64,000 bases of DNA from Carpediemonas membranifera BICM (taxonomy: Eukaryota > Protista > Fornicata), in the NCBI GenBank assembly GCA_019828565.1, contig JAHDYR010000029.1, positions 62,001-126,000 on the forward strand, read 5' to 3'. The translations under genes were made by a program, and so were the position numbers. The notes under the pieces were generated by a model. It saw only the letters and a program-made list of their open reading frames with translations. It was not told where the DNA came from and made no database searches. This document shows positions 1-64,000 of the stretch, one piece after another. Within the stretch, counting starts at the first letter, position 1; every line of letters begins with the position of its first letter.

Positions 1-788
1 CTTCACACGTATAAGAAATAACCCAGAGCCATAGGGCGGGGCACGTATGCACATGTATACACGTACGTGCGAGGTATCGGGGCGCAGCAGCCAAACAGGA
101 GGGTAACCATAAGGCAACAATACCACCTGGGCGGCACCTGGACCAAATCAGAGCTGCGCCGAACGGCCCGGCACCCAAAACTTGGAACCAGCCGGAAGCT
201 AGGAAGAAGCCCTATAGGGAACAAATCCTTGAGGAGGGGATCCATGCCGGAACGGAAAGTGTGGAAGAGCCCGAACGCAGCCGTGAATCATATAGCTACC
301 CAGCGATGATCGGTGGGTTTCATAACTGGCCCAATTGCGTGGTACGGCAAACGCCAAGCCCGAAACTGCTTCGGCGGGTGCCTGAAAAATTGCAAACTGG
401 GTCGAATGGTATGGAGAACATATCCCTGAGAGGAGCCCTGTAGGGGGAAACCGAGCAGAAGGCCCCGGTGGCGGGTGTGCAGGGCAAGGCCTTGCGGGTG
501 CCAGGCAGAACGGGGGCCCGAAGGACCCCCAAGAGTAAGACCTGGGTTATCCCGACTTTGGGGGTATCGGGCCAGCCAGTTGATAGGTCAACATGCAAGG
601 GACTACCCAGCCTTACCAGCTGGACCCTGACGGTGATGGTGCTAACGCCCCCAACGTAGTATCAGGCTCGCTCACGAAGGGAAGTCAACACGCTAAGGCG
701 TTCCCGGGGACATGGGGTGGTGCAAACTGGTAATTCCCTGATTTACACAGGTGTACAGGATACGTTAAATTTCTTTCTTTCTTTCTTT
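1..788 (+). mobile_element. 3' end of a divergent (TTTC)n-tailed non-LTR-like retroelement inserted in the 3' UTR of LTR element A
   Basis: Ends in AAATTTCTTTCTTTCTTTCTTT like the other tailed copies. Shares short blocks with their 3' region (AAGGCCTTGCGGG, GACCCCCA, ACGGTGATGG, CCCGGGG). No credible ORF. Confidence 0.6.
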
Positions 789-984
789 GACGGTATGATG
801 TCCAGAATGAGCCTGGTGTGTTCGAAACGCGAAGGATACTTGTTAGAAAGTCCTTCTTTCCCCCCTTTTCCTGCTATCGGTTCTTGATGAGGGAATGCAT
901 GATGTTCCTGTTCGAACTGCGTTCGTTCGGATGAATGTTTGTACAATAAGCAACATCAACATGAGATTAGGATGGGCTGATGTT

Positions 985-1566
985 CTATAGTCGCTTTTCC
1001 AGCTTTGAGCGCTCGTCGGGCGGTAGCGTCAACAAGTAACTGTCTAATGCGACGAGCTGGCGGTTCTCTGCATCTAGAGGTTCCCACGTAGCCTCTGAGC
1101 GTTCGAATCCTGCCCAGAGAATCTTGATCAGGCCTGGTTCCTTCCTCAGGTCGTGATCCAGGATGGCTTCGACGACAAGTTCGTCGTGATCCAGGGCCGC
1201 CATTTTGAGGGCCGCCTCTGGGCTGACGGGCGCTGCGATCATGCGCTCCCCGTGGATGTGGACCACCTTCTTCGTAATGAGGTCCTTCAGTCGGTAGACG
1301 TTGGGGTCTTCGCCACGACCCAGGACCTTAAGTGGTCCCCGGAGGAAGGGTGAGAGCTTCTGGGGCTTCCTGCTCGGGATGATAAACGCAAACTCGTGCG
1401 GCTTCCACCTGTGGGTGGTCTTGAAGTGATCTCCCCGGCGCTTAGCCGCGTTGTACTCCTCCACAGCATGCTTGCTCAGTGCGCGGATGCGGCCGAGGGC
1501 CTCGATGTGACTGGCGAGAGCTGTAGATGCGCGCTCGGGGTCGGTGTAGCTGCGTGGGGTCTTCAA
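985..1566 (-). pseudogene. Integrase C-terminus (GPY/F motif) and chromodomain of element A
   Basis: KLSPFLRGPLKV motif; VVEAILDHD..ILWAGFERSEATWEP chromodomain. The DDE core is missing compared with element B. Confidence 0.85.
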
Positions 1567-4391
1567 GTGTCGAGGGCTGATGGGTGGCCGGCGGATCCTC
1601 CATGAAGGGTCCGGAGGATGGCGCGGGCGTCTTCTGGTATGTCGTCAGTGGTCAGGAAGCAGCAGCGACTAAGAGCGTCTGCTACAGCGTTGTCCTCCCC
1701 TGCCACATGTGATATCTCCGCGGGGAACTGCTGGAGGGTGATCCTCCAGCGCATTACCTTCGGTGAGCAGTCCGAGCGCTTCATGAGGTAGACGATATTG
1801 CGATGGTCCGTGTGGACGTGTAGGTCCGTGGCCATGGTGAACAGGGGCTGCATGTCTGATCTGGTGAGTGCACTAAGGATACCATACAGTTCCTTATCAT
1901 AGGTGCACCAGCGGCGTTGCACATCAGTTAGTCTCTTGGAGAATAACGTGACGGGATGATGTTGGCCGTCCGCAGCGATCTGATATAGAATACCGCCGAC
2001 CGCGTTGTCGGACGCGTCTGTATAGAGATGCCAGGGTAGACCCGGGTCCGGCTGGGTGAGGGTGATGGCCTCCGCTGTGGCCTCCTTGAGGCTCTGGAGG
2101 GCCTGTTCTTGTGGATCACCCCACTCCTCGGCCTTGATTGCGTCATAGAGCGGGCCAAGAAGCTCCTGTGCGCGCGGAAGGTGCTCAGCGATGTAATTGA
2201 ACATGCCAGCGATGCGTCGCATGTCCTTGACAGAGGTGGGAGATGTGATGTCGTTGAGGGCCTTGGCTCTCTCGGGGTCCACGCTGCGACCTTGCTCCGA
2301 GATGTCGAAGCCGACGACCTTGACCTTACGGGAGGCGAACTTGCACTTCGCGAGGTTAAGTCTCAAGTCATGGCGATCGAGTAGCACTAAGGTGTGCTCT
2401 AGCGTCTGGAGGAATTCCTCCTGTGTCTTTGCGTGGATGAGGATGTCATCAATGTAGACCATAACACCCTTGTGAAGCACGGGTGCGAGGACTCCTTGCA
2501 TGACTCTTTGGAAGTGAGACGGCGCATTTGCTAGGCCGAATGGCACCCGCACGAACTCGTCATACGCGTCTGGGGTGATCATAGCCGTCTTGCGGACGTC
2601 GTCCGGGTGGACTGGGACTTGATGATACCCGGACGTGAGGTCCAGCGCCGCGAAGAAGCGTGAGCCGGATGCTTCCCGTACAAACGACTTCAAGTCGGGG
2701 AGGGGGAAGTGGTCCTTGACTGTGATCCTATTGAGAGCTGTATAGTCAATACACAGTCTGATGGCGCCGGATGCCTTGTCTACGACGACAATGGGAGAGG
2801 CAAACGGTCCCTGTGAGGCCCGTGTGATACCTGCCGATCGCAGGCGCTGCAGCTCTTCTCTGACTTGCTCACGGCGTCTGGGATTGAGGCGGCGGGGCTT
2901 GGCTTGCACGAGGTGCTGTTCGTCCACTAGCGGGATGCGCATGGCGGGCACCTTGGCTCCTCCGGGCGCCAGGCCGTCAAAAACGTGAGGGTGCTGCACC
3001 AATATCGCTGTGATCGGTTGCTTAAGCTCCTCGATCTCAATGTTGGGCTGTACGTCGTCGGCCAGCAGTAATTCTTCTGCTGGTCTGAAAGGAATATCGT
3101 CCCCTTCGTCTGCTGCGGTTTCTTTCACGAGCTTAACAAAAAGGCCATCGGAAGTGAGGCATCCGAGGCTTCTCAGAATATCGCAGCCTATGAGGATCAG
3201 GGGGGTTTTCCCTGGTATGATGTCGAGGTTGGCAGTGAAGCGGGTCTCGTGGCCAGCTAGGGCCACTCGGAGGTCCGCGGAGGTCCGGCCATTAGCGGTG
3301 GCCACTGACTGGTCTGCCAGTAAATAATGCCGCGTAGGGCCCGTTGAATGGGGTAGGGCGAGATCCTTTGCTAGTCCCTCCGAAACTCCTGAACGTCTGG
3401 CGCATGAATCAATGTGGAACACGTACTCTTGGCCATTTATATGGCCCGTAGTCTTGAGCACGTCGTCCTCGGTGTCGATCTCGGCATCGTCAAGGATCAT
3501 GGCCTCGAACGGGGTCTTGGCCTTGAGCTCAGATTTGGCTCTGAGGCCGCCGCCCGACTCCCTGGAGCGTGTCTTCTCTGAACGGGGACACTCGTTCCGC
3601 CAGTGATTGCCCTGGCAGATGGGGCAAGGGGTCTTCGGGGGCCTGTTGGTCGGATGGATGTCGTTCGGACGCGGCTTGGAGGTGGGAGCCGCTTCCTTGG
3701 CCTTGATGGGGAGGGCCTGCTTGGTGCTGGAGGATTCGTCAGTGTCGGGGTCGCTGTTAGCCTTGGTTCTGGCCTTCTTGGTGCGCACTAGATCGTAGCC
3801 GTAGCGCGTCATGTCCAGGCGAAGCTGGTCTTCAACCCGGGCGGCCTCGGTGATGAGTTTGTACACGTCCTCGAGCTTGGTTGGCTTTCGGAGGTCATAC
3901 TCCGTGCGGACGACACGTTGGAAAGCGTCAGGTGCCAGATGGGAGAGGCACAGCTTGGTGGCTTTTTCGATGACGGTATCGTCGTCGCGGGAGAGGTTCT
4001 CCTCTTCGGAGAATGTGCCCTTTGTGTAGAGCTGGAAGATGTCCTGGAATGCGTTGATGTACTTGCGCACAAGGACGGTGCGGGTGTTGAGGTCGGTGAT
4101 AGTGGATTCACAGCGGACCTTGCTCAGCTCGGCGAGCCATTGGCGGGATGTTTGAGGGCCGACGAGCTTGTCGAGGTGCTTGAAGAGCTCCTCTTCGGTG
4201 ATGGTTTCAGCGTTGAGGTCGAACTGTCGCTGAATGAGATCCGACAAGGCGTCGGTGAGGAAAAGGGAGGCTTTCGCGTCAGGTGCGAACACCTTGAGGC
4301 GTTGGACTTGCCTCTTGAAGGAGCGGACGCTCTCGCGGTCGAGGTTAATAGCGTCGAGCTCTGGAATTGTCATTTGGGTTTTGGCAAACAT
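1563..4391 (-). CDS. Gag-Pol polyprotein of element A (CCHC knuckle, protease, RT, RNase H)
   Basis: CPICQGNHWRNEC knuckle, FHIDSCA protease-like motif, LDLTSGYHQ and VYIDDIL RT motifs, LYTDASD RNase H motif. Confidence 0.93.
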   Translation of the reverse strand: MFAKTQMTIPELDAINLDRESVRSFKRQVQRLKVFAPDAKASLFLTDALSDLIQRQFDLNAETITEEELFKHLDKLVGPQTSRQWLAELSKVRCESTITDLNTRTVLVRKYINAFQDIFQLYTKGTFSEEENLSRDDDTVIEKATKLCLSHLAPDAFQRVVRTEYDLRKPTKLEDVYKLITEAARVEDQLRLDMTRYGYDLVRTKKARTKANSDPDTDESSSTKQALPIKAKEAAPTSKPRPNDIHPTNRPPKTPCPICQGNHWRNECPRSEKTRSRESGGGLRAKSELKAKTPFEAMILDDAEIDTEDDVLKTTGHINGQEYVFHIDSCARRSGVSEGLAKDLALPHSTGPTRHYLLADQSVATANGRTSADLRVALAGHETRFTANLDIIPGKTPLILIGCDILRSLGCLTSDGLFVKLVKETAADEGDDIPFRPAEELLLADDVQPNIEIEELKQPITAILVQHPHVFDGLAPGGAKVPAMRIPLVDEQHLVQAKPRRLNPRRREQVREELQRLRSAGITRASQGPFASPIVVVDKASGAIRLCIDYTALNRITVKDHFPLPDLKSFVREASGSRFFAALDLTSGYHQVPVHPDDVRKTAMITPDAYDEFVRVPFGLANAPSHFQRVMQGVLAPVLHKGVMVYIDDILIHAKTQEEFLQTLEHTLVLLDRHDLRLNLAKCKFASRKVKVVGFDISEQGRSVDPERAKALNDITSPTSVKDMRRIAGMFNYIAEHLPRAQELLGPLYDAIKAEEWGDPQEQALQSLKEATAEAITLTQPDPGLPWHLYTDASDNAVGGILYQIAADGQHHPVTLFSKRLTDVQRRWCTYDKELYGILSALTRSDMQPLFTMATDLHVHTDHRNIVYLMKRSDCSPKVMRWRITLQQFPAEISHVAGEDNAVADALSRCCFLTTDDIPEDARAILRTLHGGSAGHPSALDT

Positions 4392-4402
4392 GAGTCTGTA
4401 CT

Positions 4403-4414
4403 AGAATCGATTCT
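4403..4414. other. 12-bp palindrome AGAATCGATTCT at the PBS position of element A
   Basis: Perfect palindrome overlapping the last base of the putative LTR; no TGG-type PBS. Confidence 0.8.
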
Positions 4415-4508
4415 GTGGCGACAACAGTATTTACACATAACCTGCGAAGCAGGGGTGAGTGTGCCCGTAGTTATAAATAGCAATAATAATAACTGAGGCA
4501 CTGACACA
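4414..4508 (-). repeat. Putative 5' LTR of element A (about 95 bp)
   Basis: TG...CA termini, TATA-like TATTTATAA, 23 nt upstream of the gag ATG. No partner LTR in the window, so the boundary is inferred. Confidence 0.65.
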
Positions 4509-4642
4509 CGCTGGTCAAAGAGATCAAGGAAACGAGGACCGAGATGCGTAAGGAGAAGAAAGCCAACTTCTGGGACAGTGAATGGAATATTTCCGTTGAG
4601 GATGACGAAGAAGTGTAAATGAAATGAAAATAAAACAAGAAT

Positions 4643-5405
4643 TTATAGCTCCTGTGCCGAACACTCTAAGTAGTAATTCATGATGGCTTGGTATACCTTG
4701 CGACGCAGCACATCACGCGATTCAGCCTCAGCACGTTCCGCATTCCGCTTGGCAATGACAGAAGTGAGCTGACTGAGTGTCTTAGCCTCCTTCTTCAGAA
4801 CTCTGGTGGGTCTGGCGAAGATGAGATCCGCGTCGCGGTCACGGCAAGGCTTGCTCAGGACGAGCTTGACGTCATCGACCGTCACACCGCACGATGAAGC
4901 AGCGAAGGCATGGACCTTAGCCCGGTAGGCGATGGGAATGCGGTGAAAGGCATCATCCATCTCGCGGACAGTCGCGATGAGTGGGTCGTCCGTGTCCAGC
5001 TCATCTGTCTGGGCGTCAAGACTGAGGAGAGCCTTGAAGCGGTGACGCTTGTCCTCATCACCGCCTCCCCTGCCACTTGCGGCTGATCTCTTCGACCGAC
5101 TGGAGATTGCCGTAGAGCTTGTCCTTCTTCAAGGAGGCTACTTTCATCTTAGGGACCTCGGCGGCAAACTTCTGGCTGAAGTCGACAACCCATCCGTTTG
5201 CGCGGGTAATATCGTCATTATTAGTGAGGAAATTGCTGATAAAGGTCTGAACAATCTCGATGGGCGTCTTGTGAGCTTTTCGGGCTGTTTTCGTGGACTT
5301 GTTGGACTTGCTCTGGCTCTTTTGCTGCGCTTTCTTGCCAAGAGCCATTCTCCTCTCCTTTTGAGCTTCAGTGGCCTGTATATTGCCTTGTTTACTTCTT
5401 GCCAT
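4643..5405 (-). CDS. Hypothetical Lys-rich protein, one frameshift near 5080
   Basis: ORFs 5058-5405 and 4643-4960 join through an open alternative frame. No recognised domain. Confidence 0.45.
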
Positions 5406-5730
5406 CGTTGTTTCCTTAAAATGCGTGTGAAAATGTGAAATGAACTGTGACTCTCGACATTGCTGCGCAGCTATGGTATTCCAACGGCACAGAACGGGTT
5501 TATAGCATGCATATGATCCATTCTGGTGCCTTTATCCTCTATAACCAACATCAGTCCATCAAAATGAATCTTGCAACAGAATACTCATCCACACGCATCG
5601 AGAACGAAAAAGAAGCATATAACCAACATCAACAACCTAATAGAAGGCTGCATGCAAGCGTAGAGCTCTCCTAGTCAATTCTTCATTTTCACCACCATCG
5701 ATCTCCACGTCAGGATGAAACCGTGCGCCC

Positions 5731-5781
5731 AAAAGCTCAGAGATGCCGTTATAGATGATATAACGACGTCTCTGAGCTTTT
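5731..5781. repeat. Inverted repeat, 23-bp stem with 5-nt loop
   Basis: AAAAGCTCAGAGATGCCGTTATA / TATAACGACGTCTCTGAGCTTTT. Confidence 0.85.
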
Positions 5782-5821
5782 CAGCGATTTCAGTTTCTGG
5801 CCATGGATAAGCTACAAATCC

Positions 5822-5886
5822 TGTCAATGTTGTCCTCAGAGGACACTGAAAAAATTAATCTGTGTCCTCTGAGGACCAAATTGACA
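5822..5886. repeat. Inverted repeat with 25-bp arms; one arm recurs directly at 6066-6085
   Basis: TGTCAATGTTGTCCTCAGAGGACAC / GTGTCCTCTGAGGACCAAATTGACA, 23 of 25 positions match. Confidence 0.85.
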
Positions 5887-6084
5887 AAATCGAAAATGGA
5901 GCGATGAGATGTCCATCGAAAAACGGCCAAAACAGCGCAGGTGCAGAATGAGCTGAAAATCGGCCAAGGGGTAGCTCTTGGGTCTTTATGGCTGATCGGA
6001 GGTATTTACATGACAGCTGGCAATATTTATTGAGATAAAACGTATTTCATTTTTCGAGAAAGTCTTCTGAGGACCAAATTGACA

Positions 6085-6854
6085 ATGGTTAACGAAGACA
6101 TCATCTCTCTCGGCAAACTGAAGGAGACAATGCTTGCTCCTGACGATTCTGGTATGTCACTTTCATTTTCACGGTCCTATTTACACAGATGATTCATTCC
6201 GTGCATACGACGCCCTTTCGTCCACAAAGAGCCGTATAACCTGGCTGCAAGATCACGGCATCGTCTCTGATGACCCTCTGTTCTTCGTTTGCGTCCGTCT
6301 GATCAGCATTCGTATGATCAACGTTGTTTTCGGGTTCCCGTTGAAGCGCACTTTAAGCCAGCACGTTCACGACTATGGAGTTGCCAAACTACGCGCGATA
6401 TGTGACGCAACTAACCGCAACTACCTCTGCGAGGTCGACTTTGACTCTCCCGACACAATTGAGGCATTCCGACGGAAGTTTTGTGACCACTTCACCGCCA
6501 AATCTGTTATATAAGGCTCTAGTCGGCGTCGACTCGCTCCCTGTTGAGAAGCAGGTTGAGATTTACCGCGCATTCCACCTTGTGTTGCGCCACAAGGACT
6601 CGAAGAAACTCGATTCTCGTGTTCCGGCAGGCCAATTTGGCCAGTTTATCGCCCACGCCCAGCTCAGCAAGAAGCTGTCCTTCGCTGGCTCAGAGAAGCT
6701 GGCCGAGGAGTTGGCTAAGATCGGTTCGCTCGATCCGTCAGCTCCTCTGAAGAGGAAGATCGCTCGTCTTGAGAAGGAGTTCGCCTCATCGACTGCTGCT
6801 CTGATGAAGGTCCAAGAGGAGTTAGTCCGGGCTATTCATACGTCTCCTCCATGA
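6085..6854 (+). CDS. Hypothetical protein with a 37-nt intron (6152-6188) and a frameshift near 6505
   Basis: ATG at 6085. Removing GTATGT...CACAG keeps the frame into ORF 6134-6514. ORF 6375-6854 supplies a coiled-coil-like C-terminus. Confidence 0.5.
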
Positions 6855-6914
6855 GCCAGACCAATCTGACGACGGAGACGACATCATTCTTGGGAACGAA
6901 CTGATGGCCTTAGA

Positions 6915-7379
6915 AGAAAGAAAGAAAGAAAATTTATGGTGCCTGGTATCGGGCCCCGGTTACTTAGGCTGATCTCCCTTATTACTGGAGCCGAGTTCCC
7001 CGGGGCGCTGCCTCCTCCCTGCGATTGAACTTGTCAGCTGCGTCCAACGAGCGATTCGGTGCTACTGCTTCCGCTCACTCCCGATTTCACTTCCCCCCAT
7101 AGGCCTTCGCCATCTCCGTGCGCTGAGCGCTTTCCTGTCTCCCTGTAAACCCGGCAGCTTCCAGGGAGCCTGGGGGTCTGTCCTCGGTGCTTCCACAGGC
7201 AGGTTTGTCCTGCAAGACCTTCTCTATAGCACTCCCTGATTCCCTGCAGTCCCTACGGGGTCGTTCAAGCATGGCACCCTCTCCTCTTTCCAGATTCCCT
7301 GTTCAGTGCCCCCACGACCCTGTTAAGTGGCCTACCCGTGGGCGGGGAAAGCAACTAAGTCCCTCTCATCTACCCCTGT
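6915..7379 (-). mobile_element. 5'-truncated (TTTC)n-tailed non-LTR-like insertion in element B
   Basis: 14-bp TSD CTGATGGCCTTAGA at 6901-6914 and 7380-7393; (GAAA)n at the left end; homologous to the 3' region of element X. Confidence 0.9.
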
Positions 7380-7393
7380 CTGATGGCCTTAGA

Positions 7394-10073
7394 GGACATC
7401 GAGCCCGACATCGCAATTCAGGAGCTAAGAGAACCAATCGGGAATCTGCTTCAGAAGTACAGCGCAGTCTTTGGAGAGATCGCTCCACAAGGAGCCAAGG
7501 TTCCTCCTACCTTATGCGCATTCAGCTCATAGACGAGCAACAGCTTGTCCAGTGTAAGCCACGACGCCTGAATCCTCAACGCAGAGGACAAGTGCGCGAA
7601 GAGCTCCACCGCCTCCGCACAGCGGGCATTACAAGGCCATCGAAGGGCCCATTCGCGTCGCCGATCGTCGTTGTGGACAAGACCTCAGGCGCTATTAGGC
7701 TGTGTGTGGACTACACGGCACTCAACAAGGTCACGGTGAAGGATCACTTCCCGCTCCCGGACCTCAAGGCTTTCGTGCGCGACGCCTGCGGATCGAAGTT
7801 CTTCGCGGCTTTAGACCTCACCGCGGGGTACCATCAGGTGCCCGTCCATCCCGACGACATCCCCAAGACCGCGATGGTCACGCCGGATGAGTACGATGAG
7901 TACACTCGCGTTCCTTTTGGCCTCGCGAACGCCCCAAGCCACTTTCAACGGGTAATGCAGACCGTGTTGGCACCGGTGCTGCACCGAGGCGTTTTAGTCT
8001 ATATTGACGACATCCTGATTCACGCGGAGACTGAAGGGGAATTCCTTGACCTCATGGACGAAGTACTAGCTCTCCTAGACCGACACGACCTCCGACTGAA
8101 CATGGCCAAGTGCCAATTCGCCGCGAGAGAGGTGAAAATAGTCGGATTTAACGTGTCAGAGGCTGGACGGAGCGTAGATCGCAGTCGCATCGACGCCCTC
8201 CAGGCCATCAGCACCCCTAGGAACGTGACCGAGATGCGGCGCGTCGCGGGAATGTTCAACTACATCACAGAGCACTTGCCAGGCGCCCAGAAGACGTTGG
8301 GCCCCATATACGAAGGGATTTCGACTGAGACCTGGGGGAGGCTCAAGAGATGGCGCTTAGTCAGCTCAAGAGCGACACGGAGAGACTCATTACTCTTTGT
8401 CAGCCGGACCCAAGCCTCCCCTGGCACCTATACACTGACGCATCAGACACGGCGGTGGGAGGCATTCTATACCAGGTCACCCCGGAGGGCGACAGACAGC
8501 CCATCACCCTTTTCTCGAAGCGTTTATCAGAGGTCCAGCGGCGCTGGTGCACCTACGACAAAGAACTCTACGGGATAATGCACGCCCTGACCCGGCCGGA
8601 CATGAAGCCTCTGTTCGAGATGGCGAAGGATTTAAGCGTCCATACAGACCACAAGAACATCGTGTACCTGATGCAACGGGCCGAAATGTCTCCCAAGGTC
8701 ATGCGCTGGCGTATCGCCTACAGGAGTTCTCACTAACCATCAGCCACGTCGCAGGTGCGGAGAACGAGGTGGCAGACACGCTATCAAGGTGCTACTCATG
8801 TGACACCATCCCTTCGGAAGCCTTAACCACTCTACAGAGCCTACATGGAGGCTCCGCTGGTCATCCGTCCGTCACGACAATGAGACGCATCGCGGGCGAG
8901 AGCTGGGAGATGATTGCACCATACGCCCAGTCTTACGTGGCTCAGTGTCCAGTGTGCCAGAAGACCCGGCAGCTAAAGGCCCAGCAGACAACCTGGCACT
9001 CAACACAGCGGGCGGAGCCAATGGAGCGGGTCCAGCTAGACACTATAGGACCCCTCCCCAAAAGCGAGGGCGGCAACGCTTACGTAATAACCGCAATAGA
9101 CGTGTTCACCAAATATGTGGACCTAACCCCGGTCCCAGACACGTCAGCCGCCTCAGCGGCCCGAGCCATCACGCAGTGGTGTGGTAGACTAGGGGTGCCA
9201 CAGGAAATCCAGACGGACCAGGGGTCCCAGTTTCGAAACGAGCTGATAAGAAGGCTTACCGAGACCCTGACGGTGCAACACCATTTTGCTACGGCCTACC
9301 ACCCGCAAAGTTCGGGCGTGGTTGAGAGGGTGAACGGCACAGCCATCAGGGCCCTACGGAAGATCCTACTGGAAGCCCGCAGCAGTGACTGGGAGCAGTG
9401 GCTTCCTGTAGCTCAACTGATCGTTAACAGTGCTCCACACAGGACACTGGGGGGCATCACGCCTTTGGAGGCATTAATGGGTATCAGCCCGCAAGGACTG
9501 AAGCGTATGGCACGCGCATACGACCGCGTGACATCCCTGACCGCGTTCGCAGAGGCTCTCACAAGAACACGAAGGCTCTGCAAGTCCGCGATAGACGAGT
9601 ACGACGCAGTCCACAGGAGGCGACAGCCGGCCCCGCAAGCGGCGTGCTGGAAACGGGGAGATTTATGCTTCGTCATACCCCCACGAAAGCCGAAGAAGCT
9701 GGCCCCTTTCTTACGAGGGCCGTTAAAGCTCACTGGGCCGGGCGAGAGCCCCAACACGTATCTCTTGAAGGACCTCGTCTCCGGGAGCGTGACGCTCATT
9801 CACCAGGAGCGGATGATCGCTGCCAAGGGCATAGACGACCAGACGGCGCTTGCCATGGCTGCCACGGACCACGACGAGTACGAGGTCGAGGCCATCGTGG
9901 ACCACGATCTGTCGTCGAAGCCACCGCAAATCCTTATCCGATGGAAGGGCTTTGAGCCCTCCGAGGACTCGTGGGAGCCGCTAAACGCGGCTAACCGCCA
10001 GCTCCGAGTGATCGACGAGTACCTCGCATCGCTACCAGCAGAGGAGCGAAGGAAGCTGAGCAAGAAGCTCTGA
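7394..10073 (+). pseudogene. pol of element B (RT-RH-IN-chromodomain), frameshifted
   Basis: ORFs 7187-8578, 8350-8736 and 8547-10073 carry consecutive domains. Confidence 0.9.
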
Positions 10074-10468
10074 TTCCTGTTAAAGTAGTTCCATAATCAC
10101 CAAACCCCAGTTGATGTTGCTTGTTGACACATTGCGGGATCATCCTCCCGGAAGGAAGCGAAACCGGGACAAAATTCCAAAGAAACCCCCAATCTCGAAG
10201 GAAAGGGGGGAAGAGAAACAGGAACCATCGCTAACGGAGCAGGATCGGAGAGGATACGACGCACTTAGCCATAGTTCTCTCAATCGGATAATTCTGAAAG
10301 GAGAAATGAACCCATCAAATCGAAAAGTGAGTCCAACGGGACTCGAACCCACGAAGTTTAGGAAAATCGGCATGGGGATCACCTGGGTCGATCCTGAGAT
10401 CTTGAGTCAATCATTTCATCTCTCCCCAAATACCGTTCTAATAACCCGCCTTCAGCTTGGGTGGGCAG

Positions 10469-10551
10469 TGTGCGTTAATTAGGGAAGTAATTTAGTGGGG
10501 ACGACACCCATGTGTCGACTTTGACCTTTGTAAAACTATTGTTCTCTCACA
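10469..10551 (+). repeat. Putative 3' LTR of element B (83 bp)
   Basis: TGTG...CACA termini after a purine-rich GGGTGGGCAG tract; ends exactly where the adjacent RT fragment is cut. Confidence 0.7.
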
Positions 10552-11459
10552 GCCGTCATATCCTGGCATTCGCGTTTCAACGGGATTTGAAGAAACGCCT
10601 TGCTCAAATCAAGGGCTGCAAAGTATGAGTTGCCCTGCAGCCTCTCTACGAGGTCGTCTATTAGAGGCAAGGGGTGGGTCAGGTCAGTCGTGATCTCGTT
10701 CAGACGTCTAAAGTCAAGGCACATGCGACGTGTACGGTCCCGCTTCCAAGCTAACACAACCGGGTTGTTGTACTGGCTCTCGGAACGTCTTATAACCGCC
10801 ATGTTGCAAAGCTCCTCGACCTGTCGCTTCATCTCTTCCACTTCGCCCTCGCCGTAGCAGTAGGGCGGTACGTTGACCACTCTGTCATGTCGAAGGTCCA
10901 ACCCGAATGGCTCCACATCGGCCGGCTCATCAATACCTCCGAACAACCCCCCTAGCTTCGCTAACACCTCTTCGACCTCCACGGTCAGGTCCATTATCAC
11001 CGGCTTGGCATCATTGGTCGTCTGCGCGCTCGACAGGTAGACTTCTTCGTCAAACTCATCGCCCTCCAGCTCCAGGAACGTCTTGGTCCCTTCTCCAGCT
11101 GTTGGTAGATGGATTTCCACCAAGCCCAAGGCCGTTAGCGTCGGGAATCCGAACACTATCTGCGGCTTAAGCCTCGGTAGGATGTAGAGTACTAGCTTCG
11201 CCGTAGTACGGCGTCCTGTCTTCGGAATAACTCCTAGATCGATGTTGACTTCGATCTTCCCATGCACGTTGTAAACCGTCCCGCCTTGCAATCGAACCTT
11301 CACGTTTGTGGGGATAATTTCATCCGCGAACCCCAACTCGTCGATCAATGTCTTGTCGACAAAATCTGCGTCGGCCCCGGTGTCTAGCAATGTGTTAACG
11401 TCGCGACCGTCTACACACACCACGGCTTCAGGACGCTTCGCGGTCCCCTGGGCGACCAA
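10552..11459 (-). pseudogene. Ty3/gypsy protease and N-terminal RT fragment (element C)
   Basis: LLDTGAD protease motif, RMCLDFRRLN, LDLSKAFLQ; truncated by the LTR of element B. Confidence 0.9.
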
Positions 11460-11502
11460 AGAGGAAGAAGACAGAGAGAAAGAAAGAAAGAAAGAAAGAA
11501 AG

Positions 11503-11604
11503 TGTGGGTTCGTGAGAACAAAGCTTTACAAAGAATAGAGCTCGACACCCATGTGTCGAGCTGGACGACTCAAGACTATTAAATAATCTATTGATGAACC
11601 AACA
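11503..11604 (-). repeat. Putative 3' LTR of element D (102 bp)
   Basis: Termini TGTTGGTTC / GAACCCACA. After removing the 11605-12499 insertion it abuts the PPT GGGAGGGAAG (12514-12523, minus strand). Confidence 0.65.
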
Positions 11605-12499
11605 AAAGAAAGAAAGAAAGAAGTTTATGGCTTGGTATCTGGCCCCGGACTGAGCTTTCGTCCCGTTATCTTGGAGCTGAGTGCCCCGGGGCACGGCCTA
11701 ATCCCTGTCCTGAGCTAGTCAGCAGCGCTCATTTCCTGGATCAGGTGCCTACTGCGTCCGCTGATAGATGATTCCACTCGCCCCATAGGCCCTTCGGCCT
11801 TCTCCGTGCGCTTGGCGCTTTCCTGTCATCCCTGCAAGTCCGGCAATTTCCAGGGAGCCTGGGGGTCTGTCCTCAACGCTTTCGCAGGCAGGGTTGACCT
11901 GCAAGACCTTCTCTATAGCAGTCCCTGATTCCCTGCAGTCCCTGTTCAGACACAGCACCCTCTCTTCTTTCCAGTTTCCCTGTTCTGTGCCCCCTGCGGC
12001 CCTGTTACGGACCTACCCGAAGGTGGGGAGAGCGACTATGTCCCTGCTGTCTACCCCTGCTAGGTGGCGTGGGTCAGCGGCAGGGTGACCCCCCAAGCGC
12101 TAGGCCTGTGCGTCCTGTTACCCCTTACAGCAGATCTCATGCGCTACACATCCCTGGGTCCCCTTATCGTTAACAAGGGCGGCGGGGACGCCATGTCCCC
12201 CCGTACCTGTGGCCAGTCCCTGCAGTTCCCTTAGGTTCACAGTGGCTGGTGCAACCACACACGTGGATTTGTCCCTGCTTGTGGTTAGTCTGGGTCCCTG
12301 TACCCTGCTTGCGTTCTCATTTGTTGTTCTCTCTGTACTATGGTCTGGTGCTACCGGGATATGAGGGGTTTCCTCCTCCGGTCCCAGGAGCTCTGGATCC
12401 CTGTAGATATGATTACCTGACCTTACCCTGATGCCCTTCCTACTTTACCCTGTAACTGTCGTAGACCTTCCCTAACTCTCTGAGCCCGGCTCTTAGCCC
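11605..12499 (-). mobile_element. 5'-truncated (TTTC)n-tailed non-LTR-like insertion
   Basis: 14-bp TSD TTGATGAACCAACA at 11591-11604 and 12500-12513; (GAAA)n tail; homologous to the 3' region of element X. Confidence 0.9.
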
Positions 12500-12982
12500 T
12501 TGATGAACCAACACTTCCCTCCCATGCTCCGGTAGAGCATCAAAAAACTCAACACTATTATGAAGGGTGTGTTAGGTGCTTGGTCCGGGTGAATTGCCCA
12601 GATACAAGCTCCAGTAACCGTCGCTTCCATGGGGACTCGCCATGGAGCCGGAGTTGGCAATGGACTAAGCCCTATTGCCTGAACCGTTGTGAGCTCGGGA
12701 CTTTCGAGTTCACCGGATACCCGTTGACCAGACTGGCTATAAAAACCCTGTGTCTTATGCCCGGCGTGATGTCCAGTCACGTTTCTGAGATATGCTTACC
12801 TCACTACCAAATCTAAATTACCTAATATTATCTGATCAAATCTTGCGTGGTACCACTGTATTAGCGCGCTATGTTATGGGTATCCTTACCTGGGGTCCTG
12901 CCCCTCTTGAAAGTCTTTGAAACATACCCGACGATTCTGAAAGGGTCAAATGGCGCACTTTTAGGTGCCATCGATGTCCCCA

Positions 12983-13064
12983 TGTCACCGGTCTATAAAC
13001 TGCTCCGTCCAGTTTTGACCACTTTTACCCCGCTGCGGTTTACTGTAAATGATTTCAACCGACA
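12983..13064 (+). repeat. 5' LTR of element E (82 bp)
   Basis: Identical to 17262-17343; TGTC...GACA termini. Confidence 0.96.
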
Positions 13065-13075
13065 ATACTAGTATT
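13064..13075. other. 12-bp palindrome AATACTAGTATT at the PBS position of element E
   Basis: Directly abuts the 5' LTR; no TGG PBS. Confidence 0.92.
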
Positions 13076-13085
13076 AGCTGTGCTG

Positions 13086-16000
13086 ATGTCGTTAACTGTT
13101 CAAATTCCTGAGCTTTCTCCTTCAAATCTAACACTAGAGACTCTTGAGGAGTTTGAGCGCCGAGCAACGATTTTTACTATACAAAACCCAAGCATCCCAC
13201 TGTCCGTCCTCATTGAGGAGTCATTTGCCCTCGAACTCAAGGCCGAAGGCATAGACACATCCGACAAGAACTACACTCTCAAGAACTTCACCGAATGGTG
13301 TCGCCAGCGGCTCCTTCCCCACTCCATCCTAGCACTCGTCGAAGAGCTCCAAGACCTTCGTTTCCCCATGGTGCCGAGCACCGCACGCAACTTCGAAGCT
13401 GGCACGAGACTACAAGCGGCAGCATTCCGCAAGCGCATCGAGCTCTACTCCAAGACGCCAGACCCAGAAGGGTTCTTGGACCCCATCGACGACAACCCCA
13501 ATGCCGACGAACTGCTCGCAAGCTTTGATAAGCTGGCTGCACGGCTCTTCAGGGAGTCCCTGAACCCGACAGCATTCCGCAAGAAGGCACAGACCTTGCT
13601 TGCTCTCCACAACGTCAAGACCTTCGAGGACACCGTAGCGGTGGCTCTTAGGGCTGCTAGGGCGTATGACCATGATCAACCCCTCTCGCAAACCCCGGCC
13701 GGCGGACCCAAGGCCCCGGCCCAGGCCAGGAAGGCCCAGTACCGCCCGGACGCGGCCAAGCGCCCGCCGGCCGACGGACCCAAGAAGCCGTCGCGCCCCT
13801 GTCGTTTCTGTGGCGGTCCCCACATGGACTTCAGATGCGATAAGCACCCCCGCTACAGCGAGAACAACAACGCCGACAGCGCGTCGACTAACGAGAAGGG
13901 CGGGAAGGGTCCACTGACGACCCCCCGCTACTGTAAAAGGCAAAACTTACTCGTTCGTTGTAGACACTGGTGCAAGCCGAAGCTTCATTAGTTCGAAGGC
14001 ACTACGTACCCTACCCAAGGACACAGTGCAGACCTCTCTCGAGGAAAAGATCAAGGTCACGCTAGGAGACGGACGCTCCCTCGTGACAGATCAAGCAGTC
14101 ACATTTAAGGCAGCATTCCCAGCACTAGGTGTCACACCGTTGGAGGTTACATGGAAGTACTACGTACTCCCCGGTGAGTTCTTCAAGGCTCTCATCGGGT
14201 GTGACTTGCTGAGGTCACTCGCACTCATTGGCGATGGCACACTCAACCTTAACCTGCACAAGCTCTCCTCAATTGAGGGAGGACGAGGACTGGCTGCCGT
14301 TCTACCATGAATATCTCACGGAGGACGCAAACATGGCGATAACCGACGACTACTGTGGTGTCCACGTCCCGGAGTCGAAGATCCGACCCGAGATTCTCGA
14401 GATAATCAACTCATTTGACGATATCTTCGAGGAAGAACTACCCAAGGAAGGGTCTCGACTGGAACCCATGTCGATTGAACTGATAGACGAGCGGGCAATT
14501 GTACAATGCCGCGCTCGCAGACTCGACCCAGTGACCCAAGGCCTGGTGTCGACAGAGCTAGAACAACTCAGGCGAGACGGGATAATCCAGGACTCGACTG
14601 GGCCGTACAGCTCGCCGATCGTAGTAGTCAGGCAGGGCCACAAAGGATCGACCAAGATCCGTCTTTGCATTGACTACAAGGAGTTAAACTCCAAGACAGT
14701 GAGGGATAACTTCCCCCTGCCTAACACGCGCGAGTTTGTAGACCGAGCATCAGGCTGCAAATACTTTGCAGGCCTAGACCTCAGACAAGGCTACTACCAG
14801 ATGCGGATGCACGAGGAAGATATCCCCAAAACCGCTTTTGTCACTCCAGACGCATACTGCGAGTTCACCAGATGTCCATTCGGCCTGATGAACGCCCCGG
14901 CGAGATTCCAACGCGCCATGCAGAAGGCGTTCGCCGAGGTCCTCCACAAAGGGGTGGACATCTATCTTGACGACATCTTGATTTACGCCAAGACCGAGGC
15001 CCAGTTTCTCACCCTGATCAAAACCGTCTTCAGGATCTGTAGACATTATTCACTGCGCCTTAAAGGCCCGAAGTGCACGATAGGCTCAGCCCACGTCGAG
15101 GCCGTCGGGTATATTGTCTCGGAGAAGGGGAAACAACTTGCCCCAGAGAAGGTAGAGGCGGTAAACGCCATACCGCTCCCGTCCACCGCAAAGGAGCTTC
15201 AGAGGACACTGGGATCATTCAACTATGTCGCCCAGTTCGTCCCGGACTCATCACGAATCCTCAAACCTCTCAACGAGATGCTAACGGCACAGGAGAACTC
15301 AAAGAACATAACTTGGAACCCCAAACAAGAAGAGGCGTTTACAACGTTCAAGGAGAGACTCAGCTCAGACACAGTCCTCCATTTCCCCGACTTCTCAAAG
15401 AAGTGGACCCTCGAGACGGACGCGTCGAACGACGGACTAGGGGGCATTCTGTTCCAAGAAGACGACTCCGGCAACCGAGAGATCGTCTCGCTCTTCGCAA
15501 AGTGTCATACGCCAACCCAGACTAGGTGGCCGACCTACGAACAAGAGCTTCATGCTATCATCTTTTTGTCTCACGAGACCTGACATGGCTCAACTTTTCC
15601 GCCTCAAGGACAACATACAGATCCGCACCGACCACCAGAATCTGGTATATCTCATGCAGAGGAAGGAGCTTTCCAAGAAACTCCTCAGGTGGACGTCTGT
15701 CTTGTCGGACTACAACATTACGATCGAGCATATTGCTGGAGAGACAAACAAGATGGCAGACATGCTGTCGCGTATCCTTCCCCGAGGGGGACCTCGGGCC
15801 GCAGCTGAACCTGCTAGAGGCGGAGGACGCCGGCCCAGGGCTGACCCTTGAGTTGATCCAGGCTGCCCAGGCCATGGCACCTGAGTCAACTCGAGTCGGC
15901 TGGGAGAAACTAGAGGGAGTATCCATCGAAAACTCGATCTACTTCAAGGACGGAGTGCCGATTATCCCCAAGGGAGAGACACGCGACAAGGCCCTTCGGA

Positions 16001-17203
16001 CCGCTCACCAATTTCATACGGGAGCAAATTCAACGTTCCAAGCACTCGCCACGTCTGCATTTTTGGCCGGGGATGCTCTTGGACGTCAAAAAGCACATCA
16101 AGACGTGCCCCATTTGTCTGAAGACTCGCATCAAGGACTACTTTATCGCCCAAAAGGGCCAGACAAGACGCACCAGACCATGGGAGACAGTGGCAGTCGA
16201 CACAATTGGCCCTCTCCCAACGGATTCGCTGGGCGCTCGCTACATCATTGTGGCTGTAGACATGTTTACAAGATACACCGAGCTCGTCGCAGTCGCATCG
16301 ATCGACGCCGAGACCTCCGCCAGGGCCCTATGGGACCACGTTTTCACGCGACACGGGATACCGGCGGAGATTCTGTCCGACGGCGGCCCGGAGTACGCGA
16401 ACTCGATAGTTGAACAACTCACAACGTCATTGAAAGTCGCACACCACTTCACCATCCCGTTTCATCCACAGAGCAATGGTCTCGTGGAGAGAAGGAATGC
16501 GGAGATTGGAAGACACCTACGGTGGCTTGTCCTGGCAATAGCCTACAAAGACCAGTGGTGCGGACTCCTACCGACGGTCCAGATGATTATCAACGGCACG
16601 ACACATACGGCCACGAAGTTCTCCCCGCACGAGCTGATATTTGGCCATGAGCACAACATGTTTACAAGCTGGTGGACGAACGACAACAACTCTCCGATCA
16701 GAGATTTCCCAGAGTTCAAAAAGGACCTGGAGCTGGCCCTTAACGCCCTGGAGACCACTGCCAGAGAGAGTGTGGGCCCGGGCCAAAAGACAATAGTCAA
16801 CACCGAACTGAAGCCGGGTGACTACGTCCTCTGGAAAGATGAGGCCCCTCAGAAGCTAGACGCGCGCAACAGGGGCCCATGGAAGGTACACGATGTACTG
16901 GATAATAACAGAATAGTCATGCAGTCGATACTCGACGGATCGACCAGATCAACCCACATTGAAAAACTCATGATGTTCGACACGGATGCCGTAACGGACA
17001 CGATGATGCTTCAACTTGCAAGCTTCGACCAGAAAAAATGGGAGGTAGAGCGAGTAGTATCGGTAGACTGGAAAGAAGGGACAGCCGCCATCAAGTGGGT
17101 AGGATTCGAAAACATAACGGAAGAACCACTCTCGGGAGTGAAACACCTCGAGGAGATGAAGAGGTTGGCCCGTAAGGCGAGGAAGAACCTGAAACTCTAC
17201 TAA
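13086..17203 (+). CDS. Gag-Pol of element E (several frameshifts, possibly assembly errors)
   Basis: ORFs 13080-13991, 14026-14310, 14228-15583, 15552-15851 and 16073-17203 give consecutive domains. Confidence 0.88.
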
Positions 17204-17261
17204 CCATCTTTTTCCCCCGTTCCTTGCAGGTTGGGGGTTTTCTCATCAAAAAGGGAGGTAG

Positions 17262-17343
17262 TGTCACCGGTCTATAAACTGCTCCGTCCAGTTTTGACCA
17301 CTTTTACCCCGCTGCGGTTTACTGTAAATGATTTCAACCGACA
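17262..17343 (+). repeat. 3' LTR of element E (82 bp)
   Basis: Preceded by the PPT, followed by TSD CCCA. Confidence 0.96.
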
Positions 17344-17643
17344 CCCATGTCAATTCTTACCAGAGGTTGGTTACATTCCGCCTAATCTTACACGGCGTTC
17401 AAAAAACGGGTTAAGAGGCTCCAATTCCTTCTCGTTCGCGAGATATGGCACTTTTTCGTTTTGCACCGCCGGAAACACTTTTTGGATCCCGAAAACGCGG
17501 CTATATTGAATAACAACATCAGTTCCACCATGTAAACAACTCTATGTTCCACTTCTGAACAGCATTGTTGCGTAACCATTGCGTTTCATCGATTTCGCAT
17601 TTTTTGCTTTCTGGAAAGTCGACTTTCTAGACGATCACAGCTC

Positions 17644-18765
17644 ATGGGGGATTTCGACGCCGCTGTGGAAACTATTCTAAATCGTCTTACGACTAACACT
17701 TCGAGAATGCAATTTTGCCCTCTCCTCCGTCGCCATATCTCTGAAACTGGTTCCTACCTCGAGCTGTTCACCCCTTACCAGCCGCGACGTGCTCCTAGGC
17801 GCCAAAACGTCCCTAATGTCCCAGAGGAACTTGCTGGCGCCGTAACCAGTTCTGCATCTGACAGCGAGAGCGTTAACGCCGTCGACCTACGCTACCTTCC
17901 GGCTTCTCCTGACCCAACCGACAATGAGTCTGACTCCGAGTCGGACGACACCCCGCCATCCCTCTCTGGCTACGTGGAACTCGTCACCCGGCAGGCAGTC
18001 AGCTACTACTGGAACTCTCCCCGGACTGAGTTACTGCTGCTCACCGACAACCGGCTGCACTCTTACACCCGCGCTTCCGCTGCAGTGCACTCGCATGACG
18101 CCGGCGCTGATCTCTGCCGTGACGCTATCGTACTCCAGGCGATGTCGGCTTACCTCTCCATACGTCGCGATTCGACTGATGCTGCCATCGTTTCAGCCTA
18201 CCTCACTGCTGTTCGAGACAAACGCGCGTATGTGCCGAACGCGCTCAAGCAAGAGATCGAGAATCGCTCTGGCCTCAGCATCGTCACCATGCGTCCTCAT
18301 GTCTTCCGTGCTGTCATGCTCGGCCACGATGTCAACCTATATTTTGTGCTGCACATGGGAGAGGCCCTCGGTATCCTCACCCGCGCTGATTGCGCTGAGT
18401 TCGCTCGTCAGTACTTCGCTCGCATGCGTAGCGGCGCTTCCTTCGACGACGCAGAGTTCAGTCTTCTGTCAGGCTTCATGCCGGTTACTGCTGACCGCGC
18501 CCCGTCGCTGACTCTGCAAGACATGACTTCTGCAGCCTTCACGGTCTCGCGTGTTTGGCATTATCGTTTTGACGCCCCTGGTCTTCTGCGCCTGCATGTC
18601 AGTTATGAGGAATGCCCCAATGTGAGCAGCATTGCCATCGCTACTCGGCGCATGCAGACTCACCCTGCCGTCGCCCAGTTCCTCACTGAGCATCTGTCTT
18701 ACGAGTCTTACCTCGCCGACGACGTTGCCCTCGATGGTAACGTCCGTTGTGACACTTGCGAATAA
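17644..18765 (+). CDS. 373-aa ORF antisense to pol of element D, possible degenerate C-terminal chromodomain
   Basis: Long ATG-initiated ORF converging on the integrase stop 25 bp away. FTVSRVWHYRFDAPGLLRLHVSYEE resembles a chromodomain pattern. Confidence 0.6.
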   Translation: MGDFDAAVETILNRLTTNTSRMQFCPLLRRHISETGSYLELFTPYQPRRAPRRQNVPNVPEELAGAVTSSASDSESVNAVDLRYLPASPDPTDNESDSESDDTPPSLSGYVELVTRQAVSYYWNSPRTELLLLTDNRLHSYTRASAAVHSHDAGADLCRDAIVLQAMSAYLSIRRDSTDAAIVSAYLTAVRDKRAYVPNALKQEIENRSGLSIVTMRPHVFRAVMLGHDVNLYFVLHMGEALGILTRADCAEFARQYFARMRSGASFDDAEFSLLSGFMPVTADRAPSLTLQDMTSAAFTVSRVWHYRFDAPGLLRLHVSYEECPNVSSIAIATRRMQTHPAVAQFLTEHLSYESYLADDVALDGNVRCDTCE

Positions 18766-18790
18766 ACAGTTTCTGATGCTTGGGGGCCAT

Positions 18791-19459
18791 TTATTCGGCC
18801 TTCCCCAGATATATATCCAACGCTTCGCATCCCTTAACGTTCTGGTACGGCTCCCACGTATCTTCCGAAGGCTCGTACCCTGCCCATCGGACGTGGAACT
18901 GCCGATCGCTGAGTCTGCGCTCATGCGTTGCTTCGTATATCGACTCCACGACATACTCGCCGATCGTCACTGCTGCTAGCTCTTGGGCATGTTGCATGGA
19001 CAGCTCGCCTGAAAATGGTCTGACCCTCTCGGACGCGACCTGGAATTCGGTCCTCGTATTGACATCTCTAACCCAGTAACCAACAGGAAAGTCATTCCTC
19101 ATGATAGGCTGGATCAGTTGCATGGGGCCTCGCCACCCTGCAGCCAACTTTGATGGTGGCCCATTCGGGTATTTGAACAATACAAACTCAGACGTAATTG
19201 GTTCAGGAGGGGGCAGCTTGCTGAGAGCGTCAGCGTGCATTGCCTTAATACGTGCTTCAGCGAGCTCTCGAGCGAGTTTGGCAGCAGCTACGTTGCTCGC
19301 TGGTTGGCTGACCGCCTTCTCACCCAGTTCTTTGACGATTAGCATGTCGGCCGGTACGCGCAGATCACTACCAAAAATCACCTCTGCTGGGGTTAAACGC
19401 GTTGCTGAGTGTGGTGTCGCGTTGACAATGTACTGTGCGACTGGCAACGACTCCGACCA
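18791..19459 (-). pseudogene. Integrase C-terminus and chromodomain of element D
   Basis: WSESLPVAQYIVNATPHSAT, KLAAGWRGP, YVVESI..FHVRWAGYEPSEDTWEP. Truncated by element X. Confidence 0.9.
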
Positions 19460-19932
19460 GTTCACCAATGATTTCAGCAAAGTGGAAACACTTCGATCAT
19501 GGATGGACAAGGACCAACAGGCCTGGCCTATATGGATAGGGCAGTGCCCCATGGAGCTCAGAAGGAGCGGCCTTGGCCTCCTGTCTGAACATTCAAGGGT
19601 TGCTATCAGGGCATACCGCTGGGCGCGAGTGGGAGCTCCACGCCCATACCAAGGAATCAAAGTGTCTTCATGGAACGTATGTTTACAAGGAAAAGGAAAA
19701 CAACCGTCGAGGGCCAGTGCTAGCACCGGCGGCTACATGGTTTTGTCAAGACCACAAGGAAGGAAGGGCAGCACAAAAGGGAAACAGGGGCCGTCGATAG
19801 AGGCTAAAAAGGAGACTACGAACAAAGCAACAACAACTACACAGAAAGGCCCCGCTACTCAGAAAAGGGCGACGCATTTTTAGGACCGCGCCTTTTTGGA
19901 AAGAATGGCCTATATAGTACGGAGCATGGACA

Positions 19933-22445
19933 ATGGGAGAAACTGGAAGGCCTGGACGGAGACCTCACCCGGATATGTACATGTGGCCCGACTTTCGGAC
20001 CCAAAAATTCCGACCCAGTTTATGGACTAGGAAAAGGGGAGAAATTTTGCACTCAACAATGCAGGTAGAAATACCGACAAGGATCAGGGATTCCACGCAG
20101 AAGCAGTGGGAGGACATCAGGGAACTACTGGACAGCTTCCTCGCTGAAAGGAACGATTCAAGGACTCTACTTCTTCGTAGAACAGGCAAGTTTACAGGAA
20201 AGTCGCTCAATGCGAACTCCAAAGGACGCAAGGAAGTAATCATGAACGCCAGACGCATCCTCTTCGCAACCGGCGTCACTGACAACAAGGACATCATCCT
20301 CAGGAACCCATGCGGCATCCACGGCCTCCGCGACCTTTTCTACATGCTCACAGAGGCGCTCAACCCCAGAGACGAGGAAGCAAAGGACATGGCACAGGCA
20401 CTGGAGCCCAAGACGCTGAAAGCGGGCTTCACTGGCATGGCAAGATGGCCATCTGAGAAGGACATCGAGACGGCGATCCTCAAGCCGAAGGAAGATGGGC
20501 CCATCGAATGGGATGTAGACAGGGACAGCGTCAAGAAGGCCGAAGGGTCGTTCATACTGGTATCAGGGGCTCATGGAGACGAGGCCGTAGAAGGCGTGCC
20601 TTACGACAAGGTATGGGATCCGGCAAACCAAGGCCCGGTCACCAGAGTGGCCTACGAGCAAGAGGACGGCAAGTACAGGGTCATCCTAGAGCTAAGCGAC
20701 ACGTCAGCATGGTCCATCAGCCGCTTCATGGAGGAGGCTAGGGACATCCTCAGGCTTCAGGCACCGGAGGCCCCGGCCATATGGCAGGCAGCATGGAACA
20801 AGTCAGGGATCTACCTGAAGGGCAGAACCAATATCCTGGGCGAAGGGGAGGAGACCCCCCTTAGCAACGAGCCGCCGTTCCGGAAGGTGAGGCTGGAAGT
20901 GCTCAAGGCCACCTCGGTCCGCAGCAATAGGGACGAACATGCCGATCTGGACAGGTCGTCCGCTAGCACGGTCATCGACGGAGACGAGGAGCAACATGTC
21001 AAGGACAAGGAGGAACGACGCCAGCAGGCCACCATGCCCGGCAGAAGAAGCCTCGACGACAGCCTCCTGGAAGTGAACAAGGACATGGTCGGGGCCAACC
21101 AAGGCAAGATCGACCAGGACGAGGAGGTCGACTCAAACAAGGTCAGCAGCCAGCCGCCGAGGATGCCTAGAAAGGACAAGGAGAAACGACTGGTGATCGG
21201 AGCCATCGACTTCGAGTGCGCAGACCCTGGCGTCAAGAAGGCAGGGATCCCTGCCATCCCGGTTGAGGGCGGGATCGTACTCTTTGACCTCAGCACTGGG
21301 GACATTCTTGGACACGGGCATGGCCTGTATTACCAGGACATACCGGCAGCAAGCATGGACCAAGCGAGGTACACGGCATGGGCAGTGACGGGGCTGCCGC
21401 CGGCCACCTTCGTGGAGGTCGGGACGGGGCGGCCGCCGATCGAGTATGAGAAGCACATACATACTTTCAGGGACTGGGCCAACCGCCTGGCGGCTCAGCT
21501 GGCAAGGATCGAAAGGTCGGAGGGTTGGAAGATAATCATGTATGCAAAGGGGGTGGAGATGGAAAGCTTCCTCCTCACGAACCCCACAAATGGACTGGAG
21601 CAAGGAACCAGGGAATTCTTCCAAGCTAGGCTGGTGGACGAGAAGAAGCTACCAGAGATCCTGGAGAACAACGGCAAGGAGGAGGCTGGCCAAAACCTCA
21701 GGGACAACCTCGACAAGGCCAACTACCTGGAAGCAGTAACAACATGGTCAAATGGATGGCAGAACAGGAGCGAGCCCAAGGGAGTCTGTCCGTACCACAG
21801 ACACACCGCGGGTTGCTACCACTGTGGGTTGGCGGATACAGTAGTCTTCACAGCCAGGATCAGGGCCCTATGCAAGGAGAGGATGAGCACCCCAGACGTC
21901 TACCACTACATGGGTAAGGCACTCGACAAGACCATGGAAGCAGTCGGGAAGGCGGAGCCGGGCATGGATATCATGGGAGGCCCGGAATTCGCGACAAGGA
22001 GGGACACCTTTGAGATCTTCGGCACGTACCCGATCGGGGACGCAAGGGACGTCAGCAGGGAAGTCGGCGACAGGATCCTCGTAGTCCCGGACAACGGACA
22101 CCGCTTCGGCATCGGCTTCGGGTTCGGGGAGGTTCTGTTGGGCATGAAGGGCATCTTACTGGCCCCCCTCACAATCATGGACAACGAAGGAGTGCTGGAG
22201 AGAAGCCCGCTATGGACCATCATGGAAGAGCCACGGCTAACCAGCTCCGCATGGTACGCGTCAGGAAGGGCCTAGGGGCAGCAAGGGAGGAGGACATCAT
22301 AACCATGGCCATGCTATACGAGTGGTGGCCCTCGAAGGAGGCTACGGCTCATCAAGGAGTCTGGGGCTGCGACGACCTAGCAGAGAGCCTCAGGGACTAT
22401 GAGAAGGTCATAGTCAACGTCAAGGCCCCCCAGGAACAGGGGTAG
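19933..22445 (+). CDS. Element X ORF1 with a Maelstrom-like DEDDh nuclease domain (about 21187-21870)
   Basis: GAIDFEC, IPVEGGIVLFDL, YAKGVEME, CPYH..YHCGLAD. The indel near 22227 is in frame in the inverted copy. Confidence 0.75.
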
Positions 22446-22485
22446 GATCACCCTAGGGGCGAGCTTCATCCCGAGAGACTGGGGC

Positions 22486-23437
22486 ATGGTCAGGGTCAGC
22501 GAGGCTGGGACCATCCTAAGCCGCATGCGCAAGGAAGGGGCCAGACTAGTCTCGGCAGCTATCCCGGACGAGCCCAGAGCCAACACAGTCAATGTCCCAG
22601 GCATCACGTATGTCCCCACCATCGACGGAAAGTCCGAACAGCCATACCAAAGTAGGTTCTTCGACAACGGCCTGGAGGAAAAGGCGAGGCGGATTAGCAC
22701 CAGGATGGTGGGCAGGCACTTCGGCCAGGACGCGGATCAAGGACATCACGACCAGCATGGAGACAGGGAAGAGGACAGAAGGGTAGGACACGGAGCCGGC
22801 GGTAGAGCTGGTGTCAGAGCTGACGACAGAACCGGCGACAGAGCTGGTAACATGAACAGGACCTCGGATCGTAACCACGGAGGAGACGACAGGGAGAGAC
22901 AGGACAACACGGGAACGCAGATGAGAGGCTCGTTCAGCGGGAACACCTGGGCCGGTAGAGGCTCAGAGGGAGGCATGGACAACAGCAAGGATCACTCTTC
23001 CTCCACGACGCTCAAGCGCAAGGAGGGCAGCACGAGTAGGATCATGGACTCCGGACAGCGGAAAGAGAAGCAGGCACGAAGAGGACATGGACTGGGAGTC
23101 TGGAAGCAGACAGGCAACCGGCATGGACTCGGAGAAGCTGCGGCTCCGAAAGCAGTTGGCAGAGGCGCAACAAGAGATCTCAGCGCTCAAGGCTGCCCGA
23201 CTCATGCAAGAGCAAGGCCACGGAAGGTTGGTGCTCTCCGGCGTCGCGACTAAGCCCAGCAAGGAGAAGCCCACGATCCCCCGGCACAAGCACAAGAAGG
23301 CTAAGAAGGCCAAGCAGATCTCACCCATGGACCTGATGACCCAGTTCATCACGGTAATGCAGAGTCTACAAGGACAGCAAGTGAGTCAGGCCGAGGACAG
23401 CTGCAGCGGCAGTGGGGAGTCCACGGAGGAGGAGTAA
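22486..23437 (+). CDS. Element X downstream ORF, low-complexity with a coiled coil (intact 316 aa in the inverted copy)
   Basis: Matches ORF 31128-32078. May be fused to ORF1 through a frameshift at a C6 run near 22426. Confidence 0.6.
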
Positions 23438-23973
23438 GGACATGGTAAAGCAGTATTCTTTCAAGGAACAAGCAACATTTTCTTTATAATTCACAAGCCC
23501 TGGCTCCCACCCAGGGCCCGGCATTAGCTGAAATGCACTGCCGGTAGGCTGTAGCGGCAGCCAAAGGGGGGTCACGTCATATCGTCCCCCTCCTAAGTAC
23601 CCTGCCCGAAGAATGGAAGGTCACCAGGTAAGAAAGAAAAGAAAGAAATTTATGGTGCTTGGATTCTGACCCCGGACTGAGCTTGTTTCCCGTTGTCTTG
23701 GAGCTGAGTGCCCCGGGGTACTGCCTATTTCCCGTGGCAAACTGGTCAGCAGCGTTTGCCTTGGGCTTTCGGTGCTACTGTCTCCGCGGAAAGCCGATTC
23801 CAATCGCCCCAGAGGCCCTGCGGCCATCTCCGTGCAAATATGCTTTCCTGTCTCCCTGAAAGTCCGGCAACTATCCGGGGAGCCTGGGGGTCTGTCCTCG
23901 GGGCATTGACAGGCAGGATCGTCCTGCAGAACCTTGACTATGACACTCCTTGCTTCCCTGCAGTCCTTGTAGA

Positions 23974-24048
23974 TGTGACATGTTAGAGATGGAACGGAGA
24001 ACTGTTTACATAAAGTGCACTGCAGGTTGTGCAGGATAACCCATCACA
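23974..24048 (-). repeat. 3' LTR of element F (75 bp)
   Basis: Identical to 28611-28685; TGTGA...TCACA termini. Confidence 0.96.
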
Positions 24049-24068
24049 CTTCCCCTCCGGAGGGCGAC

Positions 24069-27000
24069 CTAGCGGCGTCCGCGAGTGCGGAACTTGCGCT
24101 TATAGCGGTCGAACAAAGGGCGCAGGTGCGGGTTGGTCTGGAGGTAATCGTCAAGGGCTGACAGCTGGTCGTAGTAGGCGTTATACGGGATGTAACTGTC
24201 TTCAGAATCTTCGAGGCCCTGCCAATGGATAAGCATTTCGAGGCGGCCAGAGCGTTCGCGATGCCCGACGATGGACTCGACAGGCTGTTCGTCCTGTTCG
24301 AACCCGACCAGGGTCTCAAGGTCCTTGAGCGACGTGTTATGGGCACGTTTGAACGGCACGAGGCGATCGGCATGTACGAGTAGCTCGGCCTTCGTGACCA
24401 GGTCCTGGAGGCGGTAGGTATTGGGGCTCTTCCCTTCCCCCACCATGCGGACAGGGCCGCGAATAGGGGCGAGGATTTTGGATGGAGTCTTCGTGGGGTA
24501 GCGTACGAGGACGAGTTCCTGGTCTTTCCAGGGGAACTCTAGAGTGTTGGCAGAGGAGGCCTTGGACTGCTCGTACGCCTCGATGCGCTGGCGGGCGAGG
24601 TCCTGAACCGCTTTCACGTCGGATTGGAATTTCTTGATTGCGGCTTGGGTTCTCTGGGAGGTGAGGTTGAGGAGTTGAATCGCGTCTTCAAGCTGGTTGT
24701 CCGACAGAGTGGTGAGTCTGGTAGTTGAGCCGAAGAGGATCTCGAACGGCGAAAACCCGGTGGTGGCGTGGGTGGATGAGTTGACGACGTGTTGGACGAA
24801 TGGTATCAGGTCGACCCAGTCGGTTGACTTAGCGTCGATCAGCAGTGCGCGGAGGCGGCGCATGATAGTTCCGTTGGTCCGCTCGACGATGCCGTTGGAC
24901 TGTGGATGGTATGCCGTGCTGAAGCGGTGGTTGAGTGTGAGGTGTCGGTTGAGCTCGGCGATGAAGGCGTTGCGGAACTGAGATCCTTGGTCTGTCTGAA
25001 TCTGCTTGGGCAGTCCGAACTGAGCCCATAGGTGGAGCATGGCAGTTGCGGCTTCCGCGGCTGAAGTGCTCTTGGTAGGATGGAGGAGCACGTATTTCGA
25101 AAATGTATCGATGAAGACGACGATATGGGCGAACCCATCGCAGTTAGGCAGGGGCCCGATCGTGTCGATCTGCACGGACTCGAATGGGGACAGGGTCTGG
25201 GTGGAGTGCCAGGGGTTGAGGTCTTCTTGTGGGCCTTCAGCTTCTGGCAGACTGGGCAGGTGGCCACATAAGTGGCGACGTCGTCGCGCATAGACTTCCA
25301 GGAGTGGCCGGCGGCCTTGAGGTTGCGGATCGTCTGGTCGACCGCGACGTGTGCGAACTTCCCAGCATGCGCCTGGACGATGGTGTCGAGATGGTCGTCC
25401 GTCGTTGACTCGTCCGCGCTGGCGCGGACGGGGGGCCTGGATAGGGCGTCGGCGACGAGGTTTGACGAGCCCGGAATGTGCCGGATCTCGAACGGGTATT
25501 CTGAGAGGATTAGGCGCCACCTTGTCAGCTTCCGGGTGCCCTCCTCTGATTTCATCAACAGCCAGACCAAGTTCCGGTGGTCTGTTGAGATTGAGAATGG
25601 CTTGAGCTTGAGCAGGCTACTGAACTCGGGGCGGGTGACACAGAAGACGATTGCGTACAGCTCCTGCTCGACAGTAGCCCATCGGCGTTGGGTGTCCGTG
25701 AAGGTTTTGGAGAAGAAGGCGAGAGGACGTTTGGTGCCGTCCTTATGCTGCCAGAGGACGCCGCCCAAGGCGATCGTGGAGGCGTCCGTCTCGAGGGTCC
25801 ATGTGGCGTTGAGGTCCGGGAGGGCCAGGGCCTCGTGGCTGGTGGACAGTTCCTTCATACGGGCGAAGGCCCTGTCATGCTGCTCAGTCCAAGGAAGCTT
25901 GTCGCTGCCCTTGGGTGACCCTTTCAGGAGGTCGTTCAGCGGGCCGGTGGATTCGGCAGCTGCGGCGGCGAGAGTGGGGATGTAGGCGGCAAGGTGGTTG
26001 AACTTCCCCATGGTCCGGCGGAGTTCTGTGACGGTCGTCGGGGGCTGCAGGTTAAGGATGGCGTCCACGCGGGACTGGGCGATGGAGCGGCCACGCGCGT
26101 CGATCACGAACCCGCATACTTCGACCTGGTTAGCGCCGATCACGCACTTGTCCGCGCGAAGACGCAGGTTACAGTCGTCGAGGCGTTCGAGGGTCGTTCT
26201 GAGAGTTGAAAGGAAGTCGTCTTGACTGCGGGCGAAGAGGAAGATGTCGTCTATGTAGACTCTGACACCGGGGATGCCCTCCAAAAGCGACTCCATGGCC
26301 CTTTGGAACTTCGCGGGGGCGTTAGTGAGGCCAAAGGGTACGCGCAAAAACTCATAGTGGTGATCTGGGACCGAGAAGGCGGTCAGGGGGATCGAGGCGG
26401 GGTCGACCCGTTGTTGCCAGTATGAGGTGCGGAGATCAAGGCTCGCGAAATAAGAGCATCCGCTGGCCTCGTGTGGGAGCTCGCGAAGGTCCGGGAGGGG
26501 AAATGCGTCCGGAACGGTCACGTCGTTCAGTGCGTTGTAGGCTACACAGAACCGGGGGTCTCCATTTTTCTTGGTTGCCATGGTGTGGGGGGACGCATAC
26601 GAGGATTTCGAGTCCCGGATGATGCCTAGACGGCGCATCTTCTCGATCTCGGCTTGTGCAGCCGAGCCGGGGGTCCCAACAAGGGGGCGGGGCCTGCACT
26701 TGATCGGCGTCGAAGACGTGAGTTCGATCACATGCGGCTCCAGGTCGCTTCCTTCCGGGTGTAGCGTCGCGTTGAACAGGCGAGGTCGTTCTGCCACTAT
26801 AGCACGGACCAGAGATTGGAACTCGGGCCCGTGGTCGTCTGGCACCGTAACGGAGAGGTACTCGTCGTCTGTCGACACCTCCACCAGGTCGGCGTCCAAC
26901 ATGTGGTGGTCCTCAAGGTCGTCTGGATCGCCCATTGAGGCGGGCATGATGACCAGGCGGTCGTTGGCGATGTACCCAAGGTGGGCAAGAAGGTCCTTAC

Positions 27001-28618
27001 CAACGAGGACTCGTCCGCTGTCACCCTTGATGACGTGGAGGGGCCAGACGGTCGTAACAGGGCGTCCGTCTACGCTAGGGAGCGTGATGGCGGCGACAGC
27101 GCGCTTACCAGTGGAGATGGTCTTGTTCTCGGCAGATGTGATCACAAGGCTCGAGTCTTCGGTTGAAAGAGCAAGCTCTTCGGCCTTGGCTGCAGAGATG
27201 GTGCAAACATCGGCTCCCGTATCAAGTTTCCCGTTACAAGGAGTTCCATCGATGTTCACCGTGGTGTTGATCGGAACAGAGGTGGTGTGAACCTCATCGG
27301 CAGAAGCTGCCTTCTTCTGGAGGTATATGCAGTTTTCTGTCGTGTGTGTGGAGTTGTAGCCGTGGTGCTTGCAGAAGTTGGAGAACCGCTCGGGGATTCG
27401 GAACTTCTTGCGGTCCTTAAACTGCGCGTAGCGGTCGCCGGAATCGAGCAGCCGGGGCTCCGGGAGGTCGTTGGCGTCGCTGCGGTCCTGGCTGTCCTCT
27501 CGGGCGGATGTCTCGGGCTTCTGCGGAGTGTCGGGCCGGCCATCGCGAGCGTGACGTGGCTTCTTGGGAGGCTTCGAAGGTGTCGAAGCCTCCTTGAACG
27601 CGCGCCAGGGTATCACGACGTTGCCCTCGTGGTCCACGGCGAGATCGCGGAGGGCTGCGATGCATTCGGCGGTGTTGCGGCGCTGGCCGTCAGCATCCGT
27701 CTCGACCAGGGCTTTGTACAGTGTCTTTGCGGCGCTGGTGTATCCTTCGAGGGCGAAACCAGCAACGATGTCACGCGTGGTGCTCTCGGGGAGGCGTGCG
27801 TAGTTGGTTGCGTCGACGTCCGGGTTGAAGGCGTTGAGGAGGTTCTCGACCTTGCTGAGCGCGAGCCTGTGCTGCGCCGAGGGGCCGAATAGAGTGGGGT
27901 GGGACGAGCTTGCAAGGGCAGCAAGCCGGGTGCCCCTGTCCGTGGAAGGCATCAGGGCTAAGTATAGGTGAGGGAGAATGGTCTCGGCCTCAGCAGCGAG
28001 GCGTTGGCGGAGGCTGGAGGTGTCTGCCACAGGGACCGAGGAGGGCAGACCCTCGTTCGCCGAACTAACGAAGTCCGCGCTGCGCGAGGGCTCGTCATCG
28101 AGCGGGTTGGCCAGGCAGGTGTAGGTCAGGAGGGAGATGGGTTGGCCTGGATCGGCCCGGAGGAGGGATGCGGTGTCCTGTAGCTCTTCCATAGTGTCGT
28201 CGAACAGGGCTTGGGCCCTGCGGAACGCAGGCTTCGTAAGGCTCGAGCCCTTGTACCGCGCCTCGGCGGCCGCGCAGAGGAGGAATAGGTCATCCTCCAG
28301 AAGGGCCTTGATCGCCCGGAGGCGCTTCGAGATGAGGTGGGAACGCGGGGAGAATGCCGGTTCCCCTGCATCGCGTTTGCTTCCCTCGGTGTCGCTAATG
28401 AGGGATTTGGTGAGCTCTTCGAACGTCGGGAACGCTTCCGAATGGCGCCATGAAGCCTTAATGAGTTCAAGGCTCTTGGCCGTGAGGCAGTTGAAGAACG
28501 AGCGCGGATGCTTCACGTTCAGGACCTCACGGGCCCACTTTTCGTGAGCGGCGTGGAGCGTCTTGGCGTCTGAAACGCTCTGGATAGTGTGAGCATCAGA
28601 ATATCGATATTGTGACAT
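24069..28618 (-). CDS. Gag-Pol of element F (single frameshift near 25215)
   Basis: CKHHGYNSTHTTENC knuckle, KLDTGAD, VYIDDIF, LETDAS, QIDTIGP, GIVERTN, chromodomain. Confidence 0.93.
28600..28611. other. 12-bp palindrome AATATCGATATT at the PBS position of element F
   Basis: Directly abuts the 5' LTR; no TGG PBS. Confidence 0.92.
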
Positions 28619-28685
28619 GTTAGAGATGGAACGGAGAACTGTTTACATAAAGTGCACTGCAGGTTGTGCAGGATAACCCATCACA
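28611..28685 (-). repeat. 5' LTR of element F (75 bp)
   Basis: Identical to 23974-24048; contains the in-frame gag ATG. Confidence 0.96.
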
Positions 28686-31127
28686 TAGAGCCGTTCAGCC
28701 ACGGCACCCTCTCGTCTGTCCGGTTCCCCAATTCCATGCCCCCTCGACTCTGTTAAGAAGCCTACCCGAAGGCGGGGAAAGTGACTAAGTCCATGCTGTC
28801 TACCCCGGTTAGGTGGCGTGGGTCAGGGCATGGGTGGTGTACCCCCAGGCACTAGGCCTGGTTGTCCTGTTACCCCTTACAACATTTCGCTTGCACTACA
28901 TGTCCTTGGTTTCCCATGTCGTTAACAAGGGCGGCAGGGGCACCTGTGCCCCTCCGACCCCCGTGGCCAGTCCCTGCAGTTTCCTTGGGGTCCCAACGAG
29001 TGGTGCAACCATATGAATATGGATTTCCTTGACCTTATCCTTGCTCTGTCCTTGTTGCATGTCCTTTCTTTCTTATTTCTGGTCTGTCCTTCCTGTTATT
29101 TCCTTGCAGTCGTTCCTTCCCTTGCTTTGGTTCCTGGCTACCGGGATACGTGGGGCCTTTCCTCACTGATCCCAGGAGCTTAGCACCAGCGAGGGTGGTC
29201 CATGGCTGATTCCTTGTCCATCCCTTCCCGGTCCTGGAGTCAGGGGTTCATGACATGCTTCTATTCCACCTTGAAGCTGTTGTAAACCTTTGCCAGTTCC
29301 CGTAGTCCTGCCGTGAGGCCTTCCCAAATGTCCTCCGAGCCCCATATTATTAGTTGCTGTAATTCTAGGATGGGTCTTTCCTGGTACCATTCGCCCTGGG
29401 GGCCCTGCCTTACTTCCAAGTCCTTAGTTTTGTGCTTCGCTGCTGTCCACAGCTTTGTCCAAGCTTCTCCCCTGTCTACTGCCGGGCATTCACAGATTAT
29501 GTGCGCTGCCGATCCTAGCCTCTGGCCCTCTGCCCACTCCCTGATCATTTCCTGCTTCCTTGCTGGTCCTGGCTTTTCCCTAATGATCCTGTAGAACAGG
29601 CTCACCTCCGACTCCTCCGAGCATAGGGGGCATAGTCTGCTAATTTCTCTCTTCAGGTCAGCGCCTTGGGCCAGCTCTGTGATGGCTCTCATAGGGCCCT
29701 CCCCTCTCTCTGCCGAGCAAGGAAGCAGGAAATGATCAGGGAGTGGGCAGAGGGCCAGAGGCTAGGATCGGCAGCGCACATAATCTGTGAATGCCCGGCA
29801 GTAGACAGGGGAGAAGCTTGGACAAAGCTGTGGACAGCAGCGAAGCACAAAACTAAGGACTTGGAAGTAAGGCAGGGCCCCCAGGGCGAATGGTACCAGG
29901 AAAGACCCATCCTAGAATTACAGCAACTAATAATATGGGGCTCGGAGGACATTTGGGAAGGCCTCACGGCAGGACTACGGGAACTGGCAAAGGTTTACAA
30001 CAGCTTCAAGGTGGAATAGAAGCATGTCATGAACCCCTGACTCCAGGACCGGGAAGGGATGGACAAGGAATCAGCTATGGACCACCCTCGCTGGTGCTAA
30101 GCTCCTGGGATCAGTGAGGAAAGGCCCCACGTATCCCGGCAGCCAGGAACCAAAGCAAGGGAAGGAACGACTGCAAGGAAATAACAGGAAGGACAGACCA
30201 GAAATAAGAAAGAAAGGACATGCAACAAGGACAGAGCAAGGATAAGGTCAAGGAAATCCATATTCATATGGTTGCACCACTCGTTGGGACCCCAAGGAAA
30301 CTGCAGGGACTGGCCACGGGGGTCGGAGGGGCACAGGTGCCCCTGCCGCCCTTGTTAACGACATGGGAAACCAAGGACATGTAGTGCAAGCGAAATGTTG
30401 TAAGGGGTAACAGGACAACCAGGCCTAGTGCCTGGGGGTACACCACCCATGCCCTGACCCACGCCACCTAACCGGGGTAGACAGCATGGACTTAGTCACT
30501 TTCCCCGCCTTCGGGTAGGCTTCTTAACAGAGTCGAGGGGGCATGGAATTGGGGAACCGGACAGACGAGAGGGTGCCGTGGCTGAACGGCTCTACAAGGA
30601 CTGCAGGGAAGCAAGGAGTGTCATAGTCAAGGTTCTGCAGGACGATCCTGCCTGTCAATGCCCCGAGGACAGACCCCCAGGCTCCCCGGATAGTTGCCGG
30701 ACTTTCAGGGAGACAGGAAAGCATATTTGCACGGAGATGGCCGCAGGGCCTCTGGGGCGATTGGAATCGGCTTTCCGCGGAGACAGTAGCACCGAAAGCC
30801 CAAGGCAAACGCTGCTGACCAGTTTGCCACGGGAAATAGGCAGTACCCCGGGGCACTCAGCTCCAAGACAACGGGAAACAAGCTCAGTCCGGGGTCAGAA
30901 TCCAAGCACCATAAATTTCTTTCTTTTCTTTCTTACCTGGTGACCTTCCATTCTTCGGGCAGGGTACTTAGGAGGGGGACGATATGACGTGACCCCCCCT
31001 TTGGCTGCCGCTACAGCCTACCGGCAGTGCATTTCAGCTAATGCCGGGCCCTGGGTGGGAGCCAGGGCTTGTGAATTATAAAGAAAATGTTGCTTGTTCC
31101 TTGAAAGAATACTGCTTTACCATGTCC

Positions 31128-32078
31128 TTACTCCTCCTCCGTGGACTCCCCACTGCCGCTGCAGCTGTCCTCGGCCTGACTCACTTGCTGTCCTTGTAGA
31201 CTCTGCATTACCGTGATGAACTGGGTCATCAGGTCCATGGGTGAGATCTGCTTGGCCTTCTTAGCCTTCTTGTGCTTGTGCCGGGGGATCGTGGGCTTCT
31301 CCTTGCTGGGCTTAGTCGCGACGCCGGAGAGCACCAACCTTCCGTGGCCTTGCTCTTGCATGAGTCGGGCAGCCTTGAGCGCTGAGATCTCTTGTTGCGC
31401 CTCTGCCAACTGCTTTCGGAGCCGCAGCTTCTCCGAGTCCATGCCGGTTGCCTGTCTGCTTCCAGACTCCCAGTCCATGTCCTCTTCGTGCCTGCTTCTC
31501 TTTCCGCTGTCCGAGTCCATGATCCTACTCGTGCTGCCCTCCTTGCGCTTGAGCGTCGTGGAGGAAGAGTGATCCTTGCTGTTGTCCATGCCTCCCTCTG
31601 AGCCTCTACCGGCCCCGGTGTTCCCGCTGAACGAGCCTCTCATCTGCGTTCCCGTGTTGTCCTGTCTCTCCCTGTCGTCTCCTCCGTGGTTACGATCCGA
31701 GGTCCTGTTCATGTTACCAGCTCTGTCGCCGGTTCTGTCGTCAGCTCTGACACCAGCTCTACCGCCGGCTCCGTGTCCTACCCTTCTGTCCTCTTCCCTG
31801 TCTCCATGCTGGTCGTGATGTCCTTGATCCGCGTCCTGGCCGAAGTGCCTGCCCACCATCCTGGTGCTAATCCGCCTCGCCTTTTCCTCCAGGCCGTTGT
31901 CGAAGAACCTACTTTGGTATGGCTGTTCGGACTTTCCGTCGATGGTGGGGACATACGTGATGCCTGGGACATTGACTGTGTTGGCTCTGGGCTCGTCCGG
32001 GATAGCTGCCGAGACTAGTCTGGCCCCTTCCTTGCGCATGCGGCTTAGGATGGTCCCAGCCTCGCTGACCCTGACCAT
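31128..32078 (-). CDS. Element X downstream ORF, inverted copy (316 aa)
   Basis: Copy of 22486-23437. Confidence 0.6.
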   Translation of the reverse strand: MVRVSEAGTILSRMRKEGARLVSAAIPDEPRANTVNVPGITYVPTIDGKSEQPYQSRFFDNGLEEKARRISTRMVGRHFGQDADQGHHDQHGDREEDRRVGHGAGGRAGVRADDRTGDRAGNMNRTSDRNHGGDDRERQDNTGTQMRGSFSGNTGAGRGSEGGMDNSKDHSSSTTLKRKEGSTSRIMDSDSGKRSRHEEDMDWESGSRQATGMDSEKLRLRKQLAEAQQEISALKAARLMQEQGHGRLVLSGVATKPSKEKPTIPRHKHKKAKKAKQISPMDLMTQFITVMQSLQGQQVSQAEDSCSGSGESTEEE

Positions 32079-32118
32079 GCCCCAGTCTCTCGGGATGAAG
32101 CTCGCCCCTAGGGTGATC

Positions 32119-34634
32119 CTACCCCTGTTCCTGGGGGGCCTTGACGTTGACTATGACCTTCTCATAGTCCCTGAGGCTCTCTGCTAGGTCGTCGCAGCCC
32201 CAGACTCCTTGATGAGCCGTAGCCTCCTTCGAGGGCCACCACTCGTATAGCATGGCCATGGTTATGATGTCCTCCTCCCTTGCTGCCCCTAGGCCCTTCC
32301 TGACGCGTACCATGCGGAGCTGGTTAGCCGTGGCTCTTTCCATGATGGTCCATAGCGGGCTTCTCTCCAGTACACCTTCGTTGTCCATGATTGTGAGGGG
32401 GGCCAGTAAGATGCCCTTCATGCCCAACAGAACCTCCCCGAACCCGAAGCCGATGCCGAAGCGGTGTCCGTTGTCCGGGACTACGAGGATCCTGTCGCCG
32501 ACTTCCCTGCTGACGTCCCTTGCGTCCCCGATCGGGTACGTGCCGAAGATCTCAAAGGTGTCCCTCCTTGTCGCGAATTCCGGGCCTCCCATGATATCCA
32601 TGCCCGGCTCCGCCTTCCCGACTGCTTCCCATGGTCTTGTCGAGTGCCTTACCCATGTAGTGGTAGACGTCTGGGGTGCTCATCCTCTCCTTGCATAGGG
32701 CCCTGATCCTGGCTGTGAAGACTACTGTATCCGCCAACCCACAGTGGTAGCAACCCGCGGTGTGTCTGTGGTACGGACAGACTCCCTTGGGCTCGCTCCT
32801 GTTCTGCCATCCATTTGACCATGTTGTTACTGCTTCCAGGTAGTTGGCCTTGTCGAGGTTGTCCCTGAGGTTTTGGCCAGCCTCCTCCCTTGCCGTTGTT
32901 CTCCAGGATCTCTGGTAGCTTCTTCTCGTCCACCAGCCTAGCTTGGAAGAATTCCCTGGTTCCTTGCTCCAGTCCATTTGTGGGGTTCGTGAGGAGGAAG
33001 CTTTCCATCTCCACCCCCTTTGCATACATGATTATCTTCCAACCCTCCGACCTTTCGATCCTTGCCAGCTGAGCCGCCAGGCGGTTGGCCCAGTCCCTGA
33101 AAGTATGTATGTGCTTCTCATACTCGATCGGCGGCCGCCCCGTCCCGACCTCCACGAAGGTGGCCGGCGGCAGCCCTCGTCACTGCCCATGCCGTGTACC
33201 TCGCTTGGTCCATGCTTGCTGCCGGTATGTCCTGGTAATACAGGCCATGCCCGTGTCCAAGAATGTCCCCAGTGCTGAGGTCAAAGAGTACGATCCCGCC
33301 CTCAACCGGGATGGCAGGGATCCCTGCCTTCTTGACGCCAGGGTCTGCGCACTCGAAGTCGATGGCTCCGATCACCAGTCGTTTCTCCTTGTCCTTTCTA
33401 GGCATCCTCGGCGGCTGGCTGCTGACCTTGTTTGAGTCGACCTCCTCGTCCTGGTCGATCTTGCCTTGGTTGGCCCCGACCATGTCCTTGTTCACTTCCA
33501 GGAGGCTGTCGTCGAGGCTTCTTCTGCCGGGCATGGTGGCCTGCTGGCGTCGTTCCTCCTTGTCCTTGACATGTTGCTCCTCGTCTCCGTCGATGACCGT
33601 GCTAGCGGACGACCTGTCCAGATCGGCATGTTCGTCCCTATTGCTGCGGACCGAGGTGGCCTTGAGCACTTCCAGCCTCACCTTCCGGAACGGCGGCTCG
33701 TTGCTAAGGGGGTCTCCTCCCCTTCGCCCAGGATATTGGTTCTGCCCTTCAGGTAGATCCCTGACTTGTTCCATGCTGCCTGCCATATGGCCGGGGCCTC
33801 CGGTGCCTGAAGCCTGAGGATGTCCCTAGCCTCCTCCATGAAGCGGCTGATGGACCATGCTGACGTGTCGCTTAGCTCTAGGATGACCCTGTACTTGCCG
33901 TCCTCTTGCTCGTAGGCCACTCTGGTGACCGGGCCTTGGTTTGCCGGATCCCATACCTTGTCGTAAGGCACGCCTTCTACGGCCTCGTCTCCATGAGCCC
34001 CTGATACCAGTATGAACGACCCTTCGGCCTTCTTGACGCTGTCCCTGTCTACATCCCATTCGATGGGCCCATCTTCCTTCGGCTTGAGGATCGCCGTCTC
34101 GATGTCCTTCTCAGATGGCCATCTTGCCATGCCAGTGAAGCCCGCTTTCAGCGTCTTGGGCTCCAGTGCCTGTGCCATGTCCTTTGCTTCCTCGTCTCTG
34201 GGGTTGAGCGCCTCTGTGAGCATGTAGAAAAGGTCGCGGAGGCCGTGGATGCCGCATGGGTTCCTGAGGATGATGTCCTTGTTGTCAGTGACGCCGGTTG
34301 CGAAGAGGATGCGTCTGGCGTTCATGATTACTTCCTTGCGTCCTTTGGAGTTCGCATTGAGCGACTTTCCTGTAAACTTGCCTGTTCTACGAAGAAGTAG
34401 AGTCCTTGAATCGTTCCTTTCAGCGAGGAAGCTGTCCAGTAGTTCCCTGATGTCCTCCCACTGCTTCTGCGTGGAATCCCTGATCCTTGTCGGTATTTCT
34501 ACCTGCATTGTTGAGTGCAAAATTTCTCCCCTTTTCCTAGTCCATAAACTGGGTCGGAATTTTTGGGTCCGAAAGTCGGGCCACATGTACATATCCGGGT
34601 GAGGTCTCCGTCCAGGCCTTCCAGTTTCTCCCAT
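32119..34634 (-). pseudogene. Element X ORF1, inverted copy with several single-base indels
   Basis: Fragments match the translation of 19933-22445. Confidence 0.75.
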
Positions 34635-35119
34635 TGTCCATGCTCCGTACTATATAGGCCATTCTTTCAAAAAGGCGCGGTCCTAAAAATGCGTCGCCCT
34701 TTTCTGAGTAGCGGGGCCTTTCTGTGTAGTTGTTGTTGCTTTGTTCGTAGTCTCCTTTTAGCCTCTATCGACGGCCCCTGTTTCCCTTTTGTGCTGCCCT
34801 TCCTTCCTTGTGGTCTTGACAAAACCATGTAGCCGCCGGTGCTAGCACTGGCCCTCGACGGTTGTTTTCCTTTTCCTTGTAAACATACGTTCCATGAAGA
34901 CACTTTGATTCCTTGGTATGGGCGTGGAGCTCCCACTCGCGCCCAGCGGTATGCCCTGATAGCAACCCTTGAATGTTCAGACAGGAGGCCAAGGCCGCTC
35001 CTTCTGAGCTCCATGGGGCACTGCCCTATCCATATAGGCCAGGCCTGTTGGTCCTTGTCCATCCATGATCGAAGTGTTTCCACTTTGCTGAAATCATTGG
35101 TGAACTGGAAGGTCACCAG

Positions 35120-35692
35120 GTGGTAACATGTCTGCAAGGTAAGCCTACGGTAGACCGAAAGGCTGGGAAGGGGCAAAGCAGGGCGGAATGGAAGAGAATT
35201 GTATCCATTGCAGCCAATGTCAGCCCATCCCCATCGTCGGCAGAGAGAGGGGAGGGCCCTATGAGAGCCATCACAGAGCTGGCCCAAGGCGCTGACCTGA
35301 AGAGAGAAATTAGCAGACTATGCCCCCTATGCTCGGAGGAGTCGGAGGTGAGCCTGTTCTACAGGATCATTAGGGAAAAGCCAGGACCAGCAAGGAAGCA
35401 GGAAATGATCAGGGAGTGGGCAGAGGGCCAGAGGCTAGGATCGGCAGCGCACATAATCTGTGAATGCCCGGCAGTAGACAGGGGAGAAGCTTGGACAAAG
35501 CTGTGGACAGCAGCGAAGCACAAAACTAAGGACTTGGAAGTAAGGCAGGGCCCCCAGGGCGAATGGTACCAGGAAAGACCCATCCTAGAATTACAGCAAC
35601 TAATAATATGGGGCTCGGAGGACATTTGGGAAGGCCTCACGGCAGGACTACGGGAACTGGCAAAGGTTTACAACAGCTTCAAGGTGGAATAG
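35120..35692 (+). CDS. Element X zinc-finger ORF (CxxC...HxxxxC), like the C-terminal zinc finger of non-LTR ORF2
   Basis: LCPLCSEESE...AHIICECPAV. In the reconstructed element an in-frame ATG at 23613 gives MEGHQVVTCL. Partial copies at 29261-29716 and 29716-30019. Confidence 0.6.
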   Translation: MVTCLQGKPTVDRKAGKGQSRAEWKRIVSIAANVSPSPSSAERGEGPMRAITELAQGADLKREISRLCPLCSEESEVSLFYRIIREKPGPARKQEMIREWAEGQRLGSAAHIICECPAVDRGEAWTKLWTAAKHKTKDLEVRQGPQGEWYQERPILELQQLIIWGSEDIWEGLTAGLRELAKVYNSFKVE

Positions 35693-36587
35693 AAGCATGT
35701 CATGAACCCCTGACTCCAGGACCGGGAAGGGATGGACAAGGAATCAGCCATGGACCACCCTCGCTGGTGCTAAGCTCCTGGGATCAGTGAGGAAAGGCCC
35801 CACGTATCCCGGTAGCCAGGAACCAAAGCAAGGGAAGGAACGACTGCAAGGAAATAACAGGAAGGACAGACCAGAAATAAGAAAGAAAGGACATGCAACA
35901 AGGACAGAGCAAGGATAAGGTCAAGGAAATCCATATTCATATGGTTGCACCACTCGTTGGGACCCCAAGGAAACTGCAGGGACTGGCCACGGGGGTCGGA
36001 GGGGCACAGGTGCCCCTGCCGCCCTTGTTAACGACATGGGAAACCAAGGACATGTAGTGCAAGCGAAATGTTGTAAGGGGTAACAGGACAACCAGGCCTA
36101 GTGCCTGGGGGTACACCACCCATGCCCTGACCCACGCCACCTAACCGGGGTAGACAGCATGGACTTAGTCACTTTCCCCGCCTTCGGGTAGGCTTCTTAA
36201 CAGAGTCGAGGGGGCATGGAATTGGGGAACCGGACAGACGAGAGGGTGCCGTGGCTGAACGGCTCTACAAGGACTGCAGGGAAGCAAGGAGTGTCATAGT
36301 CAAGGTTCTGCAGGACGATCCTGCCTGTCAATGCCCCGAGGACAGACCCCCAGGCTCCCCGGATAGTTGCCGGACTTTCAGGGAGACAGGAAAGCATATT
36401 TGCACGGAGATGGCCGCAGGGCCTCTGGGGCGATTGGAATCGGCTTTCCGCGGAGACAGTAGCACCGAAAGCCCAAGGCAAACGCTGCTGACCAGTTTGC
36501 CACGGGAAATAGGCAGTACCCCGGGGCACTCAGCTCCAAGACAACGGGAAACAAGCTCAGTCCGGGGTCAGAATCCAAGCACCATAA

Positions 36588-36618
36588 ATTTCTTTCTTTC
36601 TCTTTCTTTCTTTCTTTC
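36588..36618 (+). repeat. (TTTC)n 3' tail of element X
   Basis: Microsatellite following CCATAAA. Confidence 0.9.
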
Positions 36619-37330
36619 GTCCCTCTGCTTCTTCCAGCACTTTGTGGCATCGTAGCCCACCTTGTTGCAGTAGGGGCACTTGGTAGACGCCTTGTCTTCA
36701 TGCTTCTTCTTGGTCTTCTCGCCCTTCGACTCAACTGACTGACGCTGCGCCTCACGACTACCCTTCTCAGCCTCCAGGGCTTGCTCAAAAGCCACCTTCA
36801 TGGTCTCCTCGTTCTCTTGCTCTTCTTCTTGGCGCCGATTCGCTCTCTCAGGACTTGACAGCGGACTCCCGCGACGAACGCCTCCACGAGTTGCTTGGCT
36901 TGAGGCTGCAGCTCGCCGAAGTAGGAACACGTCTCCTTGAATGTCAGCACGTAATCGGCCATGTTCTCGACGAGATTGCCCGACTCGGGGCAATTCAGCT
37001 TCTTCAGCCATTCGATGGCCTCTAGCTCGTCGAGAGGTTGGAACATCTTGTTAATCAGGTCGATAAACTCCTCGTTCCACTCCGTCTCACGATCGGGGTC
37101 ATGCTCATCCATCGGTTCATCCACCACATGGAGAAAAGAGCCCAGCATGGGAGAACGGCACTTAAACGTTTCGAGCACTTCGTTTGACACCAGGTCGAAA
37201 ATAGCAATCGGATCACGGCACCTAGCGGCATAAGCACGCCAGGACTTAACCATATGGCGCCACTCCGCCACACCACAGAGACCTTATTAAGGTAGGGTGC
37301 GTAGTTCAGTACTGTTTCCGGTACTGCCAT
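36619..37330 (-). pseudogene. gag fragment of LTR element G
   Basis: MAVPETV start, helical gag-like body, CPYCNKVGYDATKC degenerate knuckle; frameshifted and truncated by element X. Confidence 0.75.
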
Positions 37331-37332
37331 GG

Positions 37333-37344
37333 CAATATATATTG
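37333..37344. other. 12-bp palindrome CAATATATATTG at the PBS position of element G
   Basis: Overlaps the terminal CA of the putative LTR; gag ATG is 13 nt from the LTR. Confidence 0.75.
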
Positions 37345-37409
37345 TTGCAGCAGGAAACACAGAGAGTGATTTAATTGATCCGGGGTAAATCAGTCATCAA
37401 TTGATTACA
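37343..37409 (-). repeat. Putative LTR of element G (67 bp)
   Basis: TGT...ACA termini; PPT-like GGGGGAAG on the upstream side and gag on the downstream side. Confidence 0.65.
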
Positions 37410-37424
37410 CTTCCCCCAAGATCC

Positions 37425-37576
37425 GTATCTGGCCGCTCATCCGGGTCTAGAGCCTCTCTTCGCGCGTTACAAGCGCAAGTTCCGAGGCAAAGGCCGCCGT
37501 TTGGTGAGCCTCGCTCGAGGAGGGAAGTGTGAGTCAGTGCAGTTTATGTAAATCGGACCACCCTGCAACTTACACA
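37425..37576 (+). mobile_element. 3' remnant of an F-related element (pol C-terminus, PPT, about 49-bp LTR from 37528)
   Basis: Encodes YLAAHPGLEPLFARYKRKFRGKGRR, similar to the F C-terminus; GAGGAGGGAAG followed by TGTG...CACA. Confidence 0.7.
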
Positions 37577-37982
37577 GATGTGCCGCCCTCCCCCTCAGGC
37601 CCTGCCTCCTCTCACGTCGATTCTGCAGGCAGGGTTCGCTGTGAGCCTTCAGGCCGGCGACTTCCACCACAGAGACCTCCCTTTGTTCTTACACAGCTGC
37701 CTCACCCGAAAGCCCCTTGGTAATGCGCCTGTCTGAATCAAATCTCTTGATACTGATGTTCTGCAGCAGACACTTCAACATCAACGGCCTCATTTATCGT
37801 TTGATATTGATGTTATGTAATCACACAGGAAATCTCTACTCTCTGTTTCCACCTGCAACACCCCGAACAGACCTGTTTTCTTTCCGCATGGTGCTGTAAG
37901 GTAAGGTAAGGCCAACTAAGGTGCTCATTTGATGAGTATATCAAGATAACATTTCAAAGTTTATCCGCAGTAGTAGTATAAG

Positions 37983-39881
37983 TCAGATCAAAAAGTTGAA
38001 GAGGGAGCTGTCTGAGATCTCTGGCAACAAGTCCTCCCGAGTCAAAGTCGAGTCAGAGTCGAATCCACAGTCGACCATGAACGGCGGCAGGTCCATGGTG
38101 TCCAGCTCGACGTCCAGCCGCTCCAGCTCGACAAAGTGCCTGGCGACGAGGAGGTTGACTTCATTCTTGAGCCTCGGGTCGACAGGCTCGGGCCCCATCG
38201 AGTCGGGGCGGAACAACGACACGACCTGGTCGATCTGGAGCAGGTTCAGTGCGGGGCAGACCCTGGCCCTAGTGGCTGGGTCGAGCAGACCCCGCTTGGA
38301 CATCAGCAGCACGTCCCCCAGCTGTCTCAGCACATCGAGCTCATCGACCGCGTCGCCAACCAGTGGCGTGAGCTCGGTGACGAGGATTTGGACCCTGAGG
38401 CCGGTCGACACAGTGCAGAGGCTGCCCTGTCTCTGGCGGATGATGTGGTTGAAGAGAAGGGACGCGACGTGCCGGTAGAACTGCCGGAACAGGACCGAAC
38501 GCAGGCCCCGTGGGAGGTGGTACGTGTCACAGTCCGCCTCGATCGCCCGGATCAGCCCGACGAGCCCGGCCCTGTCGAGCGGGGCGTCGGTAGTGAGGGG
38601 GAAGTCGAGCAGGGCCGGCACGACGCCCTTGAAGTCGTGGGCGATGTTGCAGTGGGCGAACCACACGGCCTCGTGGACCAGGGCGCCGAGTCGTGACTCC
38701 ACAGAGTCGTCGGGGGCGGGGCGGACGCAGGATAGGACGACCTGCCCGGCGATGCGGCGGTACAGATGGGCGGCGGTGCATGCCATGTGAAGCACGGTCG
38801 CCATAGACGATCGGGCGGCCCACAGCCGGGACGACAGGAGCTCGAGGGCCGAGTGGGCCGGATCAGGGTCAACGTCGAGCCCGCCCCACTCAGCCAGACA
38901 GCGGTGGATGGCCGTGGCGAGGACCGGGGTGCCGCCGGGTGTGTACACGGGGTCCGACAACATCACCATGCGGTCGAAGAGCTGGACACGCTGGGCGGCC
39001 GTCTGCTCCTCCAGGGCGAGGGTCAGGTTGGCGATCTCGGCAGCCCTGGCGTCGATGTCATCGTCCCTGATATCCGAAAGGGACAGGGCCTGGCCCGGGG
39101 AGCACGGGTTGGCAGGGTACGGCAGCGATGCCTGGGTTAGCTCTCGGCCCAGCGTCGACAGCGAGCAGTCGGACTCGTCCGCCTCCATCACCGCGGACAA
39201 CATCGCCAGCCGGGAGTCCTCTACTATCGGGGTAAGGGAGAACGCCTCCGCGTTGGCCAGGCGGGAGCTGTAGCGGGGCGGGAGCGACGTGGGCCCGTCA
39301 GGTCCGGTGCCGCCGTCGGAGCTCGCCGAGGAGGTGCAGATACTGCCCGCAGCAGAGGGGGCGACTGAGAGCGGCACGGCATGGGACAGGTCGGTGATGG
39401 TGATGGCGAGCTCGATGGCCGCAGTCCCTGCCGCCGTCTGGACATCGTATACACGGTCGATAGAAGTGACCGCGGATGACTTCATCTTGGTGTAGATAGA
39501 CGCTACATCGATGTTCAGATGCCCAAGAACGTCGTCGCGGGAGTCGTGGATCGAGAGTGCAAGCTTCTTCTTAACGTAACCACGCTTGGGCGGCTGTTGA
39601 GAATAGAGCATTGTCGTGGCGAATCCAATGGCCTCAGTGATACTCGCGAAACCGTTGCATAGGTCTACGAGCCTGGTGGCGCCCCTGTGGCCCCCACGAC
39701 GCCAACGGATCCTGGCACGGTTGTATACGATCGGAAGGTGCACCGTAGCACTGATAGAAACCTCCACAGGGTTCTCCACAAACCGTTTCCTCTTACTGTG
39801 CTGCGCGATGTACCCGGGGAACATCGCGGTGGCCTGCTCTCTTCCAGTTCGATTTATCGTTGATACATGACATATATACAC
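37983..39881 (-). CDS. NT-type C2 domain plus DIL (dilute) domain protein
   Basis: IRWRRG..GATR and VLGHLNIDVA NT-C2 pattern; LFRQFY..LFNHII..LCT..GLRVQ..CPALNLLQI DIL pattern. Confidence 0.8.
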   Translation of the reverse strand: MYICHVSTINRTGREQATAMFPGYIAQHSKRKRFVENPVEVSISATVHLPIVYNRARIRWRRGGHRGATRLVDLCNGFASITEAIGFATTMLYSQQPPKRGYVKKKLALSIHDSRDDVLGHLNIDVASIYTKMKSSAVTSIDRVYDVQTAAGTAAIELAITITDLSHAVPLSVAPSAAGSICTSSASSDGGTGPDGPTSLPPRYSSRLANAEAFSLTPIVEDSRLAMLSAVMEADESDCSLSTLGRELTQASLPYPANPCSPGQALSLSDIRDDDIDARAAEIANLTLALEEQTAAQRVQLFDRMVMLSDPVYTPGGTPVLATAIHRCLAEWGGLDVDPDPAHSALELLSSRLWAARSSMATVLHMACTAAHLYRRIAGQVVLSCVRPAPDDSVESRLGALVHEAVWFAHCNIAHDFKGVVPALLDFPLTTDAPLDRAGLVGLIRAIEADCDTYHLPRGLRSVLFRQFYRHVASLLFNHIIRQRQGSLCTVSTGLRVQILVTELTPLVGDAVDELDVLRQLGDVLLMSKRGLLDPATRARVCPALNLLQIDQVVSLFRPDSMGPEPVDPRLKNEVNLLVARHFVELERLDVELDTMDLPPFMVDCGFDSDSTLTREDLLPEISDSSLFNFLI

Positions 39882-39893
39882 CCCATACTGCTG

Positions 39894-41186
39894 CTACTTA
39901 TGTTCCAAAACCTCCTCTATCGCACTCATCCACTCCCGCCGGCTCTCGCTCGAGGGAAACTTGACCAGGTATTCGCGTTCGTTCGTCCGAATCACCAGGA
40001 CGTGCCGATGCCCCATAAGATGCTCCCTGGCCACACTAACGTCTGCAGTGAGCTCAATGGCGTTGTTGGGCTCCGTGGCGTCCCTGTCCTTGAAGTAGAA
40101 CAACGACTGCCGTGTGAGCACGAAGAAGTAGTCCGTCCAGCGGTGGAAGCGGTCCCTCTTCGCCCCCTCCCCCGCCCTGATGCACTCGTAGTCTCCCGCC
40201 CGGTCTGCACCGCCGTAGTACCGCGAGAGTACAGACGCACTGAGGGGTGATGGCTCAACTGTGCCGACGGGGATGCCCTCTTTCTCGTAACAGAGGCGCG
40301 TGCAGGCATGCGTATCTGCAGGCATGGTACCACCGAGTGTCTCGATCAGCTGGTCGGGGTCGAATATGTCCTGGAGCGACGAGAAGTCGTGCCCGAATAC
40401 GGTCAGTTTGGCGACGTACTTAGAGTGGACCCAGGGCGTCACCAGCCGCCAGATCATGCGGAACACGGTGTTCGTCCGGAAAATCCAGCTGGGTCCGATA
40501 CGGCCGGGGTAGAAGGACAGCAGCCTCTGGTGGGCCTTCCCCATTTTGATCCGACGACTGGCCCTAAGGTCGAAGCCCTTCAGGTCGATCACGAAGCACA
40601 TGGGCAGCATGCTCTGAGCATGCTCCCTGTCGTACTGCTCCAGCCAGTACGCTAGGGCAGAGATGACCTCGAGGTCGGGAGGCAGTGTCTTCTGGTATCG
40701 GACATACACGGCTGGCAGCCCCTGCTTCGTACGTCCGAGCGGGATGATGTTGAGGGCCTCTAGTGCGGGTGCGACGTGCTTGACGCTGAGCCTGTCGATG
40801 GCCCATGCCTGCCGCCATCGAATGAACTCCACCAAGGACCGGGCTGTCGCATCCAGGTCGTAGTTGTGCTCTCTCAGGAACCGGGCGAGCTTATACTCCC
40901 CTCCGGTCCCGATGGCGTCCTCGGTGAGGGCGTACTGGGCATGGCGTTCTTTCATGTGGGACTCCAGGCGTTTGATCGCAGCGGTGTCCTGCGCTGTTAG
41001 AGCTGATTGTTTTTCAGCCTCTTCAATCCTCCTTTGCATGATAGTTCTTCGTGTGCCGTCGTCCATTGTCGTTTGTTGTGAAAGCCAGTCTTGATCCGAA
41101 TTGAGGACCTCTTCGTGGGGAATATCGCTGCAACCTGCGTTCTTTCGTGTGTTCCTTGCCCGTGATTGTCTGGACAAAGACCACAT
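39894..41186 (-). CDS. CRAL-TRIO (Sec14-like) plus PH domain protein; start probably 41066
   Basis: LARFLR..YDL..FIRWR, VIDLKGF, FYPGRI, QLIETLGG; C-terminal WTDYFFVLT..LFYFKD..REWMSAI PH pattern. Confidence 0.88.
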   Translation of the reverse strand: MWSLSRQSRARNTRKNAGCSDIPHEEVLNSDQDWLSQQTTMDDGTRRTIMQRRIEEAEKQSALTAQDTAAIKRLESHMKERHAQYALTEDAIGTGGEYKLARFLREHNYDLDATARSLVEFIRWRQAWAIDRLSVKHVAPALEALNIIPLGRTKQGLPAVYVRYQKTLPPDLEVISALAYWLEQYDREHAQSMLPMCFVIDLKGFDLRASRRIKMGKAHQRLLSFYPGRIGPSWIFRTNTVFRMIWRLVTPWVHSKYVAKLTVFGHDFSSLQDIFDPDQLIETLGGTMPADTHACTRLCYEKEGIPVGTVEPSPLSASVLSRYYGGADRAGDYECIRAGEGAKRDRFHRWTDYFFVLTRQSLFYFKDRDATEPNNAIELTADVSVAREHLMGHRHVLVIRTNEREYLVKFPSSESRREWMSAIEEVLEHK

Positions 41187-41328
41187 GGCTTGTCGCCAAT
41201 ATTGCTGACACGACGGACACGGTCCCCCGCTGCCCAGGCATTAAGAAGAGGCTCAAGGCTCTAGTGAGATGCTATTAGGTACAAGTCGTGGGCTAGACCC
41301 TTCATCGCCGTCATCCGCAACTTTTAAA

Positions 41329-44300
41329 CTACTTTTCGCGCTTGATCATCTGCACCGCCGTGTCGATGACAGAGTCAATGTCGATGTCCGTCGCCTCCAG
41401 CCGGGCCTTGAGCGCCTTATCGAGCGCCAGTCTCAGGTTCTCGAGAGTGTAGTACTGGACGCCCGTGATGGTAAACTTGAGCCAGCCGTCCACCACCAGC
41501 TTGTGCTTGCTGGGCTCAGCCACACGGTCCTTGCTGAACAGGATCAGCGGCAGCGTGCTGACGGCCGTGGCGTCCCGGACGTACTTCCTCGAGCTGATCA
41601 TGACCTCCGTGTACACAATGTGTGGCCACGCCTGGGAGAACACACCCGGGTGAGACAGCAGGCTCCCGGGGTGAAGCACGTAGTCGGCGACGTTCAGCCT
41701 GCTCTTGAGGCGCCCCCCGGGGATCTGTGCGAGCACGTTCGGGTACAGCCCGGCGACCAGCATGGCCCGCAGCACCCGGCGGTTGTGGGAGTTCTCATTG
41801 AAGTCGGTGAGGCCAGGGGACGCGGCCTTGTCCCTCAGCAGCTTGCCCTTGATGGTGTGCAGGGGCGGCACGAACCCGGCGTCCACGAGCAGCCCGAAGT
41901 ACTGGTTCTTCGTCTCCAGCAGCTCGGTAAAAGTACGCGGGGAGAGATAGTGCGTGCGACACCACGCGTTGCCCTCGCCCTTGTCGGACGCCTTCCTCCA
42001 GGCCTCGTATGCGTTGACCAGTGCGATGTGGTCGCCGGGCACGGTCTTGTCGATGAACTTGGCCCACATCTGCTGGGCCTGCTCCCGACGGTCAAAGGGC
42101 GCCTGGAACAGGGGGCGCGAGAGGGACATCGCCGCAGCAATGACCAGCACGCCGTCCAAAGCCCTGAACAGTGTGCCGATGACGAGCATCTTGGACAGGT
42201 TGGCCGAGAGGGGGAAGCGGGCCAGGTGGGACCCGAGCGGCGTCAGGCTGTTGGTGTCGTCCAGCGCCTCGATTGTCCGCAGGTACTCCAACTCGTGCTC
42301 GACGACGGTCTCTGTGGGCGGCTCGATTGCCTTGGCCAGCACGGCCATGGGCTCCCCCAGCCCGATGGCCAGGATCTGGAGCAGCAGCGACTGCAGGGGG
42401 ACCCGCTTCATCTCGGGGATCTCGTGGGCCTTCATGCGGTCGAACTCCCACTGGGGGAACAGTCTGAACGTGTGGCCCGGCCGGACCCGACCCGCACGGC
42501 CGGCCCTCTGGTTGGCAGAGGCTTGGGCGATCCACCTCTCCTCGAGCCGGGCGGTGTGGTGGCGGTGATTGTACGTGTTGATCTTGGCCTTGCCCGTGTC
42601 GATGACGTACGTCACGTCGTCCACCGTCACTGACGTCTCGGCGATGTTCGTCGTCAGCACGATCTTACGAGTCCCCCGCGGCACTGGCTGGAACACCAGC
42701 GCCTGGTCCCGGTCCGACACGGCCGAGTGCAGCGGCAGGATGCGGGCCCGGCTGCCCTGGAGGGCGGGGCGGGACAGCAGCTCCTCCTGGGCCGACACGA
42801 TCTCAGCCATGCCGGGCAGGAAGACGAGGATGGCCCCACCGTCGTCGTCGGGGTCAGCCATGATGAGGTCCTCGATGACCGCACCAATGAGGGGGAAACA
42901 GATCGAGTCGATATCGACTTCAGCCAGGGTGTTTCTGACGAAATCAGACGATTCGGGGTACAGCTCGGCGAGCTCGGTCGCCCGCTGCTTGGCCGCCTGG
43001 GCCTCCTCCAGCAGGGCCTGCGTGTCCGTCCTGTTGCCCGTGGTGAACGCAGCCTTCTTACTGACCCCACAGACGCGGCCGTCTCTCACGATGTGGTCCT
43101 CGAAGACGTCAGCCGCGACACTGGCCCCGAGTCGGTCAACGATGGTCTCCAGTGTCTCTATGGTCACCGGGAACGTCCGGCCTGGGATCTGGAGGATGGG
43201 GGCGCCGTTGAAGTAGCCGCTGAAGAGCTTGGCGTTGATGGTGGCGGACATGAGCAGCACTTTAAGGTCAGGTCTCCTGACCAGGACGTCTCTAAGCACC
43301 AGAAGGAGGAAGTCGGTGTCGAGATCCCGCTCGTGAACCTCGTCCACGACCACGTGGGTCACTCCATCCAGTGTAGTGTCGTCGATGAGCCGACGGAGCA
43401 GCACACCGGTTGTCATAAACGTCAACCTCGTCTGTGGTCCGACTCGAGACTCAAGTCGGATTTGGTACCCGACCTCGAGACCGACCCGGGTGCAGCGCTC
43501 CTCTGCCACACGGCGGGCCAGACTCGTGGCCGCCACACGGCGGGGCTGGGTGACGAGGATGTTGCCGGCCACCCCGCTGTTGATGGCGTCGTCGAGGAGC
43601 AGTGAAGGCAGCTGGGTCGACTTGCCCGCACCCGTGTCCGCGCAGACTACGATGACCTGGTTCTTGGACACCATCTGGAGGAAGTCGTGTCGGGCCTTGT
43701 ACGCGGGCAGGGCTTGGCGGCCGATGAGCATGGTCTTGAAGGCCTTGGTGGCCCGTCTGCTGTCGAGCTCGGCCTTGAGCACCTCGACCGGAGTGTGCTC
43801 GGGGAACTTCTTCCTGCCACCGGCCAGCTTGACCTTTTTCCTGAAGACATGCTGGGCACGGACCTTCTTCTCCTCGACAATGACGGGGGCGGGCAGGAAG
43901 GGGGCCCTGATGTCGCCTTCGCCCACTGTTGCCGCCTGGAGGATGTCGGCCAGGTCGTTCTGGACGTCCATCACGGCCTCCATGACGGGCTGCCCATAAG
44001 GGCCGCAGCAGGAGTCCAGGAAGGGCGTCATACGGGTCAACACGGCTCTGCAGGCGAGCGGGTTGTCCAGCTGTCCGAACTCTCCCTCGCACACCATGCC
44101 CACCTCGACCAGGGGGGGCGTGACTGGGTAGGGCGCGAAGTCCCCGCTGGTCGTCAGCCATCTCGGGTGGGGGGTCGGCTCAGCGAGGGCCAGCTGCAGC
44201 GGGGCCGTGGTGGGTAGGGTGAATGTCAGCTTCACGGCGCATATGGACGCGACGACGGTGCCGATCGGAACAGTGAGGGAGATGCGGGTCGACCCTTCCT

Positions 44301-45180
44301 CTCCCGTGACGACCTCGGTGTCCTCGTAGATGGCCTGCAGCGTCTCGACCTCCATGTCAACGGCGTCGGGCATGGGCTCCTCGCCCTCCTCGACGTCGGG
44401 GTTCACGGGGTCATAGAAGGCCGCCAGGAACGTCAGCTTAGGGTCGGCCTGAGCCTTAGACTCGAGCCACACAGCCCTGTTGGCCTCCCACGCGTAGGCC
44501 CCCTTGTTGGAGACCATCCCGACGGTATACTTCAGCAGCGGCGTGTCGTCCTCGATGGCCGGTACTGTCCCGCTGTCGTCGATGAGCTGCACCGCCTTGA
44601 GTGCGTCCATCCCGGTCTGCTCCATGGGCAGCGTCGCCCTTGTCTTGACCTCCCCGGCCACCTTCTTGCCCCCCACAGCGTCGGGGATGTCGTCGGTGTC
44701 GAGCTGGCCGATGAGGTAGGAGATGCAGGTGTCCATGGCCTGACTCTGCTTCTCCTGAAACCTCGCCTTGGCCTTCTTACCATTGGGTCGCTGGATCGGG
44801 TGCAGGGCGGCGTCGTCCATGACATGGTCCCCGAACACAGCCTTCAGCGCTTGCTCCGCATGGTCCTCTGAGAAGCCGAGGTACACCAAGTCGCTCTGGA
44901 TCTGGAGAGGGGCGAAGGGAGGGTCCTCCTGCGGCCGGAACTTCAGCTTGCGGTTCTGGAGCTCGTTCACGAAACTGTCATCCTGGAATGCAAACGTTCT
45001 GAGTACATTATGGAGAACGGACACGTCAGTCTCGGTCAGATTGAGGGAAGACTGCTTTGGCGGCTTCACACGCTGTTGATCCGCCTCCTCCTTGCGCCTC
45101 GCAAGGGTACGGCGAATTTGCTCATTCTTCTCGTCTTCACGAGCTTGCTGACGCGCGCGGACACGCTTTTGTGGCGGCAT
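41329..45180 (-). CDS. DEAH-box RNA helicase, DHX57/DHX29/DHX36-like, with an RWD-like region
   Basis: DTGAGKST, TQPRRVAA, DEVHER, MSAT, TNIAETSVT, QRAGRAGR, HA2/OB C-terminus. Confidence 0.95.
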   Translation of the reverse strand: MPPQKRVRARQQAREDEKNEQIRRTLARRKEEADQQRVKPPKQSSLNLTETDVSVLHNVLRTFAFQDDSFVNELQNRKLKFRPQEDPPFAPLQIQSDLVYLGFSEDHAEQALKAVFGDHVMDDAALHPIQRPNGKKAKARFQEKQSQAMDTCISYLIGQLDTDDIPDAVGGKKVAGEVKTRATLPMEQTGMDALKAVQLIDDSGTVPAIEDDTPLLKYTVGMVSNKGAYAWEANRAVWLESKAQADPKLTFLAAFYDPVNPDVEEGEEPMPDAVDMEVETLQAIYEDTEVVTGEEGSTRISLTVPIGTVVASICAVKLTFTLPTTAPLQLALAEPTPHPRWLTTSGDFAPYPVTPPLVEVGMVCEGEFGQLDNPLACRAVLTRMTPFLDSCCGPYGQPVMEAVMDVQNDLADILQAATVGEGDIRAPFLPAPVIVEEKKVRAQHVFRKKVKLAGGRKKFPEHTPVEVLKAELDSRRATKAFKTMLIGRQALPAYKARHDFLQMVSKNQVIVVCADTGAGKSTQLPSLLLDDAINSGVAGNILVTQPRRVAATSLARRVAEERCTRVGLEVGYQIRLESRVGPQTRLTFMTTGVLLRRLIDDTTLDGVTHVVVDEVHERDLDTDFLLLVLRDVLVRRPDLKVLLMSATINAKLFSGYFNGAPILQIPGRTFPVTIETLETIVDRLGASVAADVFEDHIVRDGRVCGVSKKAAFTTGNRTDTQALLEEAQAAKQRATELAELYPESSDFVRNTLAEVDIDSICFPLIGAVIEDLIMADPDDDGGAILVFLPGMAEIVSAQEELLSRPALQGSRARILPLHSAVSDRDQALVFQPVPRGTRKIVLTTNIAETSVTVDDVTYVIDTGKAKINTYNHRHHTARLEERWIAQASANQRAGRAGRVRPGHTFRLFPQWEFDRMKAHEIPEMKRVPLQSLLLQILAIGLGEPMAVLAKAIEPPTETVVEHELEYLRTIEALDDTNSLTPLGSHLARFPLSANLSKMLVIGTLFRALDGVLVIAAAMSLSRPLFQAPFDRREQAQQMWAKFIDKTVPGDHIALVNAYEAWRKASDKGEGNAWCRTHYLSPRTFTELLETKNQYFGLLVDAGFVPPLHTIKGKLLRDKAASPGLTDFNENSHNRRVLRAMLVAGLYPNVLAQIPGGRLKSRLNVADYVLHPGSLLSHPGVFSQAWPHIVYTEVMISSRKYVRDATAVSTLPLILFSKDRVAEPSKHKLVVDGWLKFTITGVQYYTLENLRLALDKALKARLEATDIDIDSVIDTAVQMIKREK

Positions 45181-45361
45181 AAACGTCTGCTGAGCAACTG
45201 CAAGGGCGCATAAAATGCGAAATCAGAAGAAGAGTGGCTTTGGTCAACTTCGGCACCTCCCACTCATGGGCAGAGTGACGTTCCCGAGATCTCTGTTATG
45301 TGAGAGTTATGTACCATCGTAATTCTGAGCGCGAACGGAGCGTGCTACGGACTGTGCAGTA

Positions 45362-46729
45362 ATGACGACAGCCTCGACGACGAAACCGCGCAAGAAGGAG
45401 AGGAATGTAAAGCTTACCGATGCTGGTGAGCCCCATAAGTCTCTCCTGCTTGTCCGCAAGACGAAACCGTCTTCAACCGCCAAGACCCACCGTACGAAGC
45501 ATATTCGGCCCCATCCGAACTTCGTCCCTCCAGAATATGCTCTGATTTCGCACCACTCTCTTTCCAAGCTCTCCACCTGGTCTGAATCACTGGCGGCGAA
45601 GGGTCTTGTGAACCCCTACACCACGTGCTTCATGAACTCGGGGATCCAGGCCCTGCTGGCCGTCCCCATGCTAGCACAGTACCTCCGCAAGAAGTACCAC
45701 TCCCGCGCGTGTTCTGCGGCGGGATGGTGTCCCACGTGCACCATGGAGAAGCTCGCCGAGCACGTCCTCGTCCCGCCCGGCCAGATCAAGAAGGCCAAGC
45801 CCGTCAACCCCAACGCTATGGTGAAGAACCTACGTTCGATCAACAAGTTTTTCTCCCCATACGACCAGCAGGATGCCCACGAGTTCATAATCAGTCTCAT
45901 CGACAAGATGGACGAGACCTTCCTAAAGGGACGGGGTCTCGACCCCAAGGGTCTGCCCGACAAGGTCGCCCACACCACCCCCCTGAGCCAGATGTTCGGA
46001 GGCTGGTCCGTCCAGACGCTGTCGTGCCCGCTCTGTCGATACGAGAGTCACACAGAGTCATTCCACTTAGACACGCCGATACAGGTCGCACTGGGCAAGA
46101 GCAAGTTCGGCACGTTAGAGGAGGCCCTGGCGTCCATGGTGCGGCCGGGGAAGCTGGGGTGCGAGTGGACGTGCGAGGGGTGCGAGGGCACGGTCGACCC
46201 GACCAAGCAGGTGGTCATCGCCCACCCGCCCGAGACGCTGATGATCACATTCCAGGTGTACGACCCCATCAAGGACCGTAAGTGCAGCAAACAGCCCCGC
46301 TACCCCCTGACCCTCGACATGTCGCCGTACGTGGCCGAGCCCTACGGCGACGAGAGGGACCGGTACGACCTCGTCAGCGTAATCAGGCACCACGGCCACT
46401 CCCAGCACAGCGGGCACTACTACTGCCAGGCTAAGCACGACGGCAAGTGGTACGAGCTCAACGACGAGTTCGTCGACTCCATCACGGCCAGTGACGCCAC
46501 CGCCCTCAACGGGAGGGCTGCGGGGTCCGCCTACATCGTGATTTACATGAGGAGACCCAAGGGCGCCGCGTCTGGTATCGAGCCTGAAGTCGCCCCCGCC
46601 CCGCAGGTCCGCACGAAGGGGAAGGCGGACAAGGGAAAGAAGAGCATTGTGGGCGGACTGGCGAAGGCTACCATGCTCAAGAAGAAGAGTGGCTCCAAGC
46701 GGCAGGCCATCCGGAAGCGCAGACGTTAA
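45362..46729 (+). CDS. Ubiquitin-specific protease (USP36/42-like)
   Basis: GLVNPYTTCFMNS Cys box, QQDAHEF, HHGHSQHSGHYYC His box, WYELND. Confidence 0.93.
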   Translation: MTTASTTKPRKKERNVKLTDAGEPHKSLLLVRKTKPSSTAKTHRTKHIRPHPNFVPPEYALISHHSLSKLSTWSESLAAKGLVNPYTTCFMNSGIQALLAVPMLAQYLRKKYHSRACSAAGWCPTCTMEKLAEHVLVPPGQIKKAKPVNPNAMVKNLRSINKFFSPYDQQDAHEFIISLIDKMDETFLKGRGLDPKGLPDKVAHTTPLSQMFGGWSVQTLSCPLCRYESHTESFHLDTPIQVALGKSKFGTLEEALASMVRPGKLGCEWTCEGCEGTVDPTKQVVIAHPPETLMITFQVYDPIKDRKCSKQPRYPLTLDMSPYVAEPYGDERDRYDLVSVIRHHGHSQHSGHYYCQAKHDGKWYELNDEFVDSITASDATALNGRAAGSAYIVIYMRRPKGAASGIEPEVAPAPQVRTKGKADKGKKSIVGGLAKATMLKKKSGSKRQAIRKRRR

Positions 46730-47327
46730 TTGGTGTATAGTAAAGGGTCTCGGGAACAGCAGCAATGGAAGGACTTCATGTCTGGTGCAGCTGGGACGAT
46801 GCGGCCGTCACATCAGGTCAGGTGTCATCCGCACTGCTTTCCTTCTTGACTCAAGTCGGTCTGGAGTTGTAAACACAGTCGATTCTTGCCGGGAATCATG
46901 GGCGAGCAGTCAACCATGGGGCCGGTAGCGTCCTCGTAATTATTAACTGATCGCCGCTCCCCGGTGGTTTCAAAGCAGAGTTAGCAAAAATTGTCACCAC
47001 GTCGAGGTGGACCCTTATCACCTAGGGTGATGCTTGCGCGCAATGTGTGCAGGCAAAGGTCAATGACAGAGGGTCTATTGCTAGAAGCGACGGATATTGA
47101 CCTACACGCGGGCCAAGGCCGGCGTACCACTCGCCAGGTAAGGCGAGCCACTGACTTTCATAGATTGCCGGAGCGCGGCAAGTCACAGAGCATTTAAACA
47201 GGTCAGAAACAGGGGTTTCTCAAGGTAATACTCTTCCCCCGTTGGTTAGGCGTTGTATGTCATGGCTTGGCAATCAAACCGTGCAGTTTATGGTTAGGTG
47301 CAGTTTAAGAAATGGCAGAGAAATGAT

Positions 47328-47401
47328 TGTTTCCAGTGGGGCTCGAACCCACGATCTTGTGCGTGTGAGGCACACGATATAGCCAACTAATCCATGGAAA
47401 C
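47328..47401 (-). tRNA. tRNA-Val(CAC)
   Basis: GTTTCCA/TGGAAAC acceptor stem, GTGC-CTCACAC-GCAC anticodon arm, GTGGGTTCGAGCCCCAC T arm. Confidence 0.93.
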
Positions 47402-48000
47402 CTCGCAAAATCCAGATTGTACGATTTTGATGCATATAGAAAATATGCCTTCAGCGATGCGAATCCTTTGGTTCGACTGGGACAGATGGGCTGGGAATTA
47501 CCCAGAGGAATAAAAGGTTAAGAAAATAGGAATAATCCAAAGTTGTCTCGGCTGCTATTGTGCTATCACGGAAGACAATTCAAGTTGTGGTGAAGGATGC
47601 TGTTTTGCTTTGCGGCATTTCTGCAGTGGAAATGATGACCAACAGTCACTTTGACTGCCTGGACCATCTGAATCGAGTTGGGTGTCAGCGAGTCTACCCT
47701 CAGCCACCACGGAGATTCATTGTTCATTCAGTAACGATCGACAGCAATTAGCTAGCCAGAGCCCGAGCGTAGAGCCGCATGCCTGTCCGCGCGTGCCTTG
47801 ACCTTTATTAGTGGTGATGCTATCAGCACCCACCGATCAGCAGAGACATGGTCTGTTTCAGGCCCCCGACCTCACAGAGACAGAGATTGTAGCATGCTGA
47901 CGTCCATGTGCGCTTGATTCGGTGCGATCCACCTTTTTTGAGTTTTGACCGTTCATGACAACTCAGAAGCATTCTGCAACCAAAACAACCCGAAATCGCC

Positions 48001-48588
48001 ATGAACACTGTCCCCGTTATCTCCAAGCCCGCTCCCGCCTTCGAGGCCACCGCTGTGATGCCCGACGGCTCCTTCCAGAAGTTCAGCCTCGCTGAGCAGA
48101 AGGGCAAGTACTTTGTCCTCGTCTTCTACCCCATGGACTTCACCTTCGTATGCCCCACCGAGATCATCGCCTTCTCCGAGGCCGCTGCCGAGTTCCGCAA
48201 GCTCGGCGCCGAGATCGCCGTCGTTTCCACCGACAGCGAGTTCGTCCACCTCGCCTGGCGCAACACCCCGCGCTCCGAGGGCGGCCTCGGTGAGCTGGCC
48301 ATCCCCATGATCGCCGACACCAACCACGAGATCTCGAAGCAGTACGGCGTGCTCATCCCCGAGATGGGCGTCGCCTTCCGCGGCCTCTTCATCATCGACG
48401 ACAAGGGCATCCTCCGCCAGATCACCGTCAACGATCTGCCCGTCGGCCGCGACGTCGCCGAGACCAAGCGCCTCCTCCAGGCCTTCCAGTTCACCGACAA
48501 GTACGGCGAGGTGTGCCCCGCTGGCTGGCACCCCGGCGACGACACCATCAACCCCGAGGACAAGAACGCCTACTTTAGCAAGCACTAA
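48001..48588 (+). CDS. prx: Typical 2-Cys peroxiredoxin (Prx1/AhpC), copy 1
   Basis: [13 protein letters not shown] and GEVCPAGW motifs. Confidence 0.97.
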
Positions 48589-48792
48589 ATAGTTTACTCA
48601 CCCATGCTTTGAATGCCCACGATTTACCGCTCGTCCGCCTGACTGGCGCGGACACCGGCCTGCGTGACCGGTAGTGCAGTCAGCGCGCGTAGGATGTGAG
48701 TGGACGCTGTCGTTGCCCGCAGCGCCCCAGTCCAGTGCCGGCCCAGACAAATTCACACGGTTGAAGCTGCGTTTAATCTTTCCGGGCGGCGC

Positions 48793-49107
48793 TCAGGCGC
48801 TCTTGGCCTTCTCGACGAGCTGGCGGATGGCGGCCTCGTTGGCGCCGACGAACTCACCGATCATCTGGCCGGCCTTGAAGGCCTTGAACGTGGGCATCGC
48901 GCGGACGCCTGCGAGGCTGGCAGCCCCTTGGTTCTGGTCGACGTCAACCTTCACGCAGGTGACGTTTGGGTTCTCATCGGCGATCTTGATGAAGCGAGGG
49001 CCGATCATCTTGCACGGTGGGCACCAAGTGGCGAAGAAGTCGACGACTACGGGCGCGTCGCCGTTGATAAGCTGCTGGAATTCCTCAAGGGTTTCGATAA
49101 CCTTCAT
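48793..49107 (-). CDS. trx: Thioredoxin (WCPPC), copy 1
   Basis: VVVDFFATWCPPCK, KVDVD, AMPTF. Confidence 0.96.
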   Translation of the reverse strand: MKVIETLEEFQQLINGDAPVVVDFFATWCPPCKMIGPRFIKIADENPNVTCVKVDVDQNQGAASLAGVRAMPTFKAFKAGQMIGEFVGANEAAIRQLVEKAKSA

Positions 49108-49247
49108 GTTGTGTTCGTTTGTGGACTGGCCGGATCACGGCTGCTGCTGTGGCATTGCCGTGGGTATTGCCAGAAAAGACCAGAATCGATGCCGGCGAAG
49201 CTGCCGCAGTCGCTGCCGCGGCATGACATAGAACGCAACTACTGCAC

Positions 49248-49837
49248 ATGAACACTGTCCCCGTTATCTCCAAGCCCGCTCCCGCCTTCAGAGGCCACCG
49301 CTGTGATGCCCGACGGCTCCTTCCAGAAGTTCAGCCTCGCTGAGCAGAAGGGCAAGTACTTTGTCCTCGTCTTCTACCCCATGGACTTCACCTTCGTATG
49401 CCCCACCGAGATCATCGCCTTCTCCGAGGCCGCTGCCGAGTTCCGCAAGCTCGGCGCCGAGATCGCCGTCGTTTCCACCGACAGCGAGTTCGTCCACCTC
49501 GCCTGGCGCAACACCCCGCGCTCCGAGGGGCGGCCTCGGTGAGCTGGCCATCCCCATGATCGCCGACACCAACCACGAGATCTCGAAGCAGTACGGCGTG
49601 CTCATCCCCGAGATGGGCGTCGCCTTCCGCGGCCTCTTCATCATCGACGACAAGGGCATCCTCCGCCAGATCACCGTCAACGATCTGCCCGTCGGCCGCG
49701 ACGTCGCCGAGACCAAGCGCCTCCTCCAGGCCTTCCAGTTCACCGACAAGTACGGCGAGGTGTGCCCCGCTGGCTGGCACCCCGGCGACGACACCATCAA
49801 CCCCGAGGACAAGAACGCCTACTTTAGCAAGCACTAA
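49248..49837 (+). CDS. prx: Peroxiredoxin copy 2 (indels, probably assembly error)
   Basis: Near-identical to copy 1. Confidence 0.85.
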
Positions 49838-50041
49838 ATAGTTTACTCACCCATGCTTTGAATGCCCACGATTTACCGCTCGTCCGCCTGACTGGCGCGG
49901 ACACCGGCCTGCGTGACCGGTAGTGCAGTCAGCGCGCGTAGGATGTGAGTGGACGCTGTCGTTGCCCGCAGCGCCCCAGTCCAGTGCCGGCCCAGACAAA
50001 TTCACACGGTTGAAGCTGCGTTTAATCTTTCCGGGCGGCGC

Positions 50042-50356
50042 TCAGGCGCTCTTGGCCTTCTCGACGAGCTGGCGGATGGCGGCCTCGTTGGCGCCGACGA
50101 CCTCACCGATCATCTGGCCGGCCTTGAAGGCCTTGAACGTGGGCATCGCGCGGACGCCTGCGAGGCTGGCAGCCCCTTGGTTCTGGTCGACGTCAACCTT
50201 CACGCAGGTGACGTTTGGGTTCTCATCGGCGATCTTGATGAAGCGAGGGCCGATCATCTTGCACGGTGGGCACCAAGTGGCGAAGAAGTCGACGACTACG
50301 GGCGCGTCGCCGTTGATAAGCTGCTGGAATTCCTCAAGGGTTTCGATAACCTTCAT
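50042..50356 (-). CDS. trx: Thioredoxin copy 2
   Basis: WCPPC, 104 aa. Confidence 0.95.
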   Translation of the reverse strand: MKVIETLEEFQQLINGDAPVVVDFFATWCPPCKMIGPRFIKIADENPNVTCVKVDVDQNQGAASLAGVRAMPTFKAFKAGQMIGEVVGANEAAIRQLVEKAKSA

Positions 50357-50497
50357 GTTGTGTTCGTTTGTGGACTGGCCGGATCACGGCTGCTGCTGTG
50401 GCATTGCCGTGGGTATTGCCAGAAAAAGACCAGAATCGATGCCGGCGAAGCTGCCGCAGTCGCTGCCGCGGCATGACATAGAACGCAACTACTGCAC

Positions 50498-51087
50498 ATG
50501 AACACTGTCCCCGTTATCTCCAAGCCCGCTCCCGCCTTCGAGGCCACCGCTGTGATGCCCGACGGCTCCTTCCAGAAGTTCAGCCTCGCTGAGCAGAAGG
50601 AGCAAGTACTTTGTCCTCGTCTTCTACCCCATGGACTTCACCTTCGTATGCCCCACCGAGATCATCGCCTTCTCCGAGGCCGCTGCCGAGTTCCGCAAAG
50701 CTCGGCGCCGAGATCGCCGTCGTTTCCACCGACAGCGAGTTCGTCCACCTCGCCTGGCGCAACACCCCGCGCTCCGAGGGCGGCCTCGGTGAGCTGGCCA
50801 TCCCCATGATCGCCGACACCAACCACGAGATCTCGAAGCAGTACGGCGTGCTCATCCCCGAGATGGGCGTCGCCTTCCGCGGCCTCTTCATCATCGACGA
50901 CAAGGGCATCCTCCGCCAGATCACCGTCAACGATCTGCCCGTCGGCCGCGACGTCGCCGAGACCAAGCGCCTCCTCCAGGCCTTCCAGTTCACCGACAAG
51001 TACGGCGAGGTGTGCCCCGCTGGCTGGCACCCCGGCGACGACACCATCAACCCCGAGGACAAGAACGCCTACTTTAGCAAGCACTAA
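50498..51087 (+). CDS. prx: Peroxiredoxin copy 3 (indels)
   Basis: Near-identical to copy 1. Confidence 0.85.
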
Positions 51088-51291
51088 ATAGTTTACTCAC
51101 CCATGCTTTGAATGCCCACGATTTACCGCTCGTCCGCCTGACTGGCGCGGACACCGGCCTGCGTGACCGGTAGTGCAGTCAGCGCGCGTAGGATGTGAGT
51201 GGACGCTGTCGTTGCCCGCAGCGCCCCAGTCCAGTGCCGGCCCAGACAAATTCACACGGTTGAAGCTGCGTTTAATCTTTCCGGGCGGCGC

Positions 51292-51606
51292 TCAGGCGCT
51301 CTTGGCCTTCTCGACGAGCTGGCGGATGGCGGCCTCGTTGGCGCCGACGACCTCACCGATCATCTGGCCGGCCTTGAAGGCCTTGAACGTGGGCATCGCG
51401 CGGACGCCTGCGAGGCTGGCAGCCCCTTGGTTCTGGTCGACGTCAACCTTCACGCAGGTGACGTTTGGGTTCTCATCGGCGATCTTGATGAAGCGAGGGC
51501 CGATCATCTTGCACGGTGGGCACCAAGTGGCGAAGAAGTCGACGACTACGGGCGCGTCGCCGTTGATAAGCTGCTGGAATTCCTCAAGGGTTTCGATAAC
51601 CTTCAT
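51292..51606 (-). CDS. trx: Thioredoxin copy 3
   Basis: WCPPC, 104 aa. Confidence 0.95.
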   Translation of the reverse strand: MKVIETLEEFQQLINGDAPVVVDFFATWCPPCKMIGPRFIKIADENPNVTCVKVDVDQNQGAASLAGVRAMPTFKAFKAGQMIGEVVGANEAAIRQLVEKAKSA

Positions 51607-51746
51607 GTTGTGTTCGTTTGTGGACTGGCCGGATCACGGCTGCTGCTGTGGCATTGCCGTGGGTATTGCCAGAAAAGACCAGAATCGATGCCGGCGAAGC
51701 TGCCGCAGTCGCTGCCGCGGCATGACATAGAACGCAACTACTGCAC

Positions 51747-52335
51747 ATGAACACTGTCCCCGTTATCTCCAAGCCCGCTCCCGCCTTCGAGGCCACCGCT
51801 GTGATGCCCGACGGCTCCTTCCAGAAGTTCAGCCTCGCTGAGCAGAAGGGCAAGTACTTTGTCCTCGTCTTCTACCCCATGGACTTCACCTTCGTATGCC
51901 CCACCGAGATCATCGCCTTCTCCGAGGCCGCTGCCGAGTTCCGCAAGCTCGGCGCCGAGATCGCCGTCGTTTCCACCGACAGCGAGTTCGTCCACCTCGC
52001 CTGGCGCAACACCCCGCGCTCCGAGGGGCGGCCTCGGTGAGCTGGCCATCCCCATGATCGCCGACACCAACCACGAGATCTCGAAGCAGTACGGCGTGCT
52101 CATCCCCGAGATGGGCGTCGCCTTCCGCGGCCTCTTCATCATCGACGACAAGGGCATCCTCCGCCAGATCACCGTCAACGATCTGCCCGTCGGCCGCGAC
52201 GTCGCCGAGACCAAGCGCCTCCTCCAGGCCTTCCAGTTCACCGACAAGTACGGCGAGGTGTGCCCCGCTGGCTGGCACCCCGGCGACGACACCATCAACC
52301 CCGAGGACAAGAACGCCTACTTTAGCAAGCACTAA
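51747..52335 (+). CDS. prx: Peroxiredoxin copy 4 (indel)
   Basis: Near-identical to copy 1. Confidence 0.85.
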
Positions 52336-52539
52336 ATAGTTTACTCACCCATGCTTTGAATGCCCACGATTTACCGCTCGTCCGCCTGACTGGCGCGGAC
52401 ACCGGCCTGCGTGACCGGTAGTGCAGTCAGCGCGCGTAGGATGTGAGTGGACGCTGTCGTTGCCCGCAGCGCCCCAGTCCAGTGCCGGCCCAGACAAATT
52501 CACACGGTTGAAGCTGCGTTTAATCTTTCCGGGCGGCGC

Positions 52540-52854
52540 TCAGGCGCTCTTGGCCTTCTCGACGAGCTGGCGGATGGCGGCCTCGTTGGCGCCGACGACC
52601 TCACCGATCATCTGGCCGGCCTTGAAGGCCTTGAACGTGGGCATCGCGCGGACGCCTGCGAGGCTGGCAGCCCCTTGGTTCTGGTCGACGTCAACCTTCA
52701 CGCAGGTGACGTTTGGGTTCTCCTCGGCGATCTTGATGAAGCGAGGGCCGATCATCTTGCACGGTGGGCACCAAGTGGCGAAGAAGTCGACGACTACGGG
52801 CGCGTCGCCGTTGATAAGCTGCTGGAATTCCTCAAGGGTTTCGATAACCTTCAT
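52540..52854 (-). CDS. trx: Thioredoxin copy 4
   Basis: WCPPC, 104 aa. Confidence 0.95.
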   Translation of the reverse strand: MKVIETLEEFQQLINGDAPVVVDFFATWCPPCKMIGPRFIKIAEENPNVTCVKVDVDQNQGAASLAGVRAMPTFKAFKAGQMIGEVVGANEAAIRQLVEKAKSA

Positions 52855-52995
52855 GTTGTGTTCGTTTGTGGACTGGCCGGATCACGGCTGCTGCTGTGGC
52901 ATTGCCGTGGGTATTGCCAGAAAAAGACCAGAATCGATGCCGGCGAAGCTGCCGCAGTCGCTGCCGCGGCATGACATAGAACGCAACTACTGCAC

Positions 52996-53584
52996 ATGAA
53001 CACTGTCCCCGTTATCTCCAAGCCCGCTCCCGCCTTCGAGGCCACCGCTGTGATGCCCGACGGCTCCTTCCAGAAGTTCAGCCTCGCTGAGCAGAAGGGC
53101 AAGTACTTTGTCCTCGTCTTCTACCCCATGGACTTCACCTTCGTATGCCCCACCGAGATCATCGCCTTCTCCGAGGCCGCTGCCGAGTTCCGCAAGCTCG
53201 GCGCCGAGATCGCCGTCGTTTCCACCGACAGCGAGTTCGTCCACCTCGCCTGGCGCAACACCCCGCGCTCCGAGGGCGGCCTCGGTGAGCTGGCCATCCC
53301 CATGATCGCCGACACCAACCACGAGATCTCGAAGCAGTACGGCGTGCTCATCCCCGAGATGGGCGTCGCCTTCCGCGGCCTCTTCATCATCGACGACAAA
53401 GGGCATCCTCCGCCAGATCACCGTCAACGATCTGCCCGTCGGCCGCGACGTCGCCGAGACCAAGCGCCTCCTCCAGGCCTTCCAGTTCACCGACAAGTAC
53501 GGCGAGGTGTGCCCCGCTGGCTGGCACCCCGGCGACGACACCATCAACCCCGAGGACAAGAACGCCTACTTTAGCAAGCACTAA
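52996..53584 (+). CDS. prx: Peroxiredoxin copy 5 (indel)
   Basis: Near-identical to copy 1. Confidence 0.85.
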
Positions 53585-53788
53585 ATAGTTTACTCACCCA
53601 TGCTTTGAATGCCCACGATTTACCGCTCGTCCGCCTGACTGGCGCGGACACCGGCCTGCGTGACCGGTAGTGCAGTCAGCGCGCGTAGGATGTGAGTGGA
53701 CGCTGTCGTTGCCCGCAGCGCCTCAGTCCAGTGCCGGCCCAGACAAATTCACACGGTTGAAGCTGCGTTTAATCTTTCCGGGCGGCGC

Positions 53789-54102
53789 TCAGGCGCTCTT
53801 GGCCTTCTCGACGAGCTGGCGGATGGCGGCCTCGTTGGCGCCGACGACCTCACCGATCATCTGGCCGGCCTTGAAGGCCTTGAACGTGGGCATCGCGCGG
53901 ACGCCTGCGAGGCTGGCAGCCCCTGGTTCTGGTCGACGTCAACCTTCACGCAGGTGACGTTTGGGTTCTCCTCGGCGATCTTGATGAAGCGAGGGCCGAT
54001 CATCTTGCACGGTGGGCACCAAGTGGCGAAGAAGTCGACGACTACGGGCGCGTCGCCGTTGATAAGCTGCTGGAATTCCTCAAGGGTTTCGATAACCTTC
54101 AT
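53789..54102 (-). CDS. trx: Thioredoxin copy 5 (1-nt deletion)
   Basis: WCPPC; frameshift near 53923. Confidence 0.85.
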
Positions 54103-54243
54103 GTTGTGTTCGTTTGTGGACTGGCCGGATCACGGCTGCTGCTGTGGCATTGCCGTGGGTATTGCCAGAAAAAGACCAGAATCGATGCCGGCGAAGCTGC
54201 CGCAGTCGCTGCCGCGGCATGACATAGAACGCAACTACTGCAC

Positions 54244-54832
54244 ATGAACACTGTCCCCGTTATCTCCAAGCCCGCTCCCGCCTTCGAGGCCACCGCTGTG
54301 ATGCCCGACGGCTCCTTCCAGAAGTTCAGCCTCGCTGAGCAGAAGGGCAAAGTACTTTGTCCTCGTCTTCTACCCCATGGACTTCACCTTCGTATGCCCC
54401 ACCGAGATCATCGCCTTCTCCGAGGCCGCTGCCGAGTTCCGCAAGCTCGGCGCCGAGATCGCCGTCGTTTCCACCGACAGCGAGTTCGTCCACCTCGCCT
54501 GGCGCAACACCCCGCGCTCCGAGGGCGGCCTCGGTGAGCTGGCCATCCCCATGATCGCCGACACCAACCACGAGATCTCGAAGCAGTACGGCGTGCTCAT
54601 CCCCGAGATGGGCGTCGCCTTCCGCGGCCTCTTCATCATCGACGACAAGGGCATCCTCCGCCAGATCACCGTCAACGATCTGCCCGTCGGCCGCGACGTC
54701 GCCGAGACCAAGCGCCTCCTCCAGGCCTTCCAGTTCACCGACAAGTACGGCGAGGTGTGCCCCGCTGGCTGGCACCCCGGCGACGACACCATCAACCCCG
54801 AGGACAAGAACGCCTACTTTAGCAAGCACTAA
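54244..54832 (+). CDS. prx: Peroxiredoxin copy 6 (indel)
   Basis: Near-identical to copy 1. Confidence 0.85.
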
Positions 54833-55036
54833 ATAGTTTACTCACCCATGCTTTGAATGCCCACGATTTACCGCTCGTCCGCCTGACTGGCGCGGACACC
54901 GGCCTGCGTGACCGGTAGTGCAGTCAGCGCGCGTAGGATGTGAGTGGACGCTGTCGTTGCCCGCAGCGCCTCAGTCCAGTGCCGGCCCAGACAAATTCAC
55001 ACGGTTGAAGCTGCGTTTAATCTTTCCGGGCGGCGC

Positions 55037-55351
55037 TCAGGCGCTCTTGGCCTTCTCGACGAGCTGGCGGATGGCGGCCTCGTTGGCGCCGACGACCTCA
55101 CCGATCATCTGGCCGGCCTTGAAGGCCTTGAACGTGGGCATCGCGCGGACGCCTGCGAGGCTGGCAGCCCCTTGGTTCTGGTCGACGTCAACCTTCACGC
55201 AGGTGACGTTTGGGTTCTCCTCGGCGATCTTGATGAAGCGAGGGCCGATCATCTTGCACGGTGGGCACCAAGTGGCGAAGAAGTCGACGACTACGGGCGC
55301 GTCGCCGTTGATAAGCTGCTGGAATTCCTCAAGGGTTTCGATAACCTTCAT
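55037..55351 (-). CDS. trx: Thioredoxin copy 6
   Basis: WCPPC, 104 aa. Confidence 0.95.
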   Translation of the reverse strand: MKVIETLEEFQQLINGDAPVVVDFFATWCPPCKMIGPRFIKIAEENPNVTCVKVDVDQNQGAASLAGVRAMPTFKAFKAGQMIGEVVGANEAAIRQLVEKAKSA

Positions 55352-55491
55352 GTTGTGTTCGTTTGTGGACTGGCCGGATCACGGCTGCTGCTGTGGCATT
55401 GCCGTGGGTATTGCCAGAAAAGACCAGAATCGATGCCGGCGAAGCTGCCGCAGTCGCTGCCGCGGCATGACATAGAACGCAACTACTGCAC

Positions 55492-56080
55492 ATGAACACT
55501 GTCCCCGTTATCTCCAAGCCCGCTCCCGCCTTCGAGGCCACCGCTGTGATGCCCGACGGCTCCTTCCAGAAGTTCAGCCTCGCTGAGCAGAAGGGCAAGT
55601 ACTTTGTCCTCGTCTTCTACCCCATGGACTTCACCTTCGTATGCCCCACCGAGATCATCGCCTTCTCCGAGGCCGCTGCCGAGTTCCGCAAGCTCGGCGC
55701 CGAGATCGCCGTCGTTTCCACCGACAGCGAGTTCGTCCACCTCGCCTGGCGCAACACCCCGCGCTCCGAGGGCGGCCTCGGTGAGCTGGCCATCCCCATG
55801 ATCGCCGACACCAACCACGAGATCTCGAAGCAGTACGGCGTGCTCATCCCCGAGATGGGCGTCGCCTTCCGCGGCCTCTTCATCATCGACGACAAGGGCA
55901 TCCTCCGCCAGATCACCGTCAACGATCTGCCCGTCGGCCGCGACGTCGCCGAGACCAAGCGCCTCCTCCAGGCCTTCCAGTTCACCGACAAAGTACGGCG
56001 AGGTGTGCCCCGCTGGCTGGCACCCCGGCGACGACACCATCAACCCCGAGGACAAGAACGCCTACTTTAGCAAGCACTAA
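55492..56080 (+). CDS. prx: Peroxiredoxin copy 7 (indel)
   Basis: Near-identical to copy 1. Confidence 0.85.
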
Positions 56081-56284
56081 ATAGTTTACTCACCCATGCT
56101 TTGAATGCCCACGATTTACCGCTCGTCCGCCTGACTGGCGCGGACACCGGCCTGCGTGACCGGTAGTGCAGTCAGCGCGCGTAGGATGTGAGTGGACGCT
56201 GTCGTTGCCCGCAGCGCCCCAGTCCAGTGCCGGCCCAGACAAATTCACACGGTTGAAGCTGCGTTTAATCTTTCCGGGCGGCGC

Positions 56285-56599
56285 TCAGGCGCTCTTGGCC
56301 TTCTCGACGAGCTGGCGGATGGCGGCCTCGTTGGCGCCGACGACCTCACCGATCATCTGGCCGGCCTTGAAGGCCTTGAACGTGGGCATCGCGCGGACGC
56401 CTGCGAGGCTGGCAGCCCCTTGGTTCTGGTCGACGTCAACCTTCACGCAGGTGACGTTTGGGTTCTCCTCGGCGATCTTGATGAAGCGAGGGCCGATCAT
56501 CTTGCACGGTGGGCACCAAGTGGCGAAGAAGTCGACGACTACGGGCGCGTCGCCGTTGATAAGCTGCTGGAATTCCTCAAGGGTTTCGATAACCTTCAT
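56285..56599 (-). CDS. trx: Thioredoxin copy 7
   Basis: WCPPC, 104 aa. Confidence 0.95.
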   Translation of the reverse strand: MKVIETLEEFQQLINGDAPVVVDFFATWCPPCKMIGPRFIKIAEENPNVTCVKVDVDQNQGAASLAGVRAMPTFKAFKAGQMIGEVVGANEAAIRQLVEKAKSA

Positions 56600-56739
56600 G
56601 TTGTGTTCGTTTGTGGACTGGCCGGATCACGGCTGCTGCTGTGGCATTGCCGTGGGTATTGCCAGAAAAGACCAGAATCGATGCCGGCGAAGCTGCCGCA
56701 GTCGCTGCCGCGGCATGACATAGAACGCAACTACTGCAC

Positions 56740-57327
56740 ATGAACACTGTCCCCGTTATCTCCAAGCCCGCTCCCGCCTTCGAGGCCACCGCTGTGATGC
56801 CCGACGGCTCCTTCCAGAAGTTCAGCCTCGCTGAGCAGAAGGGCAAGTACTTTGTCCTCGTCTTCTACCCCATGGACTTCACCTTCGTATGCCCCACCGA
56901 GATCATCGCCTTCTCCGAGGCCGCTGCCGAGTTCCGCAAGCTCGGCGCCGAGATCGCCGTCGTTTCCACCGACAGCGAGTTCGTCCACCTCGCCTGGCGC
57001 AACACCCCGCGCTCCGAGGGCGGCCTCGGTGAGCTGGCCATCCCCATGATCGCCGACACCAACCACGAGATCTCGAAGCAGTACGGCGTGCTCATCCCCG
57101 AGATGGGCGTCGCCTTCCGCGGCCTCTTCATCATCGACGACAAGGGCATCCTCCGCCAGATCACCGTCAACGATCTGCCCGTCGGCCGCGACGTCGCCGA
57201 GACCAAGCGCCTCCTCCAGGCCTTCCAGTTCACCGACAAGTACGGCGAGGTGTGCCCCGCTGGCTGGCACCCCGGCGACGACACCATCAACCCCGAGGAC
57301 AAGAACGCCTACTTTAGCAAGCACTAA
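56740..57327 (+). CDS. prx: Peroxiredoxin copy 8
   Basis: Intact 195 aa. Confidence 0.96.
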
Positions 57328-57532
57328 ATAGTTTACTCACCCATGCTTTGAATGCCCACGATTTACCGCTCGTCCGCCTGACTGGCGCGGACACCGGCCT
57401 GCGTGACCGGTAGTGCAGTCAGCGCGCGTAGGATGTGAGTGGACGCTGTCGTTGCCCGCAGCGCCCCAGTCCAGTGCCGGCCCAGACAAATTCACACGGT
57501 TGAAGCTGCGTTTAATCTTTTCCGGGCGGCGC

Positions 57533-57847
57533 TCAGGCGCTCTTGGCCTTCTCGACGAGCTGGCGGATGGCGGCCTCGTTGGCGCCGACGACCTCACCGA
57601 TCATCTGGCCGGCCTTGAAGGCCTTGAACGTGGGCATCGCGCGGACGCCTGCGAGGCTGGCAGCCCCTTGGTTCTGGTCGACGTCAACCTTCACGCAGGT
57701 GACGTTTGGGTTCTCCTCGGCGATCTTGATGAAGCGAGGGCCGATCATCTTGCACGGTGGGCACCAAGTGGCGAAGAAGTCGACGACTACGGGCGCGTCG
57801 CCGTTGATAAGCTGCTGGAATTCCTCAAGGGTTTCGATAACCTTCAT
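57533..57847 (-). CDS. trx: Thioredoxin copy 8
   Basis: WCPPC, 104 aa. Confidence 0.95.
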   Translation of the reverse strand: MKVIETLEEFQQLINGDAPVVVDFFATWCPPCKMIGPRFIKIAEENPNVTCVKVDVDQNQGAASLAGVRAMPTFKAFKAGQMIGEVVGANEAAIRQLVEKAKSA

Positions 57848-57987
57848 GTTGTGTTCGTTTGTGGACTGGCCGGATCACGGCTGCTGCTGTGGCATTGCCG
57901 TGGGTATTGCCAGAAAAGACCAGAATCGATGCCGGCGAAGCTGCCGCAGTCGCTGCCGCGGCATGACATAGAACGCAACTACTGCAC

Positions 57988-58575
57988 ATGAACACTGTCC
58001 CCGTTATCTCCAAGCCCGCTCCCGCCTTCGAGGCCACCGCTGTGATGCCCGACGGCTCCTTCCAGAAGTTCAGCCTCGCTGAGCAGAAGGGCAAGTACTT
58101 TGTCCTCGTCTTCTACCCCATGGACTTCACCTTCGTATGCCCCACCGAGATCATCGCCTTCTCCGAGGCCGCTGCCGAGTTCCGCAAGCTCGGCGCCGAG
58201 ATCGCCGTCGTTTCCACCGACAGCGAGTTCGTCCACCTCGCCTGGCGCAACACCCCGCGCTCCGAGGGCGGCCTCGGTGAGCTGGCCATCCCCATGATCG
58301 CCGACACCAACCACGAGATCTCGAAGCAGTACGGCGTGCTCATCCCCGAGATGGGCGTCGCCTTCCGCGGCCTCTTCATCATCGACGACAAGGGCATCCT
58401 CCGCCAGATCACCGTCAACGATCTGCCCGTCGGCCGCGACGTCGCCGAGACCAAGCGCCTCCTCCAGGCCTTCCAGTTCACCGACAAGTACGGCGAGGTG
58501 TGCCCCGCTGGCTGGCACCCCGGCGACGACACCATCAACCCCGAGGACAAGAACGCCTACTTTAGCAAGCACTAA
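57988..58575 (+). CDS. prx: Peroxiredoxin copy 9
   Basis: Intact 195 aa. Confidence 0.96.
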
Positions 58576-58780
58576 ATAGTTTACTCACCCATGCTTTGAA
58601 TGCCCACGATTTACCGCTCGTCCGCCTGACTGGCGCGGACACCGGCCTGCGTGACCGGTAGTGCAGTCAGCGCGCGTAGGATGTGAGTGGACGCTGTCGT
58701 TGCCCGCAGCGCCCCAGTCCAGTGCCGGCCCAGACAAATTCACACGGTTGAAGCTGCGTTTAATCTTTTCCGGGCGGCGC

Positions 58781-59095
58781 TCAGGCGCTCTTGGCCTTCT
58801 CGACGAGCTGGCGGATGGCGGCCTCGTTGGCGCCGACGACCTCACCGATCATCTGGCCGGCCTTGAAGGCCTTGAACGTGGGCATCGCGCGGACGCCTGC
58901 GAGGCTGGCAGCCCCTTGGTTCTGGTCGACGTCAACCTTCACGCAGGTGACGTTTGGGTTCTCCTCGGCGATCTTGATGAAGCGAGGGCCGATCATCTTG
59001 CACGGTGGGCACCAAGTGGCGAAGAAGTCGACGACTACGGGCGCGTCGCCGTTGATAAGCTGCTGGAATTCCTCAAGGGTTTCGATAACCTTCAT
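58781..59095 (-). CDS. trx: Thioredoxin copy 9
   Basis: WCPPC, 104 aa. Confidence 0.95.
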   Translation of the reverse strand: MKVIETLEEFQQLINGDAPVVVDFFATWCPPCKMIGPRFIKIAEENPNVTCVKVDVDQNQGAASLAGVRAMPTFKAFKAGQMIGEVVGANEAAIRQLVEKAKSA

Positions 59096-59235
59096 GTTGT
59101 GTTCGTTTGTGGACTGGCCGGATCACGGCTGCTGCTGTGGCATTGCCGTGGGTATTGCCAGAAAAGACCAGAATCGATGCCGGCGAAGCTGCCGCAGTCG
59201 CTGCCGCGGCATGACATAGAACGCAACTACTGCAC

Positions 59236-59823
59236 ATGAACACTGTCCCCGTTATCTCCAAGCCCGCTCCCGCCTTCGAGGCCACCGCTGTGATGCCCGA
59301 CGGCTCCTTCCAGAAGTTCAGCCTCGCTGAGCAGAAGGGCAAGTACTTTGTCCTCGTCTTCTACCCCATGGACTTCACCTTCGTATGCCCCACCGAGATC
59401 ATCGCCTTCTCCGAGGCCGCTGCCGAGTTCCGCAAGCTCGGCGCCGAGATCGCCGTCGTTTCCACCGACAGCGAGTTCGTCCACCTCGCCTGGCGCAACA
59501 CCCCGCGCTCCGAGGGCGGCCTCGGTGAGCTGGCCATCCCCATGATCGCCGACACCAACCACGAGATCTCGAAGCAGTACGGCGTGCTCATCCCCGAGAT
59601 GGGCGTCGCCTTCCGCGGCCTCTTCATCATCGACGACAAGGGCATCCTCCGCCAGATCACCGTCAACGATCTGCCCGTCGGCCGCGACGTCGCCGAGACC
59701 AAGCGCCTCCTCCAGGCCTTCCAGTTCACCGACAAGTACGGCGAGGTGTGCCCCGCTGGCTGGCACCCCGGCGACGACACCATCAACCCCGAGGACAAGA
59801 ACGCCTACTTTAGCAAGCACTAA
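59236..59823 (+). CDS. prx: Peroxiredoxin copy 10
   Basis: Intact 195 aa. Confidence 0.96.
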
Positions 59824-60028
59824 ATAGTTTACTCACCCATGCTTTGAATGCCCACGATTTACCGCTCGTCCGCCTGACTGGCGCGGACACCGGCCTGCGT
59901 GACCGGTAGTGCAGTCAGCGCGCGTAGGATGTGAGTGGACGCTGTCGTTGCCCGCAGCGCCTCAGTCCAGTGCCGGCCCAGACAAATTCACACGGTTGAA
60001 GCTGCGTTTAATCTTTTCCGGGCGGCGC

Positions 60029-60343
60029 TCAGGCGCTCTTGGCCTTCTCGACGAGCTGGCGGATGGCGGCCTCGTTGGCGCCGACGACCTCACCGATCAT
60101 CTGGCCGGCCTTGAAGGCCTTGAACGTGGGCATCGCGCGGACGCCTGCGAGGCTGGCAGCCCCTTGGTTCTGGTCGACGTCAACCTTCACGCAGGTGACG
60201 TTTGGGTTCTCCTCGGCGATCTTGATGAAGCGAGGGCCGATCATCTTGCACGGTGGGCACCAAGTGGCGAAGAAGTCGACGACTACGGGCGCGTCGCCGT
60301 TGATAAGCTGCTGGAATTCCTCAAGGGTTTCGATAACCTTCAT
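60029..60343 (-). CDS. trx: Thioredoxin copy 10
   Basis: WCPPC, 104 aa. Confidence 0.95.
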   Translation of the reverse strand: MKVIETLEEFQQLINGDAPVVVDFFATWCPPCKMIGPRFIKIAEENPNVTCVKVDVDQNQGAASLAGVRAMPTFKAFKAGQMIGEVVGANEAAIRQLVEKAKSA

Positions 60344-60483
60344 GTTGTGTTCGTTTGTGGACTGGCCGGATCACGGCTGCTGCTGTGGCATTGCCGTGGG
60401 TATTGCCAGAAAAGACCAGAATCGATGCCGGCGAAGCTGCCGCAGTCGCTGCCGCGGCATGACATAGAACGCAACTACTGCAC

Positions 60484-61071
60484 ATGAACACTGTCCCCGT
60501 TATCTCCAAGCCCGCTCCCGCCTTCGAGGCCACCGCTGTGATGCCCGACGGCTCCTTCCAGAAGTTCAGCCTCGCTGAGCAGAAGGGCAAGTACTTTGTC
60601 CTCGTCTTCTACCCCATGGACTTCACCTTCGTATGCCCCACCGAGATCATCGCCTTCTCCGAGGCCGCTGCCGAGTTCCGCAAGCTCGGCGCCGAGATCG
60701 CCGTCGTTTCCACCGACAGCGAGTTCGTCCACCTCGCCTGGCGCAACACCCCGCGCTCCGAGGGCGGCCTCGGTGAGCTGGCCATCCCCATGATCGCCGA
60801 CACCAACCACGAGATCTCGAAGCAGTACGGCGTGCTCATCCCCGAGATGGGCGTCGCCTTCCGCGGCCTCTTCATCATCGACGACAAGGGCATCCTCCGC
60901 CAGATCACCGTCAACGATCTGCCCGTCGGCCGCGACGTCGCCGAGACCAAGCGCCTCCTCCAGGCCTTCCAGTTCACCGACAAGTACGGCGAGGTGTGCC
61001 CCGCTGGCTGGCACCCCGGCGACGACACCATCAACCCCGAGGACAAGAACGCCTACTTTAGCAAGCACTAA
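60484..61071 (+). CDS. prx: Peroxiredoxin copy 11
   Basis: Intact 195 aa. Confidence 0.96.
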
Positions 61072-61164
61072 ATAGTTTACTTACCCATGCTTCCGTTCAC
61101 ACCACCCAGCCGGACATGGCTGACACGGCAGCATTTACATTGCTATGTACACTCCCTACACACC

Positions 61165-62268
61165 TCACTTCCTGTTCCTGTAACCTTGCCCGGTGGGCGG
61201 GTACATCGGGTAGACCGCCCTCTGGCCGTACTGGCCGGTTGGGACATACGCTCCGTACCCAACCGGACGGGCTATGGCCTGCGTAGCCTGCCGCTGCCTC
61301 TGCTGGTTGAGCTGAGCTATTTGCTGTCTCTTCAAGACCTGGCGCCGATGGATGCGAGTTTGGACGACGACGCAGGCACAGCACGTGATACAGCAGGCCG
61401 ACAGCGAACAGCAGCACAGTAGCAGCACTGCGGTCACTGGTATGGCTAGAATGATGCCGACGATGACGAGGATGGCGGTGATGACGAGCTCGACTGTGTC
61501 GAAGTCACAGTCGCCATCGACCAGCTCATTGAAGCCCGACGCAATGGCCTTCATAGCCTCCTGCTGCCTGTCTATGATTGTATACCCGTCCAGGCCAACT
61601 GAAGGGCCGTCGGATTCCCCTTTAAGCGTGTCGAGGACGTCCTTGGCCCCATCTGACACTGCCAGCCCGCCCATGACCGTGCCTCGAGACGTTAAGTTAG
61701 TAAAGGCCTCGCTGGTTGAGTTCCAAGACGGTTCATCGCCGAGTACGAAGTAGATGGAGGGGATCCGGTCGGAGTCTGAGTCGACGAAGGCTGCCAGGGC
61801 CTGCTCCAGTGCTGTGTCTAGGTCTGCCATCTCGTGTGTGACAGTGAGGGACCACACGAGGTCATTGTCCGTGGCGGCCAGCAGGTAGCCGATATCGAGC
61901 ACGACCTCGTCTGGTTTTTTCAGACGCAACTCGGAGTTCGTCGCCGGGTAGACGCCGGTGTTTGAGCCCATGAGTACGAGCCCGATGCGGTCGTCGTTAG
62001 CCCTGAGCTGTGGGATCCAGGTGGCGAAGGCCGACAGGATGGGGTAGCGGTCGGACAGATCAAGGGTCGCCACGTCCACAACCAGCACCACATCGTGGGC
62101 CTGGTGGGAGCAGATATGCTGCCACGGGCTTATGACGCTGTCTAGGTAGTCGTAGCCCTCGTTGAAGAGCTCAAGGGCGCTGGGGACCGAAGGGGAAAGA
62201 GTCGTGACATCCTGGTAGGATAATCCGCATAGCAACGCCACAATGAGCGTTATTGCAAGGGTTTTCAT
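61165..62268 (-). CDS. Type I membrane protein with a vWA-like ectodomain and Cys-rich juxtamembrane segment
   Basis: Signal peptide, DVVLVVDV and DRIGLVLMG vWA-like strands, hydrophobic helix, CCCSLSACCITCCAC, Gln/Tyr/Pro-rich tail. Confidence 0.75.
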   Translation of the reverse strand: MKTLAITLIVALLCGLSYQDVTTLSPSVPSALELFNEGYDYLDSVISPWQHICSHQAHDVVLVVDVATLDLSDRYPILSAFATWIPQLRANDDRIGLVLMGSNTGVYPATNSELRLKKPDEVVLDIGYLLAATDNDLVWSLTVTHEMADLDTALEQALAAFVDSDSDRIPSIYFVLGDEPSWNSTSEAFTNLTSRGTVMGGLAVSDGAKDVLDTLKGESDGPSVGLDGYTIIDRQQEAMKAIASGFNELVDGDCDFDTVELVITAILVIVGIILAIPVTAVLLLCCCSLSACCITCCACVVVQTRIHRRQVLKRQQIAQLNQQRQRQATQAIARPVGYGAYVPTGQYGQRAVYPMYPPTGQGYRNRK

Positions 62269-62430
62269 CTCGTTCGCTTGCTTGTCTAATTATGGCATGC
62301 GATGGCTGCGAAGCAGAAATTCTGTAGACTTCCAGGAGATCGTGTGAGATCTACGAAGATACGCCGACACTCCCAACCCGCATCCAATCACCCAGACCAT
62401 CCAAGATATTTTAGAGAGCTATGTTACCAT

Positions 62431-63492
62431 TCAATCCGAGTCAACCTCAAAATCGTCCTCGAACTCGCCGTCATCCGCCTTCACCGCTGGACTGGCGATC
62501 GCGGGCGACGTCTCCGCCAGGGGAGACCGGACCTTGGCCTCTGTCTTGTCGACTGTAGTCAGGGGCGAGGTCTGGCTGCCCGACCGAGAGTGGCCCTTCC
62601 CCCCCCGCCTTGCCTTCAGAGCAGGGGAGAATTCAGCCGCCTCCTGCAAGTGCGTCGCCGTCTTGACATGTGCCTGGAGGGCGGCGTTCGCTTCAGTCAG
62701 TCTGGCGATCTTCTGCTCGGCATGCTTCAGCTGGAGCTCGAGCCTCTTTGTCGCGCTGACCTTGGAGTGCTCGAGGCTCTTGACCCGCTGGCTGACCTTA
62801 TCCCGCTCGACCCTGAACTCCTCTCTCTCCTTGCTCAGGGCGCTGAACTTCTCCAGGGCAGCAGTGGCCGCCTCCACCGAGTCCGTCCCCGTGCACTGCA
62901 GCAGCGTCGCCTGCAGCCCCCGGTATTTCTCGGTCACCTTGGCGTAGGCCAGCTTCACCTTTCGGGCTGCGTTCTCGTCGACCCGGGACGACTGCTGCTG
63001 CCTTATCGAAAGCTTCAGTGCCCGGATCTCGTTCTGGTAGGCCTGGACCATCTGGTGTGGCTCGGCGAGCTGCTCGTCGTACCGTGTCAGGGCCTTCTCC
63101 TGCTCTCGCTGCACCCGCTTCAGCGCCTTGTTCTCGTCGAGGATCTTCTTCATGTTGATCCTGAGCTCCTTCACCTTGTTCTCAAGGCCTGTGATGGTCT
63201 CGGCGGCAACACTGTACTGCTGGACCTGCCGCGAGAGACGGGCGTTGTCTCGGCGGATAATCGCCATCTTCTTCTCCCAGATGGACGACATCGAGCGCGT
63301 CGATGACGGACGGCTCTCAGTGTCACTCTTGTGCTTCAGCTGGTTCGTAAGGTGGTCTACTTTCGTCCGAAGCTTCAAATTTTCAGATCGGAGCCGTTCA
63401 AGCTCGGCAGAGGCTTCGTTCGTACCACCTTGTTCATTTTCGCTTTCCGAAATCTCATCTACCTCAAAGTCATCGTCGTAATCGGACGTCAT
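62431..63492 (-). CDS. Lebercilin (LCA5)-like coiled-coil ciliary protein
   Basis: ENKALKRVQREQEKALTRYD..HQMVQAYQNEIRALK resembles the lebercilin domain. Confidence 0.7.
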   Translation of the reverse strand: MTSDYDDDFEVDEISESENEQGGTNEASAELERLRSENLKLRTKVDHLTNQLKHKSDTESRPSSTRSMSSIWEKKMAIIRRDNARLSRQVQQYSVAAETITGLENKVKELRINMKKILDENKALKRVQREQEKALTRYDEQLAEPHQMVQAYQNEIRALKLSIRQQQSSRVDENAARKVKLAYAKVTEKYRGLQATLLQCTGTDSVEAATAALEKFSALSKEREEFRVERDKVSQRVKSLEHSKVSATKRLELQLKHAEQKIARLTEANAALQAHVKTATHLQEAAEFSPALKARRGGKGHSRSGSQTSPLTTVDKTEAKVRSPLAETSPAIASPAVKADDGEFEDDFEVDSD

Positions 63493-63769
63493 GCGTCTGT
63501 TCGTGCCTCGAGGCCAAAATATCCGTGCAGTTTATGCTAAAAGATGATGAGCTCTCCTGTTTTGACCATTTATGACAGCTCCTGTCATTACTATAGTACC
63601 CCAGCCGCGGCTCAAACGATGACCAGCTCACTGTGGAGGCGGTAACATCCCCGGTGAGCCGGCCTTTTCTATTTGATGCGTATCCCTACTGGCAGCACCG
63701 ATCTCAACACCGTCTCTCTCGACCCCACTGAAGCACCAGTCACCAGTCATCATACCACCCCGCATTTAC

Positions 63770-64000
63770 CTAGTACCGCCTACCGCTGTCGTTGAGCGCG
63801 GCGATTCGTGGTCTCTGCTCCATCCTGACCCGCCATTCCGACAGACCCGGGAACGACGCCAGGGCAAGAGGCACCTCGCGGTCAATGGCCTCGAGTGCGC
63901 TGAACAGGGAGATGTCGGCCAGGGTGAGGGTGTCACCGACGATGTAGAGGGGATGGGCCCTCGCCTCAAACCGGGCAGACAGCAAGCGGAGCTTGGGCTC
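63770..64000 (-). CDS. Glutathione S-transferase-like C-terminal domain (runs off the window)
   Basis: YIVGDTLTLADISLF..FPGLSEWRVRMEQRPRIAA. Confidence 0.8.
   Translation of the reverse strand, partial: EPKLRLLSARFEARAHPLYIVGDTLTLADISLFSALEAIDREVPLALASFPGLSEWRVRMEQRPRIAALNDSGRRY

What the first reader, a model, noticed from the sequence alone, without database searches (positions are those of the whole stretch)
4403..37344. Four different LTR retrotransposons carry a perfect 12-bp palindrome in place of the tRNA primer-binding site
Seen: every 5' LTR in the window is followed by a perfect palindrome overlapping its last 1-2 nt. These are AGAATCGATTCT (4403-4414, A), AATACTAGTATT (13064-13075, E), AATATCGATATT (28600-28611, F) and CAATATATATTG (37333-37344, G). 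Sequences differ but symmetry and position are kept, and none starts with TGG. LTR ends for E and F are fixed by identical LTR pairs; those of A and G are inferred. A 12-bp palindrome at a given centre has roughly 4^-6 chance at even composition, higher in AT-rich DNA. Known: LTR elements normally prime with a tRNA 3' end, while Tf1-type chromoviruses self-prime using a PBS complementary to the transcript 5' end; I see no such complement in these LTRs. Inference: two co-packaged RNAs could pair through the palindrome, and cleavage of one just 3' of it would give a 3'-OH at the U5 boundary of the other (dimer cross-priming). It could instead be a dimerisation signal used with another primer. 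I am not aware of this being described.
Basis: partly seen in the sequence, partly recalled or inferred. Interest (0 to 1): 0.92.

Follow-up and report, generated by a model that had tools for sequence, protein, structure and literature searches.

The report
Retrotransposons with a palindromic primer site
A whole lineage of gypsy-type jumping genes, in the protist Carpediemonas and in environmental DNA, carries a short perfectly self-complementary sequence exactly where such elements normally bind a tRNA primer, which suggests that two copies of the element's own RNA pair there to start DNA synthesis.

Summary
All four palindromes are at the stated coordinates, abutting the terminal CA of the 5' LTR of four divergent Ty3/gypsy chromoviruses (pol 35-43% identical). 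Their LTRs are unusually short (67-93 bp). The window is almost certainly Carpediemonas membranifera.

I found the same feature in 15 more element copies from C. membranifera and from metagenome, ENA and Logan contigs. That gives 18 different palindromes of 10-20 nt.

On an RT-RNase H tree these elements form one clade (96/91 support). All 19 members with a visible 5' junction have the palindrome. The 16 outgroup elements with defined 5' junctions all have TGG-type tRNA sites.

Pairs 1-5 from the centre are Watson-Crick in 13/13 distinct sequences, with 2-4 pair types each. Pair 6, which includes the LTR's last A, pairs in 12/13. Pair 7 falls to chance.

No LTR holds a Tf1-type complement, and no second copy of the palindrome exists inside any element. 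Only the site itself can pair with the site.

Best reading (about 0.5): self-priming in trans between two element RNAs. This is a variant of Tf1 self-priming and is unproven. Main rival: a dimerisation signal with an unknown primer. I found no prior description.

The parts
4414..4506 (-). Element A: 5' LTR, 93 bp, TGTCAG...GCCACA
   Evidence: The start is fixed by the start of similarity to a second copy (L004 10801-11886, 99.4%). The end is inferred from the CA plus palindrome pattern. It holds TTTATA and TGTAAAT motifs.
4403..4414 (-). Element A: palindromic primer-site AGAATCGATTCT; its first nt is the last A of the LTR
   Evidence: The ATG of the gag-pol ORF lies 11 nt downstream.
1563..4391 (-). 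Element A: gag-protease-RT-RNase H ORF (942 aa)
   Evidence: Pfam RVT_1, RT_RNaseH and Asp_protease_2. The adjoining ORF 985-1566 carries a chromodomain.
12983..13064 (+). Element E: 5' LTR, 82 bp, TGTCAC...CCGACA
   Evidence: 100% identical to 17262-17343. Target-site duplication CCCA at 12979-12982 and 17344-17347.
13064..13075 (+). Element E: palindromic primer-site AATACTAGTATT
   Evidence: It occurs only once in the 4361-bp element, even allowing 2 mismatches.
13080..17203 (+). Element E: internal region with gag, RT-RNase H and integrase, in several ORFs
   Evidence: Pfam RVT_1, RT_RNaseH_2 and rve; tblastn.
17248..17258 (+). Element E: polypurine tract AAAAAGGGAGG
   Evidence: Read directly, 3 nt upstream of the 3' LTR.
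17262..17343 (+). Element E: 3' LTR
28611..28685 (-). Element F: 5' LTR, 75 bp, TGTGAT...GTCACA
   Evidence: 100% identical to 23974-24048. Target-site duplication TAGA at 23970-23973 and 28686-28689.
28600..28611 (-). Element F: palindromic primer-site AATATCGATATT
24069..28618 (-). Element F: gag-protease-RT-RNase H-integrase-chromodomain coding region (two overlapping ORFs)
   Evidence: Pfam.
24049..24058 (-). Element F: polypurine tract GGAGGGGAAG
   Evidence: Read directly, next to the 3' LTR.
23974..24048 (-). Element F: 3' LTR
37343..37409 (-). Element G: inferred 5' LTR, 67 bp, TGTAAT...GCAACA
   Evidence: TG..CA ends, preceded by polypurine-like GGGGGAAG at 37410-37417. No second copy was available, so both ends are inferred.
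37333..37344 (-). Element G: palindromic primer-site CAATATATATTG, overlapping the terminal CA of the LTR
   Evidence: U5 and the leader on either side pair strongly (-17.2 kcal/mol, z = -3.1).
36609..37331 (-). Element G: gag fragment with a CCHC zinc knuckle, cut off at 36608 by the 1220-bp repeat unit
   Evidence: Read. Weak Retrotrans_gag hit.

Best explanation
These are members of a previously unrecognised clade of Ty3/gypsy chromoviruses with very short LTRs. In this clade the minus-strand primer-binding site is a perfect palindrome, usually 12 nt, whose first base is the last A of U5.

Proposed mechanism (inferred):
1. Two copies of the element's genomic RNA pair through this site and form a 10-16 bp RNA duplex.
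2. The element's RT/RNase H cuts one strand near the 3' edge of the duplex, as Tf1 RNase H cuts its RNA duplex between bases 11 and 12.
3. The 5' fragment of that RNA (R-U5 plus about 11 nt) then has a 3'-OH lying against the U5 boundary of the partner RNA.
4. That end primes minus-strand strong-stop DNA on the partner.

This would be Tf1-type self-priming made obligatorily intermolecular, so that genome dimerisation and priming use one and the same sequence.

Shown: the anatomy, the covariation, the clade distribution, and the absence of any other complement.

Inferred: RNA-RNA pairing, the cleavage, and the identity of the primer.
For: 1. Position. In seven elements with independently defined LTR pairs (E, F; H and I in L001; J in L002; K in L006/L007; O in L018), the palindrome starts at the LTR's terminal A. 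At most 3 nt of it lie inside the LTR.

2. Covariation. Among 13 distinct sequences aligned on the palindrome centre, pairs 1-5 are Watson-Crick in 13/13 with 2-4 pair types each. Pair 6 is paired in 12/13. Pairs 7-10 are paired in 3-4/13, which is chance. Five further sequences were found later.

3. Clade. All 16 palindrome-bearing RT rows plus four rows unscored when the tree was built form one group (UFboot 96 / SH-aLRT 91). Three of those four were then shown to have the palindrome. The fourth, WB, is 5'-truncated. Sixteen elements outside the group have TGG-type sites: 14 with true LTR pairs, plus L011 and L015, read upstream of gag.

4. One host genome holds at least five different sites (A, E, F/H, G, I), so no single host RNA can serve them all.

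5. No Tf1-like complement in any LTR: best matches are no better than shuffles. No second copy of the palindrome within six complete elements, even allowing 2 mismatches.

6. Conservation. F, H and K share AATATCGATATT+CTG although their LTRs and leaders have diverged. K is sister to an element with a different palindrome.

7. Energetics. Duplexes are -10 to -24 kcal/mol. A 12-mer hairpin would have only a 4-bp AU stem.

8. The palindrome stays at the LTR end whether the ATG is 0-13 nt away (Carpediemonas) or about 70 to about 570 nt away (L088-L090).

9. Precedents. Tf1 uses an 11-nt primer made by RNase H cutting an RNA duplex (PMC7175516; Levin 1996, cited). A paper on trans priming of Tf1 exists (Haag et al. 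2000, cited in PMC7235257).
Against: There is no direct evidence for any RNA species, cleavage site or strong-stop DNA. The transcript 5' and 3' ends are unknown.

The donor RNA loses R-U5 and the primer site, so it cannot complete a full replication cycle. The scheme therefore needs at least two packaged RNAs with asymmetric cleavage.

A palindromic site should also let plus-strand strong-stop DNAs anneal to each other, which is a cost.

For 12 of the 19 copies the right LTR boundary is inferred from the CA-plus-palindrome pattern and the polypurine tract, not from an LTR pair.

Only one host tRNA was available to test.

Tf1 itself was not in the tree, so descent from self-priming ancestors is not shown.
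Confidence: 0.5

Rival explanations
1. The palindrome is a genome-dimerisation and/or packaging signal, like a retroviral dimer initiation site. Reverse transcription is primed by something else at the same place: an unidentified small RNA, a protein, or de novo initiation.
For: Self-complementary sequences are the classical dimer initiation sites of retroviruses. Palindromes inside the primer site occur in MMTV, and one has been proposed to aid HIV-2 dimerisation (PMC8096270). In several elements U5 and the leader pair around the palindrome, as around a loop-displayed site (G, O, R, I, K; overall Stouffer Z = -3.6).
Against: It does not explain why the palindrome always abuts the U5 end and includes its last A. 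Retroviral dimer sites lie downstream of the primer site. No room or conserved sequence is left for a separate primer site, because nothing beyond pair 6 is conserved. A host primer cannot match five different sites in one genome. In MMTV the primer-site palindromes were not needed for dimerisation.
Confidence: 0.25
2. Self-priming in cis. The RNA is cut just 3' of the palindrome. The 12-mer folds back on itself as a mini-hairpin and primes copying of its own U5-R.
For: It explains position and symmetry as well as the trans model does. It also needs no second RNA for initiation.
Against: A 12-nt palindrome gives at most a 4-bp, mostly A-U stem with a 4-nt loop. The intermolecular duplex is -10 to -24 kcal/mol. 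Selection covers all six pairs including the two central ones (13/13 at pairs 1 and 2), and those would be loop bases in a hairpin.
Confidence: 0.07
3. The palindrome acts at the DNA level or in gene expression. It could be a binding site for a dimeric protein, an AT-rich metamonad initiator or promoter for gag, or a recombination or second-strand-transfer aid.
For: The sites are AT-rich in a GC-rich genome. In Carpediemonas they lie 0-13 nt from the ATG. From my own knowledge, Giardia-type promoters are short AT-rich initiators close to the ATG.
Against: Eighteen different sequences, some with GC-rich cores (GGATCC, GTGTACAC, GTGATCAC), cannot be one protein's site. In L088-L090 the ATG is about 70 to about 570 nt away, yet the palindrome stays at the LTR end. 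A promoter needs no perfect symmetry.
Confidence: 0.07
4. Chance, or an artefact of assembly or cloning.
For: Twelve-nt palindromes are not rare as such: about 18 are expected per 64 kb. One unrelated copy of ACAATAATTATTGT lies inside an outgroup LTR (L015).
Against: The same junction is occupied in 19/19 clade members, drawn from at least six independent assemblies or samples, and in 0/16 outgroup elements. Palindromes of 10 nt or more occur at about 1.2e-3 per position in 626 kb of held loci.
Confidence: 0.01

Closest known systems
Tf1/sushi-group self-priming chromoviruses (Tf1, Tf2, Tj1, sushi-ichi, Tcn1 clade)
   Same: They are Ty3/gypsy chromoviruses with no TGG tRNA site. The primer site is about 11 nt and directly follows U5. 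The primer is presumably the element's own RNA, released by RNase H cutting an RNA duplex (PMC7175516, PMC4600332, PMC6317226). Trans priming between Tf1 RNAs has been reported (Haag et al. 2000, known here by title only).
   Different: In Tf1 the site is complementary to the first 11 nt of the transcript, which lie in the LTR. Here no such complement exists. The site is complementary only to itself, so pairing must be between two molecules, and the primer would be the partner's whole leader rather than its 5' tip. The LTRs are far shorter. The clade is not sister to the 'Tf2'-labelled or GIN1-like vertebrate sequences in my tree. Tf1 itself was not available.
Retroviral dimer initiation sites (HIV-1 SL1 loop palindrome, MoMLV PAL sequences) and primer-site palindromes of MMTV and HIV-2
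   Same: A short perfect palindrome in the 5' leader is able to join two genomic RNAs. In some elements flanking sequences pair around it.
   Different: Retroviral sites are usually 6-16 nt in a hairpin loop downstream of a separate tRNA primer site. The MMTV and HIV-2 palindromes are by-products of the tRNA 3' end GGCGCC. Here the palindrome is the entire site at the U5 border, and there is no tRNA match.
Skipper elements of dictyostelids (unconventional primer site)
   Same: [quoted passage not shown]
   Different: Skipper has a degenerate polypyrimidine stretch, not a palindrome.
tRNA-primed Ty3/gypsy elements (the outgroup loci fetched here)
   Same: Same gene order, TG..CA LTRs and polypurine tract.
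   Different: They carry TGG... sites 0-5 nt after the LTR (for example TGGTGGCAGCGG, TGGCGCCC), and their LTRs are 185-590 bp.

Membership tests
Ty3/gypsy chromovirus (Metaviridae) | Gene order protease - RT - RNase H - integrase | tested here: met
   Pfam Asp_protease_2, RVT_1, RT_RNaseH, Integrase_H2C2 and rve, in that order, in F, A/B and E.
Ty3/gypsy chromovirus (Metaviridae) | Chromodomain at the integrase C-terminus | tested here: met
   PF00385 in F (24069-25520), B (8547-10073) and downstream of A (985-1566). The B hit passes the curated cut-off; the F hit is just below it and the A-downstream hit just above it. Also present in L088, L089 and L091.
Ty3/gypsy chromovirus (Metaviridae) | LTRs with TG..CA ends, polypurine tract before the 3' LTR, short target-site duplication | tested here: met
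   E, F, H, I, J, K and O have TG..CA ends. Polypurine tracts include GGAGGGGAAG and AAAAAGGGAGG. Four-bp duplications are CCCA, TAGA and GCGG.
tRNA-primed LTR retrotransposons | Site next to U5 complementary to a tRNA 3' end (starts TGG) or to a tRNA half | tested here: not met
   None of the 18 sites starts with TGG. The only tRNA held (Val-CAC, 47328-47401) gives at most 9 contiguous pairs including G-U. The full host tRNA set could not be tested. Five different sites in one genome and strict symmetry argue against any tRNA.
Tf1/sushi-type self-priming elements | Primer site complementary to the 5' end of the transcript (a segment inside the 5' LTR) | tested here: not met
   The best LTR complement is no better than shuffled LTRs in all 16 LTRs tested.
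Tf1/sushi-type self-priming elements | RT/integrase phylogeny within the Tf1/sushi group | tested here: inconclusive
   The clade is separate from the vertebrate 'Tf2'-labelled and GIN1-like sequences. Deep branches are weak (76/60), and no authentic Tf1 or sushi-ichi sequence was available.
Tf1/sushi-type self-priming elements | RNase H-dependent cleavage of an RNA duplex to release the primer | not testable with these tools
   This needs biochemistry or genetics.
Retroviral-type dimer initiation site | Palindrome displayed in a hairpin loop, separate from and downstream of the primer site | tested here: not met
   The palindrome is at the U5 border itself. Flanking stems are significant in only 4 of 16 tested at p<0.05, with K borderline at 0.057.

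The most novel reading that the evidence does not exclude
A fourth way of starting retroelement DNA synthesis, beside the tRNA 3' end, the tRNA half and the Tf1 5'-end fold-back. It would be obligate cross-priming inside the RNA dimer. The primer site of one genomic RNA pairs with the identical site of the other. One RNA is cut and serves as the primer. Dimerisation, primer supply and primer-site maintenance would then be one 12-nt element, independent of any host RNA. This would be an ancient invention that defines a whole chromovirus clade of protists.
Probability: 0.45. Interest if true: 0.9.

Novelty: new variant of a known kind. Interest (0 to 1): 0.8.

Why it matters
How a retroelement obtains its first primer is a defining step of its life cycle, and only a handful of solutions are known.

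A clade-wide, covarying palindrome at the primer position points to a host-independent solution that ties priming to RNA dimerisation. It is directly testable with paired half-site mutants.

It also gives a simple sequence signature for annotating these elements. Standard LTR finders look for tRNA-complementary sites and, to my knowledge, set minimum LTR lengths of about 100 bp. They would miss elements with 57-93 bp LTRs, so the transposon content of metamonad and other protist genomes may be underestimated.

Tried and rejected
1. Tf1-type complement of the site in the LTR: none above shuffles.

2. A second copy of the palindrome elsewhere in six full elements, in the manner of Ty3's bipartite site: none, even with 2 mismatches.

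3. tRNA match: only one tRNA is held, and it does not match.

4. Rfam scan of the window: only that tRNA.

5. A possible fifth palindrome, GAAAGTCGACTTTC at 17614-17627, lies 16 nt upstream of ORF 17644-18765. The ORF has no similarity to any gag or Pfam family, and the upstream sequence does not end in CA. Not counted.

6. ACAATAATTATTGT in L015 lies inside that outgroup element's 3' LTR, and the element has a TGGCGCCC site. Treated as chance.

7. The 1220-bp repeats (29716-30934 / 35389-36608) were considered as LTRs and rejected. They begin with (GAAA)n and end CCTTGCT, and a solo fragment has a 14-bp target duplication.

8. A generic scan for a palindrome followed by an ATG was too noisy, because of in-frame internal ATGs. 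It was replaced by junction-by-junction reading.

9. MAFFT aligned the sites on the ACA end rather than on the centre, so covariation was counted in a script.

10. Haag et al. 2000 is not held in the library. It is cited by title only.

11. The organism behind GCA_002919055.1 (PPCM01) could not be identified. It sits in the metagenome collection.

12. No contig looked human.


Full report
**What is in the window.** The first 37 kb is a nest of transposable elements. Intron-less host genes follow, then a tandem gene array. The long ORFs next to the four reported sites encode protease, reverse transcriptase, RNase H, integrase and a chromodomain. These are therefore Ty3/gypsy chromoviruses. They are mutually divergent: pol is 35-43% identical between A, E and F, and a 5'-truncated element B (7380-10073) is 70% identical to A. 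The best database match of F's polyprotein, and a 100% match of A's gag, are hypothetical proteins of Carpediemonas membranifera. A 99.4% identical second copy of A lies on another contig of that genome. The window is thus C. membranifera or a very close strain.

**Checking the observation.** All four palindromes are at the stated coordinates. Elements A, F and G are on the minus strand and E is on the plus strand. In each element's own orientation the order is LTR, then palindrome, then gag.
- E has an 82-bp LTR pair and F a 75-bp pair. Both pairs are 100% identical and are flanked by 4-bp target duplications (CCCA, TAGA). Polypurine tracts precede the 3' LTRs.
- The left end of A's LTR is fixed by the second copy.
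- G's 67-bp LTR is inferred.

In every case the LTR ends in CA, and the final A (CA in G) is the first base of the palindrome. Perfect 12-nt palindromes occur about 3e-4 per position in this window, so four out of four at one junction is not chance. The 1220-bp direct repeats at 29716-36608 belong to another kind of element and have no such site.

**Does it generalise?** I fetched relatives three ways: by exact-protein look-up, by a metagenome scan with a clade alignment, and by reading every 5' junction.

Elements with true LTR pairs:

| Element | Locus | LTR | Palindrome |
|---|---|---|---|
| H | L001 | 57 bp, duplication GCGG | AATATCGATATT |
| I (nested in H) | L001 | 83 bp | AGTGTACACT |
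| J | L002/L003 | 57 bp | ACAATGGATCCATTGT (the ATG lies inside it) |
| K | L006/L007 | 86 bp | AATATCGATATT |
| O | L018 | pair defined | AAAGAATTCTTT |

Elements whose LTR is bounded on the left by a polypurine tract and on the right only by the CA-plus-palindrome pattern:

| Element or locus | Palindrome |
|---|---|
| M (L005) | CAATAATATTATTG |
| N (L006, positions 1-82) | AGTATTAATACT |
| P (L008) | AAGTGATCACTT |
| Q (L009) | AATGAATTCATT |
| R (L010) | ACAATAATTATTGT |
| S (L013/L014) | CAGAAATTTCTG |
| L012 | AATAAATTTATT |
| L088 | AGTGATCACT |
| L089 | AGTAGATCTACT |
| L090 | AGTTTTAAAACT |
| L091 | ACAATAATTTAAATTATTGT |

The sources are independent: two NCBI assemblies, several JGI metagenomes, an ENA assembly and a Logan run. 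Host GC content ranges from 38% to about 60%.

**Phylogeny.** An IQ-TREE analysis of the RT-RNase H region used 49 rows (an earlier quick tree of 103 rows gave the same result). All palindrome-bearing elements fall in one group of 20 rows, with ultrafast bootstrap 96 and SH-aLRT 91. Four rows in that group were unscored when the tree was built. Three of them (L012, L088, L090) were then found to carry the palindrome. The fourth (window element B) has lost its 5' end. So 19 of 19 observable members have it.

Outside the group, 14 elements with true LTR pairs all have TGG-type sites 0-5 nt after the LTR. L011 and L015, read upstream of gag, have TGGCGCCC sites. The trait is therefore a shared derived character of an old clade, with internal branches of 0.3-0.7 changes per site.

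**What is selected.** I aligned 13 distinct sites on the palindrome centre.
- Pairs 1-5 are Watson-Crick in 13/13, with two to four different pair types per position.
- Pair 6 is paired in 12/13. In most elements this pair is the U5-terminal A opposite a T.
- Pairs 7-10 are paired in 3-4/13, the chance level.

The centre lies 5 nt beyond the LTR end in most elements (range 4-6). Typically 11 nt of the palindrome lie beyond the LTR, the same length as the Tf1 primer site.

F, H and K keep the identical 12-mer plus CTG although their LTRs and leaders have diverged. K's sister element has a different palindrome. Symmetry, length and register relative to U5 are conserved. The sequence is not.

**What it pairs with.** Five different sites coexist in one genome. 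None begins with TGG, and the only tRNA I could test does not match. The LTRs contain no Tf1-like complement, since best matches equal shuffled controls in all 16 LTRs tested. Within six complete elements the palindrome has no second copy even with two mismatches. The only nucleic acid known to be complementary to the site is thus the same site on another copy of the RNA, or on its cDNA.

The RNA homoduplex is predicted at -10 to -24 kcal/mol. A fold-back of the 12-mer would give only a 4-bp A-U stem, and it would leave the two always-paired central positions in the loop. Around the palindrome, the U5 end and the leader pair somewhat more than shuffled flanks (Stouffer Z = -3.6). The effect is clear in G, O, R and I and borderline in K. 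This resembles the stems that frame retroviral and Tf1 primer sites, but it is not universal.

**Most likely mechanism (inferred).** Two packaged RNAs form the palindromic duplex. RT/RNase H cuts one strand one or two bases from the duplex's 3' edge. The retained 5' fragment (R-U5 plus about 11 nt) primes strong-stop synthesis on the partner.

The requirement that the last A of U5 be paired fits a cut that needs duplex on both sides of the scissile bond. It also fits a first deoxynucleotide laid down opposite that A, which is needed for the integrated LTR to end in CA.

RNase H cutting of an RNA duplex between bases 11 and 12 is established for Tf1 (PMC7175516; Levin 1996, cited). Trans priming of Tf1 is the subject of Haag et al. 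2000, which I could cite only by title.

The scheme has costs: the donor RNA is sacrificed, and plus-strand strong-stop DNAs could self-anneal.

**Rivals.** The main rival is a dimerisation or packaging signal with an unknown primer. This is plausible because palindromes are the classical dimer sites. It does not explain the fixed register at the U5 border, and it leaves no place for another primer site. In MMTV, primer-site palindromes proved dispensable for dimerisation.

A promoter or translation role is unlikely. The palindrome stays at the LTR end when the ATG is about 70 to about 570 nt away, and a promoter does not need perfect symmetry. Chance and artefact are excluded by the comparative data.

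**Comparison with known systems and novelty.** Functionally the closest system is Tf1/sushi self-priming. The defining Tf1 feature, a complement at the transcript's 5' end, was tested and is absent, so these elements are not members of that class as defined. Skipper elements share only the lack of a conventional site. Full-text searches for palindromic or self-complementary primer sites in LTR retrotransposons found nothing, and the papers mentioning Carpediemonas retrotransposons do not address this. I rate it a new variant of a known kind (self-primed chromoviruses). It has a fair chance of being a distinct priming mechanism.

**Limits.** No transcript, particle or cDNA data exist here. Most metagenomic LTR right ends are pattern-inferred. 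The host tRNA set and authentic Tf1 were not available. The literature library is open-access only.

Noticed in passing
window 48000-61100 (possibly further): At least 11 head-to-tail copies of a 1248-bp unit, almost all 100% identical. Each carries a peroxiredoxin gene (AhpC/TSA + 1-cysPrx_C; for example ORF 48001-48588). This is a tandemly amplified antioxidant gene in a low-oxygen protist. Some copies have shifted ORFs, which may be assembly indels. Seen. TRF missed it because the period exceeds 500.
   Followed up: partly
window 19457-36608; solo fragments 6914-7378 and 11606-12257: A second, unclassified mobile element. A 1220-bp unit starts with (GAAA)n-TTTATGG and ends CCTTGCT. It flanks about 4.4 kb holding a 780-aa and a 255-aa ORF with no Pfam match. 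Two copies are present, 99.7% identical, in inverted orientation, with a partial tandem (152 bp of internal sequence after the unit at 29565-29716). A 465-bp solo fragment has a 14-bp target duplication, CTGATGGCCTTAGA. The layout recalls Penelope-like or other non-LTR retroelements, but this was not tested. Element F is inserted in one unit, and one copy truncates G's gag at 36608. Seen.
   Followed up: partly
L001 9952-10008 / 18608-18664; L002 1-57 / 4923-4979; window E, F, G: The LTRs of this clade in Carpediemonas-like hosts are extremely short: 57 bp in H and J, and 67-93 bp in the window. They are still flanked by 4-bp target duplications. Most contain a T(A/G)TAAA(C/T) motif 26-40 nt before the LTR end, often preceded by TTTATA. 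This may be a combined promoter and poly(A) signal. To my knowledge these are among the shortest LTRs of autonomous elements.
   Followed up: partly
window 37410-37417 (minus strand, just upstream of G's LTR): G's 5' LTR is preceded by GGGGGAAG, the same motif as the polypurine tracts of F, H and I. This could be the remnant of a tandem element sharing the LTR, or a coincidence.
   Followed up: no
window 17614-17627: A 14-nt palindrome, GAAAGTCGACTTTC, lies 16 nt upstream of an orphan 373-aa ORF (17644-18765). The ORF has no Pfam or gag similarity. A TGTAAAC motif lies about 80 nt upstream. It could be a very divergent member of the clade or be unrelated.
   Followed up: partly
L002 58-60, L009 110-112: In elements J and Q the gag-pol start codon lies inside the palindrome itself (AATGGATCCATT, AATGAATTCATT). 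The proposed cleavage would therefore remove the start codon region from the donor RNA.
   Followed up: no
window 47328-47401 (-): A single tRNA-Val(CAC) gene lies between the host gene block and the peroxiredoxin array.
   Followed up: yes
window 37983-46729: Long uninterrupted host ORFs: a DEAH helicase of 1283 aa, a CRAL-TRIO/PH protein, an NT-C2/DIL protein and a UCH protease. This fits the intron-poor, GC-rich Carpediemonas genome.
   Followed up: no
L015 5283-5296: The same 14-mer as element R's primer site (ACAATAATTATTGT) occurs inside the 3' LTR of an unrelated, tRNA-primed outgroup element. It is a reminder that AT-rich palindromes also arise by chance.
   Followed up: yes
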